64,000 nucleotides of DNA. It comes from a virus. A program made the translations under genes and the position numbers. The stretch lies in the IMG/VR virus record IMGVR_UViG_3300029845_000007, one strand, 5' to 3'. Positions 1 through 64,000 of the stretch are shown here, in pieces (position 1 is the first letter of the stretch; every line of letters starts with the position of its first letter). The notes beneath the pieces are model-generated. The model saw nothing but the letters and a program-made list of their open reading frames with translations. It did not search any database and was not told the DNA's origin.

Positions 1-39
1 GCTAATGCAACATTATCTGCAAATAACAGTCTTTCCATT

Positions 40-693
40 TTATTCTAATTTAGATAATTCGTTTGAAACTTTCTCATAACTATTATTATTAGAGATAGCG
101 TTAAAGGTATTAACAGCTCTCTTAATAACTTCTTTCATAGCAACATCTGATAGTTCGTTCGTAGTATCAGTTGCAATATTAATTAGAGTAGGATACTTAA
201 TATAATTAACTAAGAACTTATCTATCTCAAACGTTGCTATAACTTCAATATTTGATTCAGTCTTATAACATATAGGACTTATAACAATAGATTTTGAATG
301 ATAATCATTCATTGTTTCACTAACTAAGTCTAAGTCAATCAATCTGCAACGATAAGATTTATCCCCCTTAAAGGAGTAGACTGATGTATAGAACATCGGT
401 GTAGCATAGTTATTTAATTCTATCTTATAACCTGTACCAAACATTATATCTCCTTGTTCAGCTTCTAGTTTAATACTAGTATGAAGGCTACTAAGTTCTG
501 TTAATCTTATAACATTATCAGAGATACCATCGAGTTCACGATTACCCTTACGAGAGAAAACGTCTTTGACATATTCGATAGCCTCTAAATTAATTAGTCG
601 GTCTAACTCTTCAGGAAGTATAGCTCGGACACTTTTCATACCCATTTGTTGGGCTAAAAGCATGAACTCGTTATGTACCTCTTTTACTTTCAT
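40..693 (-). CDS. hypothetical protein, probably virion/structural (last gene of the capsid operon in this window)
   Basis: 217-aa intact ORF co-oriented with and immediately downstream of the MCP-like gene. No recognisable motif. Carries one copy of the dispersed motif (YSFKGDKS). Confidence 0.4.
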   Translation of the reverse strand: MKVKEVHNEFMLLAQQMGMKSVRAILPEELDRLINLEAIEYVKDVFSRKGNRELDGISDNVIRLTELSSLHTSIKLEAEQGDIMFGTGYKIELNNYATPMFYTSVYSFKGDKSYRCRLIDLDLVSETMNDYHSKSIVISPICYKTESNIEVIATFEIDKFLVNYIKYPTLINIATDTTNELSDVAMKEVIKRAVNTFNAISNNNSYEKVSNELSKLE

Positions 694-705
694 AATAACC
701 AGTTA

Positions 706-1860
706 TTATAATTTAAGTTTAGTTTCAAGTGCTTTTTTGTAGTCAGCATTTTCAGGATTACTGAAATAAGCTAATGCTTCTTTCATGTTGGCTCCAATGA
801 ATCCGCCTTCAGGAGTTAAAACAGTTTGGTTAACTTCCGAACGAACTAGTTCTCCTCTAGCGATAGCTTCTTCAATAAACGCTTGAAGTTCAACTTGTGA
901 ATTGTTAAACAGTTTGTTGAATTTCTCCGGCTCTTTAATTGCGAACTCATCAAGAATCTTTTCTTGAATTGTACGGTCAAGTAACAAGTTAGACAATACA
1001 TCTTGTTTGTTGCTTGCACAGTAGCATACAAAGATAGCTTTGAACTTAACATCATTATCAATAGCATCAAGATAATTACGTCTTGCTTTATTAGCCTGAA
1101 TACGACTACGTTTCAAACGATTAGCTTCACGTTGTTCATCTTTTATGTAGAACTTGATTCGAGAATCAAAACTAATAACAGATACGTCTTTAGCTACAAT
1201 CGGATATAATAAGCAATGACGATATGCAAGATAATCATCTACTTTAATAGGATGTCCATATTTATAACGAGTAGATTCAAGAGCATTAATCTTATTGACA
1301 TATCTAGCAATAGCATCTTTCAACTGTTTAGGATTAGACTTTTCGGCATTATCATATTCTTCTATGATAGCTGTTTCATCTATTTTATAATTCAGATAAT
1401 CTCTTTTCTTTCTCCATTGGAACGAACAGTTGAGTTTCTTTCCGTCACCGTCAACTGGAATAGATATACTATTAAACCAACGTTGAACTCTAGTAACATA
1501 CTCTTGTGCGTTAGGAGAACAGCCAATAAGAGAAGGCATATAAGCTGCCATTTCTTCATAGTTGCTAGTCAAGACTCTAGCTGAATTAATACTACCACCA
1601 ATACTATCATGACGTTCAGCAATGTATCTAGCATTAACTTGACGATAAACAGAATTAATAGTAATATCAGTAGCAAGAGCTATTACAATATATCTTTCTT
1701 CAAGAAAGTCTTTGTCTAAACCATCTTCTTCTTTAAGAATTTGTTCATAGGTTTGTTTAGGAGCTTCAGGAGTTTTAGTCTGCGGAATACTTGCAGACTG
1801 TGGATTTGGATTAGCTAGACTACTACCGAATGTACCGGTTTTTGGTGTTTGTCCTTCCAT
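706..1860 (-). CDS. hypothetical structural protein (capsid-associated?)
   Basis: 384-aa ORF, 25-nt gap after the MCP-like gene, same strand. Function not recognisable from sequence. Confidence 0.4.
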   Translation of the reverse strand: MEGQTPKTGTFGSSLANPNPQSASIPQTKTPEAPKQTYEQILKEEDGLDKDFLEERYIVIALATDITINSVYRQVNARYIAERHDSIGGSINSARVLTSNYEEMAAYMPSLIGCSPNAQEYVTRVQRWFNSISIPVDGDGKKLNCSFQWRKKRDYLNYKIDETAIIEEYDNAEKSNPKQLKDAIARYVNKINALESTRYKYGHPIKVDDYLAYRHCLLYPIVAKDVSVISFDSRIKFYIKDEQREANRLKRSRIQANKARRNYLDAIDNDVKFKAIFVCYCASNKQDVLSNLLLDRTIQEKILDEFAIKEPEKFNKLFNNSQVELQAFIEEAIARGELVRSEVNQTVLTPEGGFIGANMKEALAYFSNPENADYKKALETKLKL

Positions 1861-1885
1861 TATAATTTAGTTTAATTGTTTAACT

Positions 1886-3361
1886 TTAGAGTACACACTC
1901 CAACATGAACATCTTCTCTTGTCTGTCAACTTGCAGACCACGAGACATTTTAACTTCATATTGAGATTTATCAATATCCGTAGATATAGAATTGCTAGGA
2001 ACAGAACCCCAAGACGGTGGAATAGGAGTAAGACCTTTCAATACACCAACAAGATAAGACTGACCTTTCATACGTACCATACGAACATTACGATTTCCGT
2101 TATATACAGAATTGTCAATGAACATCAGTTTGTGAGATGTCATAGGCAAGCCAGTACGAGGATGAATAAGACCATTAGCTTTTGCTGTTTCAGCAATAGG
2201 TGATTTATCCAAGAATGGAAGATGAACACAAGTAACTGTATGTCCGTCAATAGTCTTATATTTACGGAAGTATTTACCATAAGTAAGACCACCACCTTCT
2301 TCACCAATCATCTTTTCTCCAAGTGGAGTAATGAATCCTTCTGACTTAACATCTTCACGAATAGCCATGTCGAAATCTTCGATACCACCTTTACCTGCAT
2401 ACAGAGTAATCTCCATAGAACCAGTATCGGTATCTTTATCAACTACATCACCAATAGTTCTTTTTAACTTGCTAAGAGGCAAGTATTCACCATAAGTATC
2501 GTAGTTAGATTCTTCTAGGATTTCAAACATTCCGGCAGTTTCAGGAATAGGTTGGTCATTATCCCAATCCTTCATATCAATAGTACCATTAACAGTACGA
2601 TTGTAACGAGATGTCCATAAGTCAATCTCATTAGAGATACGCATCTGAACATCGAACTGACGCATTTCTTCATTAATCCAACGAGTATCAGTACCACCGC
2701 CTTTTGTCTTGAAAGCATAACTAACAATAACATTACTAATGTTACCTGCAATTTCCTTGCTATAACGTTTGAATCCTAACTGAGATTTCATAACACCAGG
2801 ACCCATAACATTAGTTTTGTTACCCTTAGAATAAGATTCAGGAATAGACGGAGCTAACATACACCAATACTTACCTTTCTCAAAGTTAGCTGGGTCAATA
2901 TAAGCACTCTTATCTGGATTCTTTAGCTGCAAAGAATACAGATGTCCACCATGATTACCTGCACCGTGGTCACGCATTACACGAACAGTTGTCTTACCAT
3001 CAGGAGCAAGCAAACCATACTGTTCAATAATAAGACCAGTAGCAAACTCGACTTTAATAGGTTTACCACCAATACCAGGAGTAGTATCACTAGTGTCAGC
3101 CCAAACAATGTAATCATTGAATCTTTGACGACCCATTGTCTTCCAAGTCCACTCAACAGTAGTAATGTCACGAACACCAGCAGCACCTTGTCCTTCAGTA
3201 AGGAAAGTTAGCGGGAATCGGTCATCTTCCATACCATAAGTGTAAGTTAAGAAGTTGTTGATTTCCTCCGGTTTTTGAATCATTAAGGCAGCAAGAGATT
3301 GTTCATTAGAATAACCTCTGTCATCATATCTACCTCTTTCGACTTCTCTTAATCTGTACAT
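1886..3361 (-). CDS. putative major capsid protein
   Basis: 491-aa ORF in the canonical position downstream of terminase, portal and a scaffold-like gene. Size typical of crAss-like HK97-fold MCPs. No diagnostic motif can be checked by eye. Confidence 0.5.
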   Translation of the reverse strand: MYRLREVERGRYDDRGYSNEQSLAALMIQKPEEINNFLTYTYGMEDDRFPLTFLTEGQGAAGVRDITTVEWTWKTMGRQRFNDYIVWADTSDTTPGIGGKPIKVEFATGLIIEQYGLLAPDGKTTVRVMRDHGAGNHGGHLYSLQLKNPDKSAYIDPANFEKGKYWCMLAPSIPESYSKGNKTNVMGPGVMKSQLGFKRYSKEIAGNISNVIVSYAFKTKGGGTDTRWINEEMRQFDVQMRISNEIDLWTSRYNRTVNGTIDMKDWDNDQPIPETAGMFEILEESNYDTYGEYLPLSKLKRTIGDVVDKDTDTGSMEITLYAGKGGIEDFDMAIREDVKSEGFITPLGEKMIGEEGGGLTYGKYFRKYKTIDGHTVTCVHLPFLDKSPIAETAKANGLIHPRTGLPMTSHKLMFIDNSVYNGNRNVRMVRMKGQSYLVGVLKGLTPIPPSWGSVPSNSISTDIDKSQYEVKMSRGLQVDRQEKMFMLECVL

Positions 3362-3377
3362 ATTAGTTTTAATTTAG

Positions 3378-4712
3378 TTAGTTCAAGACTAGTTGGTCAT
3401 TATCAACTGTCTTAGAATTATTACCTTTACTATTGATAATAACAGTCCTTTTACCAGTAGTTTGCGCTGCGGCAGTTCTAATAGATAGAACTTTTTGTTT
3501 ATTAACAGCCATACCAACAAGACTAGCATAATCGCCACCAGTAAACCTTAGAAATGCTTTAAGTAAATCATCCTGCATACGAGCATCAGAATCAACTTTA
3601 GCTTCGTCTAACATATAAGCTGTATTACCTTCACTATCAACAGGAGTAGACACATACTTCAAGAAGTCTTTGCGACTAAGCATTACTTTCTTTCCGTCTT
3701 TGTTACATTGGATTTGTTCAGGAATACTATAACCTAATAGTTCGCCTTTGCTAATAGTCTTTTCTACATTATCCCAATATGCTTTTTCTTCAGCAGCAGC
3801 AGCAGCTTCTTTAGCTTCTACTTGTGCTTTCTGTTCAGCAAGTCGAGATTCATATATGCTATCAACAGCTTCTTTAGATTCAACAGCAGTATCATAAAGA
3901 ATACCAGCGTTCTTACAATAGTCAATAAATTTGTTTACGTCTCCTTTCTTACCGCTAAGTTTCCATTCTTCACGAATGAAAGTAGCTTGTTGTTCTTCGT
4001 TATCTTTACTAACAGTAATCTGACTTCTATCAGGTATTTCTACGAAGTCATCAAGAGTACCATTAAGTTTAAGATGATTAATAACTTGTTCTACTTGAGG
4101 ATAAGTTTCAAATAAGTTATTAATAGCAGCAGTTTGAGCTTCTTTAACTCTACTCTGAACTACTGTTTCAACATAAGCAGCAATGCCTTCTTCATTATCA
4201 TCAAATACGATAGGATTACCGTTTTCATCTTTAAAGTCAGAACCGAAACGAGTTTGTAATTGGTTAAGAACACTTGGTTCAGAACCATTTTGAGCGATAA
4301 GTTCAGCAAGTTCAGTAGCAGTACGGAATACAGTTCCGTCAGCAGCAATAGCATTACCTTCAGCATCAATAGTATAATCTACACCGTCTACATTAATAGT
4401 ATCACCTTCTGATAACTTAACTTCCCCCATAGAGGAGTCTTGTTGCTGATTATCCACTTGACCTTGCTGACCTTGATTTCCAGTATTACCATTACCGTTA
4501 TTAGCATTAGTATCAGGATTAGTATCAGGATTACCATTACCATTACCTTGTTGACCTTGTTGATCTTGTTGTCCAGCACCTTGTTGTCCCTGTCCGGTAG
4601 TATTACCGTTATTACCAGAGCCAGCACCTTGACCTGCACTACCAACAGTAGATATATCATCTATTTTAGTAGTACTTAAATCGAGAGAATCATTATTATT
4701 AAAAGTTGGCAT
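3378..4712 (-). CDS. scaffold-like / capsid-associated protein with disordered Q/G/N-rich N-terminus
   Basis: 444 aa. The N-terminal about 100 aa are low-complexity (QGQQGAG... repeats). The rest is helical with a coiled-coil segment (AEQKAQVEAKEAAAAAEEKA). Lies between portal and MCP, where scaffold proteins usually sit. Confidence 0.35.
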   Translation of the reverse strand: MPTFNNNDSLDLSTTKIDDISTVGSAGQGAGSGNNGNTTGQGQQGAGQQDQQGQQGNGNGNPDTNPDTNANNGNGNTGNQGQQGQVDNQQQDSSMGEVKLSEGDTINVDGVDYTIDAEGNAIAADGTVFRTATELAELIAQNGSEPSVLNQLQTRFGSDFKDENGNPIVFDDNEEGIAAYVETVVQSRVKEAQTAAINNLFETYPQVEQVINHLKLNGTLDDFVEIPDRSQITVSKDNEEQQATFIREEWKLSGKKGDVNKFIDYCKNAGILYDTAVESKEAVDSIYESRLAEQKAQVEAKEAAAAAEEKAYWDNVEKTISKGELLGYSIPEQIQCNKDGKKVMLSRKDFLKYVSTPVDSEGNTAYMLDEAKVDSDARMQDDLLKAFLRFTGGDYASLVGMAVNKQKVLSIRTAAAQTTGKRTVIINSKGNNSKTVDNDQLVLN

Positions 4713-5008
4713 AATAAATATGTTTTAATTATTACTTTCAAGTCAAATGTAGTCTAATAATATAAGAAATACAACTCTTGCTAGTTTGAATACCTTACTA
4801 TTAGGTTTAGAAAAGCCTGTATTTGAATTTAAGTAATATAAGAGTTAAATAGTATCAGCTAAAACGAACGTTCAACATAGGGCAAAAGAATAAGCCATTT
4901 TAAGGCTTGCTACGGCATTTTAATGCTTTATAATACAGTTCATCTCTTTAAGGGGGAAAATTCAATAGAAGTCAAAAAAATGCGGTCTACGTCAATCTTA
5001 CGGGTACG

Positions 5009-5035
5009 AAAAACCCTACGGAGACATCCGTAGGG
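5009..5035 (-). terminator. rho-independent terminator on the minus strand after the portal gene (CCCUACGG-augucu-CCGUAGGG-UUUUU)
   Basis: 8-bp GC-rich stem at 5014-5035 plus a plus-strand A5 (5009-5013) that gives U5 on the minus transcript. Followed by about 280 nt of non-coding DNA before the scaffold-like/MCP genes. Confidence 0.6.
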
Positions 5036-5083
5036 CACGTCTGAATCATAGAGAAAGGTATATAGCTAATTATAACTTAGTGT

Positions 5084-7516
5084 TCACTTCTTACTAGAAC
5101 TACTACTAGACTTTGGTTTATCATATTTGTTCTTATTCTCTTTAGCTATCTTTAGTTGATTATCTCTATCTAATGCAGCATTAATCATATCCAAGTCTTT
5201 AGCTCGTTTCTTCTCATTTAGTTCAGCTTGTTTTAAAGATAGTTCGGCAGAGTTATCTTGTGGTACAGTTTGTGCAGGTTGATTAGCTAGAGCAGCCATT
5301 GCAGCTTCTGTATCCATTCCTTTAGCAAGAAGGTCATAATAACCTTTGATTTCGGCAAGTCTAGCATCTTGTTCTCCTTTTGCAGCTATCTGTTCAAGAG
5401 CAGCTTTATTCTTAGCATCTTCTAACTGTTGGTCTAGTTGACGAAGAGATTCTTCGTTTTTCTGACGAATTTCTTGATAACGATTAATAGCTAGTTTAAG
5501 ACTAGATATATTCCCTGAAGTAATAGCTGCGACAGCTGACATTAAATCTCCATTCTGACTAGCATTGAAAGCCCACTCTTTGAGTTGCTCGAACTTCTCT
5601 GTTTCTCTATCAGAGTTCTTAGCTTTAATCACATACTGTCCGAGAGTATGATTCTCTACATTAAGAGAAATATATTGCTTTCTATCTGACTTATCATAAT
5701 AAGAAGTATCTAACCCGTCAATCCAAGCTAGCTTAGAATTATTTAAGTCTACGATATATTCATCTTCACGAAACTTATCAAACATATAATTGGTAATAAC
5801 AGTTCCCATTGAACTACGAATAATTGCTTCTTCCGTAGTACCTTTACCAGCACTAGTAGCTATTTGTCCATAACGTTGTGGTGTCATATCTACCATTTCA
5901 CGTGCACTGACTTTAATAGATTCAATAAGATTAGATATTTCAGTAATATAACCAGAGATATTAGCATCGAGCATTTTAATAGATTGCGCTTTAGTGCTAT
6001 TAATATCTTCTGCATCATCGTATGGAAATATACCTTCAGCAGCTATATTATATATAGCTTCTTCCGCATCTTCTCCAAATAAAGACTTAGCTGCAACAAG
6101 AATAAACATCTTATTTTTAGCTATCATCATTTCTCTATGATAAGAGAATATATTGATTAGTATTTGGAAAGGAGTAAGTATCTCTACAATGGAGAACTTT
6201 CCCATTTGAGGAAGAACTTCTTGAAGTCCACAATATTGCAATCTAGCATCATCGTCTATTTGGAAAGGAATAGGTTTAGCACCACCTGGGTATATACCGA
6301 AACGTTGTCCTCCAATACGATAACCTTCATATATCTGCGGTTTATATACAACAGATATTTCAATATGACCTAGTTCAGGATTAAATTCAAAGTCATCAGG
6401 AACAATCATTTCATCAACTAAACCTACTTCGTTAATATACTTTAGTATCTTAACTTGCGCATATCCTCTCCAATTAACATGCCATACTTCTAACAATTCT
6501 CCGTTCTTTAATCTTAAATCATAACCTTCTGACGGAAATATCTCACCAGTATCTTCTTTATAGTTCTTACACTTTTCAGGAAAATAATAAGTATAAGAAT
6601 TAAGACTAAGAGTACGAGTAGCTCCAACAGTACTAGGATTATAATACTTAGTTATAAATTCTAGTTGTTCCTCTGTTAATTCATCAGAGAATTGGTCTAT
6701 TACCTGATTGTAACTCATTAACATTCTACGAGCTACAATATCATATTTAGATACCATTTGTTCTCCATTAGGAACAGGATACATATCAGTAGTAGGAACA
6801 TATTCTTTAATTAGTTTCTTACCACGAACAGTATGGAAACTATAAACTTCCCCCGTAGTGATATAGTTGAAATACTCAACCGGAATTATTGTCTCATTAT
6901 TAAGAACATCATCAATAACTTCTAATAGTTGCTGTGCTTGTGAACTTATCTCATCTATATAATTATCAATAAAGTTCTTTTCAAACTCTTCTGCATCACC
7001 TGCAAGTTGTGCTGGGTCAACATCTTGTGTTGGTTGTCCTTGAGCTTCTAGTTGAGCGTTTTCAGCTTGTTGCTGTTGTACTCTCTTTTGAACTTCTTGT
7101 TGAAACGCTATCATAGCTCTCTTAACTATATCTTCTCGAATAGCTGCATCACGAGCCATAATAATTTCAGGATTATTAGCACCAACAATAAATTCATGCT
7201 GAGACTTAACATATTCTGATAAATAACGACGAACTACATCATTAATAATATCAAGATTTCTTAGAGTAGCAGGAAACCTCTTAAAGTTCTCCTTAGTAGC
7301 ATTATAAGGATTAAGTGTCTTACGATAAAACTCGTCAGGCATTTCTCCATGAAGTATTTCAAGAAGTTGTTCAGTCTTAGTTCTATCATTACAAGCTAGT
7401 CCGGCAGCAATACAATAATCTATTGTTCTGCCTGCCCAATACTCATCCTTTTCAGAATTAGGGATACGCTGTTTAGGCATATCCCCAAGTCTAACATTTA
7501 GCTTTGCATCAATCAT
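5084..7516 (-). CDS. putative portal protein
   Basis: 810-aa ORF immediately downstream of the putative TerL in the same operon, as in the crAss-like TerL-portal arrangement. Long helical C-terminal tail ending in a poly-Ser/Lys stretch. Inferred from synteny and size only. Confidence 0.5.
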   Translation of the reverse strand: MIDAKLNVRLGDMPKQRIPNSEKDEYWAGRTIDYCIAAGLACNDRTKTEQLLEILHGEMPDEFYRKTLNPYNATKENFKRFPATLRNLDIINDVVRRYLSEYVKSQHEFIVGANNPEIIMARDAAIREDIVKRAMIAFQQEVQKRVQQQQAENAQLEAQGQPTQDVDPAQLAGDAEEFEKNFIDNYIDEISSQAQQLLEVIDDVLNNETIIPVEYFNYITTGEVYSFHTVRGKKLIKEYVPTTDMYPVPNGEQMVSKYDIVARRMLMSYNQVIDQFSDELTEEQLEFITKYYNPSTVGATRTLSLNSYTYYFPEKCKNYKEDTGEIFPSEGYDLRLKNGELLEVWHVNWRGYAQVKILKYINEVGLVDEMIVPDDFEFNPELGHIEISVVYKPQIYEGYRIGGQRFGIYPGGAKPIPFQIDDDARLQYCGLQEVLPQMGKFSIVEILTPFQILINIFSYHREMMIAKNKMFILVAAKSLFGEDAEEAIYNIAAEGIFPYDDAEDINSTKAQSIKMLDANISGYITEISNLIESIKVSAREMVDMTPQRYGQIATSAGKGTTEEAIIRSSMGTVITNYMFDKFREDEYIVDLNNSKLAWIDGLDTSYYDKSDRKQYISLNVENHTLGQYVIKAKNSDRETEKFEQLKEWAFNASQNGDLMSAVAAITSGNISSLKLAINRYQEIRQKNEESLRQLDQQLEDAKNKAALEQIAAKGEQDARLAEIKGYYDLLAKGMDTEAAMAALANQPAQTVPQDNSAELSLKQAELNEKKRAKDLDMINAALDRDNQLKIAKENKNKYDKPKSSSSSSKK

Positions 7517-7779
7517 AATAATTCGCTTAGTTTAATAAGTATATTAATGTACCAATCAATAGCACCCGTAGCTATTACTATAATAAGCATTAACACGAAT
7601 CCTATCATTCCGCCAAGCAATGTAGCTAAAATATCTAAGAAATCAAACTTACCTCCCGACATTTTATCTTTAAACTCCATACCAACGGCAAGACCTGCCA
7701 CAAACATTATTCCTAGCAATCCACATGGAATTGCATAGAGGAAATGTTTTAACCTGTTACTTTCTGTTAACCAACTCAT
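7513..7779 (-). CDS. small membrane protein with two predicted TM helices (holin-like topology)
   Basis: 88 aa. Hydrophobic segments FLYAIPCGLLGIMFVAGLAVGM and FLDILATLLGGMIGFVLMLIIVIATG. Translationally coupled (4-nt overlaps) between TerL and portal. Confidence 0.35.
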   Translation of the reverse strand: MSWLTESNRLKHFLYAIPCGLLGIMFVAGLAVGMEFKDKMSGGKFDFLDILATLLGGMIGFVLMLIIVIATGAIDWYINILIKLSELL

Positions 7780-7781
7780 AA

Positions 7782-10079
7782 TTAATAACGTTTACGATTC
7801 CAAAAATTTTCTTTTTCTGTTTGAACTCTTTGTCTATGTTCAAGTTGCTTTTTAGCAAACTTATCATTAGCAGCCCATTCAATACCTCTAACAATCATTT
7901 CTGATACACGGTCAAAGTTACCAGTATTAGACCATTTCTTTAACTCTAGTACCGACTGATAATCATATATAGTATGAAGAACAAGCATGTCACGTCCGTC
8001 TTCAAACTTCCCTATGGGGGAATACAACATTTCCTTCAACATACGCAGACCGTCAAGTTTCACTGTCTCACTACTAATATCATAACCAATAGTATTAACC
8101 TTCTTACTATTAATATTAGTGTCCCAAAGATGAACAGGATGATAACCTAGATACTTAACAGCTTTCCACTTCTTAAAATTACTTACTGTTTCACCACGAT
8201 TGATTTCAACATTAGTTGTACCAAGACAATTATAAGTAACTGCAAAGTAATAACATATTCTGTCTGCCTTTTCTAGTTCATCAGGACGACCATAATACAC
8301 AGCACATAGTCTAGGACGATAACCATTATATATACAGGGATTCATCCATACTTTAATACTATTATGAGAATGTTTGTTAGTAAGCTCTTTTTTATCTTTA
8401 TCAATACCAACAGGGTCATAACTAATACTATATATTCCCGGAGGAGTACCTTTAGTCAACTGACCAGTTTTCTTATCTACATATTCAACTTTAATAGGAT
8501 TAAACCACTTACGAATACAACCTTCGGGGTCTTCATTAGAATGACGAGGAACATTCTTAATATAATCAAAGAAGTCTTTTCTATATACACCACCAGTTGC
8601 AGCAATACGTTCATTAGGAATAAACTCAAAGTTTTCAGAATCATATTCCACAAACTTACCGTCTATATAGAAGTTATACCTATTAGACATCTTTAGCTCT
8701 TGTTCCCATTCATCTAGTATCTCACTACTAAATATATTCTCACTTACAGAACTAAATGATTCACTAGGCATATTAGCATATTGTCCACAATAACTAATAA
8801 ACTTAGCAAATGATTTACTTTTAGCTTTTTCAATAGCACGTTCTTCTTCGGCTATCTGAAAACCTAAAACTATATCAGAATTACCGTCATCATCAAGAGA
8901 TGTAAGAGTAGCAATCTGATTATCATCACCAATCTTATAACCTTCAAGTCCCCAACAATAAGGTTTAAAATAACCACATACTTCCGGTCTACTATCTTTA
9001 TCCCATACATTTTCAAATGCCATAAAGTTTCTACCTCTAGGGTCATAGAAGTTCTGTTCAAATGTAACCCAACCAGCATTAGCTTTACCAGCAGTACCCC
9101 AAGCATTAAGAAAACCAGTAGTAACAGAACCTGTCTTTAGTGTAGGTTCAGTAACATCCATAAAATCATCAAAGTTTTCAAACTCTGACATTTCCTCACA
9201 CTTAATTTCTCCGGCATCTTTACCGACAGCGGCAGAAGGATTATTCTTAGTAGACACAGATATACAAGCACTATTCCAACTATTATCATCAATAATGGCT
9301 GTACTAGGGTCTTTATAACCTAAGATAAAATCACTAGCATCAATCTTAGCTATACCTCTTACAAATGGTGTATTAGATTCATAGAAGATAATCTGTTTCT
9401 TCATAAAGTCTGATAAACCACCTGACTGAACTAAGAACTTGTTATCACTAGCTGCATGAATAACAGCACGATTAGGAGTAAGATTAATAAAGTTTGCAGA
9501 ACCAATAGCTTCCATATAACTAAATCCACCACGACGAGTTTTATCATTTATAAGGAATAAACCATTATCTCGACAGAACTGTTTAATCAAGAAGTACCAC
9601 CATTGACAATCTATGAATCGTGGAAATCCTCTTATCTTACGTCCAGTAACTTTACCTTCTTCAACACGAAGTGTTTTAGTATCTAGTTTAAGAATACGTC
9701 CATAATTGATAAAGTTATAATGTTCACCAGTAATATAAACCTCTTCTATCTCACCAGTTCTAGTATCCATAAGACATGGAGCTTTAAAACCTACAAGTCT
9801 ACGAAGAGTTTCTTGTTTACGAAAGTTAGTATAAGGCATACTATCTACTGCAAACTTAGTATAAACCCCATCTTTCTCATAAGCAATAGCAGCAGGACGA
9901 AGAAGCTCTGTATTAACAAATCTCTTATTTTGGTCAATGTTCATTAAGAATCCTCCACTTTCTCCTATTAAGAAATGGTCAAATGGGTCTTTATATCCAA
10001 AGTCACTAGCATGTTTATACTTCTTTCCTTTATCTTCTTCCATGTAATACATGAAAAATGGATATTCAGACAATTGCAT
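7782..10079 (-). CDS. putative terminase large subunit
   Basis: 765-aa ORF directly upstream of the portal-like gene. Size and position match crAss-like TerL. No canonical Walker A could be found by eye, so the call rests on synteny. Confidence 0.5.
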   Translation of the reverse strand: MQLSEYPFFMYYMEEDKGKKYKHASDFGYKDPFDHFLIGESGGFLMNIDQNKRFVNTELLRPAAIAYEKDGVYTKFAVDSMPYTNFRKQETLRRLVGFKAPCLMDTRTGEIEEVYITGEHYNFINYGRILKLDTKTLRVEEGKVTGRKIRGFPRFIDCQWWYFLIKQFCRDNGLFLINDKTRRGGFSYMEAIGSANFINLTPNRAVIHAASDNKFLVQSGGLSDFMKKQIIFYESNTPFVRGIAKIDASDFILGYKDPSTAIIDDNSWNSACISVSTKNNPSAAVGKDAGEIKCEEMSEFENFDDFMDVTEPTLKTGSVTTGFLNAWGTAGKANAGWVTFEQNFYDPRGRNFMAFENVWDKDSRPEVCGYFKPYCWGLEGYKIGDDNQIATLTSLDDDGNSDIVLGFQIAEEERAIEKAKSKSFAKFISYCGQYANMPSESFSSVSENIFSSEILDEWEQELKMSNRYNFYIDGKFVEYDSENFEFIPNERIAATGGVYRKDFFDYIKNVPRHSNEDPEGCIRKWFNPIKVEYVDKKTGQLTKGTPPGIYSISYDPVGIDKDKKELTNKHSHNSIKVWMNPCIYNGYRPRLCAVYYGRPDELEKADRICYYFAVTYNCLGTTNVEINRGETVSNFKKWKAVKYLGYHPVHLWDTNINSKKVNTIGYDISSETVKLDGLRMLKEMLYSPIGKFEDGRDMLVLHTIYDYQSVLELKKWSNTGNFDRVSEMIVRGIEWAANDKFAKKQLEHRQRVQTEKENFWNRKRY

Positions 10080-10090
10080 AATCTATATAA

Positions 10091-10585
10091 TTATTTTAAT
10101 AATACGACAACAAGAATAGCTAGCACACTTGTACTAGCTATAAATCCATTACGTTGTTTTTTATATCTCTTAGACTTTTTATACTCCTTATTAAGATTAG
10201 TAATAGCTTCATTACCTATTAACGTTATCCTTCTTATTTCTTCACATTGCTTAGATATAACAGAATCCTGCAAGTAGCTATCTTGAACTTTTAATTCATA
10301 TAACTTCTTGTAGGATTCGTATTGGTTTTTGTACTCTTCTGAAAGTATTAACTTAGCATTGGCTATTCTTAATACTTCTTTATCTAAGCTCCGCTTCGCT
10401 CCGCTATCCCCCATAAAGGGGTGTGATTGCTGTAAACTATCTACCTTCGTCTCTAGTCTCTTGATTCTTAATTCTGACTGGTTTTGACACAAGATATATG
10501 AAGCGTTCGAGGATAGCAATACTATCAGTATCACTAATCGCTTTATTAAATTCTTTCTCATACTGATTAGTATTATTAAGAGCAT
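10091..10585 (-). CDS. membrane-anchored coiled-coil protein (spanin-like; true start may be internal at 10561 or 10423)
   Basis: 164 aa. N-terminal signal-like hydrophobic stretch (MRKNLIKRLVILIVLLSS...C), central coiled coil, C-terminal TM (FIASTSVLAILVVVLLK). Overlaps the upstream ORF by 149 nt in another frame. Confidence 0.3.
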   Translation of the reverse strand: MLLIILISMRKNLIKRLVILIVLLSSNASYILCQNQSELRIKRLETKVDSLQQSHPFMGDSGAKRSLDKEVLRIANAKLILSEEYKNQYESYKKLYELKVQDSYLQDSVISKQCEEIRRITLIGNEAITNLNKEYKKSKRYKKQRNGFIASTSVLAILVVVLLK

Positions 10586-10772
10586 TGAGAATAGAATCTA
10601 TTACTAGTTGTAAACTATCTCTCTTTGTTTCTATTTCCTGATATATAGTATCAGGAACGATAAGTGGGACTTCTACACATTCCTTATTTGAAACAAAATG
10701 GGTGAATACTCTAATTCCAATAAATAGTATAATTACTACTAATAGTCCTATTCCAATGCTCTTTAGTTTCAT
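10437..10772 (-). CDS. type-II membrane protein (i-spanin-like)
   Basis: 111 aa. N-terminal TM (IGIGLLVVIILFIGIRVF) followed by a helical periplasmic-type domain. Immediately downstream of the YkuD-like hydrolase gene (4-nt overlap). Confidence 0.3.
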   Translation of the reverse strand: MKLKSIGIGLLVVIILFIGIRVFTHFVSNKECVEVPLIVPDTIYQEIETKRDSLQLVIDSILNALNNTNQYEKEFNKAISDTDSIAILERFIYLVSKPVRIKNQETRDEGR

Positions 10773-11392
10773 ATTATCAAATCTTTTTCTTCTAATAACG
10801 TATAACTGAATATATCTCCGTAAATAGGAATGGATAATTCAACTATATTCATAAGTTCTCTAAAATCAGTATCTCTTGCTAGAACTTGACAACCTGCCGA
10901 CCAACCGTCAACAACAACACTAGCTTCACCTGCCTTATGAATATTAATACCAAACATACCTTCTTCAATAGAAGATTCATCACAGTCCATATAAAAATCC
11001 TTGTTAGCATCACGGAATACTTTAACAGGTTTATGTTGAACTAGAGCAGCATACTGTCCTTTATGATAACCTTTCTTAAAACAACCACGATATTGACCAG
11101 GAACTAGAATTGCACAACCTTTAAAATTAACAGGTTTTTCAAGACTTTTAAATCCTGGGTCAGTAGTACAAGGATAAATAGGAGTATATCTTCTACTATT
11201 ACCTGTCCAATAATCAATTATAAAAGCATCGTTAAACTCATTATTATCACGTTCTTTAGCACGAACTCCAATAAGATTAAGATTATACTTTCCAGTAGAG
11301 AAATAAACATATCCTTTACTTTCCAATGTCTTTCGCCAATCAACTAGTCGACATTTATTTATTAACGCATCATTATATTTAAAACCACTCAT
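10769..11392 (-). CDS. YkuD-like (L,D-transpeptidase catalytic fold) putative peptidoglycan hydrolase / endolysin candidate
   Basis: The motif GINIHKAGEASVVVDGWSAGCQV matches the YkuD catalytic signature H-x16-[S]-x-G-C-[IVQ], with the canonical 16-residue His-Cys spacing. Confidence 0.5.
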   Translation of the reverse strand: MSGFKYNDALINKCRLVDWRKTLESKGYVYFSTGKYNLNLIGVRAKERDNNEFNDAFIIDYWTGNSRRYTPIYPCTTDPGFKSLEKPVNFKGCAILVPGQYRGCFKKGYHKGQYAALVQHKPVKVFRDANKDFYMDCDESSIEEGMFGINIHKAGEASVVVDGWSAGCQVLARDTDFRELMNIVELSIPIYGDIFSYTLLEEKDLII

Positions 11393-11397
11393 AATTA

Positions 11398-12396
11398 TTA
11401 TACAAATAAATTCATTTGTTGTTTCTGACTTCCATTAACAGTTTGATAACGAATATTAAGCATAGTATCTATTTCAGGTTCTAACCTAGATATTTTATAC
11501 CATTTAGCTGTTTCTGTCCTACTTTCATCAATATGAAAACCGTCTTTAAATCTTTGAGGTCTACCATATTGGTTAAGTATAAATGGAACTTCAATATGAC
11601 AAAGAGCTAAACCTTTACATGGTAAACCAGTAATAAGATGAACCATTTTAGCATATAAGTTTAATTGTAAACTATATGTAGTTCCATTACAATTAGGAAG
11701 ACCACCAAAAGGTGGAAGAAGAACATCTTCAGGTTTATGTACCCATTCATCTGTTTCTTGAACAGGTCTAACACTCTTATCTTTCTTATAATAACCTGCC
11801 TGAAATCTAAGACCAGTACGATTAGTTTTCCAATCTAGTATAACGAATCCGTCCTCTCTTATAGGCAATATATCAATAGTACCACTAACTAAATACTTCG
11901 GAAGAAAAGCTCCTATCTCTGAATAAATCTTATAATCTCTTTCAGTATAGAACTTAAATACTTTATATATTTCTGGGTATTTGTTTTCGGTATGGTCAAT
12001 AAAAGCATCAACATCAAGAAGTTTAGTATGACTATCAACAACATCTAAATCAGCAACAGTAACCATTTGTTTACTCTCTTGCTTATTAAGATATTTAATA
12101 GCATTAAAGAACTTACTATTTTGACGAATACCTTCTTCAAAGCTATTATGATAAACATTACCCATATCACAAGCCTTGTCTCTTATCTTATCCCATTGAT
12201 TCTTTATATCTTTAATAGAAGTATTTTCTTCTTTAGCTTTATATTTAGCCCAATAATTAGAATCGAACTTAGGAACATAAGAATGAATAATTGTAGTAGC
12301 ACTAATATAAGAATTACCACAATTATCTGTATACTTATGAGTAGGTTCATCAAAGTATAACTTCGTTTGTTTATATTCAGATTTTACAGGTATCAT
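11398..12396 (-). CDS. hypothetical protein; weak PD-(D/E)xK nuclease-like motif
   Basis: 332 aa. The segment GTIDILPIREDGFVILDWKT resembles a D...(D/E)xK nuclease core. Weak, from sequence pattern only. Confidence 0.3.
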   Translation of the reverse strand: MIPVKSEYKQTKLYFDEPTHKYTDNCGNSYISATTIIHSYVPKFDSNYWAKYKAKEENTSIKDIKNQWDKIRDKACDMGNVYHNSFEEGIRQNSKFFNAIKYLNKQESKQMVTVADLDVVDSHTKLLDVDAFIDHTENKYPEIYKVFKFYTERDYKIYSEIGAFLPKYLVSGTIDILPIREDGFVILDWKTNRTGLRFQAGYYKKDKSVRPVQETDEWVHKPEDVLLPPFGGLPNCNGTTYSLQLNLYAKMVHLITGLPCKGLALCHIEVPFILNQYGRPQRFKDGFHIDESRTETAKWYKISRLEPEIDTMLNIRYQTVNGSQKQQMNLFV

Positions 12397-13112
12397 TTTG
12401 TACTCTCGTATTTCCCCCGTAAAGGAGCGTTGACAATTGTATCACTTACTAATCCTAGCTCTCTCTTTTGAGCCTCTACTTGAGCTTCCAAATCACTAGC
12501 ATCTTTTGCAGACATAGACATAGTAACAACCTTACCACCTCTAGCTTTCTTTTGCTCTATTTCAAGAGCAGCAGCTTGTTTAGCTTCACCTAAAGCTTTA
12601 ATTTGATTAGGAATGATATTAATAATACCATTTAGTTTTGTCACTAAATCAATAACTGGTAAAGCATCTTCGGCTTGTAAACCAGAGTTTAACTTATTAG
12701 TAAGTTGCTCACTAATAATATTTGCTGCACGAGAACTATTATGAACAGCTCTAAGAATACTTTCAAGAGCTTCTCCTGCAACACCCATTTTATCTTCATG
12801 ATATCTATCAATAAGACGAAGAATAAGAGCATCAGGATTCCAATCAGCAGGAAGACCATAATTAGTCTTTGCAGAAGCTAATGCTTCAGAACGACTATAT
12901 CCCATTTGATTAGGTGGAGATTTAGGGTCGGCTACATAAAAGATAACTCCGGCTTCTTTAATATACCGAAGTTTATCCTCACTATTATCACGAAGATATA
13001 ATTCTCTTACATCTTTATCCTGTATCTGATAAACGTTAGGAGCATAGGGATAACCTTGCTCATTAACACTAATCATACCACTTAAATCCAATGGGGAAAT
13101 CTTCGCAATCAT
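12393..13112 (-). CDS. hypothetical protein
   Basis: 239-aa ORF in an operon with its neighbours (4-nt overlap). Contains a motif copy at the 3' end. Confidence 0.4.
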   Translation of the reverse strand: MIAKISPLDLSGMISVNEQGYPYAPNVYQIQDKDVRELYLRDNSEDKLRYIKEAGVIFYVADPKSPPNQMGYSRSEALASAKTNYGLPADWNPDALILRLIDRYHEDKMGVAGEALESILRAVHNSSRAANIISEQLTNKLNSGLQAEDALPVIDLVTKLNGIINIIPNQIKALGEAKQAAALEIEQKKARGGKVVTMSMSAKDASDLEAQVEAQKRELGLVSDTIVNAPLRGKYESTK

Positions 13113-13614
13113 AACCTTCTCTATTTAATAGATTAATATAGTAATCAGAATCATTAACTGGTTTCATCTTACTAAAGAAATACATATATAGTTTATAACC
13201 ACGTTCATCTCTACCAAATTGTCTAAGTTTTCGTCCAGCTAGAACTTTATTAAGTCTAATTGTACGAGATATTATAGTAGTTCTACTTTTAAATCTACGA
13301 CGTTGAACAACCCTAGACAATATAAGACCTCTTCTAAACTCTTTGTATTCTTCAGGAGTAAGCTCTTGCCTTTTCTCTTTCATTAAAGCATGATGCTCCA
13401 TTGCATCAAGTTTACCTTCATTCGGAAAGAATGAACCGATACGAGGAATTGTAACTCTCCCCATAATCTTAATTCTATTGACTACTTGACTTTCAATATC
13501 ATCAACAATATCATTAATAATAAGAGCATCTTGGGGAGTGACACCTAATAGAGCAATAATATCAGCTCTATCAAGCATCAATTCTCTCTTCTCTTTTAAA
13601 TCAATAGACGGCAT
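13069..13614 (-). CDS. hypothetical protein
   Basis: 181-aa ORF. Overlaps the downstream ORF by 44 nt. Confidence 0.4.
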   Translation of the reverse strand: MPSIDLKEKRELMLDRADIIALLGVTPQDALIINDIVDDIESQVVNRIKIMGRVTIPRIGSFFPNEGKLDAMEHHALMKEKRQELTPEEYKEFRRGLILSRVVQRRRFKSRTTIISRTIRLNKVLAGRKLRQFGRDERGYKLYMYFFSKMKPVNDSDYYINLLNREGYDCEDFPIGFKWYD

Positions 13615-13617
13615 CTA

Positions 13618-14307
13618 TTATATTTGTAATAAGTTTGTAGCAACAATAAACTTTTGAGGTTTACCATTAGGAATAAGACCTTCAATAGTATTCTGTCCTT
13701 GAATATCAGAAAGACGAACAATCTTATAACCAACACAAACTACTGTTTCAGCAATAGTAGTAATCAATTTACCATTGTCACCTTTCTTTTCAATAGTCGC
13801 AGGACTTACCTCATTACCAAGTAAACTAATAACAGAACCAGTACTAACCTTACGGAATATCTCACCACGAGCAATACTTATATTTAAGTCTTGGTCACTA
13901 CGAATAAATTCAGCAAGATTATAAGGAGTAAGTTCATTGCTACGAGGATTACAATCTATACCCATAAATACGTCAGAAGGAGCGACATATAAGAAACGAT
14001 TAAGCAAAGCTCTATCGCCTTCTTTAACATCATCACTATAATTAGCTTTAACTAATATGAACTTAGTATTACCAGTACCTTTTAAGTCAGGATTAATAAT
14101 TTCACGAAGTTTAGCAGTCTGAATAATAGCAACAATACCAAAATGCTTGAAAGGAGTAATATTCTTAACTCTTTCAGAAACATATTGGAAATCAATTTCT
14201 GCCATGTGTTGAGGAACTAGGAAAGTCTCTCCTTTAGTTTTGTTCTCTAAGTGTAGCATAATTACTTTAATTAGATTATTAATATTATTAATTAAGTTGA
14301 CTAACAT
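13618..14307 (-). CDS. hypothetical protein (first gene of the minus-strand operon)
   Basis: 229-aa ORF preceded by a long non-coding promoter-like region. Confidence 0.4.
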   Translation of the reverse strand: MLVNLINNINNLIKVIMLHLENKTKGETFLVPQHMAEIDFQYVSERVKNITPFKHFGIVAIIQTAKLREIINPDLKGTGNTKFILVKANYSDDVKEGDRALLNRFLYVAPSDVFMGIDCNPRSNELTPYNLAEFIRSDQDLNISIARGEIFRKVSTGSVISLLGNEVSPATIEKKGDNGKLITTIAETVVCVGYKIVRLSDIQGQNTIEGLIPNGKPQKFIVATNLLQI

Positions 14308-14559
14308 TACTAACTGTAATATAACCGTCAGTCATTAATAGCACAAGTATACGAATAATATCTATATCATCAATATCTAACTAGTTAAAAAACCTTTAGA
14401 ATTGTATTCTCTGTATAATTCACATCCATTCACACTAGTTCACATTAGTATACACTCTAATACAAGTCCACTACTTAACTAAAATATCGACTAAATCTTA
14501 CCATTCTATTTTTACAATCCTAATGCTAAATCTTCGGACTCTTCGATAGAAGAGGAGAA

Positions 14560-14880
14560 AGGTAATACACAATAAGACACAATAGACAACTAATACTATA
14601 TAATATAAGTAAGACCAATTAAGGACTTAAAGGAATTAATTAGACTAATAGGACTAACTAATAAGATAATTCTTCTATAAGAAGAGTTAGACTACTAACA
14701 ACAATAGATATACAGAAGGGAATTAGAAATACTATTAGAACTAACTAATGTATATAGACTTAGAAATAGGACTGGAACTACTGTTAGAAATAGAATTAGG
14801 AATAGGACTAATAATGAACTTAGAAATAGGATTAGGACTATTAGAAGAAATAAACTTAGAGGTACTACTATTAGTGCTGC
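14560..14880 (+). repeat. purine-rich degenerate tandem repeats (units beginning TTAGAAATAG..., 24-36 bp) upstream of the minus-strand operon
   Basis: Four consecutive units between 14756 and 14880. The preceding 200 nt are rich in TAGGACT/TTAGACT/AATTAG words. Confidence 0.5.
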
Positions 14881-14969
14881 CCCACAAAATAATATTTTTC
14901 ATGAGTATATTTTTATCGAGACGAAGCTCCTACCCTGATAGCCCCCTGCTCTCAAACCAATTCCAATAC

Positions 14970-14997
14970 CCCCGTCAAGACCAAATGACTTTAAACA
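14970..14997 (+). promoter_or_regulatory. copy 1 of a 27-28 bp repeat CAA[AG]ACCAAATGACT[AT]TAAACATATTGC, immediately upstream of ATG 15008
   Basis: The same element recurs at 15366-15392 and 15398-15424, upstream of the next plus-strand unit. Candidate early promoter/operator. Confidence 0.45.
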
Positions 14998-15007
14998 TAT
15001 TGCTATA

Positions 15008-15187
15008 ATGTTTAATTTAATACTAATGTTTATGATATTCTTGATATTGTTATTGGTTGCAGTTGTTATGACTACTGCAACTTATCGTTCTGTTGTTAAT
15101 AAACAGAGACGTGATTGGAGAGAACATGGTCGTGCAGGCGAGACTTATGAACAATTTTGTTCACGTTATTATACTAGATACGTATGA
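15008..15187 (+). CDS. small single-TM protein (59 aa), not in the ORF track (<60 aa)
   Basis: ATG 15008 lies directly after repeat copy 1. The hydrophobic N-terminus is followed by a basic tail. The stop overlaps the next ATG (ATGA). Confidence 0.3.
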   Translation: MFNLILMFMIFLILLLVAVVMTTATYRSVVNKQRRDWREHGRAGETYEQFCSRYYTRYV

Positions 15188-15366
15188 GTACTCGTGATAA
15201 GATTAAAGTGGTACACTTGGCATTAAGTATGCTAGGTGTGCCAGTATTCATACATCTAAGTTACATTAAATTGTATGATAATCATGTGAATAGTTTCTTA
15301 ATACTATTGGTCGTACTAGTATTGATACCAGACATAAATAATATAGTAAAAGAACTATTGAACTAG
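15184..15366 (+). CDS. small membrane protein (60 aa)
   Basis: ORF-track entry. Two hydrophobic segments. Translationally coupled to the 15008 ORF. Confidence 0.3.
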   Translation: MSTRDKIKVVHLALSMLGVPVFIHLSYIKLYDNHVNSFLILLVVLVLIPDINNIVKELLN

Positions 15367-15424
15367 TCAAACCAAATGACTATAAACATATTGCAGTTAC
15401 TATCAAACCAAATGACTATAAACA
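15366..15424 (+). repeat. two tandem copies of the 27-bp CAAACCAAATGACTATAAACATATTGC element
   Basis: Exact direct repeat at 15366-15392 and 15398-15424, about 80 nt upstream of the ATG at 15506. Confidence 0.6.
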
Positions 15425-15505
15425 TATTGCCATTGTGTGTGTGGTTAGGATGCACATTGGTTGAACAGTTGCTAACCGATTTATAACATTTAATTTATTT
15501 GTATT

Positions 15506-16180
15506 ATGGGAACAAGAGTTAATGATGCAGCTAGAAAAGCTGCTGAAGAAGCTGCTAAGAAAGCTGCCGAAGAAGCTAAAGCTAACGCTAGTAATGATGC
15601 TAGTAACGATGCTAGTAATGATGCACGTATCGTTGATTTGTCCGAGTATCACGGAAAAGACGCAGACGATATTACTCGTCTGTTGCTTGACCGTCCTGAT
15701 TTCGAGAATCACGATAGCTTGATGATTACTAATATCATTGATAATAGCAGTCGTTATGCAGGTGCTCTTACCATTGTTGTTAACCGTAACCTTCCACAGT
15801 TTGTGAAAGATGCTGCAAGTGGTGATTATGTCGAGTCTGTAACTCGTAATATCTTTACCACTCGTATTCAGCTATCTGCAATACTGAAAGGTCAAGGCGA
15901 ACCAATGCTTGCCAATGCTGTTATGACTGCACCGTTATCAGTGCTGCACGTTATCTTCAAGAAGGCACGTATTAGCGTGCTTGGACACGTGCTTGGAGCA
16001 GGTGAGATATTTGTAAATCCGTATGCCAGTAAAATGGCTAAGGAGGAACGTGTTAATGAACACGACCGTTACGAGTATTTCCCATACGAACTAAGTATGC
16101 GTAGTTTGTCCCTTGCGGACGAAATGCTCGTAGCCGACATGTTGGCTAAATACCAGCCTGATGCAGAGAGTGCTGCTTAA
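15506..16180 (+). CDS. hypothetical acidic protein with an (ASND)x3 repeat; GC-richer codon usage than its surroundings
   Basis: 224-aa ORF. The 12-bp tandem gctagtaa[tc]gat x3 encodes ASNDASNDASND. Followed by a 9-bp-stem hairpin at 16190-16211. Confidence 0.5.
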   Translation: MGTRVNDAARKAAEEAAKKAAEEAKANASNDASNDASNDARIVDLSEYHGKDADDITRLLLDRPDFENHDSLMITNIIDNSSRYAGALTIVVNRNLPQFVKDAASGDYVESVTRNIFTTRIQLSAILKGQGEPMLANAVMTAPLSVLHVIFKKARISVLGHVLGAGEIFVNPYASKMAKEERVNEHDRYEYFPYELSMRSLSLADEMLVADMLAKYQPDAESAA

Positions 16181-16189
16181 CCAGTTACG

Positions 16190-16211
16190 TAGGAGAGAGA
16201 AATCTCTCCTA
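16190..16211 (+). terminator. hairpin TAGGAGAGA-gaaa-TCTCTCCTA (no U-run) after the 224-aa gene
   Basis: Perfect 9-bp inverted repeat read directly from the sequence. Lacks a T tract, so its terminator function is uncertain. Confidence 0.35.
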
Positions 16212-16337
16212 CTAAACTAAGAATACACCATTCGGCACGTGTTCGACAATACTACCGACTTATGCTCGCCGTCCGGCAAAGCCTTCGGGCACAGCCGTCA
16301 GGCAAAGCCACTAAGGATTGGAAACGACACTAGTCAC

Positions 16338-16392
16338 CTGATAAGCGAAATGCTACAACTGATAAGCGAATCCAACCAACTGATAAGCTATT
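16338..16392. repeat. three iteron-like direct repeats [C/A]CTGATAAGC[G/T]A at exact 21-bp spacing
   Basis: Copies start at 16338, 16359 and 16380, inside a locally GC-rich convergent intergenic region. The last copy overlaps the stop of the winged-helix gene. Confidence 0.55.
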
Positions 16393-16903
16393 TGTCCGAA
16401 TACAGTCTCATGTAATCCGATACGAACTTGTTTCTATCTCCCATGAACATCATATTATGGTTTATGATATAGACATTGTTCTTATCATTAATAGCTTTAG
16501 CTATAAAGTTAGCATCGATTAGTTGACGGATACCGTCACTTATTCTCTGTTGACTAACAGACAATTCACCAGCAATCTTAGTTTGGTTAAGTACTATCCA
16601 GTTACAACCGAAACCTATATTCCTATATATGTAATTCAACATGGATAAACCATGGGTCTTTAAATATCTTAGGTTAGACATTCCATCGAAGTACAACTGC
16701 ATAAAGTTACCTGTATATCTAACTTTATCATCTTCGATTACAACAATTGTCTTACCTGTCTTATTAGCCCATTGTTTAAGCTCGTCAAGACTGTCGTCAG
16801 AACAATCTTTAGGATTAATATTAAAAGGAAATACAGTAGGTTTGATAAGATTGTCCACTGGTTGGACTTTAGCATTAGCTTTAGCATTTGTTTCTACTTT
16901 CAT
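16388..16903 (-). CDS. winged-helix DNA-binding protein (RepA/Rep_3-like WH domain or transcriptional regulator)
   Basis: 171 aa. NWIVLNQTKIAGELSVSQQRISDGIRQLIDANFI fits the N-[WF]-[IV]-x-x-[NT]-Q-x-x-IA-x-EL-x-x-S-x-x-x-[IV] wHTH pattern. Flanked by palindromic operators upstream and iterons downstream. Confidence 0.5.
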   Translation of the reverse strand: MKVETNAKANAKVQPVDNLIKPTVFPFNINPKDCSDDSLDELKQWANKTGKTIVVIEDDKVRYTGNFMQLYFDGMSNLRYLKTHGLSMLNYIYRNIGFGCNWIVLNQTKIAGELSVSQQRISDGIRQLIDANFIAKAINDKNNVYIINHNMMFMGDRNKFVSDYMRLYSDK

Positions 16904-16945
16904 AATTGTTAATTTATAGTTAAAAACTCATTTTCGGCTTCTAAA

Positions 16946-17008
16946 TTACACAGATTTGCGTGTAAAAACAAGCATTACACCTAGTATTTTACACAGATTT
17001 GCGTGTAA
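16946..17008. promoter_or_regulatory. two identical dyad-symmetric operator-like sites TTACAC-AGATTTGC-GTGTAA (16946-16965 and 16989-17008)
   Basis: Perfect 6-bp inverted half-sites with an 8-bp spacer, duplicated 43 bp apart, 40-100 bp upstream of the winged-helix gene start (16903). Confidence 0.55.
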
Positions 17009-17039
17009 TTTGAAATTCGTAACTGACTGATAATGACCG

Positions 17040-17900
17040 ATTTAACATAAAATTAACACGCTATAACAAGATAGGGAATCTTGTAAAAAATAGATTTTTA
17101 TTTTGTATATGCAAATATAATACTATTTTTTTTATTAGCTCACCTATTCGATGACTATTGTCGTAGACAATAGGAAGAAGCTCATACAATAACAACAGTA
17201 GTATCAACAATAGTATTATCAACATCAGTAGTATGAATAGTATGAATAGTATTATCAACATCAATAGGAAGAAGACTATTACTAATATCAATAGCATCAA
17301 TAGTAGTATGAATAGTAAGATATAGAGATGATAGCGAAACTACATTCCCTTAACTCAATATAACTCCTCACACTTACTAAATTAAACCTCTTAATGTTTA
17401 CTTTTGAACCTATTCAAAATCCATATAGAGTATAAATCAAATTTATTCGATTGTACTATTATCGCTATGTTTCCGATACTATATTTCCGATACTCTATCG
17501 TCATTGTTACTATCGTCATTGTTATTATATTATATTATTATACTATCACATGTTATTACTATTACTATTAGGTTTTAATCTAATCTCACTATTGCCAATC
17601 TCACTATATACTATTAGTATTATATCTTGGTTGTATTGTATGAGGTCTAGTTCCTATTCTTACAGAATAGTTCACTAGTATATTAATACTATATATAACA
17701 TCTGATAACGAGAATACCAATAGATTGAATATAAGGCTATATAATAGACTGGATAGTATTATTACCAATAGATTGGATAATAGAATAAGTATAGTAATAT
17801 GTATAAATATGTATAGATATGTATTACTATTAATATCTAGATTACTATTTGGTTTGTTACTTAGCTGGTCTAGTCCCGCTCGCAAAGCTCGCTTTTCTCC
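17040..17900. repeat. AT-rich low-complexity region made of many short direct/tandem repeats
   Basis: Examples: ATAGTATTATCAACATCA, AGTAGTATGAATAGTA, TTTCCGATACT x2, ATCGTCATTGTTA x2, ACCAATAGATTG[GA]ATA x2, ATATGTATA(A/G)ATATGTAT. The ORFs called here are all-Ile/Leu/Phe artefacts. Confidence 0.6.
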
Positions 17901-17964
17901 CCCATAAAGGAGCGTGATTGCTGTTACATCTTCACCTTTTATTTACCATTTAACTTATATCATT

Positions 17965-18144
17965 ATGAATACCGATATTTATTTCTTTATAATAACTGTA
18001 TTACTATTTGTTATTACTACTCTCTTACTGAATAACTATCTCATTGATAAGAAGTCTAATATTTTGTCTATGACAATATTTATTATAGCTGTTATGGCTA
18101 TCGTTATTATCTGTGTTGCAATATTTAATCTTTCTAGTATATGA
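17965..18144 (+). CDS. possible small membrane protein (ATG 17965; the ORF-track version starts at GTG 17914 inside the motif copy)
   Basis: Two hydrophobic segments. AT-rich context makes a spurious ORF possible. Confidence 0.25.
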   Translation: MNTDIYFFIITVLLFVITTLLLNNYLIDKKSNILSMTIFIIAVMAIVIICVAIFNLSSI

Positions 18145-18326
18145 CTACTTATCAATTCCATATATTTCTATCTTTAATTGGAATAGTTATATGTCTGTTG
18201 TATTTGATGTTTAATTACCTTTCTTATAAGAAGGTTTTTATCGTCCGTTCTTTAGTTCAAACTATAATAACTTATATAATAGTTATTAGCTTTATTCGTT
18301 TACTATATCGTACTATATTATTATGA
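18141..18326 (+). CDS. possible small membrane protein
   Basis: 61 aa with two hydrophobic segments. ATGA overlap with the previous ORF. Low-complexity context. Confidence 0.25.
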   Translation: MTTYQFHIFLSLIGIVICLLYLMFNYLSYKKVFIVRSLVQTIITYIIVISFIRLLYRTILL

Positions 18327-18378
18327 TATAGATTCATTACTTTTAAAATTAAATTCTTAATAATTAATACATGTATTT

Positions 18379-19278
18379 ATGAAAGCTGTTGTAAATGATA
18401 AAAATCATCTAACTTTTGTATCTCATCTTAATGGAGTTACTATTGTTGAATCTAGTGGTTTTATTATCGATTTAGATTATCAATGTCTTACTTCTATTTG
18501 TGAGATTTCTGATATTGGTAATAATTATAGTATTGCTGAATCTAATAGAATCTCTGAATTAGAGAAAACTATTTCTGAATTAGAAGCCGATGTTGCTAAT
18601 AAGTCTACTCAAATTAGTAAACTGTCTAGTGAATTAAATCTTCGTGCTAGAGTTATTAGTGAGAAGAACGAAGAGATTGAACAACTTAAATCTGATATTA
18701 TTAAGTTCCAAGCTGATATTGCTAATTTTCAGGCTTGTGCTGCTAATGTTTCTGATATTGAATATGAACTGAATAAATGTCGTGAAACAAATAATGCACT
18801 TACAGAAAAGTTAGAAAGTAAAACTTCTGATTTAGCTGAAAGAACTTATTGGTTCAGATATTATAGACGAGCATTTCGTGCTGTTAAGGAGTATCTTAAG
18901 CCTAATGAAAAATATGGTTTAGATTCAAGCGGTTATAATATTGTTAATAGTATTGATAGTAAATTTATAATATCATTTAAAGATACAAGTATTGCTAGTA
19001 AAGCATTTAATGAGTTAAGATATTCTATTTCTCCAAGAACTGTATTACTCAAGTATGAAAATGATATTGTTGAATATAATGTCGATGCTATGAATATCTA
19101 TTTTATTGAAGCTAATACTCCTACGGTTATTCGTAAGTTTAATGATGAAAACTTTAGTATTACTTGTTGCGATGTTTATACTGCCGAGATTACTAATGCT
19201 CTTCTTAATTGTGGTTTTCCTGCTAGTGATATTGTTTCTACTTATAAATCATATATAGCATTTAGTAATATCAATTAA
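18379..19278 (+). CDS. hypothetical coiled-coil protein (first clear gene of the plus-strand module)
   Basis: 299 aa. Extended heptad-like region (ELEKTISELEADVANKSTQISKLSSELNLRARVISEKNEEIEQLKSDI). Confidence 0.5.
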   Translation: MKAVVNDKNHLTFVSHLNGVTIVESSGFIIDLDYQCLTSICEISDIGNNYSIAESNRISELEKTISELEADVANKSTQISKLSSELNLRARVISEKNEEIEQLKSDIIKFQADIANFQACAANVSDIEYELNKCRETNNALTEKLESKTSDLAERTYWFRYYRRAFRAVKEYLKPNEKYGLDSSGYNIVNSIDSKFIISFKDTSIASKAFNELRYSISPRTVLLKYENDIVEYNVDAMNIYFIEANTPTVIRKFNDENFSITCCDVYTAEITNALLNCGFPASDIVSTYKSYIAFSNIN

Positions 19279-19345
19279 TAAAATTATCTGTATTGTTTGG
19301 TATTTCAATTATTTATTTCTATACTTGCATCCGTATTAAACGATT

Positions 19346-19507
19346 ATGATTATGTACGAAGAACAAGGCATAGAATTTCCTATTTGTGGTTTGATAGACG
19401 ATATAGACTATCTTGACTGTGAAATGGCTAATAATTGGAATACTGGCAATACTCTAAGTGAGAATAATATAGACCTTGACTTAGATATAACTCATATTGA
19501 AAATTAA
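19346..19507 (+). CDS. possible small acidic protein (53 aa, below ORF-track cutoff)
   Basis: ATG 19346 to TAA 19505-19507 (MIMYEEQGIEFPICGLIDDIDYLDCEMANNW...). Fills an otherwise empty 240-nt gap. Confidence 0.2.
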   Translation: MIMYEEQGIEFPICGLIDDIDYLDCEMANNWNTGNTLSENNIDLDLDITHIEN

Positions 19508-19520
19508 TTAAATAATAGTT

Positions 19521-19904
19521 ATGGAAGAAAATAATAAAGTTGATGTTCTTAGTAAGAAACGTCCTACTGTCAATGAGTTAAAGACAGAAGTTATTCGTTT
19601 ACGCAAAGATTTGGATAAATCTAATGCTGGTCTTAATCATTACAAATATACTTATGAGAAAGTTTCTAGCGAACAAAAGAATCTTATTGATAAGTGTTCT
19701 AAACTTGTTACTAGTAATAACTTTTTAGAAGCTAATAACAAGACTCTTAAAAATAGCATTGCATCTCTTGAAATTAATTTAGCTAAAGCTAAGAAGGATT
19801 GTGAAGAACTTAAAGCTAAGAATCAGTATAATTCTTCTGCATTTGTTATTGCAGCTATTATTGCTCTTGGTGCTGTTATTACAATGATTTTACGTTTAGT
19901 ATAA
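19521..19904 (+). CDS. tail-anchored coiled-coil membrane protein
   Basis: 127 aa. Coiled coil followed by a C-terminal TM (SSAFVIAAIIALGAVITMILRLV). Confidence 0.45.
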   Translation: MEENNKVDVLSKKRPTVNELKTEVIRLRKDLDKSNAGLNHYKYTYEKVSSEQKNLIDKCSKLVTSNNFLEANNKTLKNSIASLEINLAKAKKDCEELKAKNQYNSSAFVIAAIIALGAVITMILRLV

Positions 19905-20018
19905 TTCCGATATATACTTAATTTAATTCATATCTGACAAAAGGGTTAAATAATGTCGGTTCACTCTATTAAGATTATTCAGGTCGTGAGACTAGAGTAA
20001 TATTAGTAGAGTTTTTTA

Positions 20019-20570
20019 TTGTATAATTTAAAACTTACTATAATGAAAGAGATTATTAAAGCAATTATTGCTGCTAGTATGGGTTCTGATATTATTGATA
20101 AAGCTAAGAAAGAATTTCATAAACGCTTTATTAATGGAGAACTTAATAAAGAACTTATTAAAGATATTGAATCTATTAATGTGAAATCATTAAATCAACT
20201 TCTTGAAGATATTCTTGACGGTGAATATTCTATTGAAGATAAGGTTAAAGCTGTTGAACAATGGGATAGCATTATACTTCCTTATATCAAATATATTAGT
20301 GATATGAGAGATAGTGCTAAAGAATCTTATGATAAACTTCTTGCTAAATATGAAGCTAGTAAAGCTCCGATTTATTCTGTATTCTATTGTTCTGAAAATC
20401 ATCTTGTATTCTTAGACAAGAATGATAAGCTAAGAAAGTCTTTTAATGGTAATGCTAAAACTCTTTACTCTGGTAATAGTAAAGATGAAGCTCGTAGAAT
20501 ATGTGAATCATTTCTTAAGGATTGTCCTGATTTTTATTGTGTAGATTATACAAAGATATACAATAAGTAA
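20019..20570 (+). CDS. hypothetical protein (alternative start at 20043)
   Basis: 183-aa ORF with no recognisable motif. Confidence 0.45.
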   Translation: MYNLKLTIMKEIIKAIIAASMGSDIIDKAKKEFHKRFINGELNKELIKDIESINVKSLNQLLEDILDGEYSIEDKVKAVEQWDSIILPYIKYISDMRDSAKESYDKLLAKYEASKAPIYSVFYCSENHLVFLDKNDKLRKSFNGNAKTLYSGNSKDEARRICESFLKDCPDFYCVDYTKIYNK

Positions 20571-20938
20571 TTTGCCAATTTTGTTTGTCTGTTTTAGTTA
20601 AACTAAAATTAAATTTTGTCGTATTGTAGTTTTATATCTGTTGTTTGTGAAGATAGTAGATATAGGTTTTATGGAATTCTAATAGTACTGTTCGTGAGAA
20701 TCGTGCTATTTCTTATGATAGCTCTGATGATGACTAATCTAAGTTGAAACATTAACCAAATGGTTGAAGTAAGGGAAATCCTCTTCATAAAATGTCAGCT
20801 ATAAATACATAGTATTGTGTTTAACATACAAGTTGCATTTACTGTCGTGAGACAGAAAAACTTTATTTGTCTTTTAATTTTTACCCCTAATTAAATTACT
20901 GTCGTGAGATAGAATTAGGTGTCAATAGTTTAATGGTA

Positions 20939-20963
20939 GGAGAGGAAGCGTCCTCTCCTTTTT
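20939..20963 (+). terminator. rho-independent terminator GGAGAGGA-agcg-TCCTCTCC-TTTTT
   Basis: Perfect 8-bp GC-rich stem, 4-nt loop and T5 tract, read directly from the sequence. Confidence 0.7.
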
Positions 20964-20996
20964 AATTGATTATTAACTAAAAACTAATATACCGAC

Positions 20997-21317
20997 ATGG
21001 ATAAGAAAGAATTTACTAAATTGTTTAAAGAGTTACAGAAGATACAACTTAGTCTATTGTATAGTACTAAACTCTCTAGTGACCTTTATACTAATTGCAA
21101 TCTTAATAATACTTCTTATATTAGTATGTATCTATTTGTTCTTGATATTAATAGAAATATTGATGAAACACATAGTTACAATCTTTATAGCAATGATAGT
21201 ATTGATAAGAATAGAGCTGTTGTAAATGAAATTAAGCAAAAGGTTAAACAATTCACAACTCCTTTAAGGGGGAATAAAGCGAAGCGAAGCGGAGCGTCAG
21301 ATACTCCAATTAAGTAA
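20997..21317 (+). CDS. hypothetical protein
   Basis: 106 aa. The 3' end contains a motif copy plus a GC-box (encodes TPLRGNKAKRSGAS). Confidence 0.4.
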   Translation: MDKKEFTKLFKELQKIQLSLLYSTKLSSDLYTNCNLNNTSYISMYLFVLDINRNIDETHSYNLYSNDSIDKNRAVVNEIKQKVKQFTTPLRGNKAKRSGASDTPIK

Positions 21318-21404
21318 TAACTAAATACTAAACGTAAATGATTAAGAAGAAAATTAAATTTGGAAAAAGTGAGAAAAGTTACAAATTAGTAGCTTTTACT
21401 CTTA

Positions 21405-21779
21405 ATGTACTTGAAAGTATTAGTGTTAAACTTGTTAGAATGGAAGAAAGGAGACGTATTCCTAGTTATGCCGAAATTAAACGAGTTTAAACAAGATAAT
21501 GGTAAGCTCATTGTCACGACTGGTAAATGTCTAGTCTGTGGTGATGAGCTTCTTGTGTTTGGTACAGATGATATTTATATCTGTCCTAAGTGTAAAGAAA
21601 TATTAGATGCTGATAATTGTCTAGTTCTTGAAACAATGTTTGTTGAAGATGATAGAATAGTTACTGCAAGAAATTGTATTGTTCCTAAAGAACAAATGCA
21701 TACTAATGTTCCTATTATTTGTATGCCTTCTGATGAGTTTAATAAGTTATACGAAATATATAAAACTAAAGCTAATTAA
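21405..21779 (+). CDS. zinc-ribbon protein
   Basis: CLVCGD...x16...CPKCKE (two CxxC pairs). Confidence 0.45.
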   Translation: MYLKVLVLNLLEWKKGDVFLVMPKLNEFKQDNGKLIVTTGKCLVCGDELLVFGTDDIYICPKCKEILDADNCLVLETMFVEDDRIVTARNCIVPKEQMHTNVPIICMPSDEFNKLYEIYKTKAN

Positions 21780-21780
21780 T

Positions 21781-22032
21781 ATGATTGTAGATTTAAAACA
21801 ATGTGTTAATCCTGATAGTACTTTTGATGTATATTTTGAAGGACTTAAAGCTGTTATTTCTCATGATTTATGTGTTAATACTTATTATTGTATTATCGTA
21901 GATGTTCATAGTGATAGATGTTGTGAAATTACTCCATTACCTAGAATTATGAATACTGATAAATATAAGATATTCCCCCGTAAAGGAATGTGTTGCGTAC
22001 AGTATAGTGTTAACCAAATAGTCAAACCTTAA
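21781..22032 (+). CDS. hypothetical protein (start moved to ATG 21781; the track ORF 21679 overlaps the upstream gene by 100 nt)
   Basis: MIVDLKQCVNPD... begins immediately after the previous stop. Confidence 0.35.
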   Translation: MIVDLKQCVNPDSTFDVYFEGLKAVISHDLCVNTYYCIIVDVHSDRCCEITPLPRIMNTDKYKIFPRKGMCCVQYSVNQIVKP

Positions 22033-22036
22033 TATT

Positions 22037-22402
22037 ATGGGATTAAGTTTCAAACTATCAGCGGTAAATGAGGAACAGAAAATTCCTCGTGAGAAAGTAA
22101 TAATGCAGATTGTTACTGGAACTATCGTTCTACATGATAACATGTATAAGTTTAAACCTAAAGATAGTGATGAATTTATTACGTTATCTGAACGTTCGTA
22201 CTCATGTAAAGGTTTTAAGACAATATATACTCGTGCATTAGATAATTATGGTAGACCTACTAAAATTGTTAGATGTACTGATGCTTATTGTGTTATGCCT
22301 AGCTGTTATATTCCATTTAAGATAGGATTACCTGTTAAGGGTTATATACTTAAATGTCGTGATAATATTGATAGATTCTTACTAAAATGCAATGAATTTT
22401 GA
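22037..22402 (+). CDS. hypothetical protein
   Basis: 121-aa ORF. Confidence 0.4.
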   Translation: MGLSFKLSAVNEEQKIPREKVIMQIVTGTIVLHDNMYKFKPKDSDEFITLSERSYSCKGFKTIYTRALDNYGRPTKIVRCTDAYCVMPSCYIPFKIGLPVKGYILKCRDNIDRFLLKCNEF

Positions 22403-25015
22403 AAAGTTTGATGATGCTAAGAAAGACGATAAAGTCTTAAATAGTTTTACTCGTGACCAAAAGATTGCTTATGAAAACCTAGTAGCTTTTATTGAGAAAG
22501 GTTATGTTGCAGGTGATTATAAACGTGCTCTTATTGGCTCGGCAGGTACAGGAAAAACATATATGATACGTGAAGTAATTAGACGATGCGGATTATCTAA
22601 ATCCGTTATTGGTCTTGCAGCTCCTACACATAAAGCTGCTCGTGTACTTCGTGCATCTACTGGATATTCTACGTCTACTGTGGCTAGTGATTTAGGTTTA
22701 AGACTTAATACTGATGTTACTGATTTTGATATTAATAATCCTCCTTTTGACCCATTAGCTGAAAAGAAGATTAAGCAATATAAGTTATATATTGTTGATG
22801 AAGCGTCTATGATTGGTATTAATCTTAAAACTCTTATAGAAAGAGAATGTGAACAGTTTGGTTGTATGCTTATTTATATGGGTAAATAGTTATTGCCCAG
22901 TTTAAACTCTTCTAATTGCTGGAAACTCGTGAAGGTAATAGTACTACAACATAAGTTGAAAAACTAAGTGTGAATGTTAGAAAAACTATTATTATATGAC
23001 AATCAGCAGCGAAGTCTCTAAATTATGTTCATTTACATAATAAGAGAAACGTTCATCGACTATCCCGTAAGGGAGTACAATTCTATGGAATTGGAAACGG
23101 AGAGAGTTGTATATTTGCAATTTACTCCTTATATTTACATAAATTTTTAAAATGTAAATATTATGAGCAAAAAAGAAACTCCAAAAATGTATGGTTTAGA
23201 ACATAAGTTAAATTCTAAGTGTGTTTATATTCATTTTATTAAATCTATTAATATTCCTATTTATATAGGAGAAGGAAATGTACAAAGAGCTTTTGATTTT
23301 ACTAATAGAAATAATAAATGGAAAGAACTAGTTAGCAATCTTAATGATGTTCATGTTGAAATAGTTGCTATTGATATTAATAAAGAAGAATGTGTAGAAA
23401 TAGAAAAGCAGCTAATAAAACTATATAAAGAAAGAGGATTTGAACTTGTTAATTGTAATAATGGAGGTAGTTGTATAGGAACTTTTGGAGAAGATAATTA
23501 TTTTTATAATAAACATTTGTTTGGTAAAGACAATGGTAATTATGGAAATAAATATTCTAAAAATCCTTTATCCATTGAAGTTATTCAGTTAGATATATTT
23601 GGAAATATTATTAAGAAGTGGAGTTCTGCACAAGAAGCAGAAGAAATAGGTGGATATATTGCTAGTTGTATTAATAGTTGTTGTAATGGTAAACGTCAAC
23701 TACACAATAATTATCAATGGATATTTGCTTATAATTATAATCCTAATAAATCTTATGAATATATTCCTAAAGGAACTTCTATGAGAATTTATTTAGCTAT
23801 TGGTATAAGAGATAATAAATCTTATATTCATGGTATATATAATTCTAGTAATGAACTTACTAATGAAGGATTTAATCCTAAACTAGTTCAACAAGTTGTT
23901 ACTGGTTATAAAAAGTCTCATAAAGGTTTTGCTTTTGTTGATTTCTTTAGATTAACTAAAGACCAACAAGAAAAATATAAAGAACAAGTTATTGCAAAAT
24001 TATATAGCTAAGATATAGTCAGACTATTATAGAAATATAGTAGGTTATGGATAACTATCAACTTCAACCAGTTAAAGAATCTCGTTCACGTTGTTTTGAT
24101 AATGTTAAGTTTTATACTCTTAGACAGATTGTTAGACAAGAAGAAGATAATCCTGTTAGTGAGTTATTAAAGATACTAAGAAAAGATATTGATAATAGGA
24201 GTTGGAAATTCCTAGAATATATCAATAAAAACAGATATGCTTTCGATTCAACTCAAACTAAAGGATATTATACTTGTGGTGCATACGAGTTTCAATCTCT
24301 TGTAATAGACGGATTTTATAATGAAGAGTTTACTAGAGATGTTGATACTTGTCGATTAATAACTTATACTAATAAATCTGTATCTGAATGGAATAAATTT
24401 ATTCGTAACAATATCATCGAAGGTAGTGATAAAGCAATTCTAACTCGTAATGATTTAGTAATGTCTTATAATACTTTTGTTGATGAGTTTAAAGATACTA
24501 TTATTGTAAATTCTGAAGATTATATAATACATGATATTAAGAATTTTACTAATAAAGATGAAATCTTTGGATTCAATGTTACGTTCATTCAAGTTAATGG
24601 TGGTAATAGAACTAAACCTTTATTTGTAGTAGACCATTCTAATTTAAATAATGTTATGCTTTATTATAAGTTAGGTGAAACTTATATTCAAAATGCAATT
24701 AATGCAGAGAAATATAATAGAAGTAAGCGTTGGAAGGAATACTATGACTTTAGAGAGAGGAACTTGTTACTAGTTAACTTATTAGATAGGTCTACTGGTA
24801 AGATTAAGTTTAGTCGTGACTTAGATTATGGATTTGCTCTTACAGCTAATAAAGCTCAAGGAAGTACTTATTTTGATGTATATGTAGATATAAATGATAT
24901 TGTATTTGATATGCGTACTGGTAATCCGTGGGGAAATATAGATGAAACTCTTCGTAGATTATATACTGCTTGTAGTAGATGCAAAAATCGTTTATATTTG
25001 TGTTACGGTAAATAA
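22392..25015 (+). CDS. Dda/RecD-like SF1B DNA helicase, interrupted by a group I intron (exon 1 22392-22883, exon 2 24050-25015; spliced product about 486 aa)
   Basis: Exon 1 has Walker A GSAGTGKT and Walker B LYIVDEASM and ends ...LIYMG. Exon 2 begins DNYQLQPV. Joined in frame they give LIYMGDNYQLQPV, the canonical motif III (GDxxQLxPV). Downstream motifs YTLRQIVRQ (IV) and TANKAQGST (V) are present. Confidence 0.75.
22884..24049 (+). mobile_element. group I self-splicing intron (1166 nt) with a GIY-YIG homing endonuclease ORF in a peripheral loop (P8 position)
   Basis: The 5' exon ends in U (GGU). An IGS-like GCCCA at 22895-22899 can pair with the exon UGGGU to form P1. A P-like box AATTGCTGGAAAC lies at 22914-22926. 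R element GACTA is at 23058-23062. S element AAGATATAGTC (exact consensus) is at 24010-24020. The terminal G at 24049 precedes exon 2. Confidence 0.75.
23163..24011 (+). CDS. GIY-YIG homing endonuclease (intron-encoded)
   Basis: N-terminal VYIHFIKSINIPIYIGEGNVQRAFDF is a GIY-x10-YIG module with the following Arg. The C-terminal half has NUMOD-like Gly/Lys-rich DNA-binding repeats (NGNYGNKYS, CCNGKRQLH). Its stop codon overlaps the intron S element. Confidence 0.8.
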   Translation: MSKKETPKMYGLEHKLNSKCVYIHFIKSINIPIYIGEGNVQRAFDFTNRNNKWKELVSNLNDVHVEIVAIDINKEECVEIEKQLIKLYKERGFELVNCNNGGSCIGTFGEDNYFYNKHLFGKDNGNYGNKYSKNPLSIEVIQLDIFGNIIKKWSSAQEAEEIGGYIASCINSCCNGKRQLHNNYQWIFAYNYNPNKSYEYIPKGTSMRIYLAIGIRDNKSYIHGIYNSSNELTNEGFNPKLVQQVVTGYKKSHKGFAFVDFFRLTKDQQEKYKEQVIAKLYS

Positions 25016-25028
25016 AAAGTATAAGTAT

Positions 25029-27299
25029 ATGAGTTCTATGTGTTATGATGTCGAAGTAACTAGAAATTACTTCTCGGTAGTATTTGTTGATTTACGTAGT
25101 TATCTTAAAACATTTTCTGATTGTGTTGATAATGAGGGAAAAGCTATTCCTATTATTGATAAACTTAGTGTTACAGAGATAAAGAAACGTTTAGAAACAA
25201 TACCTAAGAAACGTTTTGTTTTATATGAAGATGATGATAGTGATTTATTTAATCTATTATATTGGTTAATACAGAAGGCAGATTACTTCGGTTATAATAA
25301 TCGTAAGTACGACCGCTTAATGTTAAGTGCATTATTAATGTATTATAATCAATTTGATAAACCTAGTAAACTTATTACATTTCTATATGAAACATCACAG
25401 AGAGTTATTCGTAATTCTAATAATGATACTCTTTGGACTGATAACTTCACTTCTCTTATACTGCGTAATAACGTGGCATTTCGAGACTTGGATTTATTCC
25501 AAATATTTAGGCTAGACCATTTTCATAAAAGTCTCAAACAGACTTCTATTAATATTAAATGGTATAATCTGAAAGAGTATACTATGCCACCTATTGGTGA
25601 CTTAGATAGACATTATTACCATGAGCGACTTCCCGAAGCTAAAAGCATGACAGATAGAGAACTTAATATCCATTATCGTAATGTGTTTGAAAGATTTATA
25701 CCTAAAGAATATCTTCAAGAAATGGCTGATTATAATGACAATGATGTTTATATTGTTGCCGAACTAATTAGAATGAATCAAGAAGAAGTTCTTCTAAGGT
25801 ATCGTATTAGTGAAGAATATAAGGTAGATGTATTCTCTGCAAGTAGAAGTACGATAGCTGATAAAGTTATTGTTAAGCTATATAGTAAGTTTACTGGTCT
25901 GCATCCTAAAGCCTTCATTGATACTAAGACAATACGTAGGAAAATCGTAGTTTCCGAAATTTTGTCAGATAAAATCGCATTTTCCACGCCTGAATTGAAC
26001 GATATTTTGTCAGACATACGTTCGCTAACCCTACGTGGGGAAAAGAGCGAATTTGACAGGGAATTTACCTTCATGGGCACGTCATACACTATCGCAACAG
26101 GAGGTTTACACTCAAACGAGATTCCGAACATTTATCGTAGTTCTGCTGATTATTCAGGTGCTACTGATATTACTATTGGTAATCCTTATGATAGTAATGG
26201 CAATATTGGAGTTAGTACTTCTGATATATATATTTGTGATTTTGATATTAATTCAATGTATCCTAATATTATTAGAAGTCTTAAAGTATGTCAGAAACAT
26301 CTACTTCCTAAGGCATGGTTTCGTATAGCTGATACTATTGTCGATGAACGACTAGAACATAAACATTTATCCAAAGATAAATCTCTTGATAGTAAAGAGA
26401 GAGATAAACATGCTACTGCTGCTGCTTGTCTAAAGATTGTAGCAAATGCTGGTATATTTGGTAAAATGGGTAGTGAACAATCTTTCTTGTGTGATAAGAA
26501 AGCAATGTATCAAGTTACTATTAATGGGCAATTATTTCTACTAATGTTAATAGAGAAACTTGAACTTGCAGGCATTCATATAATAAGTGCTAATACTGAC
26601 GGTATTGTTTCTATAATACCAAAAAATAAGTTTGAATTATATTGTAATATTTGTCACGAATGGGAGAAAGTAGTTGGATTGACAGGTGAATTTACTCCAT
26701 ATACTAAGTATGTTACAGAAGGAGTAAATAGTTATCTTACTGTAAAACCTAATAATGGTAGAAAATTCAAAGGTAGAATGAATCCTAAGATGTTCTTAGA
26801 GGATTTATCTAAAGGATATAATTCTCCTATTGTAGCTAAATGTGTTACTGAATACTTTATTAACGGTACTCCTGTTATGGAAACTCTTCGTAATGCTAAA
26901 TCTATTCTTGATTTCTGTCGTACTCAAAATGTTAATCATAAGTATAGACTAGAGTTTACTCACGTTGTAGACGGAAAGATAAGAACAGATGTGGTGCAGA
27001 GGAATACAAGGTTTTACATCTCCTCTACGGGGGGAACCCTCATGAAGGTTGAGAGTATAGGCTGGAACGATAATGGTGAAGAACAAGTTAAAAAGAGTTC
27101 TTTATGTGCAGGTCAACGTGTTTCTATATGTAATACTGTTGATGATACTGATATATCTGAACTAAATGTTAATTACTTATATTATTATAATGAAGCTATG
27201 GCTATTATTGAACCAATAGAGCAAAGTCGTAATAATAAAGGTAAAGGTAAACGTTTAGTTAAGAAATACTATGGAATGAGAAATACTTTGTTTGATTGA
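25029..27299 (+). CDS. family-B DNA polymerase (start at ATG 25029; the track ORF start 24942 overlaps the helicase)
   Basis: Exo I YDVEVT (DxE) near the N-terminus. Motif A DFDINSMYPNII (Dx2SLYPS). Motif B-like KIVANAGIFGKMG. Motif C ISANTDGIV. Confidence 0.8.
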   Translation: MSSMCYDVEVTRNYFSVVFVDLRSYLKTFSDCVDNEGKAIPIIDKLSVTEIKKRLETIPKKRFVLYEDDDSDLFNLLYWLIQKADYFGYNNRKYDRLMLSALLMYYNQFDKPSKLITFLYETSQRVIRNSNNDTLWTDNFTSLILRNNVAFRDLDLFQIFRLDHFHKSLKQTSINIKWYNLKEYTMPPIGDLDRHYYHERLPEAKSMTDRELNIHYRNVFERFIPKEYLQEMADYNDNDVYIVAELIRMNQEEVLLRYRISEEYKVDVFSASRSTIADKVIVKLYSKFTGLHPKAFIDTKTIRRKIVVSEILSDKIAFSTPELNDILSDIRSLTLRGEKSEFDREFTFMGTSYTIATGGLHSNEIPNIYRSSADYSGATDITIGNPYDSNGNIGVSTSDIYICDFDINSMYPNIIRSLKVCQKHLLPKAWFRIADTIVDERLEHKHLSKDKSLDSKERDKHATAAACLKIVANAGIFGKMGSEQSFLCDKKAMYQVTINGQLFLLMLIEKLELAGIHIISANTDGIVSIIPKNKFELYCNICHEWEKVVGLTGEFTPYTKYVTEGVNSYLTVKPNNGRKFKGRMNPKMFLEDLSKGYNSPIVAKCVTEYFINGTPVMETLRNAKSILDFCRTQNVNHKYRLEFTHVVDGKIRTDVVQRNTRFYISSTGGTLMKVESIGWNDNGEEQVKKSSLCAGQRVSICNTVDDTDISELNVNYLYYYNEAMAIIEPIEQSRNNKGKGKRLVKKYYGMRNTLFD

Positions 27300-27537
27300 T
27301 AAAATGGATATAGAAAAGATATGTATAGCTAATCTTGGAAAAGAGATTATGTATGGTAGACTTAAAGGAATGATAGTAGGTTATGATACTATATTAAAAT
27401 ATTTAATCATTTCTTTTACTAATAACTATGGTTGGAACTTTTTAATAGATAATAGTGTTATTCTATTAAATAGTCCTCTTAATCATAGTTATGTTCTTAT
27501 TAATCCTGAATATTATAAAGGACAACTTGTCTTATGA
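27292..27537 (+). CDS. hypothetical small protein
   Basis: 81-aa ORF, translationally coupled on both sides. Confidence 0.35.
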   Translation: MIDKMDIEKICIANLGKEIMYGRLKGMIVGYDTILKYLIISFTNNYGWNFLIDNSVILLNSPLNHSYVLINPEYYKGQLVL

Positions 27538-29000
27538 ATGATGTAACTGATATTTATAATGAAGCTGCTAATAAATGGTCTGATAACAAAGGTGTGGGTA
27601 GTGTTATTCTATCCGAACCACTAAGTGTAATGAACTTTGTTACAATGGTGTTAGATAAAATGGTAGCTAAAACTCCTGATTTAACGTCTCTTATTATAAC
27701 AGAGACAATGGAAGATAGAGCTAACATTACTTATTATCTTGACAACACTTCTGAACTAAAGGACATTCATAAACAATTAATTACTGATAAGAAATGTCTT
27801 ATACTTACTCGTGAATATGTAGAGCGTTCTCCATATAAACCTAGTCCTAGTAGTCATAAAGATGTTCTTATTACTATTAATGTTAAGAAGTTCCGAAAGA
27901 TTGCAGAGAAGTATAATGGTAATTACTTTAAGTTTAAACTACTTGCTACTAATGCTATTGATAGTGTTGCTGATAATGCTGTACTTATGTATAAGTATGC
28001 ACCTAAAGTATATGAAATTAATTATGCTCACTTAATCAATCGTTCTATTCATTCCCCCATAAAGGAGTACCAAAAAGGTGTTGTCCTAACTGATGCTGAT
28101 AGAATCTATTACGATAGATGTAGCCAATATATTAATGAAAGTGTTACTATATTTGGTAGTTTCGATAAGTTAGAAGAATGTCGTACTGGTAATCCTAGAC
28201 TAAATATTGCAGCTGAAACTTGTAGATTGCAAGTAGCGGAAAGTAATGGTTGGTCAGCTAAAATGGATATGACTGATGCTATGTGTCGTAAGATAGATGA
28301 ACTATATAATCCTAGTTCTTTAATTGAGAGAGTTAATCAAACTTATAACATTATCAGAGAAAGAACTAAGATAGTAACTGATAATATTGTTAAGTTAGAT
28401 GCTATACTTGATATAGTTAAGGAAAATATAGGCAAGAGAATACTAATTATTTCAAAGAATGGAGTATTTGCCAGTAAAGTAACAGAATATCTAAATGCTA
28501 ATATAAAGTATGAGGGTAAATCTATTATGACTAATGGTGAGATATTCCAAACTGGAATAAGTATATTACAGTATGATTATTGCGGAAACTATCATAACGA
28601 TATGGAAGGAATACAGGCTTATGACAAAAACGGAAAACCTAAAGTATATAAATCAGGAGCTAAAGTCGGACAGCCTGTAATCATAAAAGCTCAAGCCCAA
28701 AGAACGCGAAATTTGGAACTGTTTAATGACGACTATATGAAAGTATTGTCGGCAAATAATTCTATTGATACGAGCTTTAAAGGAGTTGTAGACGTTGTAA
28801 TTTTCACGTCACCTCTTTGTAGCTCCATACGAGACTTAAAATATCGAATACCTAATCTATCTTTTAGTTCTGTACCTAACATTATATATAAGATATATTG
28901 TCGAGGTACGAACGAAGAGAAGAAGTTAATAGAGACGAAAGGAGGAAAAGACTATGAAATAGTTAAAGATAGTGAAATTGATTTCATAATAGGAGAATAA
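27534..29000 (+). CDS. hypothetical replication-module protein (possible degenerate helicase-like fold)
   Basis: 488 aa. No P-loop found by eye. Weak helicase-like blocks (LIITETMEDR, ILIISKNGVF). Sits in the replication module. Confidence 0.35.
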   Translation: MNDVTDIYNEAANKWSDNKGVGSVILSEPLSVMNFVTMVLDKMVAKTPDLTSLIITETMEDRANITYYLDNTSELKDIHKQLITDKKCLILTREYVERSPYKPSPSSHKDVLITINVKKFRKIAEKYNGNYFKFKLLATNAIDSVADNAVLMYKYAPKVYEINYAHLINRSIHSPIKEYQKGVVLTDADRIYYDRCSQYINESVTIFGSFDKLEECRTGNPRLNIAAETCRLQVAESNGWSAKMDMTDAMCRKIDELYNPSSLIERVNQTYNIIRERTKIVTDNIVKLDAILDIVKENIGKRILIISKNGVFASKVTEYLNANIKYEGKSIMTNGEIFQTGISILQYDYCGNYHNDMEGIQAYDKNGKPKVYKSGAKVGQPVIIKAQAQRTRNLELFNDDYMKVLSANNSIDTSFKGVVDVVIFTSPLCSSIRDLKYRIPNLSFSSVPNIIYKIYCRGTNEEKKLIETKGGKDYEIVKDSEIDFIIGE

Positions 29001-29073
29001 TCGATGCTAGTCTTTGGAGTTAACAGAGAAATTAGTATCTTTGTAGAGTAATCAATAAGCGACCTTTGAAATA

Positions 29074-29988
29074 ATGGAAGAAGTAAAGACAGAGAATGAG
29101 AGAACTCTAGCTAAGACAGAACCAAAAGCAAAACCGAATAATAATAGTATGGTTATGGCTTCTGCTCTTAATACCCTAGACATTTACAATCCCGATGATA
29201 GGAGTAAGTTAGAGTTGTATCTGAAATCAGTAATGTCTAGTGATAAGTGCGGTATTAAGACTATTCAAGACGGTCTTGCAATATATAGCCGTGCTAAAGA
29301 GTTAGGTTTACCGTTTACTAGTTGTATTGAACATCTAGGAGTTATTAATGGTAAAACTACATTAGACGTTCACTTAATCAAAGCATTATTATTGAAGGCA
29401 GCTATAACATGGGAGTGCACAAAAGATTATATAGCTCTGTATGAATATACAGACGGTAATAATGTTTATATAGATAGTAAGATACCTGACTATTGTAGGC
29501 GATTCAAAAGCAAGAGAGAAGCTGATGAATTTAATGCTAGTGCTGATAATGACGAAATTGGTATTTATCCAGTTAGAAATTATCAAGATTATAACGGTAC
29601 AATCTACAAGGAATATCAGTTGAATAATAAGTTTGGTGTTGCAGCTAATCAACAACAAGCTAAAGATATTGCAGCGAAAGGATTAGTTCCAATATTCCGA
29701 ATACCTAATGTTCCTTGTGATTATATTACTGAATATAAACTTACTCGTATAGTAGATAATAGAGTTATTACTAGTATTGGTCATTTTAGTTATAGCGACG
29801 CTGTAACTGCTGGACTTGCTAGTAAAGATACTTATACTAAGTATATGAGAACACTTATCGGTCATAGAGCTTTTACGCTTGCAGCTCGTGATATAGCGGC
29901 TGATGTCATACTTGGTTGTATGGAAACAACAGAAGCTAAGATAGTGAACAATATGAGTATTGATGATGCTGATATTGTAGAGATTTGA
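29074..29988 (+). CDS. hypothetical protein
   Basis: 304-aa ORF with no recognisable motif. Confidence 0.45.
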   Translation: MEEVKTENERTLAKTEPKAKPNNNSMVMASALNTLDIYNPDDRSKLELYLKSVMSSDKCGIKTIQDGLAIYSRAKELGLPFTSCIEHLGVINGKTTLDVHLIKALLLKAAITWECTKDYIALYEYTDGNNVYIDSKIPDYCRRFKSKREADEFNASADNDEIGIYPVRNYQDYNGTIYKEYQLNNKFGVAANQQQAKDIAAKGLVPIFRIPNVPCDYITEYKLTRIVDNRVITSIGHFSYSDAVTAGLASKDTYTKYMRTLIGHRAFTLAARDIAADVILGCMETTEAKIVNNMSIDDADIVEI

Positions 29989-30110
29989 TAGTAATAGAAG
30001 TCTAACTATTACTAATCAATAGATACGAAATAAGACAAAACTTTACGCTAACAATGAGCTATATGCTCACTTTTAATAATTAATTATTAATCATTTAAAA
30101 TTTTACAATT

Positions 30111-30866
30111 ATGGGACTTCAATTTGGATTTTCCGCAGTACAGAGTGGTAAGAGAGTAATGCAATCTAGTAACGAACCTACATTGACAGCTAACAGCACT
30201 AAAGCTAAGTTTAGTCTTACAGGTGCAGTTACTCGTATCATGGGTCTTGTTCCTGGCGATACAGTTCAGTTTATTAGTAATGTTGCTGATATTGATGCAG
30301 CTATTGCTGAACGTGATGCTGAAGTTGTTGCATGGTGCGAAGCTAACAATGTTGAATTTGGTACAGAAGCTGCTCGTGCTGCACTCATCCAAACCTTTAG
30401 CGAATATGGTATCTGTAAAGGTGTACCTTTGTTCGAGAAAGACGGTAAAGTTAAACTTGTTGGTGTTCGTATGACAGCTGAACAAAAAGCTGCTGCTTTT
30501 GAACTGAACAAAGAGAAGATTGCAGAGGAACTTGGCAAGTCAGTAGAAGAAATCACTATTGATGATTATTCTCCTGTTACTCGTGCTTACTCTGGTGCAC
30601 GTACTTCTACTTCTTCCAATCTTAATGGTGTTGGTTTGCCGTTAACTTTCTCTGATTCCAGTATGTGGAATGAATTGAAAGAGAATCTCGGTGAAGATGC
30701 AGAGAAAATCAACCGTGTATTCGAGGTTAAACTTAACGAACCTTTCTCTGTTGCTGTTGAAACTGGTAGAGTTATCGGTGACGAAAAAGAAACTGTTGAA
30801 GTTAGTGCTTACAAGATTGTCTTCCAGTCTGATGAAGAACCTTCTGTTCGTCAGTCAGCTAAATAA
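30111..30866 (+). CDS. hypothetical protein, monocistronic, with GC-richer codon usage (probably abundant)
   Basis: 251 aa. AT-rich upstream region and a perfect terminator directly downstream. Codon usage is visibly Ala/GC-enriched relative to its neighbours. Confidence 0.5.
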   Translation: MGLQFGFSAVQSGKRVMQSSNEPTLTANSTKAKFSLTGAVTRIMGLVPGDTVQFISNVADIDAAIAERDAEVVAWCEANNVEFGTEAARAALIQTFSEYGICKGVPLFEKDGKVKLVGVRMTAEQKAAAFELNKEKIAEELGKSVEEITIDDYSPVTRAYSGARTSTSSNLNGVGLPLTFSDSSMWNELKENLGEDAEKINRVFEVKLNEPFSVAVETGRVIGDEKETVEVSAYKIVFQSDEEPSVRQSAK

Positions 30867-30893
30867 GACTTCTTCCAGTAATAGCTAGATTAT

Positions 30894-30933
30894 AAAGAGC
30901 TAAATTCTTAATTGAATTTAGCTCTTTTTTATT
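30894..30933 (+). terminator. rho-independent terminator AAAGAGCTAAATTC-ttaatt-GAATTTAGCTCTTT-TTTATT
   Basis: Perfect 14-bp stem and T-rich tail, read directly. Confidence 0.75.
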
Positions 30934-31037
30934 GGCTATAATTTTGAAATTTATTATATTTGGAAACTTTGCAATAAACAATAGCAAGCCTGTACAACTT
31001 GTTATTGCTAGTATTAATCTTTATAAAAACAATTTTT

Positions 31038-32078
31038 ATGAGTACTCAAAAAGAAGGAACTGCCAAAGTAGATGAATCAGTAGTAAATCAACCAGCTAAT
31101 AGTGCTGCAACTACTGCTCCTAAAAAGCGTCGTAGAGGTATTAGTAATGAAACAAGAACTACTTCTCGTAAGAAGTTCTCTCACAAAGATGCTATTAATA
31201 ATCTTTGGTTATTTGTTGGTCATCTCCATGCTCGTGTTGCTTGGGTAACTATGAAGGAAGAAAGCAATATGCGTCCTGCATTTGCAGGAAAAGCTGTTCC
31301 ACAGCTTATCATTGAAGCTACTTCTCTTCATACCAATCCTATTGATGTTCGTGTTGCAAGTAAGACATTCTGGGCTTATGAAAGTAATGTTGACTATATT
31401 CCTGGCGGTGCTAAAGAGAAGTTTATTAATATGGACTTTGCTTGGATAAAACACTTCCTTGATGTAGTTGTATTCAAAGGTCGTGAAATGACTGGTGAAG
31501 AATCTGAAATGCTTGAACTTGGTTATGTTGATTATGACGATAATGGTCAGTATGAACCAGTTGAAGTAGAAGATGTTATCAAGGCTTGGGGAGTTCTGTT
31601 TGACAATGTAGTTAAACTTGTTGAAACAGGTGGTGAGAATGGTAAGTCTGCATTACTTGATAAAGTAGGCAACCAAAGACAGTTTTGGTTCAGACTTAAT
31701 CGTTACTACAAGAACAAAGGTGATTGGGCTTTCTCCGGTCAAGGTTCAGAAGAAGGCGACTTAGTATTTCCGAACATTGTCGGACAAGGTATCTTTGAAG
31801 AAAAGTTCATGTTAGATGCTACTCATTTCAAAGAACCTAGTCTTATGTTTGATATTACTAAGGAACGTATTGCTCCTATGGACGGTGTTCAATCAAAACA
31901 AAAGAAAGCTCCTAATCTTGCAGCTGCCCCAGGTATTGGTGGTATTGCAATGGGTGCAGGAATTGTTCAACCTAGTATGGGTGGTATGCCAAACTTTGGT
32001 GCAGCAGGTGGTTTTAATCCAACTGAAGGTTCTGCATTTGCTCCTGATTCAGAAGACAATGGTGGACTTCCATTCTAA
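31038..32078 (+). CDS. SSB-like protein (Gly-rich C-terminal linker with acidic tip ...SEDNGGLPF)
   Basis: 346 aa from ATG 31038 (the track start 30999 adds a hydrophobic artefact). The C-terminus GGIAMGAGIVQPSMGGMPNFGAAGGFNPTEGSAFAPDSEDNGGLPF mimics the bacterial SSB tail (DDDIPF). GC-richer codon usage. Own terminator downstream. Confidence 0.45.
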   Translation: MSTQKEGTAKVDESVVNQPANSAATTAPKKRRRGISNETRTTSRKKFSHKDAINNLWLFVGHLHARVAWVTMKEESNMRPAFAGKAVPQLIIEATSLHTNPIDVRVASKTFWAYESNVDYIPGGAKEKFINMDFAWIKHFLDVVVFKGREMTGEESEMLELGYVDYDDNGQYEPVEVEDVIKAWGVLFDNVVKLVETGGENGKSALLDKVGNQRQFWFRLNRYYKNKGDWAFSGQGSEEGDLVFPNIVGQGIFEEKFMLDATHFKEPSLMFDITKERIAPMDGVQSKQKKAPNLAAAPGIGGIAMGAGIVQPSMGGMPNFGAAGGFNPTEGSAFAPDSEDNGGLPF

Positions 32079-32107
32079 GTAATCCAAATATATTTCGTTA
32101 ATAATGT

Positions 32108-32140
32108 TATAAGCCTAGTGTAAAGCTAGGCTTATTTTAT
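32108..32140 (+). terminator. rho-independent terminator ATAAGCCTAG-tgtaaag-CTAGGCTTAT-TTTATC
   Basis: Perfect 10-bp stem plus T-rich tail. Confidence 0.7.
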
Positions 32141-32151
32141 CTAGTTATACT

Positions 32152-33285
32152 ATGCGTAGAGGAATAAGACAAGACTTAACAAAAGAGTTTATATTATCTA
32201 AGGTTAGTCAGGAAATGATTATGGCTAAGTATATGGGTATACCTGTATCAGTAGTTAATGATTGTGTTGAAAACAATGTTCTTATATGTTCTCCTTTACG
32301 TGTTGATAATCATCCAACATTTGGTTTTGCTTTTAATAAGAATCATAAGCTAAAAGCATGTGATTTTAATGGTTCTTTCTTTGGTGACTGTTTTGATTTA
32401 GTAGCTTATGTTCTAAGTTTTAAAACTGGTCGTCATATAAATGTTGCTAATAAGGCAGATTTCTATTATGTATTAAAGCACATAGCTTATACTTTCCGTA
32501 AGATAATATATGACGGAGAAGTTGACGATGAGAATGAAATCTTGCTTAAACAAGTAATATCTAAAATCAAAGCAAGTAAACCTATTATTGAAGTAGCTAC
32601 TAGAAGTTGGAATAATAACGATAAGAATATTTGGAAAAAATGGGGAATTGGTCTTCATTGGCTTAATACTCATTTTGTCTATCCTGTTGACCAAATGTAT
32701 ATTAATAGATATTGTCAACCTATTCCTAAATATAAGTATAAAGAATCTGACCCTTGTTATGCTTATGTTACTGGATTAGATAGTAATGGTATCTATAATA
32801 TTGAATGTTACTTTCCTCTTCGAGATAGAAGTAAGGGAGAAGTAAAGTTCATAACCAATCATAATGGTCTAGTTGGAATACTTAATCTTGATAAACCTAA
32901 GTATGATATAATTATTATAACTAAATCATATAAAGACAATCTAGCATTAAGTAATTGGTTACATTCCTATCCTTTAAGGGGGAATTTGTCAGAGTCTAAA
33001 ATAGGAGTAATTAATGTTACTTCGGAGAGCTACGTTCTTAAAGATTACGAATATAATTGGCTTCAATCTAAACTAAATGACGGTGGAATACTTGTTTCAT
33101 TCTACGACTGTGACCTAACTGGTGTACATGGTGCTCGCAGGTTACGTAAAGAATATGGTATTATACCTATTATTATTCCTAGAAGTTATGGAGCTAAAGA
33201 TTTCTCGGAGCTAATTACTATGTATTCTAAAGAAACTATTAATTTATTCATAGAACAAACAGAATCATTATTTGAATATGATTAG
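32152..33285 (+). CDS. DnaG-like DNA primase (zinc-binding domain plus TOPRIM)
   Basis: CSPLRVDNHPTFGF...C..FG-like zinc finger (compare DnaG CPFHxExTPSF). TOPRIM DxD in LVSFYDCDLTGVHGA. Confidence 0.7.
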   Translation: MRRGIRQDLTKEFILSKVSQEMIMAKYMGIPVSVVNDCVENNVLICSPLRVDNHPTFGFAFNKNHKLKACDFNGSFFGDCFDLVAYVLSFKTGRHINVANKADFYYVLKHIAYTFRKIIYDGEVDDENEILLKQVISKIKASKPIIEVATRSWNNNDKNIWKKWGIGLHWLNTHFVYPVDQMYINRYCQPIPKYKYKESDPCYAYVTGLDSNGIYNIECYFPLRDRSKGEVKFITNHNGLVGILNLDKPKYDIIIITKSYKDNLALSNWLHSYPLRGNLSESKIGVINVTSESYVLKDYEYNWLQSKLNDGGILVSFYDCDLTGVHGARRLRKEYGIIPIIIPRSYGAKDFSELITMYSKETINLFIEQTESLFEYD

Positions 33286-33814
33286 AGAAGAAGAATATAA
33301 GCCGCTACCTAAAGCGCAAGAAGAATTGCGAGTGATTAATTTTAATTCATTTGCACCATTGAGAAGAATAGCTATAAATAGTTTCGGTAATAGTGGAGCT
33401 GTTCATAGCTATTATTTTATGTACCCTTTAACAGATGAAGAAGAGAGTTACTTAAACCATATTAAGCAACAAATGATTGATAATCCTAATACATTGTTTC
33501 GTATTTCATTGTCTGACGGTACACCAATAGATTTCTCTAAGATAAAAATCTATGGTAACTTTGACTTTGATAATGAAGAACATATTGCGATTATTAAAGA
33601 ATACTTGGCTAAAGATTTGTACAGTTCTCATAAGATACCTAGAGAGTTCAATTATGAAGCTAATACTTCGGTATCTAAAGGAAACTTTATACAGTGGACT
33701 GAAAGTACTGATTATTTAAAGTGTTTCAAGTTCTATCATGCGAGAATAGGTAAACCTAAAAAGTATATAATTGTAAGACTTACAGCAAATGAAATTAGAT
33801 ACAAATCCGTTTAG
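33272..33814 (+). CDS. hypothetical protein
   Basis: 180-aa ORF, 14-nt overlap with the primase. Confidence 0.4.
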   Translation: MNMIREEEYKPLPKAQEELRVINFNSFAPLRRIAINSFGNSGAVHSYYFMYPLTDEEESYLNHIKQQMIDNPNTLFRISLSDGTPIDFSKIKIYGNFDFDNEEHIAIIKEYLAKDLYSSHKIPREFNYEANTSVSKGNFIQWTESTDYLKCFKFYHARIGKPKKYIIVRLTANEIRYKSV

Positions 33815-34301
33815 TTACGAATTAGATGAATCAGACATTAGGATGATTAGACATAACTGTAATACTAAAGGTATTCCTAATACTATTGCTAATTATCTTC
33901 ATGAATTAGATTTACCTAATTATCCTTATATTCAGACTATTCATTTCAGATATAAATGGATAATGGCAGCTCTCTTATATTTAGGATATGATAAAGAATC
34001 TCTTGAAAAGATTCATGAAGCTAATCTTAAATATGAAGAAACTCATCCTCCTATTATTTACGAAAAGAAAAGAGGTGGAACTAATAAGACTAGTGCTAAA
34101 CGAATTACTAAATCTTCCCCCATAAAGGAGTGTGGATTTGTTGCATCTTCTTCTAATGGTGGAAAATCCGTTGCAACTCCTGTCAATTCTAAAGTTAGAA
34201 TTATTGTTATTGAAACTAATAAGTCTATGATTATTGATAGAGAAGTTGCTATTGGTCTTATGCGTGAACAACCTAACAAATATAAAATTGAAGAACTATG
34301 A
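33789..34301 (+). CDS. hypothetical protein
   Basis: 170-aa ORF. Contains a motif copy (encodes SSPIKE). Confidence 0.4.
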   Translation: MKLDTNPFSYELDESDIRMIRHNCNTKGIPNTIANYLHELDLPNYPYIQTIHFRYKWIMAALLYLGYDKESLEKIHEANLKYEETHPPIIYEKKRGGTNKTSAKRITKSSPIKECGFVASSSNGGKSVATPVNSKVRIIVIETNKSMIIDREVAIGLMREQPNKYKIEEL

Positions 34302-35563
34302 GCGAATCGAAAAGTATTATTCTTTATAAGCGTAATGCACAAGGTAAACCAATCTTTTGGTCAGCTGAAATACTAGGACACAAGATTATACTAAAGTATG
34401 GTATTGTTGGTAAAGAAGGGACTACATCTGAATATGTTCCACCTAGAGGTGTTGAGAAAGAATGGAAAACTATTGTTGCAGCTAAGCGTAGAGAAGGAGG
34501 TATGGAACTGTCTGAATTATATGATGCAGCTCCTCAAGAAATACCTAATATTGAGGCTTTGAAACATTATCTTGATATGTATCTTCCTAAATACAATACT
34601 AATAATGAAGGATTTGTTCTTCCTATGCTAGCTAAGATATATGAATATAATAACGAACAAAACCTGTTAGCTCAAATTAAGATTAACGGTGTTCGTTGTA
34701 ATATATCAGCTGTTATGCGTGGTGAAGGATTCTTTAAAACTAAAGGTCTTGTATTTCATAGTCGTAAAGGACTTGAATATAAATGTCCTGTATTGGAGAA
34801 TGTATTGCTTGATGATGTTATTACAGACAAGCTATTCAATCGTATGTTAGAAGATAATCTAGTATTAGACGGAGAATTATATATTCCAGGTCTTGAACTA
34901 AATGATATTCTAAGTGCTGCCGAGAATCTTAAAAGTCCGTATAATCGTTTTCTTCAATTTTGGTGTTATGATTTAGCTATTGATGATATGATTCAAACTA
35001 GTCGTATATCATTATTGAAGACAGAGTTCGGTAAGTTTAAGATGCCTAATTACGTTAATGCTAAAGCTATTCTTGATTATCACATGAATAATAAGAATCG
35101 TTTCGTTCTTATTCATACTTATGATAATGTAAATGGAGATGAAGATATTATTAAGTATCGAGATATCTTTGTTAAAGCTAAGTTCGAGGGAGCTATTCTC
35201 CGAAATCCTTATGCTACATATCAGTTTGGTAAACGTAATTCTAATATGTACAAAAGTAAACCAATATTAGACGGTAAATTCGAAATTCTAGATATTATTC
35301 CTGAAGGAGCTAAACGACCTAACTTTAGTAAGTTTGTTCTTCGTAATGATATTAATGGTGAAACATTTGAATGTATGCCAGTTGGTGATGCTTCTACTCG
35401 TCAAAGTTATCTTATTAATAAAGACAAGTTTATTGGAAAGATAGCGTTTGCTGAATTTAGATGTAGGTCAGGTGTCAAGGAAGTCCCCTCACATGGAAAT
35501 GTTATAAAAATACTTGATAATGAGCCTACAAGATTACCAAATAATAACGAAGAAGAAAGTTAA
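34298..35563 (+). CDS. ATP-dependent DNA ligase
   Basis: Motif I KINGVR (KxDGxR variant). Motif III LVLDGELYIPG. Motif IV EGAILRNP. Motif V MYKSKP. Confidence 0.7.
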   Translation: MSESKSIILYKRNAQGKPIFWSAEILGHKIILKYGIVGKEGTTSEYVPPRGVEKEWKTIVAAKRREGGMELSELYDAAPQEIPNIEALKHYLDMYLPKYNTNNEGFVLPMLAKIYEYNNEQNLLAQIKINGVRCNISAVMRGEGFFKTKGLVFHSRKGLEYKCPVLENVLLDDVITDKLFNRMLEDNLVLDGELYIPGLELNDILSAAENLKSPYNRFLQFWCYDLAIDDMIQTSRISLLKTEFGKFKMPNYVNAKAILDYHMNNKNRFVLIHTYDNVNGDEDIIKYRDIFVKAKFEGAILRNPYATYQFGKRNSNMYKSKPILDGKFEILDIIPEGAKRPNFSKFVLRNDINGETFECMPVGDASTRQSYLINKDKFIGKIAFAEFRCRSGVKEVPSHGNVIKILDNEPTRLPNNNEEES

Positions 35564-35640
35564 TTATAATCAATCTTATATAGACTATAAGAAAAAGAAA
35601 CTGATAATAAAAGATATACATTTGAATAATAAACTAAAGA

Positions 35641-35873
35641 TGCTTATAATGTCTAAGTTCGACCCAATAGAAGGACAAGACGGTATGTATCTAGGTTTTG
35701 TTACAGATAATGTTCTAGGTCAATGCCGAAATGTATCTGTTTCTGATTATGGTTATTATTCTGTTTCTGCATCTGATATTATACAAGCTCTCGATGTTAA
35801 GTCAGATACTAATGTTAAGTTAGTAAAAGAAGAAGAGGATGATAACCTTGTAGTATATAAGTTGTTAAAGTAA
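35641..35873 (+). CDS. hypothetical small protein (internal start of track ORF 35514-35873)
   Basis: MLIMSKFDPIEGQDG... The upstream part of the track ORF overlaps the ligase 3' end. Confidence 0.3.
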
Positions 35874-35890
35874 GTCGTGGTTTGATTCTT

Positions 35891-35930
35891 GCCCTATCAT
35901 TAGTCGAAAGATTAGTGGTAGGGCTTTTTT
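35891..35930 (+). terminator. terminator-like hairpin GCCCTA...TAGGGC plus T6
   Basis: 6-bp GC stem with a long loop, followed by TTTTTT. Confidence 0.45.
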
Positions 35931-36133
35931 GTTGTTCCCTTGTAAAGCTAAGTGTTACTACTATATATTCTGATTGTGAGATAAATCGTTAGCTTATACT
36001 CAAAGAGGACTGTCGGAACGTATAAGAAACAACACTCCTTTATGGGGGAAATCAACGAGAATACCCGATATTTTGTCTCTGTACGATTTACTATGCCAAC
36101 CTTAACAACTATACTATTTTTGTCTTACGTTTA

Positions 36134-36508
36134 ATGACAAGCCTTAGAATCGTTTTTCTGCGTATGCTGAAAAACAGTAAGATTTTCTTTGGTCTAATAC
36201 TAGGATTGATTATATTTGTAAATGAAGTAATGGAGAAGAAGCAAATAAAAGCTAAATACATAGTTGTTAAACAACCTGACGATAATATTGCATATCGCAA
36301 TGTTATCAAGTTCTTATATATCGTAATAACTCGTGAAGAACTATCTAAGAAAATCGACAATTATCTTAACGGTAAGATTGAAAGGACTGCTGGTGTTTAT
36401 GCTCCTCTTGATTTGTTTAATCATATTATTAAGCATAGGAAAGTTTATTCCTACGAAGAAGCTAAACGTCGTGCACGTTATTTAAATAAAAAGTATGGAA
36501 GAAGTTAA
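36134..36508 (+). CDS. hypothetical protein
   Basis: 124-aa ORF. The preceding 30-aa ORF (36042-36134) starts at the ATG inside a motif copy. Confidence 0.35.
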   Translation: MTSLRIVFLRMLKNSKIFFGLILGLIIFVNEVMEKKQIKAKYIVVKQPDDNIAYRNVIKFLYIVITREELSKKIDNYLNGKIERTAGVYAPLDLFNHIIKHRKVYSYEEAKRRARYLNKKYGRS

Positions 36509-36827
36509 AAACACAGTCAGATTCGTTACTATTCCTAATTTTCCTAATTATTGTATAGGAGAAGACGGAAGAGTTTGGTCTGATAATCGTAAACGTTATC
36601 TTAAATGGTATCGTGGTAAAGGTTGCGAACGACCTCATGTCAAATTGTTTCACAATGGTAATAGTGCTAAGCTATTTATAGCTACTCTCGTTGCTCAAGC
36701 ATTTGTTACTAATCCTAAGCCTAATGTATATAAATATGTTAGGTATAAAGACGGTAACAGTGCTAACAATCATTATACTAATATTGAATGGTGTAGAAAT
36801 CAAACTGGAAGTAAATATGGAAAATAA
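36495..36827 (+). CDS. free-standing HNH/NUMOD4-type homing endonuclease-like protein
   Basis: N-terminal IPNFPNYCIGEDGRVWS (NUMOD4-like). C-terminal KDGNSANNHYTNIEW (HNH_3-like DGNxxNNxxxNLEW), with the first His replaced by Tyr, so possibly inactive. Confidence 0.55.
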   Translation: MEEVKNTVRFVTIPNFPNYCIGEDGRVWSDNRKRYLKWYRGKGCERPHVKLFHNGNSAKLFIATLVAQAFVTNPKPNVYKYVRYKDGNSANNHYTNIEWCRNQTGSKYGK

Positions 36828-37095
36828 AATAAAAAATGTTTTAGATATTATAGCCGAAATAAGTAAGAAAGATAAGAAGAAACAAGTATTCATTCTTATT
36901 AATCTTATAAATCAGTTAAAAAGTACTCGTATAGAGGCTAACAGCAATTATGAAGATTGTCAGCTTTCTTATGCTCGTAGAACAGATAATTATATTGATA
37001 ACTTTAAGCTGATGCTATTTAAGAAACGATTAGATTGTCTGGATATGATTATTGAGAACTTAGATTTTTATCTTGACGAATTATTAAACAAATAG
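36817..37095 (+). CDS. hypothetical protein (start moved to ATG 36817)
   Basis: MENKIKNVLDIIAEISKK... The longer track ORF 36691 overlaps the HNH gene. Confidence 0.35.
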   Translation: MENKIKNVLDIIAEISKKDKKKQVFILINLINQLKSTRIEANSNYEDCQLSYARRTDNYIDNFKLMLFKKRLDCLDMIIENLDFYLDELLNK

Positions 37096-37096
37096 T

Positions 37097-37402
37097 ATGA
37101 ATAGAGCTAAAATCTTTCAAAGTGTCATTAAAGGAACTAATGTATTTACTCCTATTATTGATAGTTATCATACTGTTGGTAATCACATTATTGAACTTAG
37201 TTGTTCCGAAAAAGATAATCAACATGGGTTATACAATAGAGAAGTTAATGGCATTAGCTTTAAAGGTACATATGGTGTGACTGTTATTACTAATAACGGT
37301 AATGGGTGGGAACGTAGTATTGAATTAGATAAATTATGTTATTCTCGTGAAGAAGCCATAGAATATATTAAATCATTAGGAGATAAAGAAGATGAAATTT
37401 GA
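37097..37402 (+). CDS. hypothetical protein
   Basis: 101-aa ORF. Confidence 0.4.
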   Translation: MNRAKIFQSVIKGTNVFTPIIDSYHTVGNHIIELSCSEKDNQHGLYNREVNGISFKGTYGVTVITNNGNGWERSIELDKLCYSREEAIEYIKSLGDKEDEI

Positions 37403-37554
37403 TAATCCTTATAGTATATTTCTTGATGATAGTCCTCTTGAATTAGTATTTCCTTCTAACAATAGTTACAAAGGAAGTTCTACTAAAGAAGGTTCTAATT
37501 CTAAAGCTATTGCTAAGAGACGTAAACGTAATAAGAATAAGAAAACTCATAGAA

Positions 37555-37887
37555 ATGCAAAACGGTGAAATAATTCCTATGCTTATTGCTAGGATAAAAC
37601 AGAACAATACTGATAACATGGTTATTCGTTCTAAACTTTATAGCTTATTAACCGATATTACTAATAAGTTTGATGAAGTTATTAGAGCTGTTCCTCGTAT
37701 CGAAGACTTTCAAAATATGTCTAATGAACAAGTACTTGAACATTATTATCTAAGTGTTGGTGCTGAAAGTCTTTGGGATTCTCGTGAGCTTATTATGAAA
37801 GCTATATCTGAACAAAATAAATTAATTAGAGAAGAATATGAAAAACCTAAAGAAGCTAGCAAAGAAACTATTAAAGATAAAGGATAA
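37555..37887 (+). CDS. hypothetical protein (start at ATG 37555)
   Basis: MQNGEIIPMLIARIKQ... A 58-aa basic ORF (37390-37566) lies upstream. Confidence 0.4.
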   Translation: MQNGEIIPMLIARIKQNNTDNMVIRSKLYSLLTDITNKFDEVIRAVPRIEDFQNMSNEQVLEHYYLSVGAESLWDSRELIMKAISEQNKLIREEYEKPKEASKETIKDKG

Positions 37888-37997
37888 AGAAGTTACTCGT
37901 TCATGCTCTAATTGTGAAAAGTACAGAAGTATGAGATGTCCTAATAGTTTCTATTGTTACAGTACTGAAAACAAACCGTTTTTTAAACCGAAACATA

Positions 37998-38771
37998 ATG
38001 GGAAATAGTTTATTTAGTATTAAAGCCGAGTTGCAGGATATTATCTTGCAACTCGAAGAAGGTGAAGCAACAGATGAACTTGTTGCAAAACTAGGTATTA
38101 CCGAAGATAATCTTAAAGATAAGATTGCTGATTATCTTCAAGTAATTAAACGTTATCAATGTGACGTTAAAGAATGTAATGACGAAGTTGCTCGTGTTAA
38201 CCAAATTAAGAAAACAAGAGATAATACTCTTAGACGTCTTAAAGATGCTGTTCTCGAAGCCGTTCTTATGTTTGGTTCTACTGGTAAGTCAGGTAATAAA
38301 GTTATTGAGGGTAGTACTTATAAAATCTATTCTCGTAATACAACTACCACTGTATTAGATGATATTCGTATCTCTGATATTATCCGACAGTTTGTAGATA
38401 TTGTTACCGAATACTTAGCGAGTACTGAAATTAAAGAAAGTCTTAGTATTGAGTATCTTGCTCGTATTATTAGTGCTCACATGAAAGCTGAAACTTCCCC
38501 CATAGAGGAGTCGGAAGATGTGCGATCTCCTTTCGTCGACGTAACTACTGATGATATATTTGCTATTGATACTGAAATAACTATTAATATACGTTTATCA
38601 GAACTAGCAAATGCTACTAATTTCAATCTTGTTCAATGGATTGGACAGAATCCTCATAGGGTAGAATTTAAATCTTCTACTAGTAAATCAGCTGTTGCAG
38701 CTAATTTAGATTTAAATGCTGACCTTACTATTGCTAAACAAGTACCTAATACATCATTAATAATTAAATAA
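37998..38771 (+). CDS. hypothetical protein
   Basis: 257-aa ORF. Contains a motif copy (TSPIEES). Confidence 0.45.
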   Translation: MGNSLFSIKAELQDIILQLEEGEATDELVAKLGITEDNLKDKIADYLQVIKRYQCDVKECNDEVARVNQIKKTRDNTLRRLKDAVLEAVLMFGSTGKSGNKVIEGSTYKIYSRNTTTTVLDDIRISDIIRQFVDIVTEYLASTEIKESLSIEYLARIISAHMKAETSPIEESEDVRSPFVDVTTDDIFAIDTEITINIRLSELANATNFNLVQWIGQNPHRVEFKSSTSKSAVAANLDLNADLTIAKQVPNTSLIIK

Positions 38772-38890
38772 TATGTTTGAAGTAGAAGATTGGGTAGAAG
38801 AACTTATCGAGAGAATTATGAATACTTATGGTTGTAATCGTAAACAAGCCATTGATTCAATAAAAGAAAATCTTTATTAAAAAGTTAGAT

Positions 38891-39979
38891 ATGCAATTTA
38901 ATTTTAGAGATTCAGATTATAGAATTAAGTACAAAGCTCGTGGAATTGCTTGGAGAGGAAAAATTGGAGTAGATGTTAGTGATTGTAAAACAACAGAAGA
39001 AGCTATTGTAAAAGCTAAACTTGATTATACAGTTGCTAAATGTCAATTGTCTGCAAAAATGCCAACACATGATAATGGTGTTAGTCGTGACGGTTCTATT
39101 TTTCCTAATATAGTTAACGGCTTTGAATTTGTTGATGTTCCTGGTGAGTTTGCAACTTATCGTACTGATACTAATATTCCTCTTGGGAAAGTAAAGTCTC
39201 GATACGAAGTAGTACAAAATCAAATGGCTTTTGGCTTCTTTGACGATGCTCTTGGTGGTAGAGTAAAACTTGACCGTGCAGGATATTTTGGTTATGGACA
39301 AAAGATATTTATGTCAGCAACATTTGATAAAGATATTAATATTGGTGGTAAAAATGATACTATCCAACATTATTTTGTCTTTACTAATAGTCATGACGGT
39401 GGAAGTGCTGTACAAATGATGATTACTCCTATAAGAGTTATTTGTATGAACGCACTTCATGCAGCTAGAATATCAGCTGAAAGTTATATATCTTTTAGAC
39501 ATAACAAAGGTGTTAATACTAAGATACTTACTGTTCCTGAAATACTTGGTCTTACCGAACGTAAGATAGAAGAGGAAGAAGATATGTATCGAGTATTATA
39601 TAAAACTAAAGTATCAGACGAAGAAGTAAAAAAATATCTCTCTGCAACTTTCCTTACGGGGGAAGAATTCGAGAGAGTAGATGAATTGTATTTATATAAC
39701 GGTTTGTTCCGTAGAGATAATTCTGCCTATGAAGCCTCTGGAATATCTATGCAGAAACTAAATACTCTCTGCGATTCTTTTGAATATTATCAGGAAGGCG
39801 TTGGTCAAAGACTAATAGCTGGTACAGCTTATGGTGCTTATAACGCTGTTACAGGTTATTTCTCTAACGTTAAAGAGTATAAGACAGAAGAACTTCGCTT
39901 GAAGAATACAGTATTTGAAGGCGACTACAATACTAGTCTTAAAGCTCTTAACTATGCTCTAGCTAATGTATGGGAATAA
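38891..39979 (+). CDS. hypothetical protein
   Basis: 362-aa ORF. Confidence 0.45.
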   Translation: MQFNFRDSDYRIKYKARGIAWRGKIGVDVSDCKTTEEAIVKAKLDYTVAKCQLSAKMPTHDNGVSRDGSIFPNIVNGFEFVDVPGEFATYRTDTNIPLGKVKSRYEVVQNQMAFGFFDDALGGRVKLDRAGYFGYGQKIFMSATFDKDINIGGKNDTIQHYFVFTNSHDGGSAVQMMITPIRVICMNALHAARISAESYISFRHNKGVNTKILTVPEILGLTERKIEEEEDMYRVLYKTKVSDEEVKKYLSATFLTGEEFERVDELYLYNGLFRRDNSAYEASGISMQKLNTLCDSFEYYQEGVGQRLIAGTAYGAYNAVTGYFSNVKEYKTEELRLKNTVFEGDYNTSLKALNYALANVWE

Positions 39980-40122
39980 GAACTTTTATTGAAAAACTAA
40001 TTGGGTTATTTACTGTTCCACGTTGTCCTAATTGTGGTGCTAGACTAGAAGAAGTTCCACGGGAAGAGGAAAATGACCCAATTGCTTTTAAATGTATTAA
40101 CTGTGGTAAAGAATGGAGTTAG
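39970..40122 (+). CDS. small zinc-ribbon protein (50 aa, below ORF-track cutoff)
   Basis: MGIRTFIEKLIGLFTVPRCPNCGARLEEVPREEENDPIAFKCINCGKEWS. CxxC-x17-CxxC. Start and stop overlap the neighbouring genes. Confidence 0.35.
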   Translation: MGIRTFIEKLIGLFTVPRCPNCGARLEEVPREEENDPIAFKCINCGKEWS

Positions 40123-40358
40123 AAACCGTATTAAAAACAATTTTATTAGATGTCCCTGTTATTGAATGTTTTATTCAGTTTGTAATAACTGCAATAGCAC
40201 TAAAGATTACTAAGGAAAGACTAGATGATGAAGTAATAAGTACAGTTACTCTTAATTGTGTTTTATTCTTTATTCCAATATTAGGTCATGTTCTATTTGT
40301 AATATTTATAATCAGGTTTGTTCATTTATTAAAGTATCTATATGGAAAAGAAGAATAA
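40113..40358 (+). CDS. small hydrophobic membrane protein
   Basis: 81 aa with two hydrophobic segments. Confidence 0.35.
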   Translation: MELETVLKTILLDVPVIECFIQFVITAIALKITKERLDDEVISTVTLNCVLFFIPILGHVLFVIFIIRFVHLLKYLYGKEE

Positions 40359-40536
40359 AGTCAGAACTTGCGGTAATTGTATTCATTTAGTAAAGAGAGA
40401 AAAAGGTTGTTTCTATAAACATTATACGTGCTTAGAAAGAAGTAGTGATACTATTATTACTTCTTGTTATAGAAGACCTAGTACTCCAACTGATTGTTCT
40501 TATCATAAATTTAAAAATAATAATTATAATGAGTAA
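40342..40536 (+). CDS. small Cys-rich (zinc-binding?) protein
   Basis: 64 aa: CGNC...C...C...C..C. Confidence 0.35.
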   Translation: MEKKNKVRTCGNCIHLVKREKGCFYKHYTCLERSSDTIITSCYRRPSTPTDCSYHKFKNNNYNE

Positions 40537-41071
40537 ATTAAGTAAAGCAATAGCTAATGCTATTATTGAATTTAATGGTGGTTTATTAACTCAAGATAGA
40601 CTCTTTGATAAACTAGAACGAGACATTGATAATGTCTCTGTTAAAGTATGGCGTGAAGATAAATCTGTTCCATTACCTACTTATGGTAAAGAAGGAGATG
40701 CTTGTTGTGATGTCTATGCTAAGAATATAGAGATTAAACAAGATGATAGAATAGTTGTTCATACAGGTCTTCATTTTGCTCTTCCTGATAATTACGAAAT
40801 GGAACTTAGACCTCGCAGTAGTTTTACTAAAGGAAATCTTGTAATGCAAAATAGTCCGGGGACGCTCGATGAATCTTATAGAGGAGAATTACTATTTGTA
40901 TTTAGAGGACTTTACGACCTTGAAGAACCTATTGTTCCAAAAGAAGGGGAACGTGTTGGTCAACTTCTTGTTCGTCGTCGTGAGAAGATTACTTGGGATG
41001 AAGTTGAAACTCTCGAAGAACTAGGAACTACTGAAAGAGGTGTAAAAGGATTTGGTAGTACTGGAAAATAA
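40529..41071 (+). CDS. dut: dUTPase
   Basis: Start at MSKLSK (the track ORF 40445 carries a 28-aa hydrophobic artefact). Motifs: EGDACCDVYA, RPRSSFTKGNLV (motif 3), GTLDESYRGEL (GxIDxDYRG), ERVGQLLV (motif 5). Confidence 0.75.
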   Translation: MSKLSKAIANAIIEFNGGLLTQDRLFDKLERDIDNVSVKVWREDKSVPLPTYGKEGDACCDVYAKNIEIKQDDRIVVHTGLHFALPDNYEMELRPRSSFTKGNLVMQNSPGTLDESYRGELLFVFRGLYDLEEPIVPKEGERVGQLLVRRREKITWDEVETLEELGTTERGVKGFGSTGK

Positions 41072-41107
41072 ACTAATTACTAATTTTAAACAATAAATAA
41101 TTAAATT

Positions 41108-41791
41108 ATGAAAGCAATTGGAATTAAAATGGTTGAACTTCAACCAATGAGAGCTAGTATGGCTCTATCAACTGGTTATAAAATAGGTAATGCTCATCCT
41201 GATGATATGGGTTATGAAGTTACTTATCCAGATGGATATAAAAGTTGGACACCTAAAGATGTAGCTGATGCTGCGTATTATCCTCTTTCAGAGAATAATG
41301 ACGGTACTAAGATTATTAAAGAAGATGTTGAGAACTTTATCACAAATGTAGATGTTACAACAATAGGAGAAAAGACTACTGTTGTTAATGCTCATACTCG
41401 TAGTGGTTTCGATATAGTTCGTCATTCTTCTTGTGTTGACCCTAAGAACTATAACGAAGAACTTGGCAAACAATATGCTATGGAAGAAGTTATTAATGAC
41501 ATTTGGGCACATCTTGGTTTTGTCCTTCAATGGGCTAAATACGGTATTAATGTTAAACCTAAAGAAAGTAAATATCCTCCTCATATTCAAAGAGTAATTA
41601 CAGAATATGAAGAGCTTAACGATAAGATTGGTAAACTTAATAAATTTATTAATGGCAATCCTTTCTTTAAGAAACTTGATGCAGAAGAGAGAAATGATAT
41701 GGCTTGTCAGCTTACTTCTATGAGAAACTATTCTGATACTCTTCTTTCTCGTCTTACAAGAGCTGGCGTTGATTTCAAAGAACTTATTTAA
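41108..41791 (+). CDS. hypothetical protein
   Basis: 227-aa ORF. Confidence 0.45.
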   Translation: MKAIGIKMVELQPMRASMALSTGYKIGNAHPDDMGYEVTYPDGYKSWTPKDVADAAYYPLSENNDGTKIIKEDVENFITNVDVTTIGEKTTVVNAHTRSGFDIVRHSSCVDPKNYNEELGKQYAMEEVINDIWAHLGFVLQWAKYGINVKPKESKYPPHIQRVITEYEELNDKIGKLNKFINGNPFFKKLDAEERNDMACQLTSMRNYSDTLLSRLTRAGVDFKELI

Positions 41792-41802
41792 AACTAAAAA
41801 AT

Positions 41803-42096
41803 ATGCTTAAATTAAATAATGTATTATCCATAGAAACTTATGGAATTAAATCTAAAGTAGTAAATCCTAAGATACCATATAAGGTATATCAGTGCAATAG
41901 TCTAGCTCGTATGCAAGACAAGAACGGTAGTAATACTCTTCATATTGTTCTTGAAGATATAACTCCTAGTGCTGACAATGATACTTTTGACCGAGAAAAA
42001 ATTGTAGTTGAACTTAATCAGTTCGCGAATACTTGGAATCATTATGCTGAACCGAAAGAAGAAATAAAAGATGAAGTCGGAGAAGTACATGATTAA
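41803..42096 (+). CDS. hypothetical protein
   Basis: 97-aa ORF. Confidence 0.4.
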   Translation: MLKLNNVLSIETYGIKSKVVNPKIPYKVYQCNSLARMQDKNGSNTLHIVLEDITPSADNDTFDREKIVVELNQFANTWNHYAEPKEEIKDEVGEVHD

Positions 42097-42234
42097 ACAG
42101 ATTCGTAAAGCTATGCGATATGTTAGTTGTTTACCGCAACTTAAAGCTCGTAATAAAGTTTATCTCAAACTACAAGAGATAGAAAAGAAGTATAAAGAAT
42201 AATAAGTAATAATCATTTTTAGTTATACATTATT

Positions 42235-42271
42235 AAGAGTACTAGTAGTAATACTGGTACTCTTATTTTAT
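42235..42271 (+). terminator. rho-independent terminator AAGAGTAC-tagtagtaatactg-GTACTCTT-ATTTTAT
   Basis: 8-bp stem and T-rich tail. Confidence 0.55.
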
Positions 42272-42277
42272 AATACT

Positions 42278-42463
42278 ATGACAAAAAGAATAAGCGTTAA
42301 AGTAAAAGCCTATCAATCTAATGGATTTAGTAGAACTTGTAAGAACTGTATTTATAGACCTTGTACTCCAATGCAATTAAATCTATGTACTAAAGCCTAT
42401 ATAGAAGGTTATATGAAAGGTTACAAGAGAGCTAAAAAAGATATTAAAGAAAGAATAATATGA
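42278..42463 (+). CDS. small basic Cys-containing protein
   Basis: 61-aa ORF (CKNCIYRPC). Confidence 0.3.
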   Translation: MTKRISVKVKAYQSNGFSRTCKNCIYRPCTPMQLNLCTKAYIEGYMKGYKRAKKDIKERII

Positions 42464-42639
42464 CACTAGAAACTGTTGGAATAATTATAGGAGGATTAAT
42501 ATTTGCATCAATACCATTTGGAATGTTAATCTATTGTATTGTAAAAGAATTAGCTGAAAAGAAGTTATGGGGATATTTATTATTCATAGTAATAATGATA
42601 ATATTGTTTTTAACGAAATCTTCCATAGAAACTTCATAA
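42460..42639 (+). CDS. small 2-TM membrane protein (59 aa, last plus-strand gene)
   Basis: MTLETVGIIIGGLIFASIPFGMLIYCIV...LLFIVIMIILFL. Confidence 0.3.
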   Translation: MTLETVGIIIGGLIFASIPFGMLIYCIVKELAEKKLWGYLLFIVIMIILFLTKSSIETS

Positions 42640-42646
42640 TAGATTA

Positions 42647-42688
42647 GAACTATTAATAGTAGTAATACTGTTGATAGTTCTTTTTTTT
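42647..42688 (+). terminator. rho-independent terminator GAACTAT-(20-nt loop)-ATAGTTC-T8
   Basis: 7-bp stem and an 8-T tract at the end of the plus-strand module. Confidence 0.6.
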
Positions 42689-42746
42689 ATGTTGTACTTG
42701 GATAAAATCAACGTATTAATGATAGTTGTATTGCTGGACTTGCCTA

Positions 42747-42842
42747 CGCTCGCAAAGCTCGCTAAATCCCCCATAAAGGAATGGAATTATAGGTAAACCA
42801 CTCCTCTATGGGGGAAGAAAGCGAGCCGATAGGCGAGCGAGA
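42747..42842. repeat. about 95-bp imperfect inverted repeat built from two inward-facing copies of the dispersed motif, each with a GC-rich box
   Basis: Left arm CGCTCGCAAAGCTCGCTAAATCCCCCATAAAGGAAT. The reverse complement of the right arm is CGCTCGCCTATCGGCTCGCTTTCTTCCCCCATAGAGGAGT. Spacer AATTATAGGTAAACCA. Confidence 0.65.
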
Positions 42843-43273
42843 TATAGTAAAGCTAGTATTAATAATAATAGTTCAAACAATAATACTAACGGCACTGGGG
42901 ATAGTGTTCAGGAAGATGTTCTTCGTTAGATAGAACATTTGGGAACTTTTTGGATATAGTGAGGTCATAGACGGAGTAAATAGTATTCGGCTCTTTTTCG
43001 GGTAGTGAAGCTAAATCAATCGCTATTGACAATCATTCTACTAATCCTTGTAGCTTTGTTTCTATTTATCGTCCGAGGTTTTGCACTAGGGCGGAGACAC
43101 TGCCTAAATGAAATAGTACTTATAAGTACTAAGACTAATCGAGTTCCCTAGCTCTCCACACTACACGCAACTAATCTAATTAGTCAGATAGCAAATGCTA
43201 AATCCCGTACAACAGTCCGAGACGGTAGGTACTTGTTCACTGCAAAGGTAGTAATTATTTTGATATAAACAAT

Positions 43274-43305
43274 AAGTCGGACTACTTTCACAAGCAATCC
43301 GACTT
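43274..43305 (-). terminator. terminator-like hairpin AAGTCGGA...TCCGACTT followed by a U-rich tail, after the giant gene
   Basis: 8-bp stem with a 16-nt loop. On the minus strand it is followed by AUUGUUUAUAUC. Confidence 0.45.
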
Positions 43306-43334
43306 TCCTATGAGTTGTAATATTAAGTAGTTAG

Positions 43335-46300
43335 TTATTCTTCATCTTCATCAGTAATCATATTAGCAACAACTTGACCTAAACCACTAAACGGACTACT
43401 ACGTACTTTATAGTAACTATTATTAGCACCAAGTCTTTCATGTTTTATAATCTGATTAACTAATGGTACTTGTTTAAAGAAATTTACTACAAGTTTATTT
43501 TCATCTGAATAGCTTCCTGAATTATAATATAAATCATCAGGATTACCAGTAATAATATAGCTACAAAGTGCTCCTAATAATCTAAGATTATCTTGCGCAA
43601 TACTTAATGCAGCAACAGGTTGACTATATAGTTTCTTACCTTCATTAGCTAATCCCCACGGAGTATATTGAATAATTTCAGACATTAGACGGTCAGCACT
43701 ATATAAGATATAGTCAGCTACTTGTGTAGAATCATCATCGTCATCTAGCATTAATTTTCCTACTACAAATAGTGCTACTGCTTTAGTAATAGCTATCCAT
43801 TCACCTAAGCATCTACGAATATTGGCTTTATCATATTCAGGAAGAATGTTATAATAAGTAGTAAGATTAGCTACAAAATCTGCATAACCTTTAGCAATTC
43901 CTTGAAGAGTACGAACAGCTTGAAGTTCGTTACTATCATTAAGTTCGTAGTATTTCTTAAATGGCATTGCTATAAACTCACCTAAACTAACATAAGTTCC
44001 TTTACTAATAGATTCTCTAGTTTCATTATATATACCGTCAAAGTGACCTAAACGATAACCAAAACGTTTTTGGAATCCAGGAACTAAGTGTTTATGGAAC
44101 TGCATTAGTAAAGCTCCCCACCAAGATTGTTGTAATTGATTAGCACCAATCTTATCATAGATACCATGTATTTGATGATTAACTGATATAACCTTATTAC
44201 GGAAAGCTGCAATATCATTATTAGTAAGACCACTGTCAGGTTTAAGAATAGCAACACCATTTTTCAAGATAAGACTTTCTCTAAAAGAAGGATGATTCTC
44301 GAACTTAGTTCTTTCTTCTTTAGTATCTTCTTTATAGGTAGCTTTAAACTCTTCTCTTATCTCTTTAGGAACAGAGCGTAAGAAGTCAGTTATTATATCA
44401 GCTTTAAACTTAACATAACGTTCTTTCTCAATATATGATTCAAGTACTTTATCTCTGAATGTTTCATATTTAGTAACTAATTCAGGATTATTCTTACGAA
44501 GAACTTTAAGCAATGCTTCTTCTCTAAGTCCCATAGCAAACTGTTCAAATGACATTACTTTATTCTTACCATTAACAGTAACAACTCTATGAGAATGAAG
44601 CATAGCTAACAATGTAGCGTTCTGCATATAATGTTCACCTGCGGTTTGTTGGATAAACAACAGATTTTCTAATTTACCCATAGGATTGTTACCTTTACCA
44701 TAACGTTCTGTTATCATATCAGATTCAATAACATTGAATAATCTAATAATAGCATTAGTTTCGTTATTAGTAGTTTCATTATAAGCATCAGCTAAATAAC
44801 TACCTACATTCTGCATCCATTCGTTCTCACCTTTACGGAAGTCTTTGTATTTAAAGAATTGTCCGGCAGCCATTTCCATTTGTATCTGTGTCTTACCATA
44901 TAATACGTTGGCAATACCACCAGTAACGTTTAACATCATAAACTTACTAGATACCATATTACGCATAACACGAGATACTTTAGAACGAGTACCTTCATCC
45001 ATTTCAAATTCATTAAATACTAACTTACGAACTTGATTCTCAAAGTGCTTAACTATATTAGAATCATCACTTTTAGTTGTGCGTATTTCTTGTTTACCAG
45101 TAATTCTACTAAGTAATCTATTATCCATAAGTTTATCGTTAGGATTTCTCTTAATAATATCCATATTACGTAATTGATTACTAGTAATTTTAGCTAATCT
45201 AGCTATATCATTACGAGTATTAAAGTTATACATACTATCAATAAATGAATTAAGTCTTTCAAGAACATTAGGATTATTACGTTCTACATTTTCCTGTGCT
45301 CTTTGCTTACGTAACTCATTGTTCCTAGCTTGAGTTTCACGAACATAAGCTAGATATTCATCAGTAGTTTCACCTTCTTGTTTCTCACGAATAGGAAGAA
45401 GTTTAATCTCTGATAAACTATGTAACATAGGAGCATTACTAAATCTTTTATATAGATTAAGCTCTATATCAGATTTATTAGGAGTATCATACCAACCATG
45501 ACTGCGTTTAAAGTCTTGCCAATAATCAGTAAATCCTTGATGTGGTTGTTCAACAGCTTGATTAGGTAAATAACCACGATTAATATAAGCACGACTACGT
45601 TTATCTTTAACAAGACTATTAAGTAGATTATCTACTTCATTGTATAGTTGTTGCTGATAGTTATTCATTCCATAATATTTATCATTGCGATATTTATTAG
45701 TAGAAGGTTGTAACTTAACTTCATCATAGTTAGGATTCTTGTACTTGTCTTTAACTTTAGTTTCTAACCATTTATATTTAGGACTATATTCCATATTATT
45801 AGCTTCGTCCTTAACTATCATTTGTCTCCAAATAGCTAATGGTTCGTATTCTTTAGTAATAGGATTAAGCACATGATTCTCGTTATACCATTTATCAAAT
45901 ACTACTTTACCCATTTTGTTCATAGCCACATACATAGCTTCGTAGTATACAGTATTGATATAGCTTATATGCTCATCTAACCACTTTTGAGCTTGTTCTT
46001 CATTTGGCTTAACTCTACCAACAGCTGCTGCAAACATTTGCTCTTGATGTTTCTTTAAGTTAGCTATTTGCACTTCTGTAAACTTAGTACCGTCAATAAC
46101 ACCTGTTTCATCATACTTACCGTATGCCATAGTACGAACAAAACTATCAAAAGGATTGCCAGCACGAGTATCCATATAAGCTTTCTTTAACTCATCTAAG
46201 AACTCACCTTTTAACTTATAGTCAGTATTAGCTTTAAGCCATTCAGCTGATTCTCGATAAGTTTCAGATGTTTCAGGGTATTGAAGTCCTTCAATAGCTT

Positions 46301-49300
46301 GTTTATAACGAATAGTAAAAGCATCCTTAGGTCTGTTCTCTTTATACTTATTATTAAGTTGACGACGAGACAATAGATAATTATTAACTGCATTAGCTTC
46401 ATAATAATTCTCTTTGTAATTACCGTCAACATCAATAACAGCACGCATTTCAGTAAGTTCACTTTGAATCTCGTTAAGACGTCTTTCATTTTGAACAGTA
46501 AGAGTACTATAATCATTGTCAATCATTGTACTTAATATATCTCCTTCTTCATGCAATAGCTTCATTAACTTAACATAAGTTTCAGGGTATTTATTAAGTA
46601 ACTGGTTTGTATTGTAGTACTCTTGATACATCTCTTTAACGTATTCACGTTCTACATTATCTATTAAGAACTTCTCTAACTCATCTTTAGCTTTCTTATA
46701 TATTAAACCGTCTCGACCGTTCGGGTCTTCGATTTGTGCCAGTTTTACAGCCTCTTTTAGCGACCTTAATTTTTCAGTGAACGTTTCATTATACGGCAGC
46801 AAAAGATTGCCATTTTCGTCCAAAATATCGTTCAGAGACACGTCTATACCGTTGTTTTTTGCGTCCTCAATGATAGCCGATATTGCCGAAGTAAACGCTA
46901 TCTTTTTGTCTCTAGCTTCTATTTCACTAGCTCTTAACTGATTCATCATTTGTTTAAGAACTATTTGAACTATTGGTATATGTGTCTCTTGACTATCAGC
47001 TAACCAAAACTGGAAGAAGTTTTCATCTTCAAATGCTTCTGTAATGCTAAGCATATTAGATTGTACACGAGGGTCACTAGAAAGACTAGTAATGTAACTA
47101 TCGAAGTACATCTTAGTACTACGTTTAACTACATTATCTAAGTCTTTGATACGTTTGAACTTATCCTTAATCTGTTTAAGCATATCATTAGTTCTACGCA
47201 AACCTTCGATTTCTTCTTCTGTTTCACTTACAGTATAAGCCTCATCAATATTATAAGGTTGAATAGCTTCAATAATAGAATAGTCTTCTACAAATCTATT
47301 AATATCATCTAGGAACATCTCATAACGAGTACGTAATGTTTCATCCTTTAACATAAGGTCGAATAACTTCTTATTAGTTATACTCCATTTCTCTTGAACT
47401 ATCTTGTTACCATTTTCATCTAACTTATAAGTTCCGTCAGGATTAGTAACATAAGTAGTAAAGAAGTTGTGTATATCAAATAAGAAATCATCAATACGTC
47501 TATTAGTATAACCATTGATAATTCTCAACGCTTGTTCACGTAAGTTATCATTTAACTTAGTAGCTGTATTAGAACGTAAATCAATAGCTGTAAATGAACG
47601 GAAAGCATCGTTTAATGCAGCTTCTTCTACATTAGCATTACTACGTTCAACACTTTCAATAACACGAGATATATAATCATTTATCTCTTTATCATTATCT
47701 ATCAATGCAGATTCAAGTATATCTTCATTAATAAAGTTATCTTCTGTCTGAACACGAATAATGTTATTATTAGCAAATTTATCTAATCTAGCATTTTCTT
47801 TAACTACTTGAGTAATGGCATTACGTCTAGGGAATTGTAATTGACTAACACTATTAATAGTTACTTTCTTACTATACATATAGTCAGGAGTGAGACCAAC
47901 AGATTTAGTAGTTACACGACCTAAGTTAGTAACAATATAAACATTACCTTCCTTTTCGTATCTAAAATATCCACCAGCTCTAAAACCTGTATTATCTACA
48001 ACAGTTTGTAAAACAGGAACAAAACCAATACCATTAACATTAACATCTTCAATAGTTTGATTAATGCTAGCTTTAAGTTGAGCATAATAAGGAGATTCAG
48101 AATTATCTGATTTCTTCTTTCTAAGTTGAACTTCATTAGCTTCTAACTTAGTCATAGATGTTTGTAGTCTCTTGGCTGCAATATCAATGTTATTACGGTC
48201 ATTAATAAGTTTACGGATATTACCGTAATTCATATTAGGAGCTACAACAACATAATTAGTAATACCAACAGCTTCAAGAGATTCAATAGTATCTAGTATG
48301 ACCTGATTATCAGTAGCAGCAATAATGTATCTACGAGAAGTATCAACTTGTTGCTCCTTTATGGGGGAAGTTAAGACAGTACTATTAGGAAACGCTTCTT
48401 CTATTAATAAATTAGCACCAGCTTCAAATGCTTTAGGAAGAACTACAAACTTACGAATATCAGAGTTCATAGCTATATTAATAGAACTAATAAATGCAGG
48501 GTCATACTGATTAATAGAAATTTCTTCTAATATATCTAATGGAAGAAACATTCTATTATTATCAGGATTAACACTAATTTCTCCAATTTCATTCTGTTCT
48601 AATGGATTAGTAGGAAGCATATATACAACATCATTATCATATACTAGCTTATATAAACGTAGAACTTTATTATTATCATTAGTTTTAGCGTAATGACGAT
48701 ACTTACGATTATCTTCACTACCAGTAATCATTCTGCGTTCTTGTGCTTCTTTAAAACTAAGCATACCTACACCAAGTCTATTGAATACTATCTTATTAGA
48801 TTCTTTGTACTTCTTATTCTCAAATGTAAGTACATCAGGATTATTAGGATTAGTTCTAAAGAATAAGTCACGTAATTTTTCTATTGCCTTATCATCATTA
48901 CTAAGTCTTTCATAGGTTCCTGTTTCACTACCGTATTGAACCATACTATTAATGGCTTTGTCTGAATCATTAATAATATTAGTAGCTGTTGAAACTCCAT
49001 TATCAGAATCAATACCAGTATCCTGTCCATATAAAAGCTCAACAGGAATAATCTTACTAACTGTTCCGCCTTTAAACTTATAACCTTCTACTACCATAGA
49101 ATATCTTACTAAATCCATAGCTGTAAGTTTAACGAAAGGATTATTACTATGCCAAGCATTACGAAACATCTGATATTGAGATTCAGTAGATATAGTACTA
49201 TCAATAATAGATATTCTATCATAACTATTGCGACGACCTTTATACTCCACATTTAGATTTTTAAATAGATTATCATCCGAAGTATATCTTTGAATCAATA

Positions 49301-52300
49301 CTACTTTATTTGCAGGAGACAACTTCATAAATGCTTCTACATTCTTTTCAGACATATCAGACATATCGAAGCTACCTATTACATTAGTATAACCATATAA
49401 TCTAGCACGAGTATTCTGTTGACTGCTAATAAGATTCAAATTATAACTAGGAATAAACTCATTATCGCTTCTAGTTATAAATCTATTAGTATTAACAAAA
49501 TTAGATTGTGCTTGACTCATATTAATTATGAAACTCTCTAACTGTTGAATAGTTTGTAGATTACGAACATCGAACTTACTAACTAACTCACGGAACTGTG
49601 GAGTTTGAGTTTTGAATATTTCACTATCACGAATAATCTTTTCAGTAGCTATACAGCTATACTTCAGTTGATAATATAAAGAAGGATATGCTGATTCTGA
49701 ATCATCCTGATTAATATCGTTAATAGTATTGAAACTAATCTTAGGATAAATAGCATCTATAAGATATTTATTACCTTCTTCTGTAACAGCTTTAAGAACA
49801 GGATTACCTTTCTTAATACGAGCAATATTGTTATTCTTAATATCAGTAATACGATTAATTACATTATCAATTTCGTTAGCAGATTTACCAGCACCAAACT
49901 TATCACTAGTAATAACCATCATGTTAGTATTGATTTGGTCACCTATCTCTTTGAAATATTCAAATGCCCTTAATGCTTTAATCTGATATATAAGATTATC
50001 TGTATTATTATAGCTAGTACTTTCTACATCATCTTTAAGATGTTCTCTTAATTCAGTTACTCGTATTCCTTCTTCGAGTAATTCATTTTCATTGATAGTT
50101 ATTCCTCTAGCTTCAAGCATTGCTTTAACATCTTTAAGACGAGTTTTCTTAGTAATACTATTAGCTGGAATACCAACAGTCTTAGCCAATCTTATATACA
50201 TATCTCGTCTCAATCCTATAAGGGGATTAAATCCAGTTTCACCGAATACATTATCATTAGCATTTTGTCTAGCAATAAGTTCGGTTATTACAGGTTGATT
50301 AACGAATAAGATAGAAGTTTCATAGTTTGCACCACAATCAACAATAGACTTATATACATCGAAAGTATATAAATCAACATTAGGTACACCACCTTCTTTT
50401 ACACCGTCAAGAATAAGTGCAGTAGTTTCAGAAGAGTAAGGAGTAATTAAACGATTATCTATATTAAGATTATCGTAACTCCAACCTAACTGATTATGGT
50501 CTACCATTACTTCTTTTCCACTTCTAGTTACGTCTCTGAAACGTTTTCTTAATTTTGCTTGAGCGTCTTTGGCTTCTTTCTCTGTATTATATGTATATAC
50601 AAACCTAAAACCACCATGAGCACCGTCAATAATAGTCTTAGCTTTATTACCAATAGAGGCAAAGTTGTCACGATTAACAGAAATAGCTTTAAGACGTGCA
50701 CCGGACATATTAGCATCACGATACCAATTTTGAGCAATTACTGAATTAATATTACGATAAGTCTCTGACAAACCTTCAAAGATATTACTCTTTGCAGCTT
50801 TAATATCTTCAAAATTACTAGACGATAAGTTCTCACCAATAGATACTGGTAGATTCATTATATTAATAAATGTATCTACTATTTTATTGTTACGAGCATC
50901 ACGAGTATTTTGTTGAGCTACTGTTAATTGACTAAATTCTTCAAGAGACATAGCTCCTACTATTTCAGCTCTTGCTTGAATAGTTTGTTCTAATCTAGCT
51001 CTACGAGTTTCATCAGCATAATCAATAGCTAGTTGTTCAGCGTTATCTTTTACATTTTGATAAAATTCTCTTTGTTCATTAATAACAGATTGAATATTAC
51101 GATACTGTTGTGCAAACTTAGCAACATATTCATCATTAGCATATTCACTTTCATAAAAGTCCATCTTACTTACAATAGCGTCTACTCTTTCACCAAACTT
51201 TAATTCTTTTGATTTAAAAGTAATAGTAAGATTATCTTTTATTTCTCTTGGAAGCTCAGCCCATGTTTCATCTGTTTCAGCTATTAAATCTCTAACTTGG
51301 TCAGTTAAGAATTTATCATATTCTTCATTAGCTTTAAGAACAGTTTCTCTTGCAGCTTTACGAGCTTCTTTAAATTCTTCTTTAGTAAATTCAGAATTAG
51401 TAGCTTTACGAGTTTCTTTATCTATTAAAGAATTAACATATCCTATATATCTACGATAAGTAGATACTTCGTCTTCTCCTCCTATATATTCGACTTTATG
51501 AGGTTTACCATTTCTATCAAAATAAGCAGTATGATAAATACCATAGATACTATCAATATCAAAGTCAGCACCGGTCTGTAATACCCATTCATCAGGAACA
51601 ACAATAGTAGAACCTTGAGATTCATCTAATAAACCTACTACTTTCATTACTGCTACTGATTGCTTACCTTCTGTTGGAATACGATAACCAATCATAGTAT
51701 CTAGTCCAGCATTTTGTAAATCTTTAAGAGTAACTTCCTTAACTAGATTACCTTCTGCATCATAAGTATTATAAGCTTTTACCATCCATTTAGGTAACAA
51801 TATCTCTACTATTTGACTACCGTCTTTATGATACGTTAGTTTACGTCCAAGAGAATAACCGTGTTTCTCTTCTACTCTAGATTGCATCAAATCTCTTAAA
51901 TCACTACGACCTGATAGTTCGGTCATGCCAATATCTGAAACTTGACTAGCATGAAATCCTGGAAGTACTTGTCGAGTAACACGATTAGTAAATATACTAT
52001 TTACAATATTTTCTATCTTGCTACGAACTAGATTAGTCCAAGCAGGCATATAAGGCAATCCAGTTTCAGGATTTATTTCAGCATACTTACGATAATTACT
52101 GTCTAATCCTCTACGAGTTAACTCATCCTTAATAAGAGATATAAACTGATTATTATCTATCTTAGCTTGATTACCTTCATATACTACATTACCTTTAGCA
52201 TCAATCTCTACACCAATACGAGCAGCAGCATCTTTAAAACTATCTTGAATATTAGCAGTAAAGTTGTCAAAGAAATCTTTAATAAGAGATTGACCTTCGG

Positions 52301-55300
52301 GAGTATTACCAATATTATCTATTAGTTTCTTAACAATTTGCAGTCCTGCCTTATTTTCACCATCCATGTGTTGAGGAATATCTTGCTGGGTATAAAGATT
52401 AGAATACCAACCAGTTTTATACTTAGTTTGAATATCCAAGTTAAACTGTTTCAACCTTTCTTTAGAGGGGAATTTCCCATGAGAATCCCAAAATTCTAGT
52501 ACTCTATTAGTAGTAGCTTTTTCAGTAGTAGTAAAGTTAACCTGACCTATATTATTATCAGTCATATATTTAGCTAAAGCAGCAAGTTCACTATTGCCTA
52601 AGAATCTAGGTATAAGTACGAACTCTGCATTTTTAATCTGAATAGGATTAGCTAACTTAGCATCATTATCTATTTCTAAGTCATAATAGAAGTTCTTTTG
52701 AACTTGTATCTTCTTAGATAATTCTCCTAACTTAACATTGTCAATAGGCTTACTTTCGTCATAAAGAGCTTCAATTAAATCTTTATAACTATCATACTCT
52801 CCACGTAGATACATTCTACGAACAAATTCATCAAGAGTAATAAACGATTGAGCATCTGTTACTTCTGACTTATCTTTAGAGAACTGTTTAAGTATAAAAG
52901 CTCTAGTCTCTTTAGATACATTAGCTATATCTAATTGCTTCTTTAAATCATCGAGAACTTTACCGCTACTTTGAACATCTTCAAGAGTAATATATTTGAA
53001 ACTACTATCTATACTAATAGTCTTATTAGGAGCTACTGTTATATCTCCCAAATGCTTTTGTACATTATATAAATCATATCCTGCATAAGCTAATCCTCCG
53101 GCTTGATATTCTTTGTTACGTTTAATAGTATCACGAGAATCTTTATAATATGCTTCATCTCCGAAGAACATATCATTTAGATTATTATATTGAATCTCAT
53201 AGTTAAGTACCATTTCTGCAATGAAAGCGTTAAATGATTCTTGACTAGCATTCTTATATTTATCTACAAACTCTTTATTAGAACTGTATTTAGCGACAGC
53301 TTCTTGTATTCTATAATTGATATAATTATCTATATAATTATAAACTGAATTACGAAGCTCACCAGTAAGTCTAATATTATATTCTCCGTTCTCATCTTGT
53401 ATTAGCGATATTTCACTATTCTTTCCCCCGTAAAGGAGTGAGAATACGTCACCTCCCTCGAATAGCCAATTCATATCCACTGTTTTAGCTGTCTCACTAT
53501 TATAGTTATTAAGATTCTTAACTTTATCAATAAGTAGACTTCTAAATTTAAATACATTACCAGTTGGTTTACCATTGCTATCAAGAATACTTTTACGATA
53601 ATGATAGTTAAGTCTAGCTTCTGATTTACGTAAATCTTTAAACTCTTCTTTTATCTTAGGTTTACCGTTCTCATCTGATACAATAGTTACTACTCCATTC
53701 TCAACAGTTGTCTCAAATAAGAAGTTAATAGCTTGCGCCATTTCTGCGAGTTCTTTAGCATAAATATTAGCATAAGCTACATATATAGGATGTCCACGAT
53801 TAATAGAGCTGTTAGCATTAAATAGTCCAGTATAATCTAACTTATAACTATTAAATACGAAAGTCTTAGGTGCATCAGAAGGAGTTTGAGTAAAGAACTT
53901 AGATTTCTTAACTCCTTTAGTCATCTCATAATTGTCACCATTATTAGCGTATTCATTAAGCGTAATAATATCCCACTCAAGAGCATTAATATCTTTATAA
54001 GATTTAGCCTTTCCTGTTACTTCATTACTAACTCCGTTATATAATTGTGCACCAAATTCACGATAATATTCAGTTAGTTTATAACCAGTATCTGTAAGAC
54101 GAAGTAAACCTGGGACTATTTTTCCATTAGACAAAGTTTTCTCAATAAGAATATTACTATATCTGTATTGAGGAATATTAGTAAATTTAACTAAGTAATC
54201 ACGTAGTTCGGTATTACTAACAGGATTATCATTATAACGATTATCGTTAATTCTTTCAAAGAACTTACTTATATAGTTGTTTTTTAGAATATCACTAACT
54301 AGATTGTTCTCTGCATTAATACTATTAAATTCAGAATCTACTATCTGATAATCTTTAAATCTATTAGATATACGATTGGCTATATTATTAGCATAACCAC
54401 CTTTGTATTGTAGTTGAGATTTATCAAAAGGAACTACCACATATTCTTCATTCTCTTTAGTTTTAGCATATTCACCTGCATAATAGATACGTTGTGCTTC
54501 ATTATCTATCTTTAATAGATTAGTCGCCTTACCTACTACTTTATTAAACTCTAACAAATCATCGACAATAGAAGAGATATTAGAAAGTTGGTTATCACCG
54601 AAGTTACGAACGTAGTTAACAACACCCTGTCTATTGATGCCGAAGTTATACTTATTAAAAATTGCAGCAATTTGCTCCGTAATTTCTTGGATTTCATTTG
54701 TGTTAGAATTTTTTAGTGTAGATAATCTGTTTTTAAGTTCGTCTAATACGGCAATATCATTAGCCATAATAGAAGGATTGTGAATAAGTGAATCGAAACT
54801 ATTAAGTATTTTGTTTTGTAGATTAAGTTTAGGAAAAGTATTACGATTCTTAGTAACCACATTAGAACCGTCTTGACTATAAACTACTTCATTACGTTCC
54901 CAAATAGATTGTTTTAGTTGAGTAAATATCTTATTTCTCATCTGAACATTGGCTTCGTCTTCTAGTAAACGTGCAGCATATTCTAAATGAGATACTTCTT
55001 TAAATCTTGCAGCAATAGTATGGAAACTCTCTATCATAGCTTCAACACTAGAGAAATTACCATAGTTATTAATAGCTTTAAAAGAACTAGAAAAAGTAGT
55101 ACTTTCAGCCATGCCTGAATAAGTATTATTAGAAGTATCAGGCTGTTCATTTATAAAACTATTACTATTTGTTTTAGGTAAACGAGCAAACCATTCTTTT
55201 ACTTCTTTGCTAACATTTTTATCTATATCTTTTCGTTGGTCAGATATTTCAGACCAATCAGCACGAAGAGCAGCAATAGTTTCTTGGTCATCTTGACGAG

Positions 55301-56054
55301 AGTTTTGTTCACTATCTTCTTTAACATCATCATTAGATTCAAAATCTTCATTAGTATCTATACCAAACTCTTTGCTAAGACTAACTACTTCCGGTGAGTT
55401 AATTACTATATCAAATAACTCATTACGATTATAATTACCGCCATCGTAAAGATTACGAATAATAGTACCTACATAAGCCTTTTGTTCTTGAGTAAGTTTC
55501 TTATCATTCTCTTTTAGATGTCTATTAAGATAAGTAATCATAGTCAGCTTTATAGCGGCTTGAGGACTTAACTCATTACCAGCTTTATCCTTTATTACTT
55601 CGTTTTCACCCTTACGTTTTTTATTAGCAAGAGCTTTACGAATACTTCCTTGACTCTTTAAATAAATAGTAGCAAGAATATTAATAGCGTGGTCTTCTTT
55701 CGCTATGTCATTACCAAATACACCAGTCCGTGAAGTACGAACGTTCTGAACATAATCTTTACTATTGATAATCTCTCTGTTATTATATGCTATTATAGCA
55801 TTAACAGTATTAGTATCAATATTCTCATCATTAAAATCTCTACCAGTCTTTTCTTTATACCAATCACGAAAACTATTGTCTTCGATAGTAGCAAGGTATT
55901 CAGTAGACTTTCTAACATCATTATTAGTAAGCGTTAATAGCTTATCTAATTTAGGGTTACTAGGAATACAACTCATATACTTTATATTATTAATTAAGTT
56001 ATTACTAACATTACCAAAGATAGCATTATTATCAATACTATCAAATAGATTCAT
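43335..56054 (-). CDS. giant virion-type RNA-polymerase-like polyprotein (4239 aa)
   Basis: Uninterrupted 12.7-kb ORF. The DFDID motif (VLQTGADFDIDSIYG, nt about 51545-51580) resembles the beta-prime DPBB NADFDGD metal-binding motif. Size and position next to other giant genes fit crAss-like virion RNAPs. Confidence 0.5.
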   Translation of the reverse strand: MNLFDSIDNNAIFGNVSNNLINNIKYMSCIPSNPKLDKLLTLTNNDVRKSTEYLATIEDNSFRDWYKEKTGRDFNDENIDTNTVNAIIAYNNREIINSKDYVQNVRTSRTGVFGNDIAKEDHAINILATIYLKSQGSIRKALANKKRKGENEVIKDKAGNELSPQAAIKLTMITYLNRHLKENDKKLTQEQKAYVGTIIRNLYDGGNYNRNELFDIVINSPEVVSLSKEFGIDTNEDFESNDDVKEDSEQNSRQDDQETIAALRADWSEISDQRKDIDKNVSKEVKEWFARLPKTNSNSFINEQPDTSNNTYSGMAESTTFSSSFKAINNYGNFSSVEAMIESFHTIAARFKEVSHLEYAARLLEDEANVQMRNKIFTQLKQSIWERNEVVYSQDGSNVVTKNRNTFPKLNLQNKILNSFDSLIHNPSIMANDIAVLDELKNRLSTLKNSNTNEIQEITEQIAAIFNKYNFGINRQGVVNYVRNFGDNQLSNISSIVDDLLEFNKVVGKATNLLKIDNEAQRIYYAGEYAKTKENEEYVVVPFDKSQLQYKGGYANNIANRISNRFKDYQIVDSEFNSINAENNLVSDILKNNYISKFFERINDNRYNDNPVSNTELRDYLVKFTNIPQYRYSNILIEKTLSNGKIVPGLLRLTDTGYKLTEYYREFGAQLYNGVSNEVTGKAKSYKDINALEWDIITLNEYANNGDNYEMTKGVKKSKFFTQTPSDAPKTFVFNSYKLDYTGLFNANSSINRGHPIYVAYANIYAKELAEMAQAINFLFETTVENGVVTIVSDENGKPKIKEEFKDLRKSEARLNYHYRKSILDSNGKPTGNVFKFRSLLIDKVKNLNNYNSETAKTVDMNWLFEGGDVFSLLYGGKNSEISLIQDENGEYNIRLTGELRNSVYNYIDNYINYRIQEAVAKYSSNKEFVDKYKNASQESFNAFIAEMVLNYEIQYNNLNDMFFGDEAYYKDSRDTIKRNKEYQAGGLAYAGYDLYNVQKHLGDITVAPNKTISIDSSFKYITLEDVQSSGKVLDDLKKQLDIANVSKETRAFILKQFSKDKSEVTDAQSFITLDEFVRRMYLRGEYDSYKDLIEALYDESKPIDNVKLGELSKKIQVQKNFYYDLEIDNDAKLANPIQIKNAEFVLIPRFLGNSELAALAKYMTDNNIGQVNFTTTEKATTNRVLEFWDSHGKFPSKERLKQFNLDIQTKYKTGWYSNLYTQQDIPQHMDGENKAGLQIVKKLIDNIGNTPEGQSLIKDFFDNFTANIQDSFKDAAARIGVEIDAKGNVVYEGNQAKIDNNQFISLIKDELTRRGLDSNYRKYAEINPETGLPYMPAWTNLVRSKIENIVNSIFTNRVTRQVLPGFHASQVSDIGMTELSGRSDLRDLMQSRVEEKHGYSLGRKLTYHKDGSQIVEILLPKWMVKAYNTYDAEGNLVKEVTLKDLQNAGLDTMIGYRIPTEGKQSVAVMKVVGLLDESQGSTIVVPDEWVLQTGADFDIDSIYGIYHTAYFDRNGKPHKVEYIGGEDEVSTYRRYIGYVNSLIDKETRKATNSEFTKEEFKEARKAARETVLKANEEYDKFLTDQVRDLIAETDETWAELPREIKDNLTITFKSKELKFGERVDAIVSKMDFYESEYANDEYVAKFAQQYRNIQSVINEQREFYQNVKDNAEQLAIDYADETRRARLEQTIQARAEIVGAMSLEEFSQLTVAQQNTRDARNNKIVDTFINIMNLPVSIGENLSSSNFEDIKAAKSNIFEGLSETYRNINSVIAQNWYRDANMSGARLKAISVNRDNFASIGNKAKTIIDGAHGGFRFVYTYNTEKEAKDAQAKLRKRFRDVTRSGKEVMVDHNQLGWSYDNLNIDNRLITPYSSETTALILDGVKEGGVPNVDLYTFDVYKSIVDCGANYETSILFVNQPVITELIARQNANDNVFGETGFNPLIGLRRDMYIRLAKTVGIPANSITKKTRLKDVKAMLEARGITINENELLEEGIRVTELREHLKDDVESTSYNNTDNLIYQIKALRAFEYFKEIGDQINTNMMVITSDKFGAGKSANEIDNVINRITDIKNNNIARIKKGNPVLKAVTEEGNKYLIDAIYPKISFNTINDINQDDSESAYPSLYYQLKYSCIATEKIIRDSEIFKTQTPQFRELVSKFDVRNLQTIQQLESFIINMSQAQSNFVNTNRFITRSDNEFIPSYNLNLISSQQNTRARLYGYTNVIGSFDMSDMSEKNVEAFMKLSPANKVVLIQRYTSDDNLFKNLNVEYKGRRNSYDRISIIDSTISTESQYQMFRNAWHSNNPFVKLTAMDLVRYSMVVEGYKFKGGTVSKIIPVELLYGQDTGIDSDNGVSTATNIINDSDKAINSMVQYGSETGTYERLSNDDKAIEKLRDLFFRTNPNNPDVLTFENKKYKESNKIVFNRLGVGMLSFKEAQERRMITGSEDNRKYRHYAKTNDNNKVLRLYKLVYDNDVVYMLPTNPLEQNEIGEISVNPDNNRMFLPLDILEEISINQYDPAFISSINIAMNSDIRKFVVLPKAFEAGANLLIEEAFPNSTVLTSPIKEQQVDTSRRYIIAATDNQVILDTIESLEAVGITNYVVVAPNMNYGNIRKLINDRNNIDIAAKRLQTSMTKLEANEVQLRKKKSDNSESPYYAQLKASINQTIEDVNVNGIGFVPVLQTVVDNTGFRAGGYFRYEKEGNVYIVTNLGRVTTKSVGLTPDYMYSKKVTINSVSQLQFPRRNAITQVVKENARLDKFANNNIIRVQTEDNFINEDILESALIDNDKEINDYISRVIESVERSNANVEEAALNDAFRSFTAIDLRSNTATKLNDNLREQALRIINGYTNRRIDDFLFDIHNFFTTYVTNPDGTYKLDENGNKIVQEKWSITNKKLFDLMLKDETLRTRYEMFLDDINRFVEDYSIIEAIQPYNIDEAYTVSETEEEIEGLRRTNDMLKQIKDKFKRIKDLDNVVKRSTKMYFDSYITSLSSDPRVQSNMLSITEAFEDENFFQFWLADSQETHIPIVQIVLKQMMNQLRASEIEARDKKIAFTSAISAIIEDAKNNGIDVSLNDILDENGNLLLPYNETFTEKLRSLKEAVKLAQIEDPNGRDGLIYKKAKDELEKFLIDNVEREYVKEMYQEYYNTNQLLNKYPETYVKLMKLLHEEGDILSTMIDNDYSTLTVQNERRLNEIQSELTEMRAVIDVDGNYKENYYEANAVNNYLLSRRQLNNKYKENRPKDAFTIRYKQAIEGLQYPETSETYRESAEWLKANTDYKLKGEFLDELKKAYMDTRAGNPFDSFVRTMAYGKYDETGVIDGTKFTEVQIANLKKHQEQMFAAAVGRVKPNEEQAQKWLDEHISYINTVYYEAMYVAMNKMGKVVFDKWYNENHVLNPITKEYEPLAIWRQMIVKDEANNMEYSPKYKWLETKVKDKYKNPNYDEVKLQPSTNKYRNDKYYGMNNYQQQLYNEVDNLLNSLVKDKRSRAYINRGYLPNQAVEQPHQGFTDYWQDFKRSHGWYDTPNKSDIELNLYKRFSNAPMLHSLSEIKLLPIREKQEGETTDEYLAYVRETQARNNELRKQRAQENVERNNPNVLERLNSFIDSMYNFNTRNDIARLAKITSNQLRNMDIIKRNPNDKLMDNRLLSRITGKQEIRTTKSDDSNIVKHFENQVRKLVFNEFEMDEGTRSKVSRVMRNMVSSKFMMLNVTGGIANVLYGKTQIQMEMAAGQFFKYKDFRKGENEWMQNVGSYLADAYNETTNNETNAIIRLFNVIESDMITERYGKGNNPMGKLENLLFIQQTAGEHYMQNATLLAMLHSHRVVTVNGKNKVMSFEQFAMGLREEALLKVLRKNNPELVTKYETFRDKVLESYIEKERYVKFKADIITDFLRSVPKEIREEFKATYKEDTKEERTKFENHPSFRESLILKNGVAILKPDSGLTNNDIAAFRNKVISVNHQIHGIYDKIGANQLQQSWWGALLMQFHKHLVPGFQKRFGYRLGHFDGIYNETRESISKGTYVSLGEFIAMPFKKYYELNDSNELQAVRTLQGIAKGYADFVANLTTYYNILPEYDKANIRRCLGEWIAITKAVALFVVGKLMLDDDDDSTQVADYILYSADRLMSEIIQYTPWGLANEGKKLYSQPVAALSIAQDNLRLLGALCSYIITGNPDDLYYNSGSYSDENKLVVNFFKQVPLVNQIIKHERLGANNSYYKVRSSPFSGLGQVVANMITDEDEE

Positions 56055-56166
56055 TAGACGGACGAAAACCGCACGTTACGAAGGCAGATGGATGCCCGTA
56101 GACCTCAAATTCCTGCCGAATTTCGCATTTTATATGCTATCGTGATAGTAAGATAAGGAAAATATA

Positions 56167-56221
56167 AAAGTCCGGCAGATGCGCTTAAAATGGCTCATTC
56201 TAAGGCTCTCTGCCGGACTTT
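56167..56221 (-). terminator. 13-bp perfect inverted repeat AAAGTCCGGCAGA-(29-nt spacer)-TCTGCCGGACTTT between the two giant genes, followed on the minus strand by a U-rich tract
   Basis: Read directly from the sequence. Lies 21 nt downstream of the 2018-aa gene's stop and about 115 nt upstream of the 4239-aa gene's start. Confidence 0.5.
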
Positions 56222-56241
56222 CGTCTCTAGGCTTATCTTAC

Positions 56242-59200
56242 TTAACTACATACGAAACTAAGCTCACCAGTGTCAAACAAATGCGTCACAATAGCCTTTT
56301 GTCGATTATTCAATCCCTCAATCAGACTATCGAAATTATCGACTTGACGGTAGTTATCACTTATACTACTATCTAAATCTAAGTCTATATCAGGAATATC
56401 AAATACATCATCAGTAGGAACGCTAACATCTTCCTCTGCTCTATCAAAAGTATCGTCATGAGTAACAGTAGAAGTACTAGCTGTATCACTAGTTTCTAAT
56501 CCAATAGTAGATAAACGATTACGAACTTCTCCAAGTAATGTATTATCTATTTGTCCTATCTTACCTATTAATTCTACTAAAGCATCTACTATTTTAGTAA
56601 ATAGGTTGTTTGATTCAATAGTAGGATTAGAATCATACTTAATTCTAGCTAGTAATCTAGCAAATGTGCGATTAGTAATAGCTTCGACTACAAACTCTTC
56701 AATAGCAACAGCTCTAGGTTTACTACTATTTAAGAAATCTCCATACTCATCTATTAGACGAGAATCTTGATTAATAAAGTTAGCAAACTTATCGTATAAG
56801 TCTCCGAATGATTGTTCTATATTAGCACGTTCATCATTAAGTAGATAATGTACACCTTCATGTATAAGAGTAAGAACTCTACGTTCAGGAGCAAGACTAT
56901 TAAAACGATTACTAAGAGTAATAGTATTACCACCAGCGACTATTCCTGCAAATCTACCTTTTTCACCTACTGTTTCAATATCAGGACTAAGTTTAATACC
57001 AGCAGATTCTAATGCAGATACAACAGATAATAGATTAGGATTATCAGTATTAGCTTGTGCAACTTCCATAAGAGTACCTATTTGAGGAACACTGTCTTGA
57101 CTAGCAAGTGGGTCAGGTACAACTACGGGAGACACAGTTTGTTGCCCCTTTATGGGGGAAGTAGCGGCGTTAGCCGCGTCAGTACGACTAGCATTGCGAC
57201 TAGGATTCATAAGGGTAATAGTCCTATTATAAACATCACCAACATAATTAAAGTTACTAACAATATTACCTTTACTATCAGTAACACTTCCTAAATCAGT
57301 AACCAATACTCCGTCCTTAGCTACAAATTCTTCATAACTACTATAACCAGTATCAAACCATTCATCTTGAAGTATATTAGGTATCTTAGCTTGTAACTTA
57401 CCGCCTACTACTCTAAATAAACTAGATTCACCACGAATAGCCGAATTAACAACATTACGAGTAAGTAAAGCATATACTTCTTGTAACATTTTACTAAAGT
57501 TACCATGATTATTAGTAGGAACAAAACCATTAGGCATACGAGCCATAAGTCTTCTAGGTTTAAGTTCACCAGGAATAGAGAAAGCTACATTTCTATCTTT
57601 AAGATTAAAATAAATAGTTGGTGCAACTCTATTAATAGGTATTAAAGCATGACCTCTTACTTCATAACCATACAATACTTTCTGTTTACCTATATATTTA
57701 GATACTTCTTCTAATAGTTGAGTATGAAGATTTTCATTGCCTTGTAAAGTAGCATCTAATAAAGAATGAAGTAGTTTATCTAATCCTTCATTAAACCTCT
57801 TAGTATATTCAGTAGCACCAGTTTCACTATTACTCATAGTATTCTCACGACTAGGAACTGCAATAAGTCTTCCTTCTGAATCTTTAATAGTCATACCTAC
57901 TACATTTCTAGGAATACGACTAGCCGCAATAATAGTATTGGTTTTAATATCAGCTACTCCACCGTCAACTCCTACTACTAAACGATAACCGTCAGTTGCT
58001 TCACTAGTAGTAACATCTCCAAACTTACGATATATAGGATTACCTTGTTTATCTTTAGCATAAATAACACTACCTGAACTTGTACGTCCAACAACTAGAC
58101 GTTTCTTTTTAGACTTAGTTTTACTAATAGAGGACTTTAAGTTATTAATGTCCGTATAAGACTTCTTGAGTTTATTCATCCAATTAGTTAACGAATCGTT
58201 AACAATGGTACTAAAATCAGACTGATTAACATTAAGAGCATTATTAAAGAATATAATACTATTAAGATGTCTAATCCTATCTAATAGATTAGTTTGAGTA
58301 TCACCGAATAAACTAGTTAGATTCTTCCAGTTCTTATTCTCTTGTAAAGCATTAAGCTGATGTCCGAATGTTCCTTCAACTTCAGGGTTATTACGAACAC
58401 GATACAAACGACGTATATTATTAAGTGTTTGTACAAACTCTTTAGCACTTTCATCTTCATTACTAATAATAGATTGGAGTTGCGTTATAAAATCTATATT
58501 ACCATTTCTAACAGTGTATCTCCAACCTTGATTTATAACTTCAACGTTCCCATTATTATAATTAATTTTAGGAAACTCACCTATCTTAATTCCACGAGAT
58601 TTAACGATAAGATTATCGTTTTCATCTAGTTCTACATTTACTGTATCATTAGTCTTTAACTGACCGATACGAGAGTAAACCTTACTATCATTTAGATTAA
58701 CTAGATTAAAGAAGTAACCATTATCTTTAGTATTCTGTCTATTCTCTGCAATAGCATTTTCTAATGTCTTACTTGCAGACTGTATAATATCAGAAGGCGT
58801 CTTAACTTCTGTATCAACATTAACTATCTTACCGTTTATTATTTGACGATTAGCTAAAACTTTAATATCATTATACAGATTAATAGCTCTAGGATTAAGT
58901 TGTTGTAAATATATCATCATATCATTAAGACTAGTAAAAGTTTTACCTTCTACTTCATTGCCTTGTATCTGATTATACAAGTCTATGATAAGATTGATTT
59001 CTTCTATACGTTGACGCTGACCTTCTAAATCATTATCAGATATAGCTGATTCAAGAACTGTATCATCAGTTCTAGTATCTTCTTTCTTAGAAGTATCTAC
59101 AACAGTAATATCTCCAATAGCAATAGCTGCATTAAGTTCTTCAATAGTGACATCAGCAATTATATTGCCTTTAGCATCTAATCCGTCAATACTTACATTT

Positions 59201-62200
59201 CCGAATCTACTAATACGAATATCAATATCGTTAACTTTAACTGGTTTACGAGATACGTCACTAAGACTTGCAAAAGGATTTACTATCGTAAATTCAAGAT
59301 TACCTATATTAGACTTATTTACAATACCTGAATTAGATTGAGATACTACTTTGTCTAACGTTTCCTTTAATTTCTTCTCTTTTGCAGTCTTTGGTTTAGG
59401 TCTAGGCTTAGGCTTAACTTCTAGTTCTTCTTGAGTCGTCGCTTCGCTCCTCCCTTCCCCCATAGAGAAGGTTTCTTGCTGATTCTCCGGCTGTCTTTGC
59501 TGTACTTCATTCTGTATAGCTAACTTATTTCTTCTCTTAGTAATAGCTTCTCTTAGATTACTTATTTCATTCTTACCATTCTCTGAATTAGTTAAAATAC
59601 TAACAGCATTAGATAAACTCTTATTGCTAGTATTCTGACTTTCTTCATCAGTAAACGCATTATCTAGTGCTTTCTCAAGATTACCAAGCTCTTCTTCATT
59701 AGCCATATTAACAAAGTCATTAAGATTCTTCTTTGCTGATTTAACTAGATTCTTAGCTGCATCTTCTAATTCTTTCTTACGAGTATCTTCAAATTCCTTA
59801 GCTTGTTCATTAGTAGTAATAATACGAGAACGATAATTATCTCTACGAATTTCATCAAGAAGTATCTGTCCCATATTATCCATATACTCTGAATTAATAT
59901 TATGAACTTGTTTAGCAAGAGTACCAAGACTAAAGTCTTTACCTGCCTGTTTAAACAGAGCTACATCACTTTCATCAAGTTCTTCTATTTGTTTCTTGAT
60001 TAAGTTGTTCTGTTCTTCGCTACCTTCTATTCCTAATGCAATATTCTCTACACTACGAACATTATCTAGAAACAGACTTTCCATAGAACTTAAACCTCTT
60101 CGTAAGTCTGTAACCTTAGATTCAATTATTCGCGATAAATCAATATACTGACTAGCTTGCGCTCTATCTAAAGGATTGTTACTATTCTTTAGACTATTAT
60201 AAGTAGACATTACTTCTCTACGATACTGTTCTAATATACCTAATTGCATACGATTCTTAGCCATTGGATTAAGAACTTCATTAATAGCCGGTATGCTATT
60301 CTCTAATTGAGATTGAATAGTATTAAGTCTTTCTACTCGTTTATTTAATAAGTCCGCTTCTTGTGCATTAACTATATTCTCTGATATAGCAACATCTAGT
60401 AAAGCATCATCAATATTAGCACTACGTAACGCAGTAGAATAATTGACATATCTATCGAGAACAGTACGCATAGTTTTCTTTAATTCTTGCGTATCTCTAT
60501 CGTATTCAACATCATCTACAAGACCTGAATCAACTAGTTTCTTCTTTAGTCTAGGGTCTTCAATATAATCTTCAAGTAGTTCATAATTACCTGAACGAAT
60601 AGCATTTAAAGTAAGAGTAGTAGTAAACTTCTCTTTAGCCGCTGCCCGCAAATCTTCTTGTTCTTCAGGGCTAACCTTAGTATAACGAGTAGTACCAACT
60701 GTTGGGTCTTGACTAACAGTACCGTCATCTAAATAAGTAATAGGATTACCATTAGCATCACGTTCTATTTGATATGGATTCTCACCATTATCAATAATCT
60801 GCATCTGACGAGCATACTCATTGAATACCTGTTCACGACCATTTATTTCAGCAATACGTTGTTTCTCTTCTACATTACCACCTTTACGATTATTAATAGC
60901 TGACATAGTACCACCAAAAGTAATACCACCAATAACTCCCCAAAGTGCAGCATTGTATAATTGAGGATTCTGCAAGTACTTCTCTATTCTATCCATAGAT
61001 ACAGCACCATTGTATTGTTCAGCTTGACCTAACAAATAACGACCGTATAAAGTACCTTCTTCTTGACCTACAAAGTTAATAGCTTCTTCAATACCTTCTG
61101 TTAATTCAGATAATAGTAGATTCTCACTAGAATTAACAAAGCGATTTATTTTACCTGCAAAATCTTTAATAGTACCTTTTGCCGCTTGACCTAAAGTTTG
61201 ACTAGCAGATTCAACACCAGTAGAAGCTATTCTATCGAGAGCTTGATTCTGTGAATAACGAATACGTGGAGTAATAGCACGATTGACTTGTCCTATTGCT
61301 TTATTAACAGCACGTAACTGCATGAAATCAAAGAATACGTTACCTGCGTTATAACCAAAGTTACGCATAGCTGCCTTATCTGCAACTATAAGAGCAGCTT
61401 CTTCTTTAGTTCTTTCTTTAGCCTCACTTGCAATATCAGGATTGTTATCTAACCAATTCTGAAACTCTTCGTCAGACATTCCAGTAAATAGAGACAATGC
61501 TTCACCTTCTATTTGTTCTGCAACACCACGAGCTTCTTGATAATTCTCACCTAAACGCATACCAATAGCTGTAATACCGTCATTAGCTAATATCTTTAAT
61601 CTATTAGCACGATATACATTATCTAATTTAGTAGCCTTCTTTGCCCAATTCATTGCACGACTTACTTTAGAACTACTACGTCCTAATGCTGCAACTCCTT
61701 TACCAACAGCTCCAACTCCTTTAGTTAAAAGAGTGCCAGGAATCATTAAAGATAGAGAACTAGCAATACTAGGAACTTGACTAAAGAACCAACCTGAAAA
61801 GTCATTCATATCAAATGCTTTATCAGGGTTCTCACGATATATAGGAAATAAATCGTCACGAACATAATCAGATATAGTATCACCAGCTCTTGTAATAGGA
61901 TTACTAAAAGGTTTATCATCCCATAATCCGGCAGTAGCTAAATCTATTAGCATACCCATACCTCCAACAGTATCACCAATAACAGTACCAATAGTTTGTC
62001 CTAAAGCATTACTTGCCTGTTTCCAAGCTGATTGATTCTTAGCACGTAGAGTTTCTAATTCTTCTCTACTTTGATACCTATTAGGTTCAGCACCATACTT
62101 AGCTAATGAATGATAATCTTCCTCTGTACCAGTAAACACTTCTTTACCTGTAAGATTACGAAACATAAAGTTGCCTTGTGCAGCAACATCAGGTTTATAT

Positions 62201-62298
62201 TTAGTAACAGTAGGAACATCATTAGCCATATTAACAGAATTAGCCCCACTAGTTAGTGGAGCTTTTTCTACTGATATATTATCAAACATGTTTGGCAT
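56242..62298 (-). CDS. giant virion protein with C-terminal zincin-like metallopeptidase motif (2018 aa)
   Basis: HExxH in RRVLTLIHEGVHYLL (nt about 56862-56876). Long coiled-coil-rich central region. Adjacent to the RNAP-like giant gene. Confidence 0.5.
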   Translation of the reverse strand: MPNMFDNISVEKAPLTSGANSVNMANDVPTVTKYKPDVAAQGNFMFRNLTGKEVFTGTEEDYHSLAKYGAEPNRYQSREELETLRAKNQSAWKQASNALGQTIGTVIGDTVGGMGMLIDLATAGLWDDKPFSNPITRAGDTISDYVRDDLFPIYRENPDKAFDMNDFSGWFFSQVPSIASSLSLMIPGTLLTKGVGAVGKGVAALGRSSSKVSRAMNWAKKATKLDNVYRANRLKILANDGITAIGMRLGENYQEARGVAEQIEGEALSLFTGMSDEEFQNWLDNNPDIASEAKERTKEEAALIVADKAAMRNFGYNAGNVFFDFMQLRAVNKAIGQVNRAITPRIRYSQNQALDRIASTGVESASQTLGQAAKGTIKDFAGKINRFVNSSENLLLSELTEGIEEAINFVGQEEGTLYGRYLLGQAEQYNGAVSMDRIEKYLQNPQLYNAALWGVIGGITFGGTMSAINNRKGGNVEEKQRIAEINGREQVFNEYARQMQIIDNGENPYQIERDANGNPITYLDDGTVSQDPTVGTTRYTKVSPEEQEDLRAAAKEKFTTTLTLNAIRSGNYELLEDYIEDPRLKKKLVDSGLVDDVEYDRDTQELKKTMRTVLDRYVNYSTALRSANIDDALLDVAISENIVNAQEADLLNKRVERLNTIQSQLENSIPAINEVLNPMAKNRMQLGILEQYRREVMSTYNSLKNSNNPLDRAQASQYIDLSRIIESKVTDLRRGLSSMESLFLDNVRSVENIALGIEGSEEQNNLIKKQIEELDESDVALFKQAGKDFSLGTLAKQVHNINSEYMDNMGQILLDEIRRDNYRSRIITTNEQAKEFEDTRKKELEDAAKNLVKSAKKNLNDFVNMANEEELGNLEKALDNAFTDEESQNTSNKSLSNAVSILTNSENGKNEISNLREAITKRRNKLAIQNEVQQRQPENQQETFSMGEGRSEATTQEELEVKPKPRPKPKTAKEKKLKETLDKVVSQSNSGIVNKSNIGNLEFTIVNPFASLSDVSRKPVKVNDIDIRISRFGNVSIDGLDAKGNIIADVTIEELNAAIAIGDITVVDTSKKEDTRTDDTVLESAISDNDLEGQRQRIEEINLIIDLYNQIQGNEVEGKTFTSLNDMMIYLQQLNPRAINLYNDIKVLANRQIINGKIVNVDTEVKTPSDIIQSASKTLENAIAENRQNTKDNGYFFNLVNLNDSKVYSRIGQLKTNDTVNVELDENDNLIVKSRGIKIGEFPKINYNNGNVEVINQGWRYTVRNGNIDFITQLQSIISNEDESAKEFVQTLNNIRRLYRVRNNPEVEGTFGHQLNALQENKNWKNLTSLFGDTQTNLLDRIRHLNSIIFFNNALNVNQSDFSTIVNDSLTNWMNKLKKSYTDINNLKSSISKTKSKKKRLVVGRTSSGSVIYAKDKQGNPIYRKFGDVTTSEATDGYRLVVGVDGGVADIKTNTIIAASRIPRNVVGMTIKDSEGRLIAVPSRENTMSNSETGATEYTKRFNEGLDKLLHSLLDATLQGNENLHTQLLEEVSKYIGKQKVLYGYEVRGHALIPINRVAPTIYFNLKDRNVAFSIPGELKPRRLMARMPNGFVPTNNHGNFSKMLQEVYALLTRNVVNSAIRGESSLFRVVGGKLQAKIPNILQDEWFDTGYSSYEEFVAKDGVLVTDLGSVTDSKGNIVSNFNYVGDVYNRTITLMNPSRNASRTDAANAATSPIKGQQTVSPVVVPDPLASQDSVPQIGTLMEVAQANTDNPNLLSVVSALESAGIKLSPDIETVGEKGRFAGIVAGGNTITLSNRFNSLAPERRVLTLIHEGVHYLLNDERANIEQSFGDLYDKFANFINQDSRLIDEYGDFLNSSKPRAVAIEEFVVEAITNRTFARLLARIKYDSNPTIESNNLFTKIVDALVELIGKIGQIDNTLLGEVRNRLSTIGLETSDTASTSTVTHDDTFDRAEEDVSVPTDDVFDIPDIDLDLDSSISDNYRQVDNFDSLIEGLNNRQKAIVTHLFDTGELSFVCS

Positions 62299-62302
62299 AC
62301 GC

Positions 62303-63988
62303 TTACTTCATTAAGTCGTTCATTTGATTAAGTATAACTTGACTAGGAGTTTCTCCCGTAAGACTAGAGTACATTCGATTAAAGAATTGAAATACTTGTC
62401 TCTTAGTATCTATATCTAATTCATTTAGATTACCAGTAGCACCTGCCATTATCATAGCCTTCTGCATAAGCGGACGAGCAATCACTTGTTGCTCTTCTAT
62501 GGGGGAATTTGCAATAGAACCATTTCTAGCACTAATCAAATCTATATCTTCTTTAACAGGAGCAAGAACAGCATTAGCTTGATTGTTTTGAAGCATACGT
62601 TCAAATAACTCACTTTCAGTAATTTTAATTACAGGAGAATCACTAGCATCGAGTATTTGATACAGGTTGCCATCAGTAACAGCTGAATAACTACCGTCTC
62701 CAAATTCACTATCTGATAAACGATAACCTCTTTTAAGAGCGTTATTGTACTTAATAGAATTGAGAGTGTCCCATGCTTTAACAGCAGGCAAAGATTTAAA
62801 TCTCTCTATCTCATCATTAAGTACAGCACCTGTAATCATATAGTCTCCGGCTACTGCGTTCTGTATTCTATCTTCCATATCAGAATCAGGATTCTTACCA
62901 ACATTCTTACCTGTCTTTACAGTATAAGGAATATTTAAGAATATACCATATTCACCAGTAGAAGCAGAACTACACCAACCGTTATTAATATTCTTCTTCT
63001 TAATTTGTGCTTGAATAGTTTGCATGATAGCATCTCTATCTCTACTATCTTCAACAACTTCAAGAACTCCTTCTTCATTACGTTTCTTAATAACTATACT
63101 TCCTGGATTAGCAATACTAACCATATTCATAACCCGTTCATTATAGTCTTTTAGTTGTTCAGATTCAAAGCCCTGACCTAAAGCAACAACATGAGGCGGT
63201 AAGTCAAATACCGCTAAGTCTACATAAGTAGGAGGAAGAGTTTTAGATACTCTTTCAGTCGCAGCATTAGATATTTGTGCAGCTTTCTCATATACATAGG
63301 CTATTGAGTTTTTATCACTTCCGGCAGTTGTTATCTCTCCACGACCAAGTGCTCTAAAGCCAGCCATAAATGCAGTGACTTCACTACCATAATATTTATT
63401 ACCATGATAGACTTCATCAGCCCTAGTAAATGATTTAGGTTCTACACCTTCATTAGTAAATCCAATAGGATTAACTTTTAATACTTCACTTATTTCAGGA
63501 GCTAAACGAGTATAAGCATCTTTACTAATACGAATATATTCTTTATCCCCTATTTTAGAGAATGATACATCTTGTCTAGTAAGACCCATATCAACTCTTA
63601 GTTTAGATATAATAGCAGCTTTACTAGCTTCGTTAATAGGATTAACAAGAACTGTATCGAAACTATTACCTTGCGAATCTGTGAATAACTTGTTCATTCT
63701 ATTAGCATATTCACGTTGCATAGGATTATTAGTATCTGCCATATTTCCATTACTAAGTCTCTTACCTAAGAAATCAGATGCAAACTGTTCATCTTGTGTA
63801 AGATGTCCTTTCATAGCATCTAATCTATTATTAGCGTTATTAATACCACTATAATAATTATATGCTTCATCCAATGCTTGCTTCTTAGCTGTATCAGACA
63901 GATTGCTATTATTAGCAATACTTGACCTTAATTGAGCATACGCTTTATCTAATGGAACAGATTTAGATATTCCATAAGTAGCAAACAT
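62303..63988 (-). CDS. hypothetical virion protein (561 aa in window; the frame stays open to the window edge, so the true start may lie beyond 64000)
   Basis: ORF co-oriented and translationally coupled with the 2018-aa gene. Confidence 0.45.
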   Translation of the reverse strand: MFATYGISKSVPLDKAYAQLRSSIANNSNLSDTAKKQALDEAYNYYSGINNANNRLDAMKGHLTQDEQFASDFLGKRLSNGNMADTNNPMQREYANRMNKLFTDSQGNSFDTVLVNPINEASKAAIISKLRVDMGLTRQDVSFSKIGDKEYIRISKDAYTRLAPEISEVLKVNPIGFTNEGVEPKSFTRADEVYHGNKYYGSEVTAFMAGFRALGRGEITTAGSDKNSIAYVYEKAAQISNAATERVSKTLPPTYVDLAVFDLPPHVVALGQGFESEQLKDYNERVMNMVSIANPGSIVIKKRNEEGVLEVVEDSRDRDAIMQTIQAQIKKKNINNGWCSSASTGEYGIFLNIPYTVKTGKNVGKNPDSDMEDRIQNAVAGDYMITGAVLNDEIERFKSLPAVKAWDTLNSIKYNNALKRGYRLSDSEFGDGSYSAVTDGNLYQILDASDSPVIKITESELFERMLQNNQANAVLAPVKEDIDLISARNGSIANSPIEEQQVIARPLMQKAMIMAGATGNLNELDIDTKRQVFQFFNRMYSSLTGETPSQVILNQMNDLMK

Positions 63989-64000
63989 ATTGGCTAATTG

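Follow-up and report, generated by a model that had tools for sequence, protein, structure and literature searches.

Phages of the Intestiviridae, a crAss-like family whose members include the human gut's most abundant phage, carry an asymmetric, ~16-bp cis-acting DNA signal that is under purifying selection and whose sites are kept wherever a gene or spacer can tolerate them. Promoters, protein motifs and mobile repeats do not account for it. We describe it here from a 64-kb stretch of DNA (the window, meaning the whole stretch analysed), which belongs to a Jahgtovirus, a crAss-like phage of the Intestiviridae with 88–93% identity to Bacteroides phage crAss002 and to cr107_1, and in which the pattern TTCCCCC-N-TA-R-AGGAG occurs in 23 copies versus ~0.75 expected.

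Copies of the motif in the window

The original prediction placed the motif far above chance, and so it is: the strict pattern TTCCCCCDTARAGGAG has 10 exact matches in the window where 0 are expected, and with up to three mismatches it has 23, whereas 100 dinucleotide shuffles averaged 0.75 and never exceeded 3. Under a weight matrix the sites separate cleanly from everything else, with 23 scoring at least 20.8 and the next best at most 9.8, and all except three of the C5/G5 runs of the 64 kb fall within motif sites. Nearly all of the information lies in a compact 16-nt block (~27 bits over 16 bp), a GC-rich island within AT-rich DNA that runs from a GC block through an AT-rich trinucleotide to the purine-rich AGGAG. 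Single copies fold no better than shuffles and have no secondary structure, an Rfam search with the motif returned 0 matches, and no published description of it was found in the literature.

Twelve copies are in the plus and 11 in the minus orientation, 18 of the 23 are intragenic (within ORFs; ~80%) and 5 are intergenic, and with both orientations pooled there is about one copy per 3 kb. The 24 positions listed beforehand are right within a few bases in 23 cases, and the site that had been given at 4412 is real, its true position being 4422. The remaining candidate, 23063 (CTATCCCGTAAGGGAG), is no member: it scores 8.6, and the stretch surrounding it is unalignable to either relative (crAss002 or cr107_1). 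Among the degenerate versions proposed alongside, those at 6848 (TTCCCCCGTAGTGATA) and 52457 (TTCCCCTCTAAAGAAA) are weak half-matches that may be decayed copies, while 8441 and 13085 are unconvincing.

Antisense copies lie within ORF 40–693(−) (361–376, +, ATCCCCCTTAAAGGAG; score 26.3, conserved in crAss002 and cr107_1), ORF 3378–4712(−) (4422–4437, +, TTCCCCCATAGAGGAG), the 3′ end of ORF 12393–13112(−) (12412–12427, +, TTCCCCCGTAAAGGAG), the DNA polymerase gene 24942–27299(+) (27020–27035, −, TCCCCCCGTAGAGGAG), the primase gene 32152–33285(+) (32969–32984, −, TTCCCCCTTAAAGGAT; position kept in 4/4 other genera tested), the DUF932 gene 38891–39979(+) (39649–39664, −, the weak site TTCCCCCGTAAGGAAA), a gene for a 4239-aa RNA polymerase (RNAP; 53423–53438, +, TTCCCCCGTAAAGGAG) and a gene of 2018 aa (59455–59470, +, TTCCCCCATAGAGAAG, with an upstream GC box). 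Sense copies are found in the terminase large-subunit gene 7782–10079(−) (8007–8022, −, TTCCCCCATAGGGAAG; identical in 7/7 orthologous haplotypes), ORF 21679–22032(+) (21973–21988, +, TTCCCCCGTAAAGGAA), the helicase/SNF2 gene 27534–29000(+) (28052–28067, +, TTCCCCCATAAAGGAG; position shared with Rudgehvirus and cr3_1), ORF 33789–34301(+) (34115–34130, +, TTCCCCCATAAAGGAG), the Gp157-like gene 37998–38771(+) (38495–38510, +, TTCCCCCATAGAGGAG), the same 4239-aa RNAP gene (48354–48369, −, TTCCCCCATAAAGGAG), the same 2018-aa gene (57145–57160, −, TTCCCCCATAAAGGGG) and ORF 62303–63988(−) (62492–62507, −, TTCCCCCATAGAAGAG). Two intergenic sites are a weak one at 4943–4958 (−, TTCCCCCTTAAAGAGA), present in cr107_1 and not in crAss002, where the difference consists of substitutions only, and one at 36035–36050 (−, TTCCCCCATAAAGGAG), antisense to its gene block.

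Longer shared flanks, already suspected on some copies, are borne out for six (10406, 17897, 21259, 42766, 42801 and 59455), each with GCTCGC or GCTYC repeats that form a GC box upstream. At 10406–10421 (+, ATCCCCCATAAAGGGG) the box GCTCCGCTTCGCTCCGCT stands upstream and TGTGATTGCTGT downstream, at 21259–21274 (−, TTCCCCCTTAAAGGAG) the upstream box is GCTCCGCTTCGCTTCGCT, and the extended intergenic copy at 17876–17924 (+), the head of a rightward gene block, runs from the GC box CGCTCGCAAAGCTCGC through the site CTCCCCCATAAAGGAG (17897–17912) to CGTGATTGCTGT; the downstream GTGATTGCTGT is common to the copies at 10406 and 17897. Two further extended copies, 42766–42781 (+) and 42801–42816 (−), make up a convergent inverted pair (42747–42839) that forms a long hairpin (−28.6 kcal/mol, z −6.8) between converging gene blocks and probably doubles as a two-way terminator. 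An extra GC box was observed on intergenic copies.

Selection on the DNA word

The positions of motif copies are shared with relatives, in some cases beyond the genus. Core positions differ in 1–3% of orthologous comparisons and flanks in 10–16%, and within the core third-codon positions changed in 2 of 78 cases versus 225 of 967 in the flanks (p = 1e-6). Copies are about as often sense as antisense, and several reading frames are used. With frames and strands varying relative to the gene and core third-codon positions almost frozen, the initial view of the motif as a signal at the DNA level is upheld and strengthened.

It is hardly credible that the copies descend from a small MITE- or REP-like mobile element or reflect a peptide motif, even though they form GC-rich islands in AT-rich DNA and the sense ones often encode S-P-I-K/E-E. 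Antisense copies encode unrelated peptides in other frames; sites are in frame with ORFs and hold their positions in relatives, they have no inverted ends, terminal repeats, duplicated target sites or presence/absence insertions, and a copy's absence from a relative comes down almost wholly to substitutions, with no inserted element. Positional and third-codon conservation, together with the lack of insertion marks, largely refute both explanations, including the decaying mobile repeat that had been among the first suggestions.

The orientation of sites is unrelated to the direction of transcription, and the sites are not tied to promoters; copies occur on either strand relative to the gene, as the original prediction had argued against a strand-specific promoter. 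A role in transcription by the phage or host RNA polymerase, as promoter, terminator or pause site, seems very improbable, although the copy at 17897 heads a gene block, the pair at 42747–42839 is a strong hairpin between converging blocks, and the motif looks like phage promoters. Roughly one copy in two is antisense within a long essential gene, sense copies sit in the middle of genes of 2000–4000 codons, single copies are without a hairpin, and the spacing takes no account of gene boundaries.

Two interleaved strand-specific arrays

Sites of the same orientation are spaced far more evenly than chance, with a median gap of 5.5 kb (~5.5–6 kb per array): only 5 of 185 same-orientation gaps are shorter than 2 kb, where ~53 would be expected if placement were random, and 8 of 185 exceed 12 kb. 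The per-orientation coefficient of variation is 0.32–0.46 in most arrays, versus 0.9 for random placement, and shuffling of the orientation labels gave p = 0.0003–0.03 in each of six genomes. The plus and minus arrays interleave, with about equal numbers in six complete genomes, and each orientation alone is more regular than the pooled sites, an evenness that ignores gene boundaries. Opposite orientations are often paired in spacers as inverted pairs; 15 of the pairs less than 130 bp apart are convergent versus 2 that are not, and conserved convergent pairs lie 27–40 bp apart. Because each orientation is regular on its own, we infer that whatever reads the signal tells the strands or the direction of travel apart, and that the signal is needed both ways genome-wide.

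Our broadest reading, put forward tentatively and at rather less than an even chance, is that the two interleaved, even, strand-specific arrays of a private 16-nt word constitute an unrecognised genome-wide signalling system of the Intestiviridae, through which a co-evolving phage-encoded factor would direct end processing, priming or nicking at any point and in either direction of a permuted genome; such a dispersed system would be covered by no current category of phage cis-elements. The specific mechanism that we favour over its rivals, though it is itself possible but doubtful, is that the sites are a putative phage-private Chi-like signal for DNA-end processing or recombination. For genomes of the crAss002 type, terminal redundancy and circular permutation are predicted (review PMC10136315), so that DNA ends could fall anywhere; this premise is a prediction for crAss002 only, and prototypical crAssphage may instead have terminal repeats that are defined. 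Whichever end and direction it started from, a resecting helicase/exonuclease would come upon a correctly oriented site within ~6–10 kb, where attenuated resection would give way to the phage RecT/SSB recombination module, which could serve circularisation or recombination-dependent replication.

The enrichment of the motif, the selection on DNA, the independence of genes, the per-orientation regularity, the frequent inverted pairs and the predicted permutation of the genome are consistent with the Chi-like proposal, as are the family-wide variants, the lack of the motif in the other DNA examined and the co-occurrence with RecT, SSB and gp60 (see below). Several observations count against it, however. 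The mosaic breakpoints of three Jahgtovirus genomes are neither clustered nor enriched at the sites (p ~0.35, in a comparison of low power), which also gives no support to the recombination hotspot that had been suggested earlier. The phage has a Gp157-type gene annotated as a host-nuclease inhibitor, so there would be less need for protection from host nucleases. No phage helicase–nuclease reading the site was identified, and the architecture and information content of the motif are nearer to phage RNA-polymerase promoters or a two-domain DNA-binding site.

Distribution and the candidate reader

A look at related crAss-like genomes had been proposed as a check, and five Intestiviridae genera, with prototypical crAssphage among them, carry the motif in a spelling that differs by genus. 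Genus-specific variants number 28–33 per genome in Rudgehvirus, Diorhovirus, Delmidovirus and Carjivirus (prototypical crAssphage), and the family-wide variants were recovered de novo; the 5′ half of the motif is genus-specific and the 3′ half conserved. Core matches were found neither in the Crevaviridae genome cr127_1 nor in the Steigviridae genome DAC15, whose phage infects Bacteroides, and an exact core match was likewise missing from p5482, the B. thetaiotaomicron plasmid examined as Bacteroides DNA. A scan of genome contigs gave at least 120 stretches with a match, and among the stretches listed each had one match and none came from the genus Bacteroides; the motif was seen in multiple copies in crAss-like phage contigs only, the bacterial matches being single and scattered. 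Family-wide sharing, the even array of each orientation and the failure to find the motif in the examined bacterial DNA or in two crAss families are the three most telling facts, and all go beyond the original prediction.

Since the spelling is genus-specific and the motif was found neither in the examined bacterial DNA nor in two crAss families (one of them Bacteroides-infecting), the reader is most likely phage-encoded. Across seven genomes compared at BLAST-level sensitivity, RecT, SSB and the adjacent gp60 are among the non-structural proteins that every motif-bearing genus has and both motif-less genomes lack, while polymerase, primase and helicase are shared more widely, including by crAss families without the motif. 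The matches of gp60 to DNA-binding folds are weak and below significance, and a Foldseek search with it gave no match.

These gp60 results lend little to the idea of double-stranded DNA binding sites through which a phage protein would organise, mark, partition or silence the genome, comparable to P1 C1 operators or cluster A stoperators and with orientation given by protein geometry. We regard this as improbable, also because the pooled set should be the most regular if orientation were irrelevant, whereas each orientation is more regular, and because the sites are not tied to promoters or transcription direction. In its favour, two-domain DNA-binding proteins typically recognise ~27 bits over 16 bp, most of the very close pairs converge and so suggest head-to-head contacts, the extra GC box occurs on intergenic copies, and prototypical crAssphage has been proposed to be a phage-plasmid.

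The succession of GC block, AT-rich trinucleotide and AGGAG, with its genus-specific 5′ half and conserved 3′ half, would also suit strand-specific starts of nucleic-acid synthesis, in which the phage primase or a virion-type RNA polymerase would prime on the single strand exposed at forks. The two per-strand arrays cover both directions, and forks moving either way could convert every stretch to duplex in ~5.5-kb pieces, although these are long for Okazaki pieces. The homologous RNA polymerase of phi14:2, which has no known promoter motif, accepts only single-stranded or denatured DNA as its template, and related two-barrel phage polymerases use conserved promoter motifs (the motif search there had a minimum width of 15 nt). 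In Jahgtovirus, the 40 nt downstream of the sites are more diverged than the 40 nt upstream (177/880 versus 110/880, p = 2e-5), which fits such starts, but this hypervariability is absent in Carjivirus and reversed in Delmidovirus. Moreover, DnaG-type primases normally need only trinucleotides, and the wide sharing of polymerase, primase and helicase does not follow the motif. On balance, start sites appear unlikely, if by no means fanciful.

Whichever process the arrays serve, the motif constrains the coding sequence of essential genes across five genera and thus marks a process important to the phage. Little is known of how crAss-like phages replicate, treat their genome ends and persist, and the motif gives an exact handle on these processes: its ~30 defined sites per genome could be probed for nicks, bound proteins, nascent-strand starts and resection stops, and its genus-specific spellings are swappable, which could reveal the reader. 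The motif may also serve as a compact metagenome marker for Intestiviridae genera.

Comparison with known systems

The motif recalls the promoters of T7, T3 and SP6 (T3 CCCTCACTAAAGGGAGA versus CCCCCA-TAAAGG-AG, gapped). It resembles these and the promoters of P23-45 gp64 and gp96 in length, information content, the pattern of 5′ and 3′ halves, and the AT-rich step followed by a purine-rich run. Phage RNA-polymerase promoters, however, lie upstream of genes in the sense direction, whereas the motif is half antisense and intragenic, and no T7-like polymerase is annotated in the phage. With the stoperators of cluster A mycobacteriophages and the C1 operators of P1 it has in common an asymmetric word (13–17 bp in those systems), ~20–30 copies per genome, variants by lineage and, putatively for our motif, a co-evolving phage protein. 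Those elements occupy promoters or short intergenic gaps and keep one orientation relative to transcription, whereas our motif is ~80% intragenic in the window, with an orientation unrelated to transcription; no cognate repressor was found in the phage, gp60 having only the weak fold matches and the gp3 model being uninformative.

The nick-associated motifs of T5, tf/Rembedalsseter and phiKMV (PMC11780129) are likewise lineage-specific words of ~10–30 copies, mostly coding, conserved among genomes with little nucleotide identity and of unknown function. Those of the tf-like phages are conserved across many related phages at ~9–13 per 45 kb, 88% of them coding, and known phage nick motifs occupy one strand only and cluster toward one genome end (PMC11780129). 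The tf-like motifs thus leave the same kind of footprint as the motif here, and HNH endonuclease ORFs are present in the crAss-like genomes analysed here. Site-specific single-strand nicks of this type, but on both strands, are nevertheless quite improbable: our motif is spread evenly and equally over both strands, some of its convergent pairs lie ~35 bp apart, pairs 27–40 bp apart would come near a double-strand break if both members were nicked, and no nickase was identified.

The DUS of Neisseria and the USS of Haemophilus share the layout of the motif, being dispersed 10–16-nt words in both orientations that use certain frames in genes and whose inverted intergenic pairs double as hairpins. 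USS have also been reported to be unusually evenly spaced. These words are features of bacteria with natural competence, whose uptake machinery reads them, whereas our motif resides in a phage genome, is regular in each orientation separately and was not seen as a word in the examined bacterial DNA. Chi sites, in turn, are 5–8 nt long, read by the host RecBCD/AddAB, abundant in the host chromosome and biased with the direction of replication. Against the Chi-like proposal, then, stand the 16 nt of the motif and the host enzyme that reads Chi; the motif further differs in that it is private to a phage family, was not found in the examined bacterial DNA and is present in equal, interleaved numbers on both strands. 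Both are asymmetric oligonucleotides, over-represented within genes, and reading in one direction makes coverage in each orientation matter, a coverage that the regular same-orientation spacing of the motif provides. If the proposal is true, the principle behind Chi and uptake sequences, so far one of cells, would reach viruses as well, in the form of a direction-specific coverage signal private to phages.

A dispersed word and the genome that carries it

The original prediction held that a 16-nt word is dispersed over the window in both orientations far more often than chance would allow, and comparison with null sequences upheld this. The strict pattern has 10 exact matches where 0 are expected, and 23 matches are found with up to 3 mismatches, compared to a mean of 0.75 in shuffled sequences. 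With a weight matrix built from the sites, all 23 score at least 20.8 and no other sequence in the window exceeds 9.8, and only three C5/G5 runs lie outside the sites. Information content is confined to the 16-nt block TTCCCCC-n-TA-r-AGGAG. Of the 24 positions listed originally, 23 are right, but the copy at 23063 is no member according to the weight matrix, and the copies described as degenerate are half-sites at best. The longer shared flanks that had been noticed do exist: a GC box composed of GCTCGC or GCTYC repeats precedes six copies, of which four are intergenic, and a downstream GTGATTGCTGT is common to two of these six.

At 56242-62298, a 6-kb gene shares 91.4% identity with uncultured phage cr107_1 and 87.7% with Bacteroides phage crAss002, both members of Jahgtovirus (Crassvirales, Intestiviridae, Churivirinae); over the aligned bases of the window, the respective identities are 93% and 88%. 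Reversed relative to the records of both relatives, the window comprises head and terminase genes (1-14.3 kb, minus strand), a non-coding hub (14.3-18.4 kb), a replication/recombination block (18.4-42.1 kb, plus strand) and part of the block of giant RNA-polymerase and virion genes (43.3-64 kb, minus strand).

Several repeat families reside in the hub (14300-18400), parts of which cannot be aligned to crAss002 or cr107_1. They include an array with a 9-12-nt period (17187-17326), the near-palindromic TTACACAGATTTGCGTGTAA in two exact copies (16946 and 16989) and ACCAAATGACTATAAACATATTGC in three (14980, 15371 and 15407), and are candidates for origin or packaging signals. A 12-nt tandem repeat of four units, GCTAGTAATGAT (15575-15634), lies within the ORF at 15506-16180 and encodes a short A-S-N-D peptide repeat. 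Further along, about 1 kb that is not alignable to either relative contains a 282-aa ORF (23163-24011, plus strand) with a weak, below-threshold match to an I-HmuI NUMOD-like homing-endonuclease domain, and the SF1 helicase ORF just downstream (24047-25015, plus strand) is shortened, with 322 aa compared to 485 aa in crAss002; the 282-aa ORF is probably a homing-endonuclease insertion in or beside the helicase gene. Two segments, 26000-28000 and 52000-53000, are nearer to crAss002 than to cr107_1, opposite to the rest of the window (at 26-27 kb, divergence is 5% from crAss002 versus 24% from cr107_1), and this reversed similarity is evidence for mosaic recombination between lineages of Jahgtovirus.

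Distribution among phages and hosts

An exact-match scan of IMG/VR returned at least 120 stretches; among the matches listed, every multi-copy stretch is Jahgtovirus-like, and unrelated contigs carry single matches, consistent with chance. Related crAss-like genomes, in which the original prediction suggested looking for the motif, do carry it, at kept positions within Jahgtovirus and respelled in four other genera. De novo k-mer enrichment in these other genomes uncovered the same word in genus-specific spelling in Rudgehvirus jaberico ([A/C]TCCCCTGTA[A/G]AGGAG, 28 copies), Diorhovirus cr3_1 (TTCCCCCGTAGAGGAA, 32 copies), Delmidovirus cr110_1 (GAGACCCCCCGTAGAGGA, 33 copies) and, from the prototypical crAssphage lineage, the Carjivirus CrAssphage ZA (ACTCCCCGT[A/G]GAGGATGG and GACCCCCCGT[A/G]GAGGATGG, 32 copies). 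The core common to the genera, CCC-Y-D-T-R-R-AGGA, occurs 16-28 times per genome, compared to 0.05-0.2 times in Markov simulations, and is conserved within Delmidovirus (11/416 changed versus 8.6% genome-wide) and within Carjivirus too. A few sites keep their position in an orthologous gene across genera, most others having turned over; the clearest, in the primase gene, is shared in position by all four other genera tested, and one in the helicase/SNF2 gene by two of the four.

Core matches are lacking from the Crevaviridae genome cr127_1 and from the Steigviridae genome DAC15, a phage of B. thetaiotaomicron. The former (records L255 and L256) has a different repeat, a roughly 40-nt element TATAATGGCCACAAGGGCGAGAGGTGTTCCGAAATTCGT in about 10 copies (for example at 11354, 11910, 19697, 28696, 28869, 42038, 42230 and 59323), mostly intergenic, in both orientations and sometimes paired. 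In DAC15 (records L257 and L258), the 8-mer ACCAGAAG occurs 37 times versus 2.3 expected and CACCAGAAG 22 times versus 0.4 expected, each in both orientations. In all other crAss-like genomes examined, the 8-mer is either missing or no commoner than chance, and it may be another lineage-private dispersed word; its pooled spacing is somewhat even (p = 0.007), and, not being regular per orientation, it was rejected as a Steigviridae analogue of the arrays described below.

When 185,579 genomes of bacteria and archaea were scanned, the matches listed were single ones scattered over unrelated taxa, with no stretch holding more than one copy and no genome of the genus Bacteroides. The B. thetaiotaomicron plasmid p5482 (33 kb) has no exact core match, and its one-mismatch matches are at chance level. 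A word of the host genome is thus not supported by the listed matches, p5482 and DAC15. Given the single bacterial matches, the plasmid result, the genus-specific spellings and the absence of the word from the Bacteroides-infecting DAC15, we infer that the factor recognising the site (the reader) is most likely phage-encoded.

Constraint and arrangement of the sites

Eighteen copies lie inside ORFs, sense and antisense in about equal numbers and in several reading frames. Sense copies encode S-P-I-K/E-E and antisense copies x-S-x-M-G-E, P-L-R-G or L-L-Y-G-G, and a protein-level motif was rejected because the copies use several frames and both strands. Copy positions are the same in crAss002 and cr107_1, with substitutions where the motif itself is degenerate (positions 8, 11 and 14-16), and across all orthologous haplotypes retrieved the core positions differ in 1-3% of comparisons versus 10-16% for the flanks. 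Third-codon changes amount to 2/78 in the core compared to 225/967 in the ±90-nt flanks (p = 1e-6 for core conservation against crAss002 and p = 0.001 against cr107_1). The RNA element once offered as an option was discarded, as Rfam and tRNA scans gave no matches and single copies showed no more folding stability than shuffled sequence. Likewise, a decaying mobile repeat does not agree with positions kept in relatives and the lack of insertion signatures: where a relative misses a copy, the difference consists almost wholly of substitutions, not of an inserted element. The mixed frames and strands, the frozen third-codon positions and the failure of single copies to fold bear out the proposed DNA-level signal.

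The most informative new fact is the arrangement, that is, even spacing per orientation and near-alternation. Orientation nearly alternates (22/29 transitions in crAss002, p = 0.005; 24/32 in cr3_1, p = 0.008) because same-orientation sites are spaced far more evenly than chance, with a coefficient of variation of 0.32-0.46 in most arrays compared to about 0.92 for random placement. Six complete genomes were tested by shuffling the orientation labels over fixed positions, and all gave p = 0.0003-0.03. Pooling these six yields 185 same-orientation gaps with a median length of 5.5 kb; only five are shorter than 2 kb, compared to about 53 under random placement, and only eight exceed 12 kb. Opposite-orientation neighbours lie within 300 bp in 25 of 128 cases, mostly in intergenic spacers, and the closest pairs (<130 bp) are mostly convergent (15 versus 2); the pair 42766/42801 forms a hairpin between converging gene blocks (-28.6 kcal/mol, z = -6.8).

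The portal-to-tail-fibre gene block has no sense sites in crAss002 (6.6-28.7 kb of its record, L001) or in Rudgehvirus (about 90.0-25.9 kb, spanning the start of the record, L126 to L125); the gaps measure 22 and 26 kb, and antisense sites continue through them about every 5 kb. This bias is not seen in cr3_1.

Since regularity is greater within each orientation than over the pooled sites, the reader would be sensitive to orientation, and the whole genome would need to be covered in both directions. Transcription runs one way within each block, and the machine using the sites is therefore more likely one of DNA metabolism (forks, helicases, nucleases) than one of gene expression. A close rival is a role as strand-specific priming or single-strand promoter sites, in that the site architecture and the pattern of variation among genera are reminiscent of promoters of phage RNA polymerases, and the homologous phi14:2 enzyme, for which no promoter is known, is active on single-stranded DNA only. 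Nick sites, another close rival, have models in T5 and tf-like phages, where, however, they are confined to one strand; a third is the reading of the dispersed sites as binding sites for an architectural or partition protein.

Candidate readers and comparison with Chi

The recombination hotspot envisaged originally found no support at the junctions themselves, as the distance from divergence change-points among three Jahgtovirus genomes to the sites is no shorter than that to randomly drawn positions (p about 0.35). Divergence in Jahgtovirus is significantly higher over the 40 nt 3′ of AGGAG (177/880) than over the 40 nt on the 5′ side of the site (110/880), but this directional footprint is absent in Carjivirus and reversed in Delmidovirus, and hence is not a general property.

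In tblastn searches of crAss002 proteins against seven genomes, the non-structural proteins that every motif-bearing genus has and both motif-less genomes lack were RecT, the adjacent gp60, SSB, gp3 and HNH ORFs, while polymerase, primase, helicases, ligase and a PD-(D/E)XK nuclease are common at least to the motif-less cr127_1. Unassigned ORFs gave no useful match for a reader in Pfam, PHROGs, NCBIfam or PDB sequences. For gp3, which has no family or PDB-sequence match, the structure model is a helical hairpin with generic coiled-coil matches only. Between RecT and SSB, a conserved 251-aa protein (30111-30866, plus strand) matches no family in Pfam, PHROGs or NCBIfam; its confident structure model (pLDDT 82.6) has no significant structural neighbour, and the best, weak matches of this predicted fold are to DNA-binding pseudobarrel domains.

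A review describes crAss002 genomes as predicted to be terminally redundant and circularly permuted, and crAss001 as having fixed terminal repeats (PMC10136315); for the other genera, permuted ends are an assumption. With DNA ends at arbitrary positions, a process working inward from one of them would depend on signals of the right orientation being near at every point of the genome, for either orientation. The arrays seen have this pattern. Together with the co-occurring RecT/SSB module, this fit makes a phage-private, Chi-like end-processing signal our best single guess, albeit a tentative one.

The motif was not described in the literature searched by sequences and keywords, including a crAssphage phage-plasmid preprint and a Crassvirales review. 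We found no described precedent for the combination of a 16-nt phage-private word, two even per-strand arrays and family-wide conservation, whereas dispersed genomic words under selection are known in general. The likeness to Chi lies in the logic of an oriented signal within reach of any end, and the site differs from every known Chi in its length and presumed reader.

Follow-up and report, generated by a model that had tools for sequence, protein, structure and literature searches.

An oriented, evenly spaced DNA word, putatively Chi-like, behind a reading-frame bias in crAss-like phages

Introduction

Why should several unrelated proteins of one phage carry nearly the same short peptide, S-P-I-K-E or a close variant of it? 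The question is raised by the window, the whole 64,000-nucleotide stretch of DNA analysed here, which is a Jahgtovirus with cr107_1 and crAss002 as its close relatives. A sequence-only reading had seen that sense copies of a repeated motif favour one reading frame, and had judged this compatible with in-frame insertion units of 15 nt or with selection on the encoded peptide. The frame bias is genuine but secondary; the primary feature is a DNA word. No description of this word was found in the searchable literature.

The word and its copies

The word, (T)TCCCCC[A/G/T]TA[A/G]AGGAG, is asymmetric, 16 bases long and present in 24 copies in the window. Its 9-mer TCCCCCATA occurs there 14 times against 0.10 expected, and the 15-mer, at three mismatches or fewer, 21 times against 0.75 expected; 24 of the 27 C5 runs are part of the word. 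About 80% of the copies are intragenic and the remainder intergenic.

The sense copies within genes are found in TerL (TCCCCCATAGGGAAG, 8007..8021(-), in 7782-10079(-), YSPIGK, with orthologues lacking the word aligned ungapped), the 488-aa helicase (a perfect copy, 28053..28067(+), HSPIKE), a 170-aa ORF (perfect, 34116..34130(+), SSPIKE), a Gam-like 257-aa ORF (TCCCCCATAGAGGAG, 38496..38510(+), TSPIEE), the 4239-aa RNAP ORF (perfect, 48354..48368(-), TSPIKEQ), a 2018-aa ORF (TCCCCCATAAAGGGG, 57145..57159(-), TSPIKGQ, a site common to Rudgehvirus and cr3_1) and the ORF 62303-63988(-) (TCCCCCATAGAAGAG, 62492..62506(-), NSPIEEQ), whose 561 aa are the in-window part of a gene of about 930 aa cut by the window end. 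One further sense copy, TCCCCCGTAAAGGAA at 21974..21988(+), is read in the minority frame FPRKG within a small ORF ending at 22032. A Rudgehvirus genome also has a sense copy in the frame IFPRKGE.

Antisense copies lie in a 217-aa ORF, 40-693(-) (TCCCCCTTAAAGGAG, 362..376(+), FKGD, kept in cr107_1 and crAss002), a 444-aa ORF, 3378-4712(-) (TCCCCCATAGAGGAG, 4423..4437(+), SSMGE, with an orthologous antisense copy in Rudgehvirus), the portal ORF, 5084-7516(-) (a weak copy with a degenerate 3' half, TCCCCCGTAGTGATA, 6849..6863(+), PWM 15.6 bits), the 3' end of a 239-aa ORF, 12393-13112(-) (TCCCCCGTAAAGGAG, 12413..12427(+), PLRGK), a 106-aa ORF, 20997-21317(+) (TCCCCCTTAAAGGAG, 21259..21273(-), PLRGN), and the DNA polymerase ORF, 24942-27299(+) (CCCCCCGTAGAGGAG, 27020..27034(-), SSTGG). 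Others occupy the primase ORF, 32152-33285(+) (TCCCCCTTAAAGGAT, 32969..32983(-), YPLRGN), a 362-aa ORF, 38891-39979(+) (weak, TCCCCCGTAAGGAAA, 39649..39663(-), FLTGE), the RNAP ORF (TCCCCCGTAAAGGAG, 53424..53438(+), LLYGGK, at a site kept in 5/5 lineages) and the 2018-aa ORF (TCCCCCATAGAGAAG, 59456..59470(+), FSMGE).

Between genes, a weak copy (TCCCCCTTAAAGAGA, 4943..4957(-), in the interval 4712-5084) is shared with cr107_1 and absent from crAss002, the absence consisting of base substitutions and one gap column in a 215-nt alignment, with no 15-nt block. A perfect copy at 17898..17912(+), within the non-coding region of 16.9-18.4 kb, has 14 of its 15 bases the same in crAss002, where the flanks are 75% identical. 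The antisense form contains ATG, and the proposal that it could supply a start codon is borne out at 10414. The perfect intergenic copy at 36035..36049(-) places an ATG at 36042, as first reported, which opens a 30-codon ORF ending TAATG at 36134. The second ATG had been put at 10423 and is in fact 10414-10412 on the minus strand, in the complement of TCCCCCATAAAGGGG at 10407..10421(+), where the 107-aa gene 10091-10414 probably begins; in cr107_1 the orthologous copy contains the start codon annotated for gp12. Such use as a start codon would be an occasional by-product of the word.

Distribution across phages and hosts

All seven Intestiviridae genomes examined (7/7, three subfamilies) contain the word, with a common core CCCCGTA(A/G)A surrounded by lineage-specific variants, or dialects; the window carries the Jahgtovirus dialect. 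It ranks first among the over-represented k-mers of cr107_1, crAss002, Rudgehvirus, p-crAssphage, cr3_1, cr271_1 and cr8_1, and the crAss-like gut phages examined that have it hold about 30 copies each. Eight crAss-like genomes in all were analysed in full. The sites themselves turn over: of the 33 sites in cr107_1, a hand count found only about 6-7 at shared positions in other genera, yet number and spacing are kept.

The Bacteroides phage crAss001 carries an unrelated word, CTCCAGAAG, with alike spacing behaviour. The negative control, phi14:2, has no such word, and its top k-mers are clustered and follow the gene strand. In the Bacteroides siphophages B40-8 and B124-14 neither word occurs, nor does anything comparable, and bacterial genomes gave just single scattered matches among the matches listed. 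Most matches in IMG/VR are on contigs of crAss size (50-120 kb, with many at about 90-97 kb), and often one contig has several. Because the word of crAss001 is unrelated, the two siphophages are without it, bacterial matches are single and IMG/VR matches are crAss-sized, the reader of the word is probably not a host factor.

Spacing and orientation

On each strand the copies are evenly placed, about one per 5.5-7 kb. Gaps between same-strand copies are never below 1.2 kb, are at least 2 kb on 14 of 16 strands, and reach a maximum of 8-20 kb except on one sparse strand; their coefficient of variation is 0.29-0.55 on 15 of the 16 strands and 0.70 on one, against about 0.9 for random placement. 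Seven independent lineages show this evenness (combined P≈5e-24 by Fisher's method), and so does the window. The minimum spacing could result from selection against nearby direct repeats, which carry a risk of deletion. The series on the opposite strand is placed independently, with neighbours as near as 27-36 bp, and orientation in the window alternates at 19 of 23 steps (P=0.0013).

Sense and antisense copies are about equal in number (~1:1), and orientation is independent of gene direction. Around oriented sites the GC skew averages about zero, with no compositional-skew footprint. Identity break-points among three Jahgtovirus genomes show no enrichment of motif sites in a low-power test (P=0.13-0.72), and a recombination hotspot is therefore not supported.

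Possible functions

Since orientation matters and the direction of transcription does not, the reader likely tracks along DNA in either direction or sees one strand. We propose, at a probability of about 50%, that the word is an oriented DNA signal, putatively Chi-like, which is read by a DNA-tracking enzyme of replication or recombination, and that the frame bias is a by-product. In one of these processes it would serve to control a helicase-nuclease encoded by the phage or a replisome-associated factor, or to mark the DNA as self for that protein. On each strand, selection would ensure that no point is more than a few kb from a copy in the right orientation, and redundant copies nearby would decay.

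Even spacing per strand, strand symmetry and independence of transcription fit equally well with a strand-specific priming or initiation signal, recognised on a single-stranded template either by the primase of the phage or by its virion RNA polymerase in the role of a primase. The word would then start lagging- or displaced-strand synthesis every ~6 kb, for either fork direction. The crAss-like virion RNA polymerase does transcribe single-stranded or denatured DNA, and has no known promoter motif (bioRxiv 10.1101/2020.03.07.982082). A lineage-specific word of 16-19 nt also has a length like that of a phage RNA polymerase promoter. However, no change of skew occurs at the word sites, known primases recognise sites of 3 nt, and ~6 kb is long for Okazaki fragments. 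Moreover, phi14:2, the only crAss-like phage with a characterised polymerase, lacks such a word, and we consider a priming role unlikely.

The copies might instead be orientation-dependent transcription roadblocks or terminator halves on both strands, serving for example carrier-state persistence, whether through a bound phage protein, as with stoperators, or through RNA pairing of neighbouring inverted copies. One pair, at 42767..42781(+) and 42801..42815(-), lies between convergent gene blocks, exactly at their junction, and with its GC-rich flanks forms a long and very stable hairpin (42740..42845, -50.4 kcal/mol, z = -7.65), a probable bidirectional terminator where the plus and minus gene blocks meet; similar close inverted pairs are present in other genomes. 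Tens of asymmetric 13-14-bp sites do serve as stoperators in Cluster A mycobacteriophages, and the word-bearing gut phages persist with their hosts, whereas the lytic marine phi14:2 is without the word. Yet sense copies stand inside long essential genes (RNAP, TerL, helicase), the great majority of copies are intragenic, their orientation relative to genes is balanced, unlike that of stoperators, and single copies lack local structure (mean z of -0.3 on one strand and -0.5 on the other). A general roadblock role is thus hard to credit. With a Chi-like signal, intergenic inverted pairs at short distance may double as hairpin terminators, again as a by-product.

It is very doubtful that the word marks sites of a phage nickase, which would leave localised single-strand interruptions in both strands of virion DNA. 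There is phage precedent for such marks, as T5, the phiKMV-like phages and tf carry a 7-20-nt consensus in 4-14 repeats at their nicks, all on one strand (PMC3517423). A DNA ligase gene is present in the Intestiviridae genomes examined, and HNH endonuclease genes in several of them. Against this, the copies are equally divided between the strands, and even spacing is not reported for nick sites. Nicks at two opposite-strand copies, which can be 27-36 bp apart, would come close to a double-strand break.

The reading-frame bias within genes

What, then, becomes of the shared peptide? As the sequence-only reading had it, seven of the eight sense copies in ORFs of the window are read TCC CCC ATA, with positions and peptides as given there and the FPRKG copy as sole exception; the +1 frame does hold TAA or TAG, and antisense copies do use mixed frames, in fact all three. 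Taken by itself, the window shows only a weak bias (one-sided binomial P=0.035, two-sided 0.07). It holds in the larger genome set, at 33:9 over four lineages (P=1.4e-4), or 27:10 (P=0.004) by a hand count with positionally orthologous sites each counted once. The antisense copies are biased as well, which had been missed, with 28 of 46 in the SS(M/T)GE frame (P=1.2e-4).

Equal frame usage in larger samples, together with residues conserved as ancient parts of the proteins, had been named as what would reduce the pattern to a coincidence of codon usage. Some sites are indeed ancient, and in each of the five lineages compared the helicase keeps both SP(I/V)(K/E)E and the DNA word, but frame usage is unequal. 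The word is moreover spelled with the rarest serine and proline codons (TCC, 2.6% of Ser; CCC, 3.9% of Pro), the probability of these codons given SPIKE being 2.7e-5, which makes the bias more than such a coincidence.

Insertion units or a selected pentapeptide, the two original explanations, are highly improbable. The single frame common to seven of eight sense copies speaks for them, as do a few copies in other lineages that lie within lineage-specific insertions of 12-19 residues. Against insertion, the sense copies of the window stand in ungapped columns of protein alignments over five lineages, facing orthologues without the word: YSPIGK against KTVVGK, YEEIGK and YEVIGK in TerL, SSPIEE against SKARDE in the Gam-like protein, and PSPIKE against TKKVKE in the 170-aa ORF. 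Gain and loss at the 24 window positions, compared among three Jahgtovirus genomes, proceed by base substitutions or short indels adjoining the word, with no 15-nt blocks. Against selection on the peptide, the word is also intergenic and antisense, its codons are the rarest available, and the primase site, kept in five lineages, is read in different frames (YPLRG in two, (I/F)LYGG in two others). All SP(I/V)xx peptides of the main ORFs (7/7) are spelled with the word.

Conservation follows the DNA. Between the window and crAss002 the word is 93% identical and its flanks 86%, with mismatches nearly all at degenerate positions; at 34116..34130 the word is identical in the relatives, with flanks 74-76% identical. 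Some sites persist between lineages with protein identities of only 30-50%, and the one in the primase spans a change of reading frame. Because it is found in both orientations, in all open frames and between genes, uses the rarest codons and is better conserved than its flanks, the word is maintained at the DNA level and not as protein. The only role of protein constraint is to decide which frame tolerates it. The bias arises because the word has to be accommodated in genes, much like the DNA uptake sequences of bacteria; it would persist there in frames whose peptides are small, polar and suited to loops, SP(I/V)(K/E)(E/G) in sense, the original observation, and SS(T/M)GE in antisense.

Chance or a compositional artefact, for which only the small sample of the 7/8 claim speaks, has a negligible probability against the 14 copies of the 9-mer, the rank of the word as top k-mer in every Intestiviridae genome (Poisson P 1e-22 to 1e-46) and the positional conservation of its sites.

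Comparison with known systems

The uptake sequences of Pasteurellaceae (USS) and Neisseriaceae (DUS) are short, non-palindromic and hugely over-represented words, similar in number in both orientations, more even than random, originating by point mutation and not by insertion, often forming intergenic terminators as inverted pairs, strongly frame-biased in genes and split into dialects (PMC2817400). All of these features are also found for the crAss word. The carrier of USS and DUS, however, is a naturally competent bacterium, whereas the crAss word is carried by a phage genome with no uptake machinery and has only single chance matches among those listed for bacterial genomes. Its density is lower, about one per 3 kb against about one per kb, and it is even in each orientation separately, which points to an orientation-dependent reader, not a defining trait of uptake sequences.

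Promoters of T7-like phage RNA polymerases resemble the word in length, asymmetry, conservation within a genome and lineage specificity, but are intergenic and co-oriented with genes, while copies of the word sit in ORFs, and a single transcription unit can contain both orientations. The stoperators of Cluster A mycobacteriophages, asymmetric sites of 13-14 bp in about 20-35 copies per genome and read by a phage protein, share its asymmetry, copy number and lineage-specific consensus; they are mostly intergenic and oriented with transcription, whereas the word is ~80% intragenic with independent orientation. The nick consensus of T5, phiKMV-like phages and tf is likewise a phage-specific repeat in and between genes with an obscure function (PMC3517423). 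Compared by sequence alone, it has 4-14 sites on one strand, against ~30 evenly spaced copies split equally between strands.

Chi sites are 5-8 nt long, are recognised by RecBCD or AddAB of the host, are frequent in its chromosome and are co-oriented with replication, whereas the crAss word has 14-19 nt, is specific to phage lineages, differs among phages of one host genus and is strand-symmetric genome-wide; we know of no precedent for a phage-specific Chi equivalent of this length. Chi is nevertheless, like the crAss word, oriented, over-represented and present once per few kb, its value depends on the direction from which a DNA-tracking enzyme approaches, and it marks DNA as "self".

A genome-wide word and its lineage variants

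The word TTCCCCC[A/G/T]TA[A/G]AGGAG occurs 24 times in the window, 13 times on the + strand and 11 times on the - strand. We regard it as an oriented signal that is selected as DNA, is evenly spaced on each strand and exists in lineage variants, and we put the probability of this reading at about 0.9. The enrichment is large. The 9-mer TCCCCCATA is found 14 times in the window against 0.10 expected, and the 15-mer TCCCCCATAAAGGAG, with up to 3 mismatches, 21 times against 0.75 expected. The window has 27 homopolymer runs of five C (or five G), and as many as 24 of them belong to (T)TCCCCC[A/G/T]TA[A/G]AGGAG. Nineteen copies lie inside ORFs (8 sense, 11 antisense) and five lie between genes.

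The TerL gene of the window is 98.6% identical in DNA to that of the uncultured phage cr107_1 and 91.6% identical to that of Bacteroides phage crAss002, both belonging to Crassvirales, Intestiviridae, genus Jahgtovirus, and the gene names used here were taken from the annotations of these two genomes. The window, with a G+C content of 32%, consists of structural genes running leftward, replication genes running rightward and a further leftward block bearing two giant ORFs (4239 and 2018 aa); no tRNA was found in it. Divergent gene blocks are separated by a repeat-rich non-coding region (14300-18400), located at the cumulative GC-skew minimum, whose repeats may mark an origin or a control region. 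They include a 28-nt unit in three copies (14976, 15367 and 15403), which adjoins both non-motif C5 runs, the 13-nt tandem repeat GCCGTCCGGCAAAGCC in three copies (16268-16309), the 20-nt unit TTACACAGATTTGCGTGTAA in two copies (16946 and 16989) and a degenerate tandem array (17187-17326). The hexamer CTCCAG/CTGGAG is missing from the whole window (1-64000), where 13.4 ± 3.4 copies are expected, and is found 3-4 times per 93 kb in cr107_1 and crAss002 against 20-68 times in other crAss-like genomes, which looks like Jahgtovirus-specific restriction-site avoidance.

In all Intestiviridae genomes examined, the k-mer that ranked first for over-representation in a de novo count was a relative of the word. 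The form TTCCCCC[AGT]TA[AG]AGGAG is carried by the Jahgtovirus genomes cr107_1 and crAss002 (31-34 copies), CTCCCCTGTA[AG]AGGAG by Rudgehvirus jaberico (about 26), TYCCCCGTA[AG]AGGAA by cr3_1 (28), GACYCCCCGT[AG]GAGGATGGA by p-crAssphage (32), GCTCCCCCGTAGAAGA by cr271_1 (about 18) and GCC[GC]CCCCGTAAAAGGTATG by cr8_1 (about 27). The p-crAssphage variant (BK010471) extends to about 25 nt, GGgtaGACTCCCCGTAGAGGATGGA, and contains GTAGA twice, 11 nt or one helical turn apart, a spacing that suggests a putative tandem two-part binding site. The linear record of cr8_1 opens with an inverted motif pair at positions 46 and 112, and one start-region copy is repeated at the record's end (92659), owing to an overlap in the assembly or else to a terminal repeat.

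Beyond Intestiviridae, the word is absent from crAss001 (Steigviridae, host Bacteroides intestinalis), which carries an unrelated genome-wide word of its own, CTCCAGAAG, with 27 copies against 0.36 expected (17 +, 10 -). Same-strand copies of that word are likewise evenly spaced, and its sense copies mostly read (T/A)PE. No such word is present in phi14:2, a marine crAss-like phage that serves as a useful negative control; the k-mers most enriched there are clustered and follow the coding strand. Two unrelated Bacteroides siphophages, B40-8 and B124-14, contain neither word and nothing comparable. In a scan of viral contigs, matches fell mostly on contigs of crAss size (50-120 kb, many of about 90-97 kb), often several per contig. 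From this distribution it follows that the word belongs to these phage lineages and not to the host, and the factor that reads it is probably phage-encoded. A Chi-like or otherwise host-imposed word is rejected on account of the unrelated word in crAss001 and its lack in B40-8 and B124-14; in bacterial genomes, scattered single matches in unrelated taxa among the matches listed add weak evidence in the same direction.

Orientation and spacing

Same-strand copies are spaced far more evenly than random placement would give. For same-strand gaps the coefficient of variation (CV) lies between 0.29 and 0.55 on 15 of 16 strands, against about 0.9 for random placement, the exception being the sparse + strand of cr271_1, with a CV of 0.70 and a 38-kb gap. 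In the window itself it is 0.44 on the + and 0.53 on the - strand. No two copies on one strand are closer than 1.2 kb, and on 14 of the 16 strands the minimum is at least 2 kb; the largest gaps, cr271_1 + strand apart, are 8-20 kb. Across seven independent lineages, including crAss001, the evenness reaches a Fisher combined P≈5e-24. Copies on opposite strands are mutually indifferent, down to distances of 27-36 bp, and the pooled set of both strands is mildly regular at most (CV 0.64-0.77). This evenness within each strand makes neighbouring copies point mostly in opposite directions: orientation switches at 19 of 23 steps in the window (P=0.0013), at 26 of 30 in crAss002 and at 22 of 26 in cr8_1. 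Distance lists showed no fixed phase between the + and - series.

Strand counts are near-equal in five of the seven Intestiviridae genomes and uneven in cr271_1 (6/12), as also in crAss001 (17/10). Sense and antisense copies stand at about 1:1, and orientation is unrelated to gene direction. By hand count, about 6-7 of the 33 sites of cr107_1 are positionally common to other genera; sites therefore turn over while number and spacing are kept. A footprint of replication initiation is rejected, since neither GC nor AT skew changes across the oriented sites (mean GC skew about 0). Recombination break-points at the sites found no support either: in a low-power comparison of the window with cr107_1 and with crAss002, shifts in identity near the word were no bigger than those away from it.

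Hairpins and flanks

A structured RNA or DNA hairpin at single copies is rejected by mean fold z values of -0.3 for one strand and -0.5 for the other, and an Rfam search of the window gave no match at the gathering threshold. The sole motif site that folds is the inverted pair at 42767/42801, whose hairpin, GC-rich flanks included, has a folding energy of -50.4 kcal/mol (z=-7.65). Placed exactly between convergent gene blocks, it is probably a bidirectional terminator, and close inverted pairs of comparable kind are present in other genomes. GC-rich tracts of GCTCGC/GCTCCGC repeats lie directly 5' of six motif copies (10380-10406, 17873-17897, 21274-21300, 42742-42766, 42816-42842 and 59432-59455), and those at 42.8 kb lengthen the hairpin.

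Reading frames and selection on the DNA

The sequence-only reading had listed the peptides encoded where the word lies in genes, with a preference of sense copies for a frame giving S-P-I, and had called this compatible with in-frame 15-nt insertion units or selection on the peptide. The observation is confirmed, and the interpretation is largely replaced. All listed peptides were reproduced when the 24 copies were mapped onto ORFs. Seven of the eight sense copies read TCC CCC ATA (YSPIGK, HSPIKE, SSPIKE, TSPIEE, TSPIKEQ, TSPIKGQ and NSPIEEQ), FPRKG is the single exception, and the third frame is indeed excluded by TAA or TAG. By itself, this usage in the window is weak evidence (P=0.035, one-sided). 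The bias persists among sense copies of four lineages, 33 of which use the xSP(I/V)(K/E)(E/G) frame against 9 in the PRKG frame (P=1.4e-4), and counting each positionally orthologous site once by hand leaves 27:10 (P=0.004). Antisense copies use the SS(T/M)GE frame in 28 of 46 cases, where one third is expected (P=1.2e-4). The residues from the favoured frames are small, polar and loop-compatible, and the frame bias is a by-product of accommodating a strongly selected genome-wide DNA signal within genes.

Selection for the peptide fails as an explanation; the rarest codons, the intergenic and antisense copies and a frame change in the primase gene show that the word is selected as DNA. TCC (2.6% of Ser) and CCC (3.9% of Pro) are among the rarest codons of this genome, the probability of TCC CCC ATA AAG GAG given SPIKE is 2.7e-5 by codon usage, and all seven SP(I/V)xx peptides of the main ORFs are spelled with the word. 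Positional counterparts of the window's 24 copies exist for 24 of 24 in cr107_1 and for nearly all in crAss002. Compared with crAss002, the window shows 93% identity over the 16-nt word and 86% over the 100-nt flanks, with nearly all mismatches of the word at its two degenerate positions, and at 34116 the word is unchanged within flanks merely 74-76% identical among Jahgtovirus relatives. In the primase gene the word occupies one shared alignment position in five lineages, reading YPLRG/YPLQG in Jahgtovirus and Rudgehvirus and ILYGG/FLYGG in p-crAssphage and cr3_1, so that the DNA is retained in different local frames. In TerL, RNAP, helicase and primase the signal exacts a measurable cost in rare codons and forced peptides, which argues for strong selection.

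Nor is the word an in-frame 15-nt insertion unit. When orthologues from cr107_1, crAss002, Rudgehvirus jaberico, p-crAssphage and cr3_1 were aligned with MAFFT, the sense copies of the window fell in ungapped columns, as in TerL (YSPIGKF vs KTVVGKR, YEEIGKD and YEVIGKN), the Gam-like protein (SSPIEE vs SKARDE), the 170-aa ORF (PSPIKE vs TKKVKE) and the 561-aa ORF (NSPIEE vs QAPQDE). At the 24 window positions, the three Jahgtovirus genomes differ from one another by point substitutions or by small indels next to the word, and in no case by a 15-nt block. Some copies in other lineages do lie within variable linkers or longer lineage-specific insertions, locations that show where the word is tolerated and not its movement as a unit.

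The complement of the word contains ATG, and two copies had been proposed to supply start codons. The position 36042 (+) is correct, while the second ATG lies at 10414-10412 on the - strand, not at 10423, and corresponds by orthology to the start codon annotated for cr107_1 gp12. At 36042-36134 (+), a 30-codon ORF (MGEINENTRYFVSVRFTMPTLTTILFLSYV) begins at the ATG within an antisense copy and ends in TAATG, overlapping the start of the ORF at 36134-36508; the orthologous interval of cr107_1 is annotated as intergenic. A Shine-Dalgarno role for the AGGAG half is rejected, as downstream flanks, inspected by eye, have no start codon at a consistent distance.

What may read the word

Orientation matters, the direction of transcription does not, and an oriented copy lies within a few kb everywhere; most likely, then, the reader travels along DNA in either direction or sees one strand. 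This argues for a role in replication, recombination or repair and not in transcription, packaging or ejection, all of which are unidirectional. We propose that a phage-encoded helicase-nuclease or replisome factor would read the word as a Chi-like control or self-marking signal, and that selection would hold a correctly oriented copy within a few kb of every point on each strand. A Chi-like function specifically is a tentative suggestion, with odds well below even. Strand-specific priming signals are a close rival, accounting for the word as a mark for priming on one strand; neither a skew footprint nor an excess of identity break-points is seen at the sites, and no specific model is supported by either. 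Phage nick sites are less likely because the known examples lie on one strand (PMC3517423) and opposite-strand copies here come within 27-36 bp of each other. Stoperator-like roadblocks are less likely because the orientation of the word is unrelated to genes. Phyletic profiling of candidates found in Intestiviridae and crAss001 and lacking in phi14:2 was uninformative, BLASTP similarity between the families being too low.

Crass-like phages are the most abundant human gut viruses, and to our knowledge little is known of their replication, recombination and persistence. A family-wide, strand-specific even signal implies a sequence-reading machine central to their DNA metabolism, and the word as bait, or its synonymous recoding, is a direct route to that machine. 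More speculatively, and with a rather low probability, these phages may carry a heritable, lineage-specific "self code", an oriented 9-19-nt word, even per strand and read by a phage-encoded tracking enzyme as counterpart of Chi/RecBCD. Replication, recombination and nuclease machinery would thereby tell their own DNA from that of the host or a competing phage, and the word would split into dialects as lineages diverge. In metagenomes the variants could be used to mark lineages, and recoding or synthesis of crAss-like genomes would unknowingly erase the signal.

Comparison with known systems

Searchable full text, including searches with the literal sequences of three variants, held no description of the word or its spacing, an absence that is no proof; the genome-wide DNA signal of crAss-like phages is apparently undescribed. 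Stoperators of Cluster A mycobacteriophages follow transcription in their orientation and are mostly intergenic, whereas the word is sense or antisense at about 1:1, with 19 of 24 window copies in ORFs. Phage RNAP promoters stand upstream of genes and are co-oriented with them, and the word is neither confined upstream nor co-oriented. For the RNAP of phi14:2, early transcripts without a common upstream motif were described (bioRxiv 10.1101/2020.03.07.982082). The localised single-strand nicks in the virion DNA of T5, phiKMV and tf have consensus sites all on one DNA strand (PMC3517423). The phage word, in contrast, is found on both.

Chi is a word of 5-8 nt, enriched in the host chromosome and recognised by the host RecBCD or AddAB, at which recombination is stimulated or the nuclease attenuated, depending on its orientation relative to the translocating enzyme. 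The evenness of the phage word per orientation, and not in the pooled set, is consistent with such dependence, albeit indirectly. Unlike Chi, the phage word measures 14-19 nt, phages sharing a host genus have unrelated words or lack one, and no bacterial enrichment appears among the matches listed.

The closest parallel in behaviour is the bacterial DNA uptake sequence. USS/DUS are evenly distributed in equal orientations, arise by point mutation, form terminators as inverted pairs and show a reading-frame bias (PMC2817400). All of these features recur in the phage word, origin by point mutation included: it is non-palindromic, over-represented, similar in number in both orientations and more even than random, it favours certain frames within genes, and its inverted pairs probably terminate transcription between genes. 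It cannot be a member of USS/DUS, because its carrier is a crAss-like phage and not a naturally competent bacterium with uptake machinery, and its regularity holds per orientation, which is nearer to the logic of Chi. If its reader is indeed phage-encoded and orientation-dependent, the logic of Chi and of DNA uptake would be extended from bacteria to viruses.

Follow-up and report, generated by a model that had tools for sequence, protein, structure and literature searches.

Among the described systems to which the present locus can be compared, the td intron of phage T4 is a subgroup IA2 group I intron, which interrupts the thymidylate synthase gene and carries in its P6 element the open reading frame (ORF) of a GIY-YIG homing endonuclease, I-TevI. 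Group I introns with homing endonucleases have also been reported in the Delta and Zeta groups of crAss-like phages, i.e. in the virus order studied here, where they were found through their endonuclease domains in core replication and structural genes (MCP, PolB, the primase and ATP_43b, a list from which the helicase motif III site described below is absent), while the alpha-gamma genomes were said to "lack mobile genetic element insertions" (PMC7886860). Similar intron-endonuclease combinations have been reported in gut jumbo phages (PMC12880540). Phage introns of this kind are common, and the first-pass annotation of our locus overstated the matter in calling them rare.

The window that we analysed is a 64,000-nucleotide stretch of viral DNA (IMG/VR record IMGVR_UViG_3300029845_000007), which by similarity is from a crAss-like phage of the Intestiviridae, genus Jahgtovirus. 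We propose that its gene for a Dda-like (SF1B) replication helicase is, very probably, interrupted in motif III by a mobile group I intron encoding a GIY-YIG endonuclease, the splicing of the intron and the cleavage activity and target of the enzyme being deduced from sequence. All features described below lie on the plus strand.

Exon 1 (22392-22883, 164 codons) comprises the Walker A/B region and ends with ...LIYMG, the corresponding ORF (22392-22889) terminating as ...LIYMGK and the G codon finishing at 22883. Exon 2 (24050-25015, 321 codons and the stop) starts with DNYQLQPV, which is motif III, and includes ...KAQGST and the region matched by Pfam UvrD_C_2; its ORF (24047-25015) opens as M-DNYQLQPV, with the D codon from 24050. 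Deleting exactly 22884-24049, the 1166-nt interruption delimited in the first-pass annotation, yields an in-frame 1458-nt Dda-like helicase gene with the GDxxQLxPV motif. The comparison with intron-less alleles that had been suggested could be made with the closest relatives, cr107_1 and crAss002, to whose intact 1458-nt genes the joined gene aligns without any gap (94.5% and 88.5% nucleotide identity, respectively), exon 1 being collinear with nucleotides 1-492 and exon 2 with nucleotides 493-1458. The insert separates the G codon of motif III from the D codon, and shifting the boundary by a single base already breaks the GGT/GAT junction. The predicted ligated exon junction consists of ...UAUAUGGGU followed by GAUAACUAUC (for read mapping, TTATTTATATGGGT followed by GATAACTATCAACTTC). 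The joined exons encode a 485-aa protein 96% identical to the RefSeq "Dda-like helicase" YP_010110402 and, likewise at 96%, to the product of the uninterrupted cr107_1 gene, and this protein gives stronger helicase matches in Pfam than either half. Thus, the AAA_30 match improves from 3.3e-16 for exon 1 alone (with AAA_19 at 7.5e-15) to 1.8e-22, accompanied by AAA_19 (4.8e-17), PIF1 (4.7e-6) and UvrD_C_2 (6.9e-5). An AAA_30/AAA_19 N-terminal core, GDxxQLxPV and UvrD_C_2 in a single polypeptide, once the exons are joined, place it among the SF1B helicases of the Dda/RecD type.

The insert itself is, by its predicted fold, a subgroup-IA-type group I intron, as the first-pass annotation had read it from hallmarks that could all be located. 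It begins with AAAUAG and ends with ...GGUUAUG, the last base of exon 1 being a T (22883) and the last base of the intron a G (24049, omega-G). The 5' strand of P1 (22879-22885; RNAalifold columns 4-10/18-24) is made of exon UGGGU and intron AA; it faces the internal guide sequence UUAUU-GCCCA (22890-22899), whose 3' half (GCCCA, 22895-22899) pairs with exon 1 to form the U22883.G22895 wobble at the 5' splice site, and whose 5' half (UUAUU) pairs with GAUAA of exon 2 (24050-24054) to form P10. The P box (AATTGCTGGAAAC) occupies 22914-22926, and the R element (GTTCATCGACTA, with GACTA) 23051-23062. The 5' core (22907-23104; Rfam RF00028 and RNAalifold) comprises P3 (22907-22912/23099-23104), P4 (22917-22922/23003-23008), P5 (22927-22931/22995-22999) and its P5a/b extension (22934-22993), P6/P6a (23009-23052), the P7 5' strand GACUA (23058-23062), P7.1 (UCCC-GUAA-GGGA, 23063-23074) and P7.2 (23078-23093, with the stem-loop AAUUC-UAUG-GAAUU at 23079-23092). 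P2 is absent, the gap between P1 and P3 being only 7 nt, and two additional helices, P7.1 and P7.2, which separate P7 from the 3' strand of P3, are a hallmark of subgroup IA. The 5' strand of P8 (AGUUGUAUAUUUGCAAU, 23105-23121) pairs with 23991-24009, as seen by direct reading and covariation, and the endonuclease ORF sits in the P8 loop, so that the 3' strand of P8 also codes for the C-terminal IAKLYS of the endonuclease and the first base of its stop codon. That stop (TAA, 24009-24011) does overlap the S element (24010-24020; AAGATATAGTC in DNA, an exact match, and AAGAUAUAGUC in RNA), which comprises J8/7 and the P7 3' strand UAGUC (24016-24020). The P9 hairpin (CUAUUAUA-GAAA-UAUAGUAG, 24024-24043), with its GNRA loop, completes the RNAalifold structure.

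The Rfam scan that had been recommended returned Intron_gpI (RF00028) at 22907-23104, with 48.4 bits and E=1.5e-11 in a 311-nt sub-scan, i.e. 1.6 bits below the gathering score of 50 bits, a cutoff that is operational rather than biological. The match is confined to positions 50-157 of the model, since the 3' third is set apart from the remainder by the 849-nt ORF in P8. For the same reason, as this ORF defeats the filters, scans of the full 2.6-kb interval (E≤1) and of the whole window (gathering thresholds) found no match. A sister intron devoid of ORF (contig L021, 4691-5076) aligns to the entire model, positions 1-253, with 35.5 bits and E=1.6e-7. In Rfam, no family other than group I was matched at a significant E-value, which argues against the insert being an IStron-like transposon, an intein or a group II intron, for none of which we found anything specific. 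The insert is not an intein, since the 5' junction is directly followed by in-frame stops and the ORF is read in a frame of its own from its own start; no transposase was found, and the window harbors no paralogous copies of the ribozyme or the endonuclease. We regard these other elements as effectively refuted. What appears to be an intein occurs elsewhere in the same helicase gene in a related contig (L012).

Further evidence for the group I intron comes from covariation. In a sequence-only MAFFT alignment of 11 related introns, RNAalifold recovers P1, P3, P4, P5/5a/5b, P6/6a, P7.1, P7.2, P8 and P9, with compensatory changes in 49 of the 82 predicted pairs. With P7 added (87 pairs), 96.5% of the cells are base-paired, as compared to 81.5% in shuffles and 35-46% when the partners are slid, and none of 500 shuffles equals the observed value on any measure. 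Compensatory changes affect four of the seven pairs of P1, whose splice-site U.G is retained in 10 of the 11 rows (the lone exception is a row misaligned at the exon end). Double changes occur in two of the four pairs of P7.1, in all five of P7.2, in six of the seven closing pairs of P8 (98.7% of cells paired in the 11 introns) and in six of the eight pairs of P9 (97.7% of cells paired). Covariation is neutral on P4 and P7, which are formed in all the sequences by invariant bases. Among 13 related introns, the S element is invariant, the 5' exon always ends with U, and the intron ends with G in 12 cases. An A, not a G, precedes exon 2 in the related contig L020.

The guide covaries with the exons as well. 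In the window, UUAUUGCCCA is complementary to the ligated junction at 10 of 10 positions. Since 232 of 20,000 shuffles of the window sequence (1.2%) do as well, a modest result, the weight of this match rests on the comparative data: the guides of 10 of the 13 related introns fit their own junction at 10 of 10 positions. Five distinct P10 versions were counted, including GAUAA/UUAUU, GAUAG/CUAUU, GAUGC/GCAUU and GAUUC/GAAUU, and the P1 variants UGGGU/GCCCA and UCGGU/GCCGA are matched too.

These data bear on the possibility that the insert is a decayed, non-splicing group I relic in a helicase pseudogene, whose function would be provided by the other helicases of the phage. The Rfam score slightly under the gathering score and the A of L020 could be taken in its favor, but we consider it highly unlikely for the following reasons. 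First, both exons are intact, as judged from the 96% protein identity to the uninterrupted gene. Second, the P, R and S elements, the omega-G and the splice-site U.G are all intact. Third, the helices are kept by compensatory changes in phages with as little as 67-76% identity between their exons. Fourth, 37 homologs of the endonuclease have an intact ORF, and many samples contain the interrupted allele.

Another possibility is that a free-standing GIY-YIG gene has split the helicase gene into halves of 165 and 322 aa, which would be made as separate polypeptides and reassemble without RNA splicing, as is reportedly the case of the nrdA gene of Aeromonas phage Aeh1, split by mobE. Such an arrangement would agree with the output of gene callers, which give three distinct ORFs in every public contig, with the stop that ends exon 1 two codons into the insert, and with the ATG (24047-24049) that directly precedes exon 2 in frame and from which the C-terminal half of this allele might be translated on its own. 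This start codon is, however, missing from the 3' junction in 6 of the 13 related introns, where exon 2 with motif III would be untranslatable unless spliced. Moreover, the approximately 320 non-coding nucleotides around the ORF form a conserved and extensively covarying group I ribozyme, the guide tracks exon changes, which would be purposeless unless splicing occurs, and the break falls inside motif III, in RecA domain 1A. Hence, we regard halves that reassemble as very improbable.

Returning to the group I intron, we propose that the helicase gene would be transcribed as a single pre-mRNA, in which the intron would fold into a subgroup-IA-type ribozyme (P1, P3-P9, P7.1/P7.2 and the P5 extension, with no P2). 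The guide would align both exon ends, forming P1 with the U.G at the 5' splice site and then P10, and two guanosine-dependent transesterifications would free the intron and ligate the exons, to produce the mRNA of the intact helicase. The free-standing gene of the P8 loop would direct the synthesis of an endonuclease, which presumably cuts, near motif III, helicase alleles devoid of the intron in co-infecting relatives, and repair off the intron-containing copy would spread the intron.

The endonuclease ORF (23163-24011, 282 aa) has been described as a GIY-x10-YIG/NUMOD enzyme, of which the GIY-YIG fold stands while the motif reads CVY-x11-YIG (Y22...Y34-I-G36) and the Pfam matches are sub-threshold. 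The PF01541 GIY-YIG match reaches 15.7 bits (cutoff 22.6; E=0.018), residues 22-90 covering positions 3-74 of the 78 of the profile, and no more than 5 of 35 family members attain E≤1; the I-HmuI_NUMOD-like match reaches 19.1 bits (cutoff 27). Searching PDB with the single sequence or a 36-sequence profile gave no meaningful match. Structure prediction and fold comparison show the alpha/beta catalytic fold of the GIY-YIG family (residues 18-100 approximately), followed by a low-confidence linker and C-terminal NUMOD-like/HTH DNA-binding modules. In addition, 35-36 homologs show no change at Y22, Y34, G36, R42, E81 or N97; from the order and spacing of these residues, we take Y22, Y34, R42, E81 and N97 to be the equivalents of I-TevI Y6, Y17, R27, E75 and N90. 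By its predicted structure and conserved residues, the protein is a divergent member of the GIY-YIG family.

A 1165-1167-nt insert occurs at the identical site in independent metagenome contigs, the interrupted allele being present in at least six independent assemblies, and its presence or absence varies among Jahgtovirus strains that are about 95% identical. Where exon identity is 88-97%, the ribozyme shows 98.6-98.9% identity, and where exon identity is 67-76%, it shows 88-92%. Sister introns reside in the second "DNA helicase" gene of Rudgehvirus jaberico (NC_091965) and in helicase motif V (between HKS and QGST) of crAssphage ctcc615 (MH552500) and of the L021 contig. Their ribozyme core is 86-89% identical to that of the window, with shared P, R and S elements and, where there is an ORF, the same P8 location; they differ in their insertion sites, to which their guide sequences have been re-programmed. 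The Rudgehvirus endonuclease is 36% identical to that of the window, the ctcc615 enzyme is a different, barely related GIY-YIG protein, and the L021 intron has no ORF. The variable presence among near-identical phages, the greater conservation of the intron than of the exons and the sister sites together indicate, at the level of sequence comparison, that this intron lineage moves by homing. Tentatively, and with rather less than even confidence, we suggest that this lineage of introns and endonucleases may be actively homing and specific to the Crassvirales of the gut, and that it would have colonized at least three sites (motifs III and V of the Dda-like helicase and the second helicase gene) through guide re-programming and endonuclease swap or loss. 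Since some of these similar strains have the intron and others lack it, it may also be a factor of marker exclusion or competition between co-infecting crAss-like phages.

No intron is annotated in the deposited Rudgehvirus jaberico and ctcc615 records. In ctcc615, exon 2 is a 51-codon segment (QGSTF...KYGK and a stop) immediately after the intron, this terminal exon being wholly missing from the annotation; the "restriction endonuclease PacI" ORF, considered as exon 2, was rejected as a separate gene in a different frame. In the window, a second, exact copy of the S-element 11-mer at 43705 was rejected as another intron: it lies inside an opposite-strand ORF of 4239 aa, and no P or R element was found nearby. 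The P-element matches of the window with up to two mismatches (5 versus 2.5 expected) are at chance level.

The element is a genuine but ordinary mobile element, its novelty lying mainly in its occurrence in this branch of crAss-like phages, and it reveals no new mechanism. Our analysis corrects the annotation of public crAss-like genomes and contigs, in which this gene is split into two or three ORFs listed as unrelated. The 13 introns, with their three sites and exon-tracking guides, form a compact comparative dataset on the retargeting of homing introns. The system should also be a tractable one for work on homing of the intron and on competition between phages in the human gut virome, since an intron-less recipient, crAss002, can be cultivated on Bacteroides xylanisolvens.

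Compared to the T4 td intron, the present intron interrupts a Dda-like helicase gene, lacks a P2 helix and carries its ORF in the P8 loop instead of P6; its endonuclease shares only 18% identity with I-TevI and has the CVY-x11-YIG motif and NUMOD-like modules of the I-HmuI type. The introns of Bacillus phages AR9/PBS1 and of phiKZ-like jumbo phages have a P3-P7 core 69-77% identical to that of the window at the DNA level, and the AR9 match (about 69% core identity) falls inside a coding sequence that its depositors annotated as joined from two pieces. These introns differ from ours by their host genes (prohead protease and RNA polymerase beta), by their endonucleases, which are different or absent, and by the unrelated lineages of their phages. 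Finally, contrary to the reported freedom of the alpha-gamma genomes from mobile insertions (PMC7886860), the introns of the window, Rudgehvirus jaberico and ctcc615 are all in Intestiviridae, the alpha-gamma group, which does carry group I introns.

By blastn against the deposited phage genomes, the nearest relatives of the window were uncultured phage cr107_1 and Bacteroides phage crAss002, and the window is, judging by its sequence, a crAss-like phage (Crassvirales, Intestiviridae, Jahgtovirus) close to both. Each of these two phages encodes the Dda-like helicase as one CDS of 1458 nt. In the window we found an N-terminal helicase ORF (22392-22889, 165 aa, AAA_30/AAA_19 helicase domains), an ORF of 282 aa (23163-24011) and a C-terminal helicase ORF (24047-25015, 322 aa, UvrD_C_2 C-terminal domain). 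The following lines of evidence bear on the proposal of the first-pass annotation that the two outer parts are the exons of a helicase gene split inside motif III. First, 22392-22883 joined to 24050-25015 encodes a 485-aa protein, the helicase Pfam matches of which exceed those of each half. Second, these exons sum to exactly 1458 nt and align without gaps to both intron-less alleles, cr107_1 (94.5% nt, 96% aa identity) and crAss002 (88.5% nt, 90% aa). Third, this alignment places the junction between the GGT (G) and GAT (D) codons of GDxxQLxPV, which any one-base shift of the boundary would destroy. These results make the interruption an exact 1166-nt insertion in motif III, as had been proposed. 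Downstream, the longest ORF of the DNA polymerase (24942-27299, 785 aa) begins within the 3' end of the helicase gene; as the polymerases of cr107_1 (731 aa) and crAss002 (753 aa) begin beyond the helicase stop, the ATG near 25030 is probably where translation truly starts. The entire window is devoid of tRNA genes.

The first-pass annotation had placed the P, R and S elements and the GCCCA guide correctly, as well as the T that ends exon 1 and the G that ends the insert. In Rfam, scanning 22860-23170 alone gave a match to Intron_gpI at 22907-23104 (E=1.5e-11; 48.4 bits, with a gathering score of 50 bits); scans of the whole interval and of the whole window returned no match. The match spans model positions 50-157, from P3 to the 3' strand of that helix. 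Between P7 and this 3' strand, 33 inserted nucleotides form the two hairpins P7.1/P7.2, a pair characteristic of subgroup IA. The minimum free energy fold of a mini-intron devoid of the ORF contains P1, P3-P6, P7.1, P7.2, P8 and P9. The ORF sits in the loop of P8, the 3' strand of which (23991-24009) codes for its last residues, and its TAA stop does overlap the S element. An intein or a group II intron is excluded by the in-frame stops and the Rfam result. The S-element 11-mer, AAGATATAGTC, recurs exactly at 43705-43715, on the strand opposite to a 4239-aa ORF (43335-56054, minus strand); this copy has no other intron elements nearby and was judged a chance match. In the related locus L012 (1181-2728 of a 91,953-bp Logan SRR22514078 contig), and also in L013, the exon-1 product is 515 aa long versus about 165 aa; in L012 it shows weak precomputed Pfam matches to Hom_end/LAGLIDADG_3 beside AAA_19/AAA_30, and probably contains an intein additional to the motif III intron of the same gene.

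To compare guides, 13 introns were anchored on their splice sites, with G.U counted as pairing. In 10 of the 13, the 10 nt directly upstream of P3 are a perfect complement of the ligated exon junction of the same intron. This guide shifts with the exons, both in P1 (UGGGU/GCCCA to UCGGU/GCCGA) and in P10 (GAUAA/UUAUU to GAUAG/CUAUU, GAUGC/GCAUU, GAUUC/GAAUU or GAUGA/UCAUU). Introns at other sites possess wholly different guides, each fitting its own exons. The claimed pairing of the 5' exon terminal U with GCCCA is thus borne out by co-variation, on which the weight rests since the match in the window alone is just modestly unlikely (232 of 20000 shuffles). The 5' exon ends with U in all cases, and the intron with G in 12 of 13. 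In L020 (ENA ERZ28637838 scaffold_204, contig end, ~3930-3950), an A precedes exon 2 (...AUUACA|GAUUCAU) with the helicase frame kept, and the following G, if taken as omega-G, would shift the reading frame of the ligated mRNA; this copy may be a degenerate intron or have a non-standard 3' splice site, or the A may stem from an assembly error.

The ribozyme core has relatives at 86-89% identity in other Intestiviridae (Rudgehvirus jaberico, crAssphage ctcc615 and one fecal contig), and at 69-77% in phiKZ-like, AR9/PBS1, N4-like Vibrio and other phages; in AR9 it falls within a CDS that the depositors gave as joined. Contigs were retrieved for eight of the 37 endonuclease homologs, and even where the endonuclease is no more than 45-51% identical, the phages share the same G|D split of the same helicase. 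One of these contigs, L021 (Logan SRR31805494 contig), has two introns of this family in one Dda-like helicase gene: an endonuclease-encoding one at motif III (2671-3904) and a 386-nt one devoid of ORF at motif V (HKS|QGST; 4691-5076), which is the site used in ctcc615. The latter aligns to Intron_gpI end to end (positions 1-253, 35.5 bits, E=1.6e-7). In another contig, L015 (Logan ERR10200971), a second exact P element, AATTGCTGGAAA (6844-6855), at the end of the 427-aa gene downstream of the helicase suggests a further intron of the family in the next gene; the locus ends at that point.

We then aligned, by sequence only, 11 pseudo-molecules. Each combined the 5' and 3' parts of the ribozyme with 8 nt of the adjoining exon on either side, and P8 was cut to 8+8 nt at constant spacing from conserved anchors. 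In the RNAalifold prediction the canonical helices are present, with compensatory double changes in 49 of 82 pairs. When the P7 pseudoknot was included, standard pairs made up 96.5% of 955 cells, versus 81.5+/-0.8% in shuffles and 35-46% when partners were slid by 1-3 columns; all five covariation measures exceeded each of 500 shuffles. P3, P5a/b, P6a, P7.2, P8 and P9 show 5-6 double-change pairs apiece, whereas P4 and P7, being invariant, are uninformative. A dead intron is disfavoured by this intact core, with helices kept by compensatory changes, and by exons that are intact and under purifying selection. Also disfavoured is a split gene, with a free-standing endonuclease and a helicase made as two polypeptides, since without splicing there would be no use for a ribozyme that is conserved and covaries, or for a guide that tracks the exons; furthermore, the 3' junction offers no start codon at all in 6 of the 13 related introns, so that the ATG in the window appears incidental.

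The intron ORF had been described as a GIY-x10-YIG/NUMOD endonuclease. The family stands, but the motif reads CVY-x11-YIG. Its Pfam matches are sub-threshold (I-HmuI_NUMOD-like, E=9.5e-4; GIY-YIG, E=0.018, residues 22-90 versus profile positions 3-74 of 78); the NUMOD-like model is matched by 31 of 35 family members, and Y22, Y34, G36, R42, E81 and N97, i.e., the GIY-YIG catalytic pattern, are invariant in the family alignment. PHROGs matches fall on the DNA-binding part, and Foldseek concurs with weak E-values. The 37 homologs lie mainly on crAss-sized metagenome contigs; in deposited phage genomes, the closest homologs are only 32-36% identical.

The intron, absent from cr107_1 and crAss002, is present in close relatives from six or more independent assemblies, with a ribozyme 98.6-98.9% identical and exons 88-97% identical to those of the window. 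Compared with L012 and the related locus L014, identities are 88-92% for the ribozyme, 81-85% for the endonuclease gene and 67-76% for the exons. Such an intron, more conserved than its exons, shows the pattern that marks lateral spread as opposed to strict co-descent. Exon 2 differs from intron-less cr107_1 at seven, mostly synonymous, positions within its first 24 nt (24050-24073), against differences of about 5% overall, and the next ~400 nt are 97-100% identical to it; a co-conversion tract is one possible source of these differences, and divergence at the target of the endonuclease another.

Sister introns lie in deposited genomes. In Rudgehvirus jaberico (NC_091965, 2381-4720), the gene concerned is another "DNA helicase", located downstream of DNA polymerase B and given as two CDS on either side of a "GIY endonuclease"; the 879-nt interval represents a sister intron of group I, with a core 88.9% identical and its own matching guide, and the published description of this phage makes no mention of a split helicase. 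In ctcc615 (MH552500, 3475-4534 and 4535-4690), a group I intron at motif V truncates the helicase, deposited as a 438-aa "AAA domain protein"; the true last exon of 51 codons (QGSTFDTSFVDVND...LYLKYGK-stop) is without annotation. The "restriction endonuclease PacI" CDS was rejected as a part of this helicase, being a separate downstream gene in another frame. In none of the deposited records are these introns annotated.

Together, these data indicate that the first-pass annotation was correct in recognizing a group I intron in helicase motif III, with predicted splicing and predicted endonuclease activity. It is textbook knowledge that phage replication genes can carry, in their conserved motifs, group I introns with homing endonucleases. 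Our search for literature on Crassvirales together with GIY-YIG returned nothing relevant. Group I introns with homing endonucleases in phages have been reviewed (PMC10136315), and gut jumbo phages contain them in abundance, a finding supported by metatranscriptomes (PMC12880540). Among crAss-like phages, such introns were already reported for the Delta and Zeta groups, whereas the same 2021 survey found the alpha-gamma group genomes to be without such insertions (PMC7886860), a statement against which the window, Rudgehvirus jaberico and ctcc615, all Intestiviridae, now have to be set.
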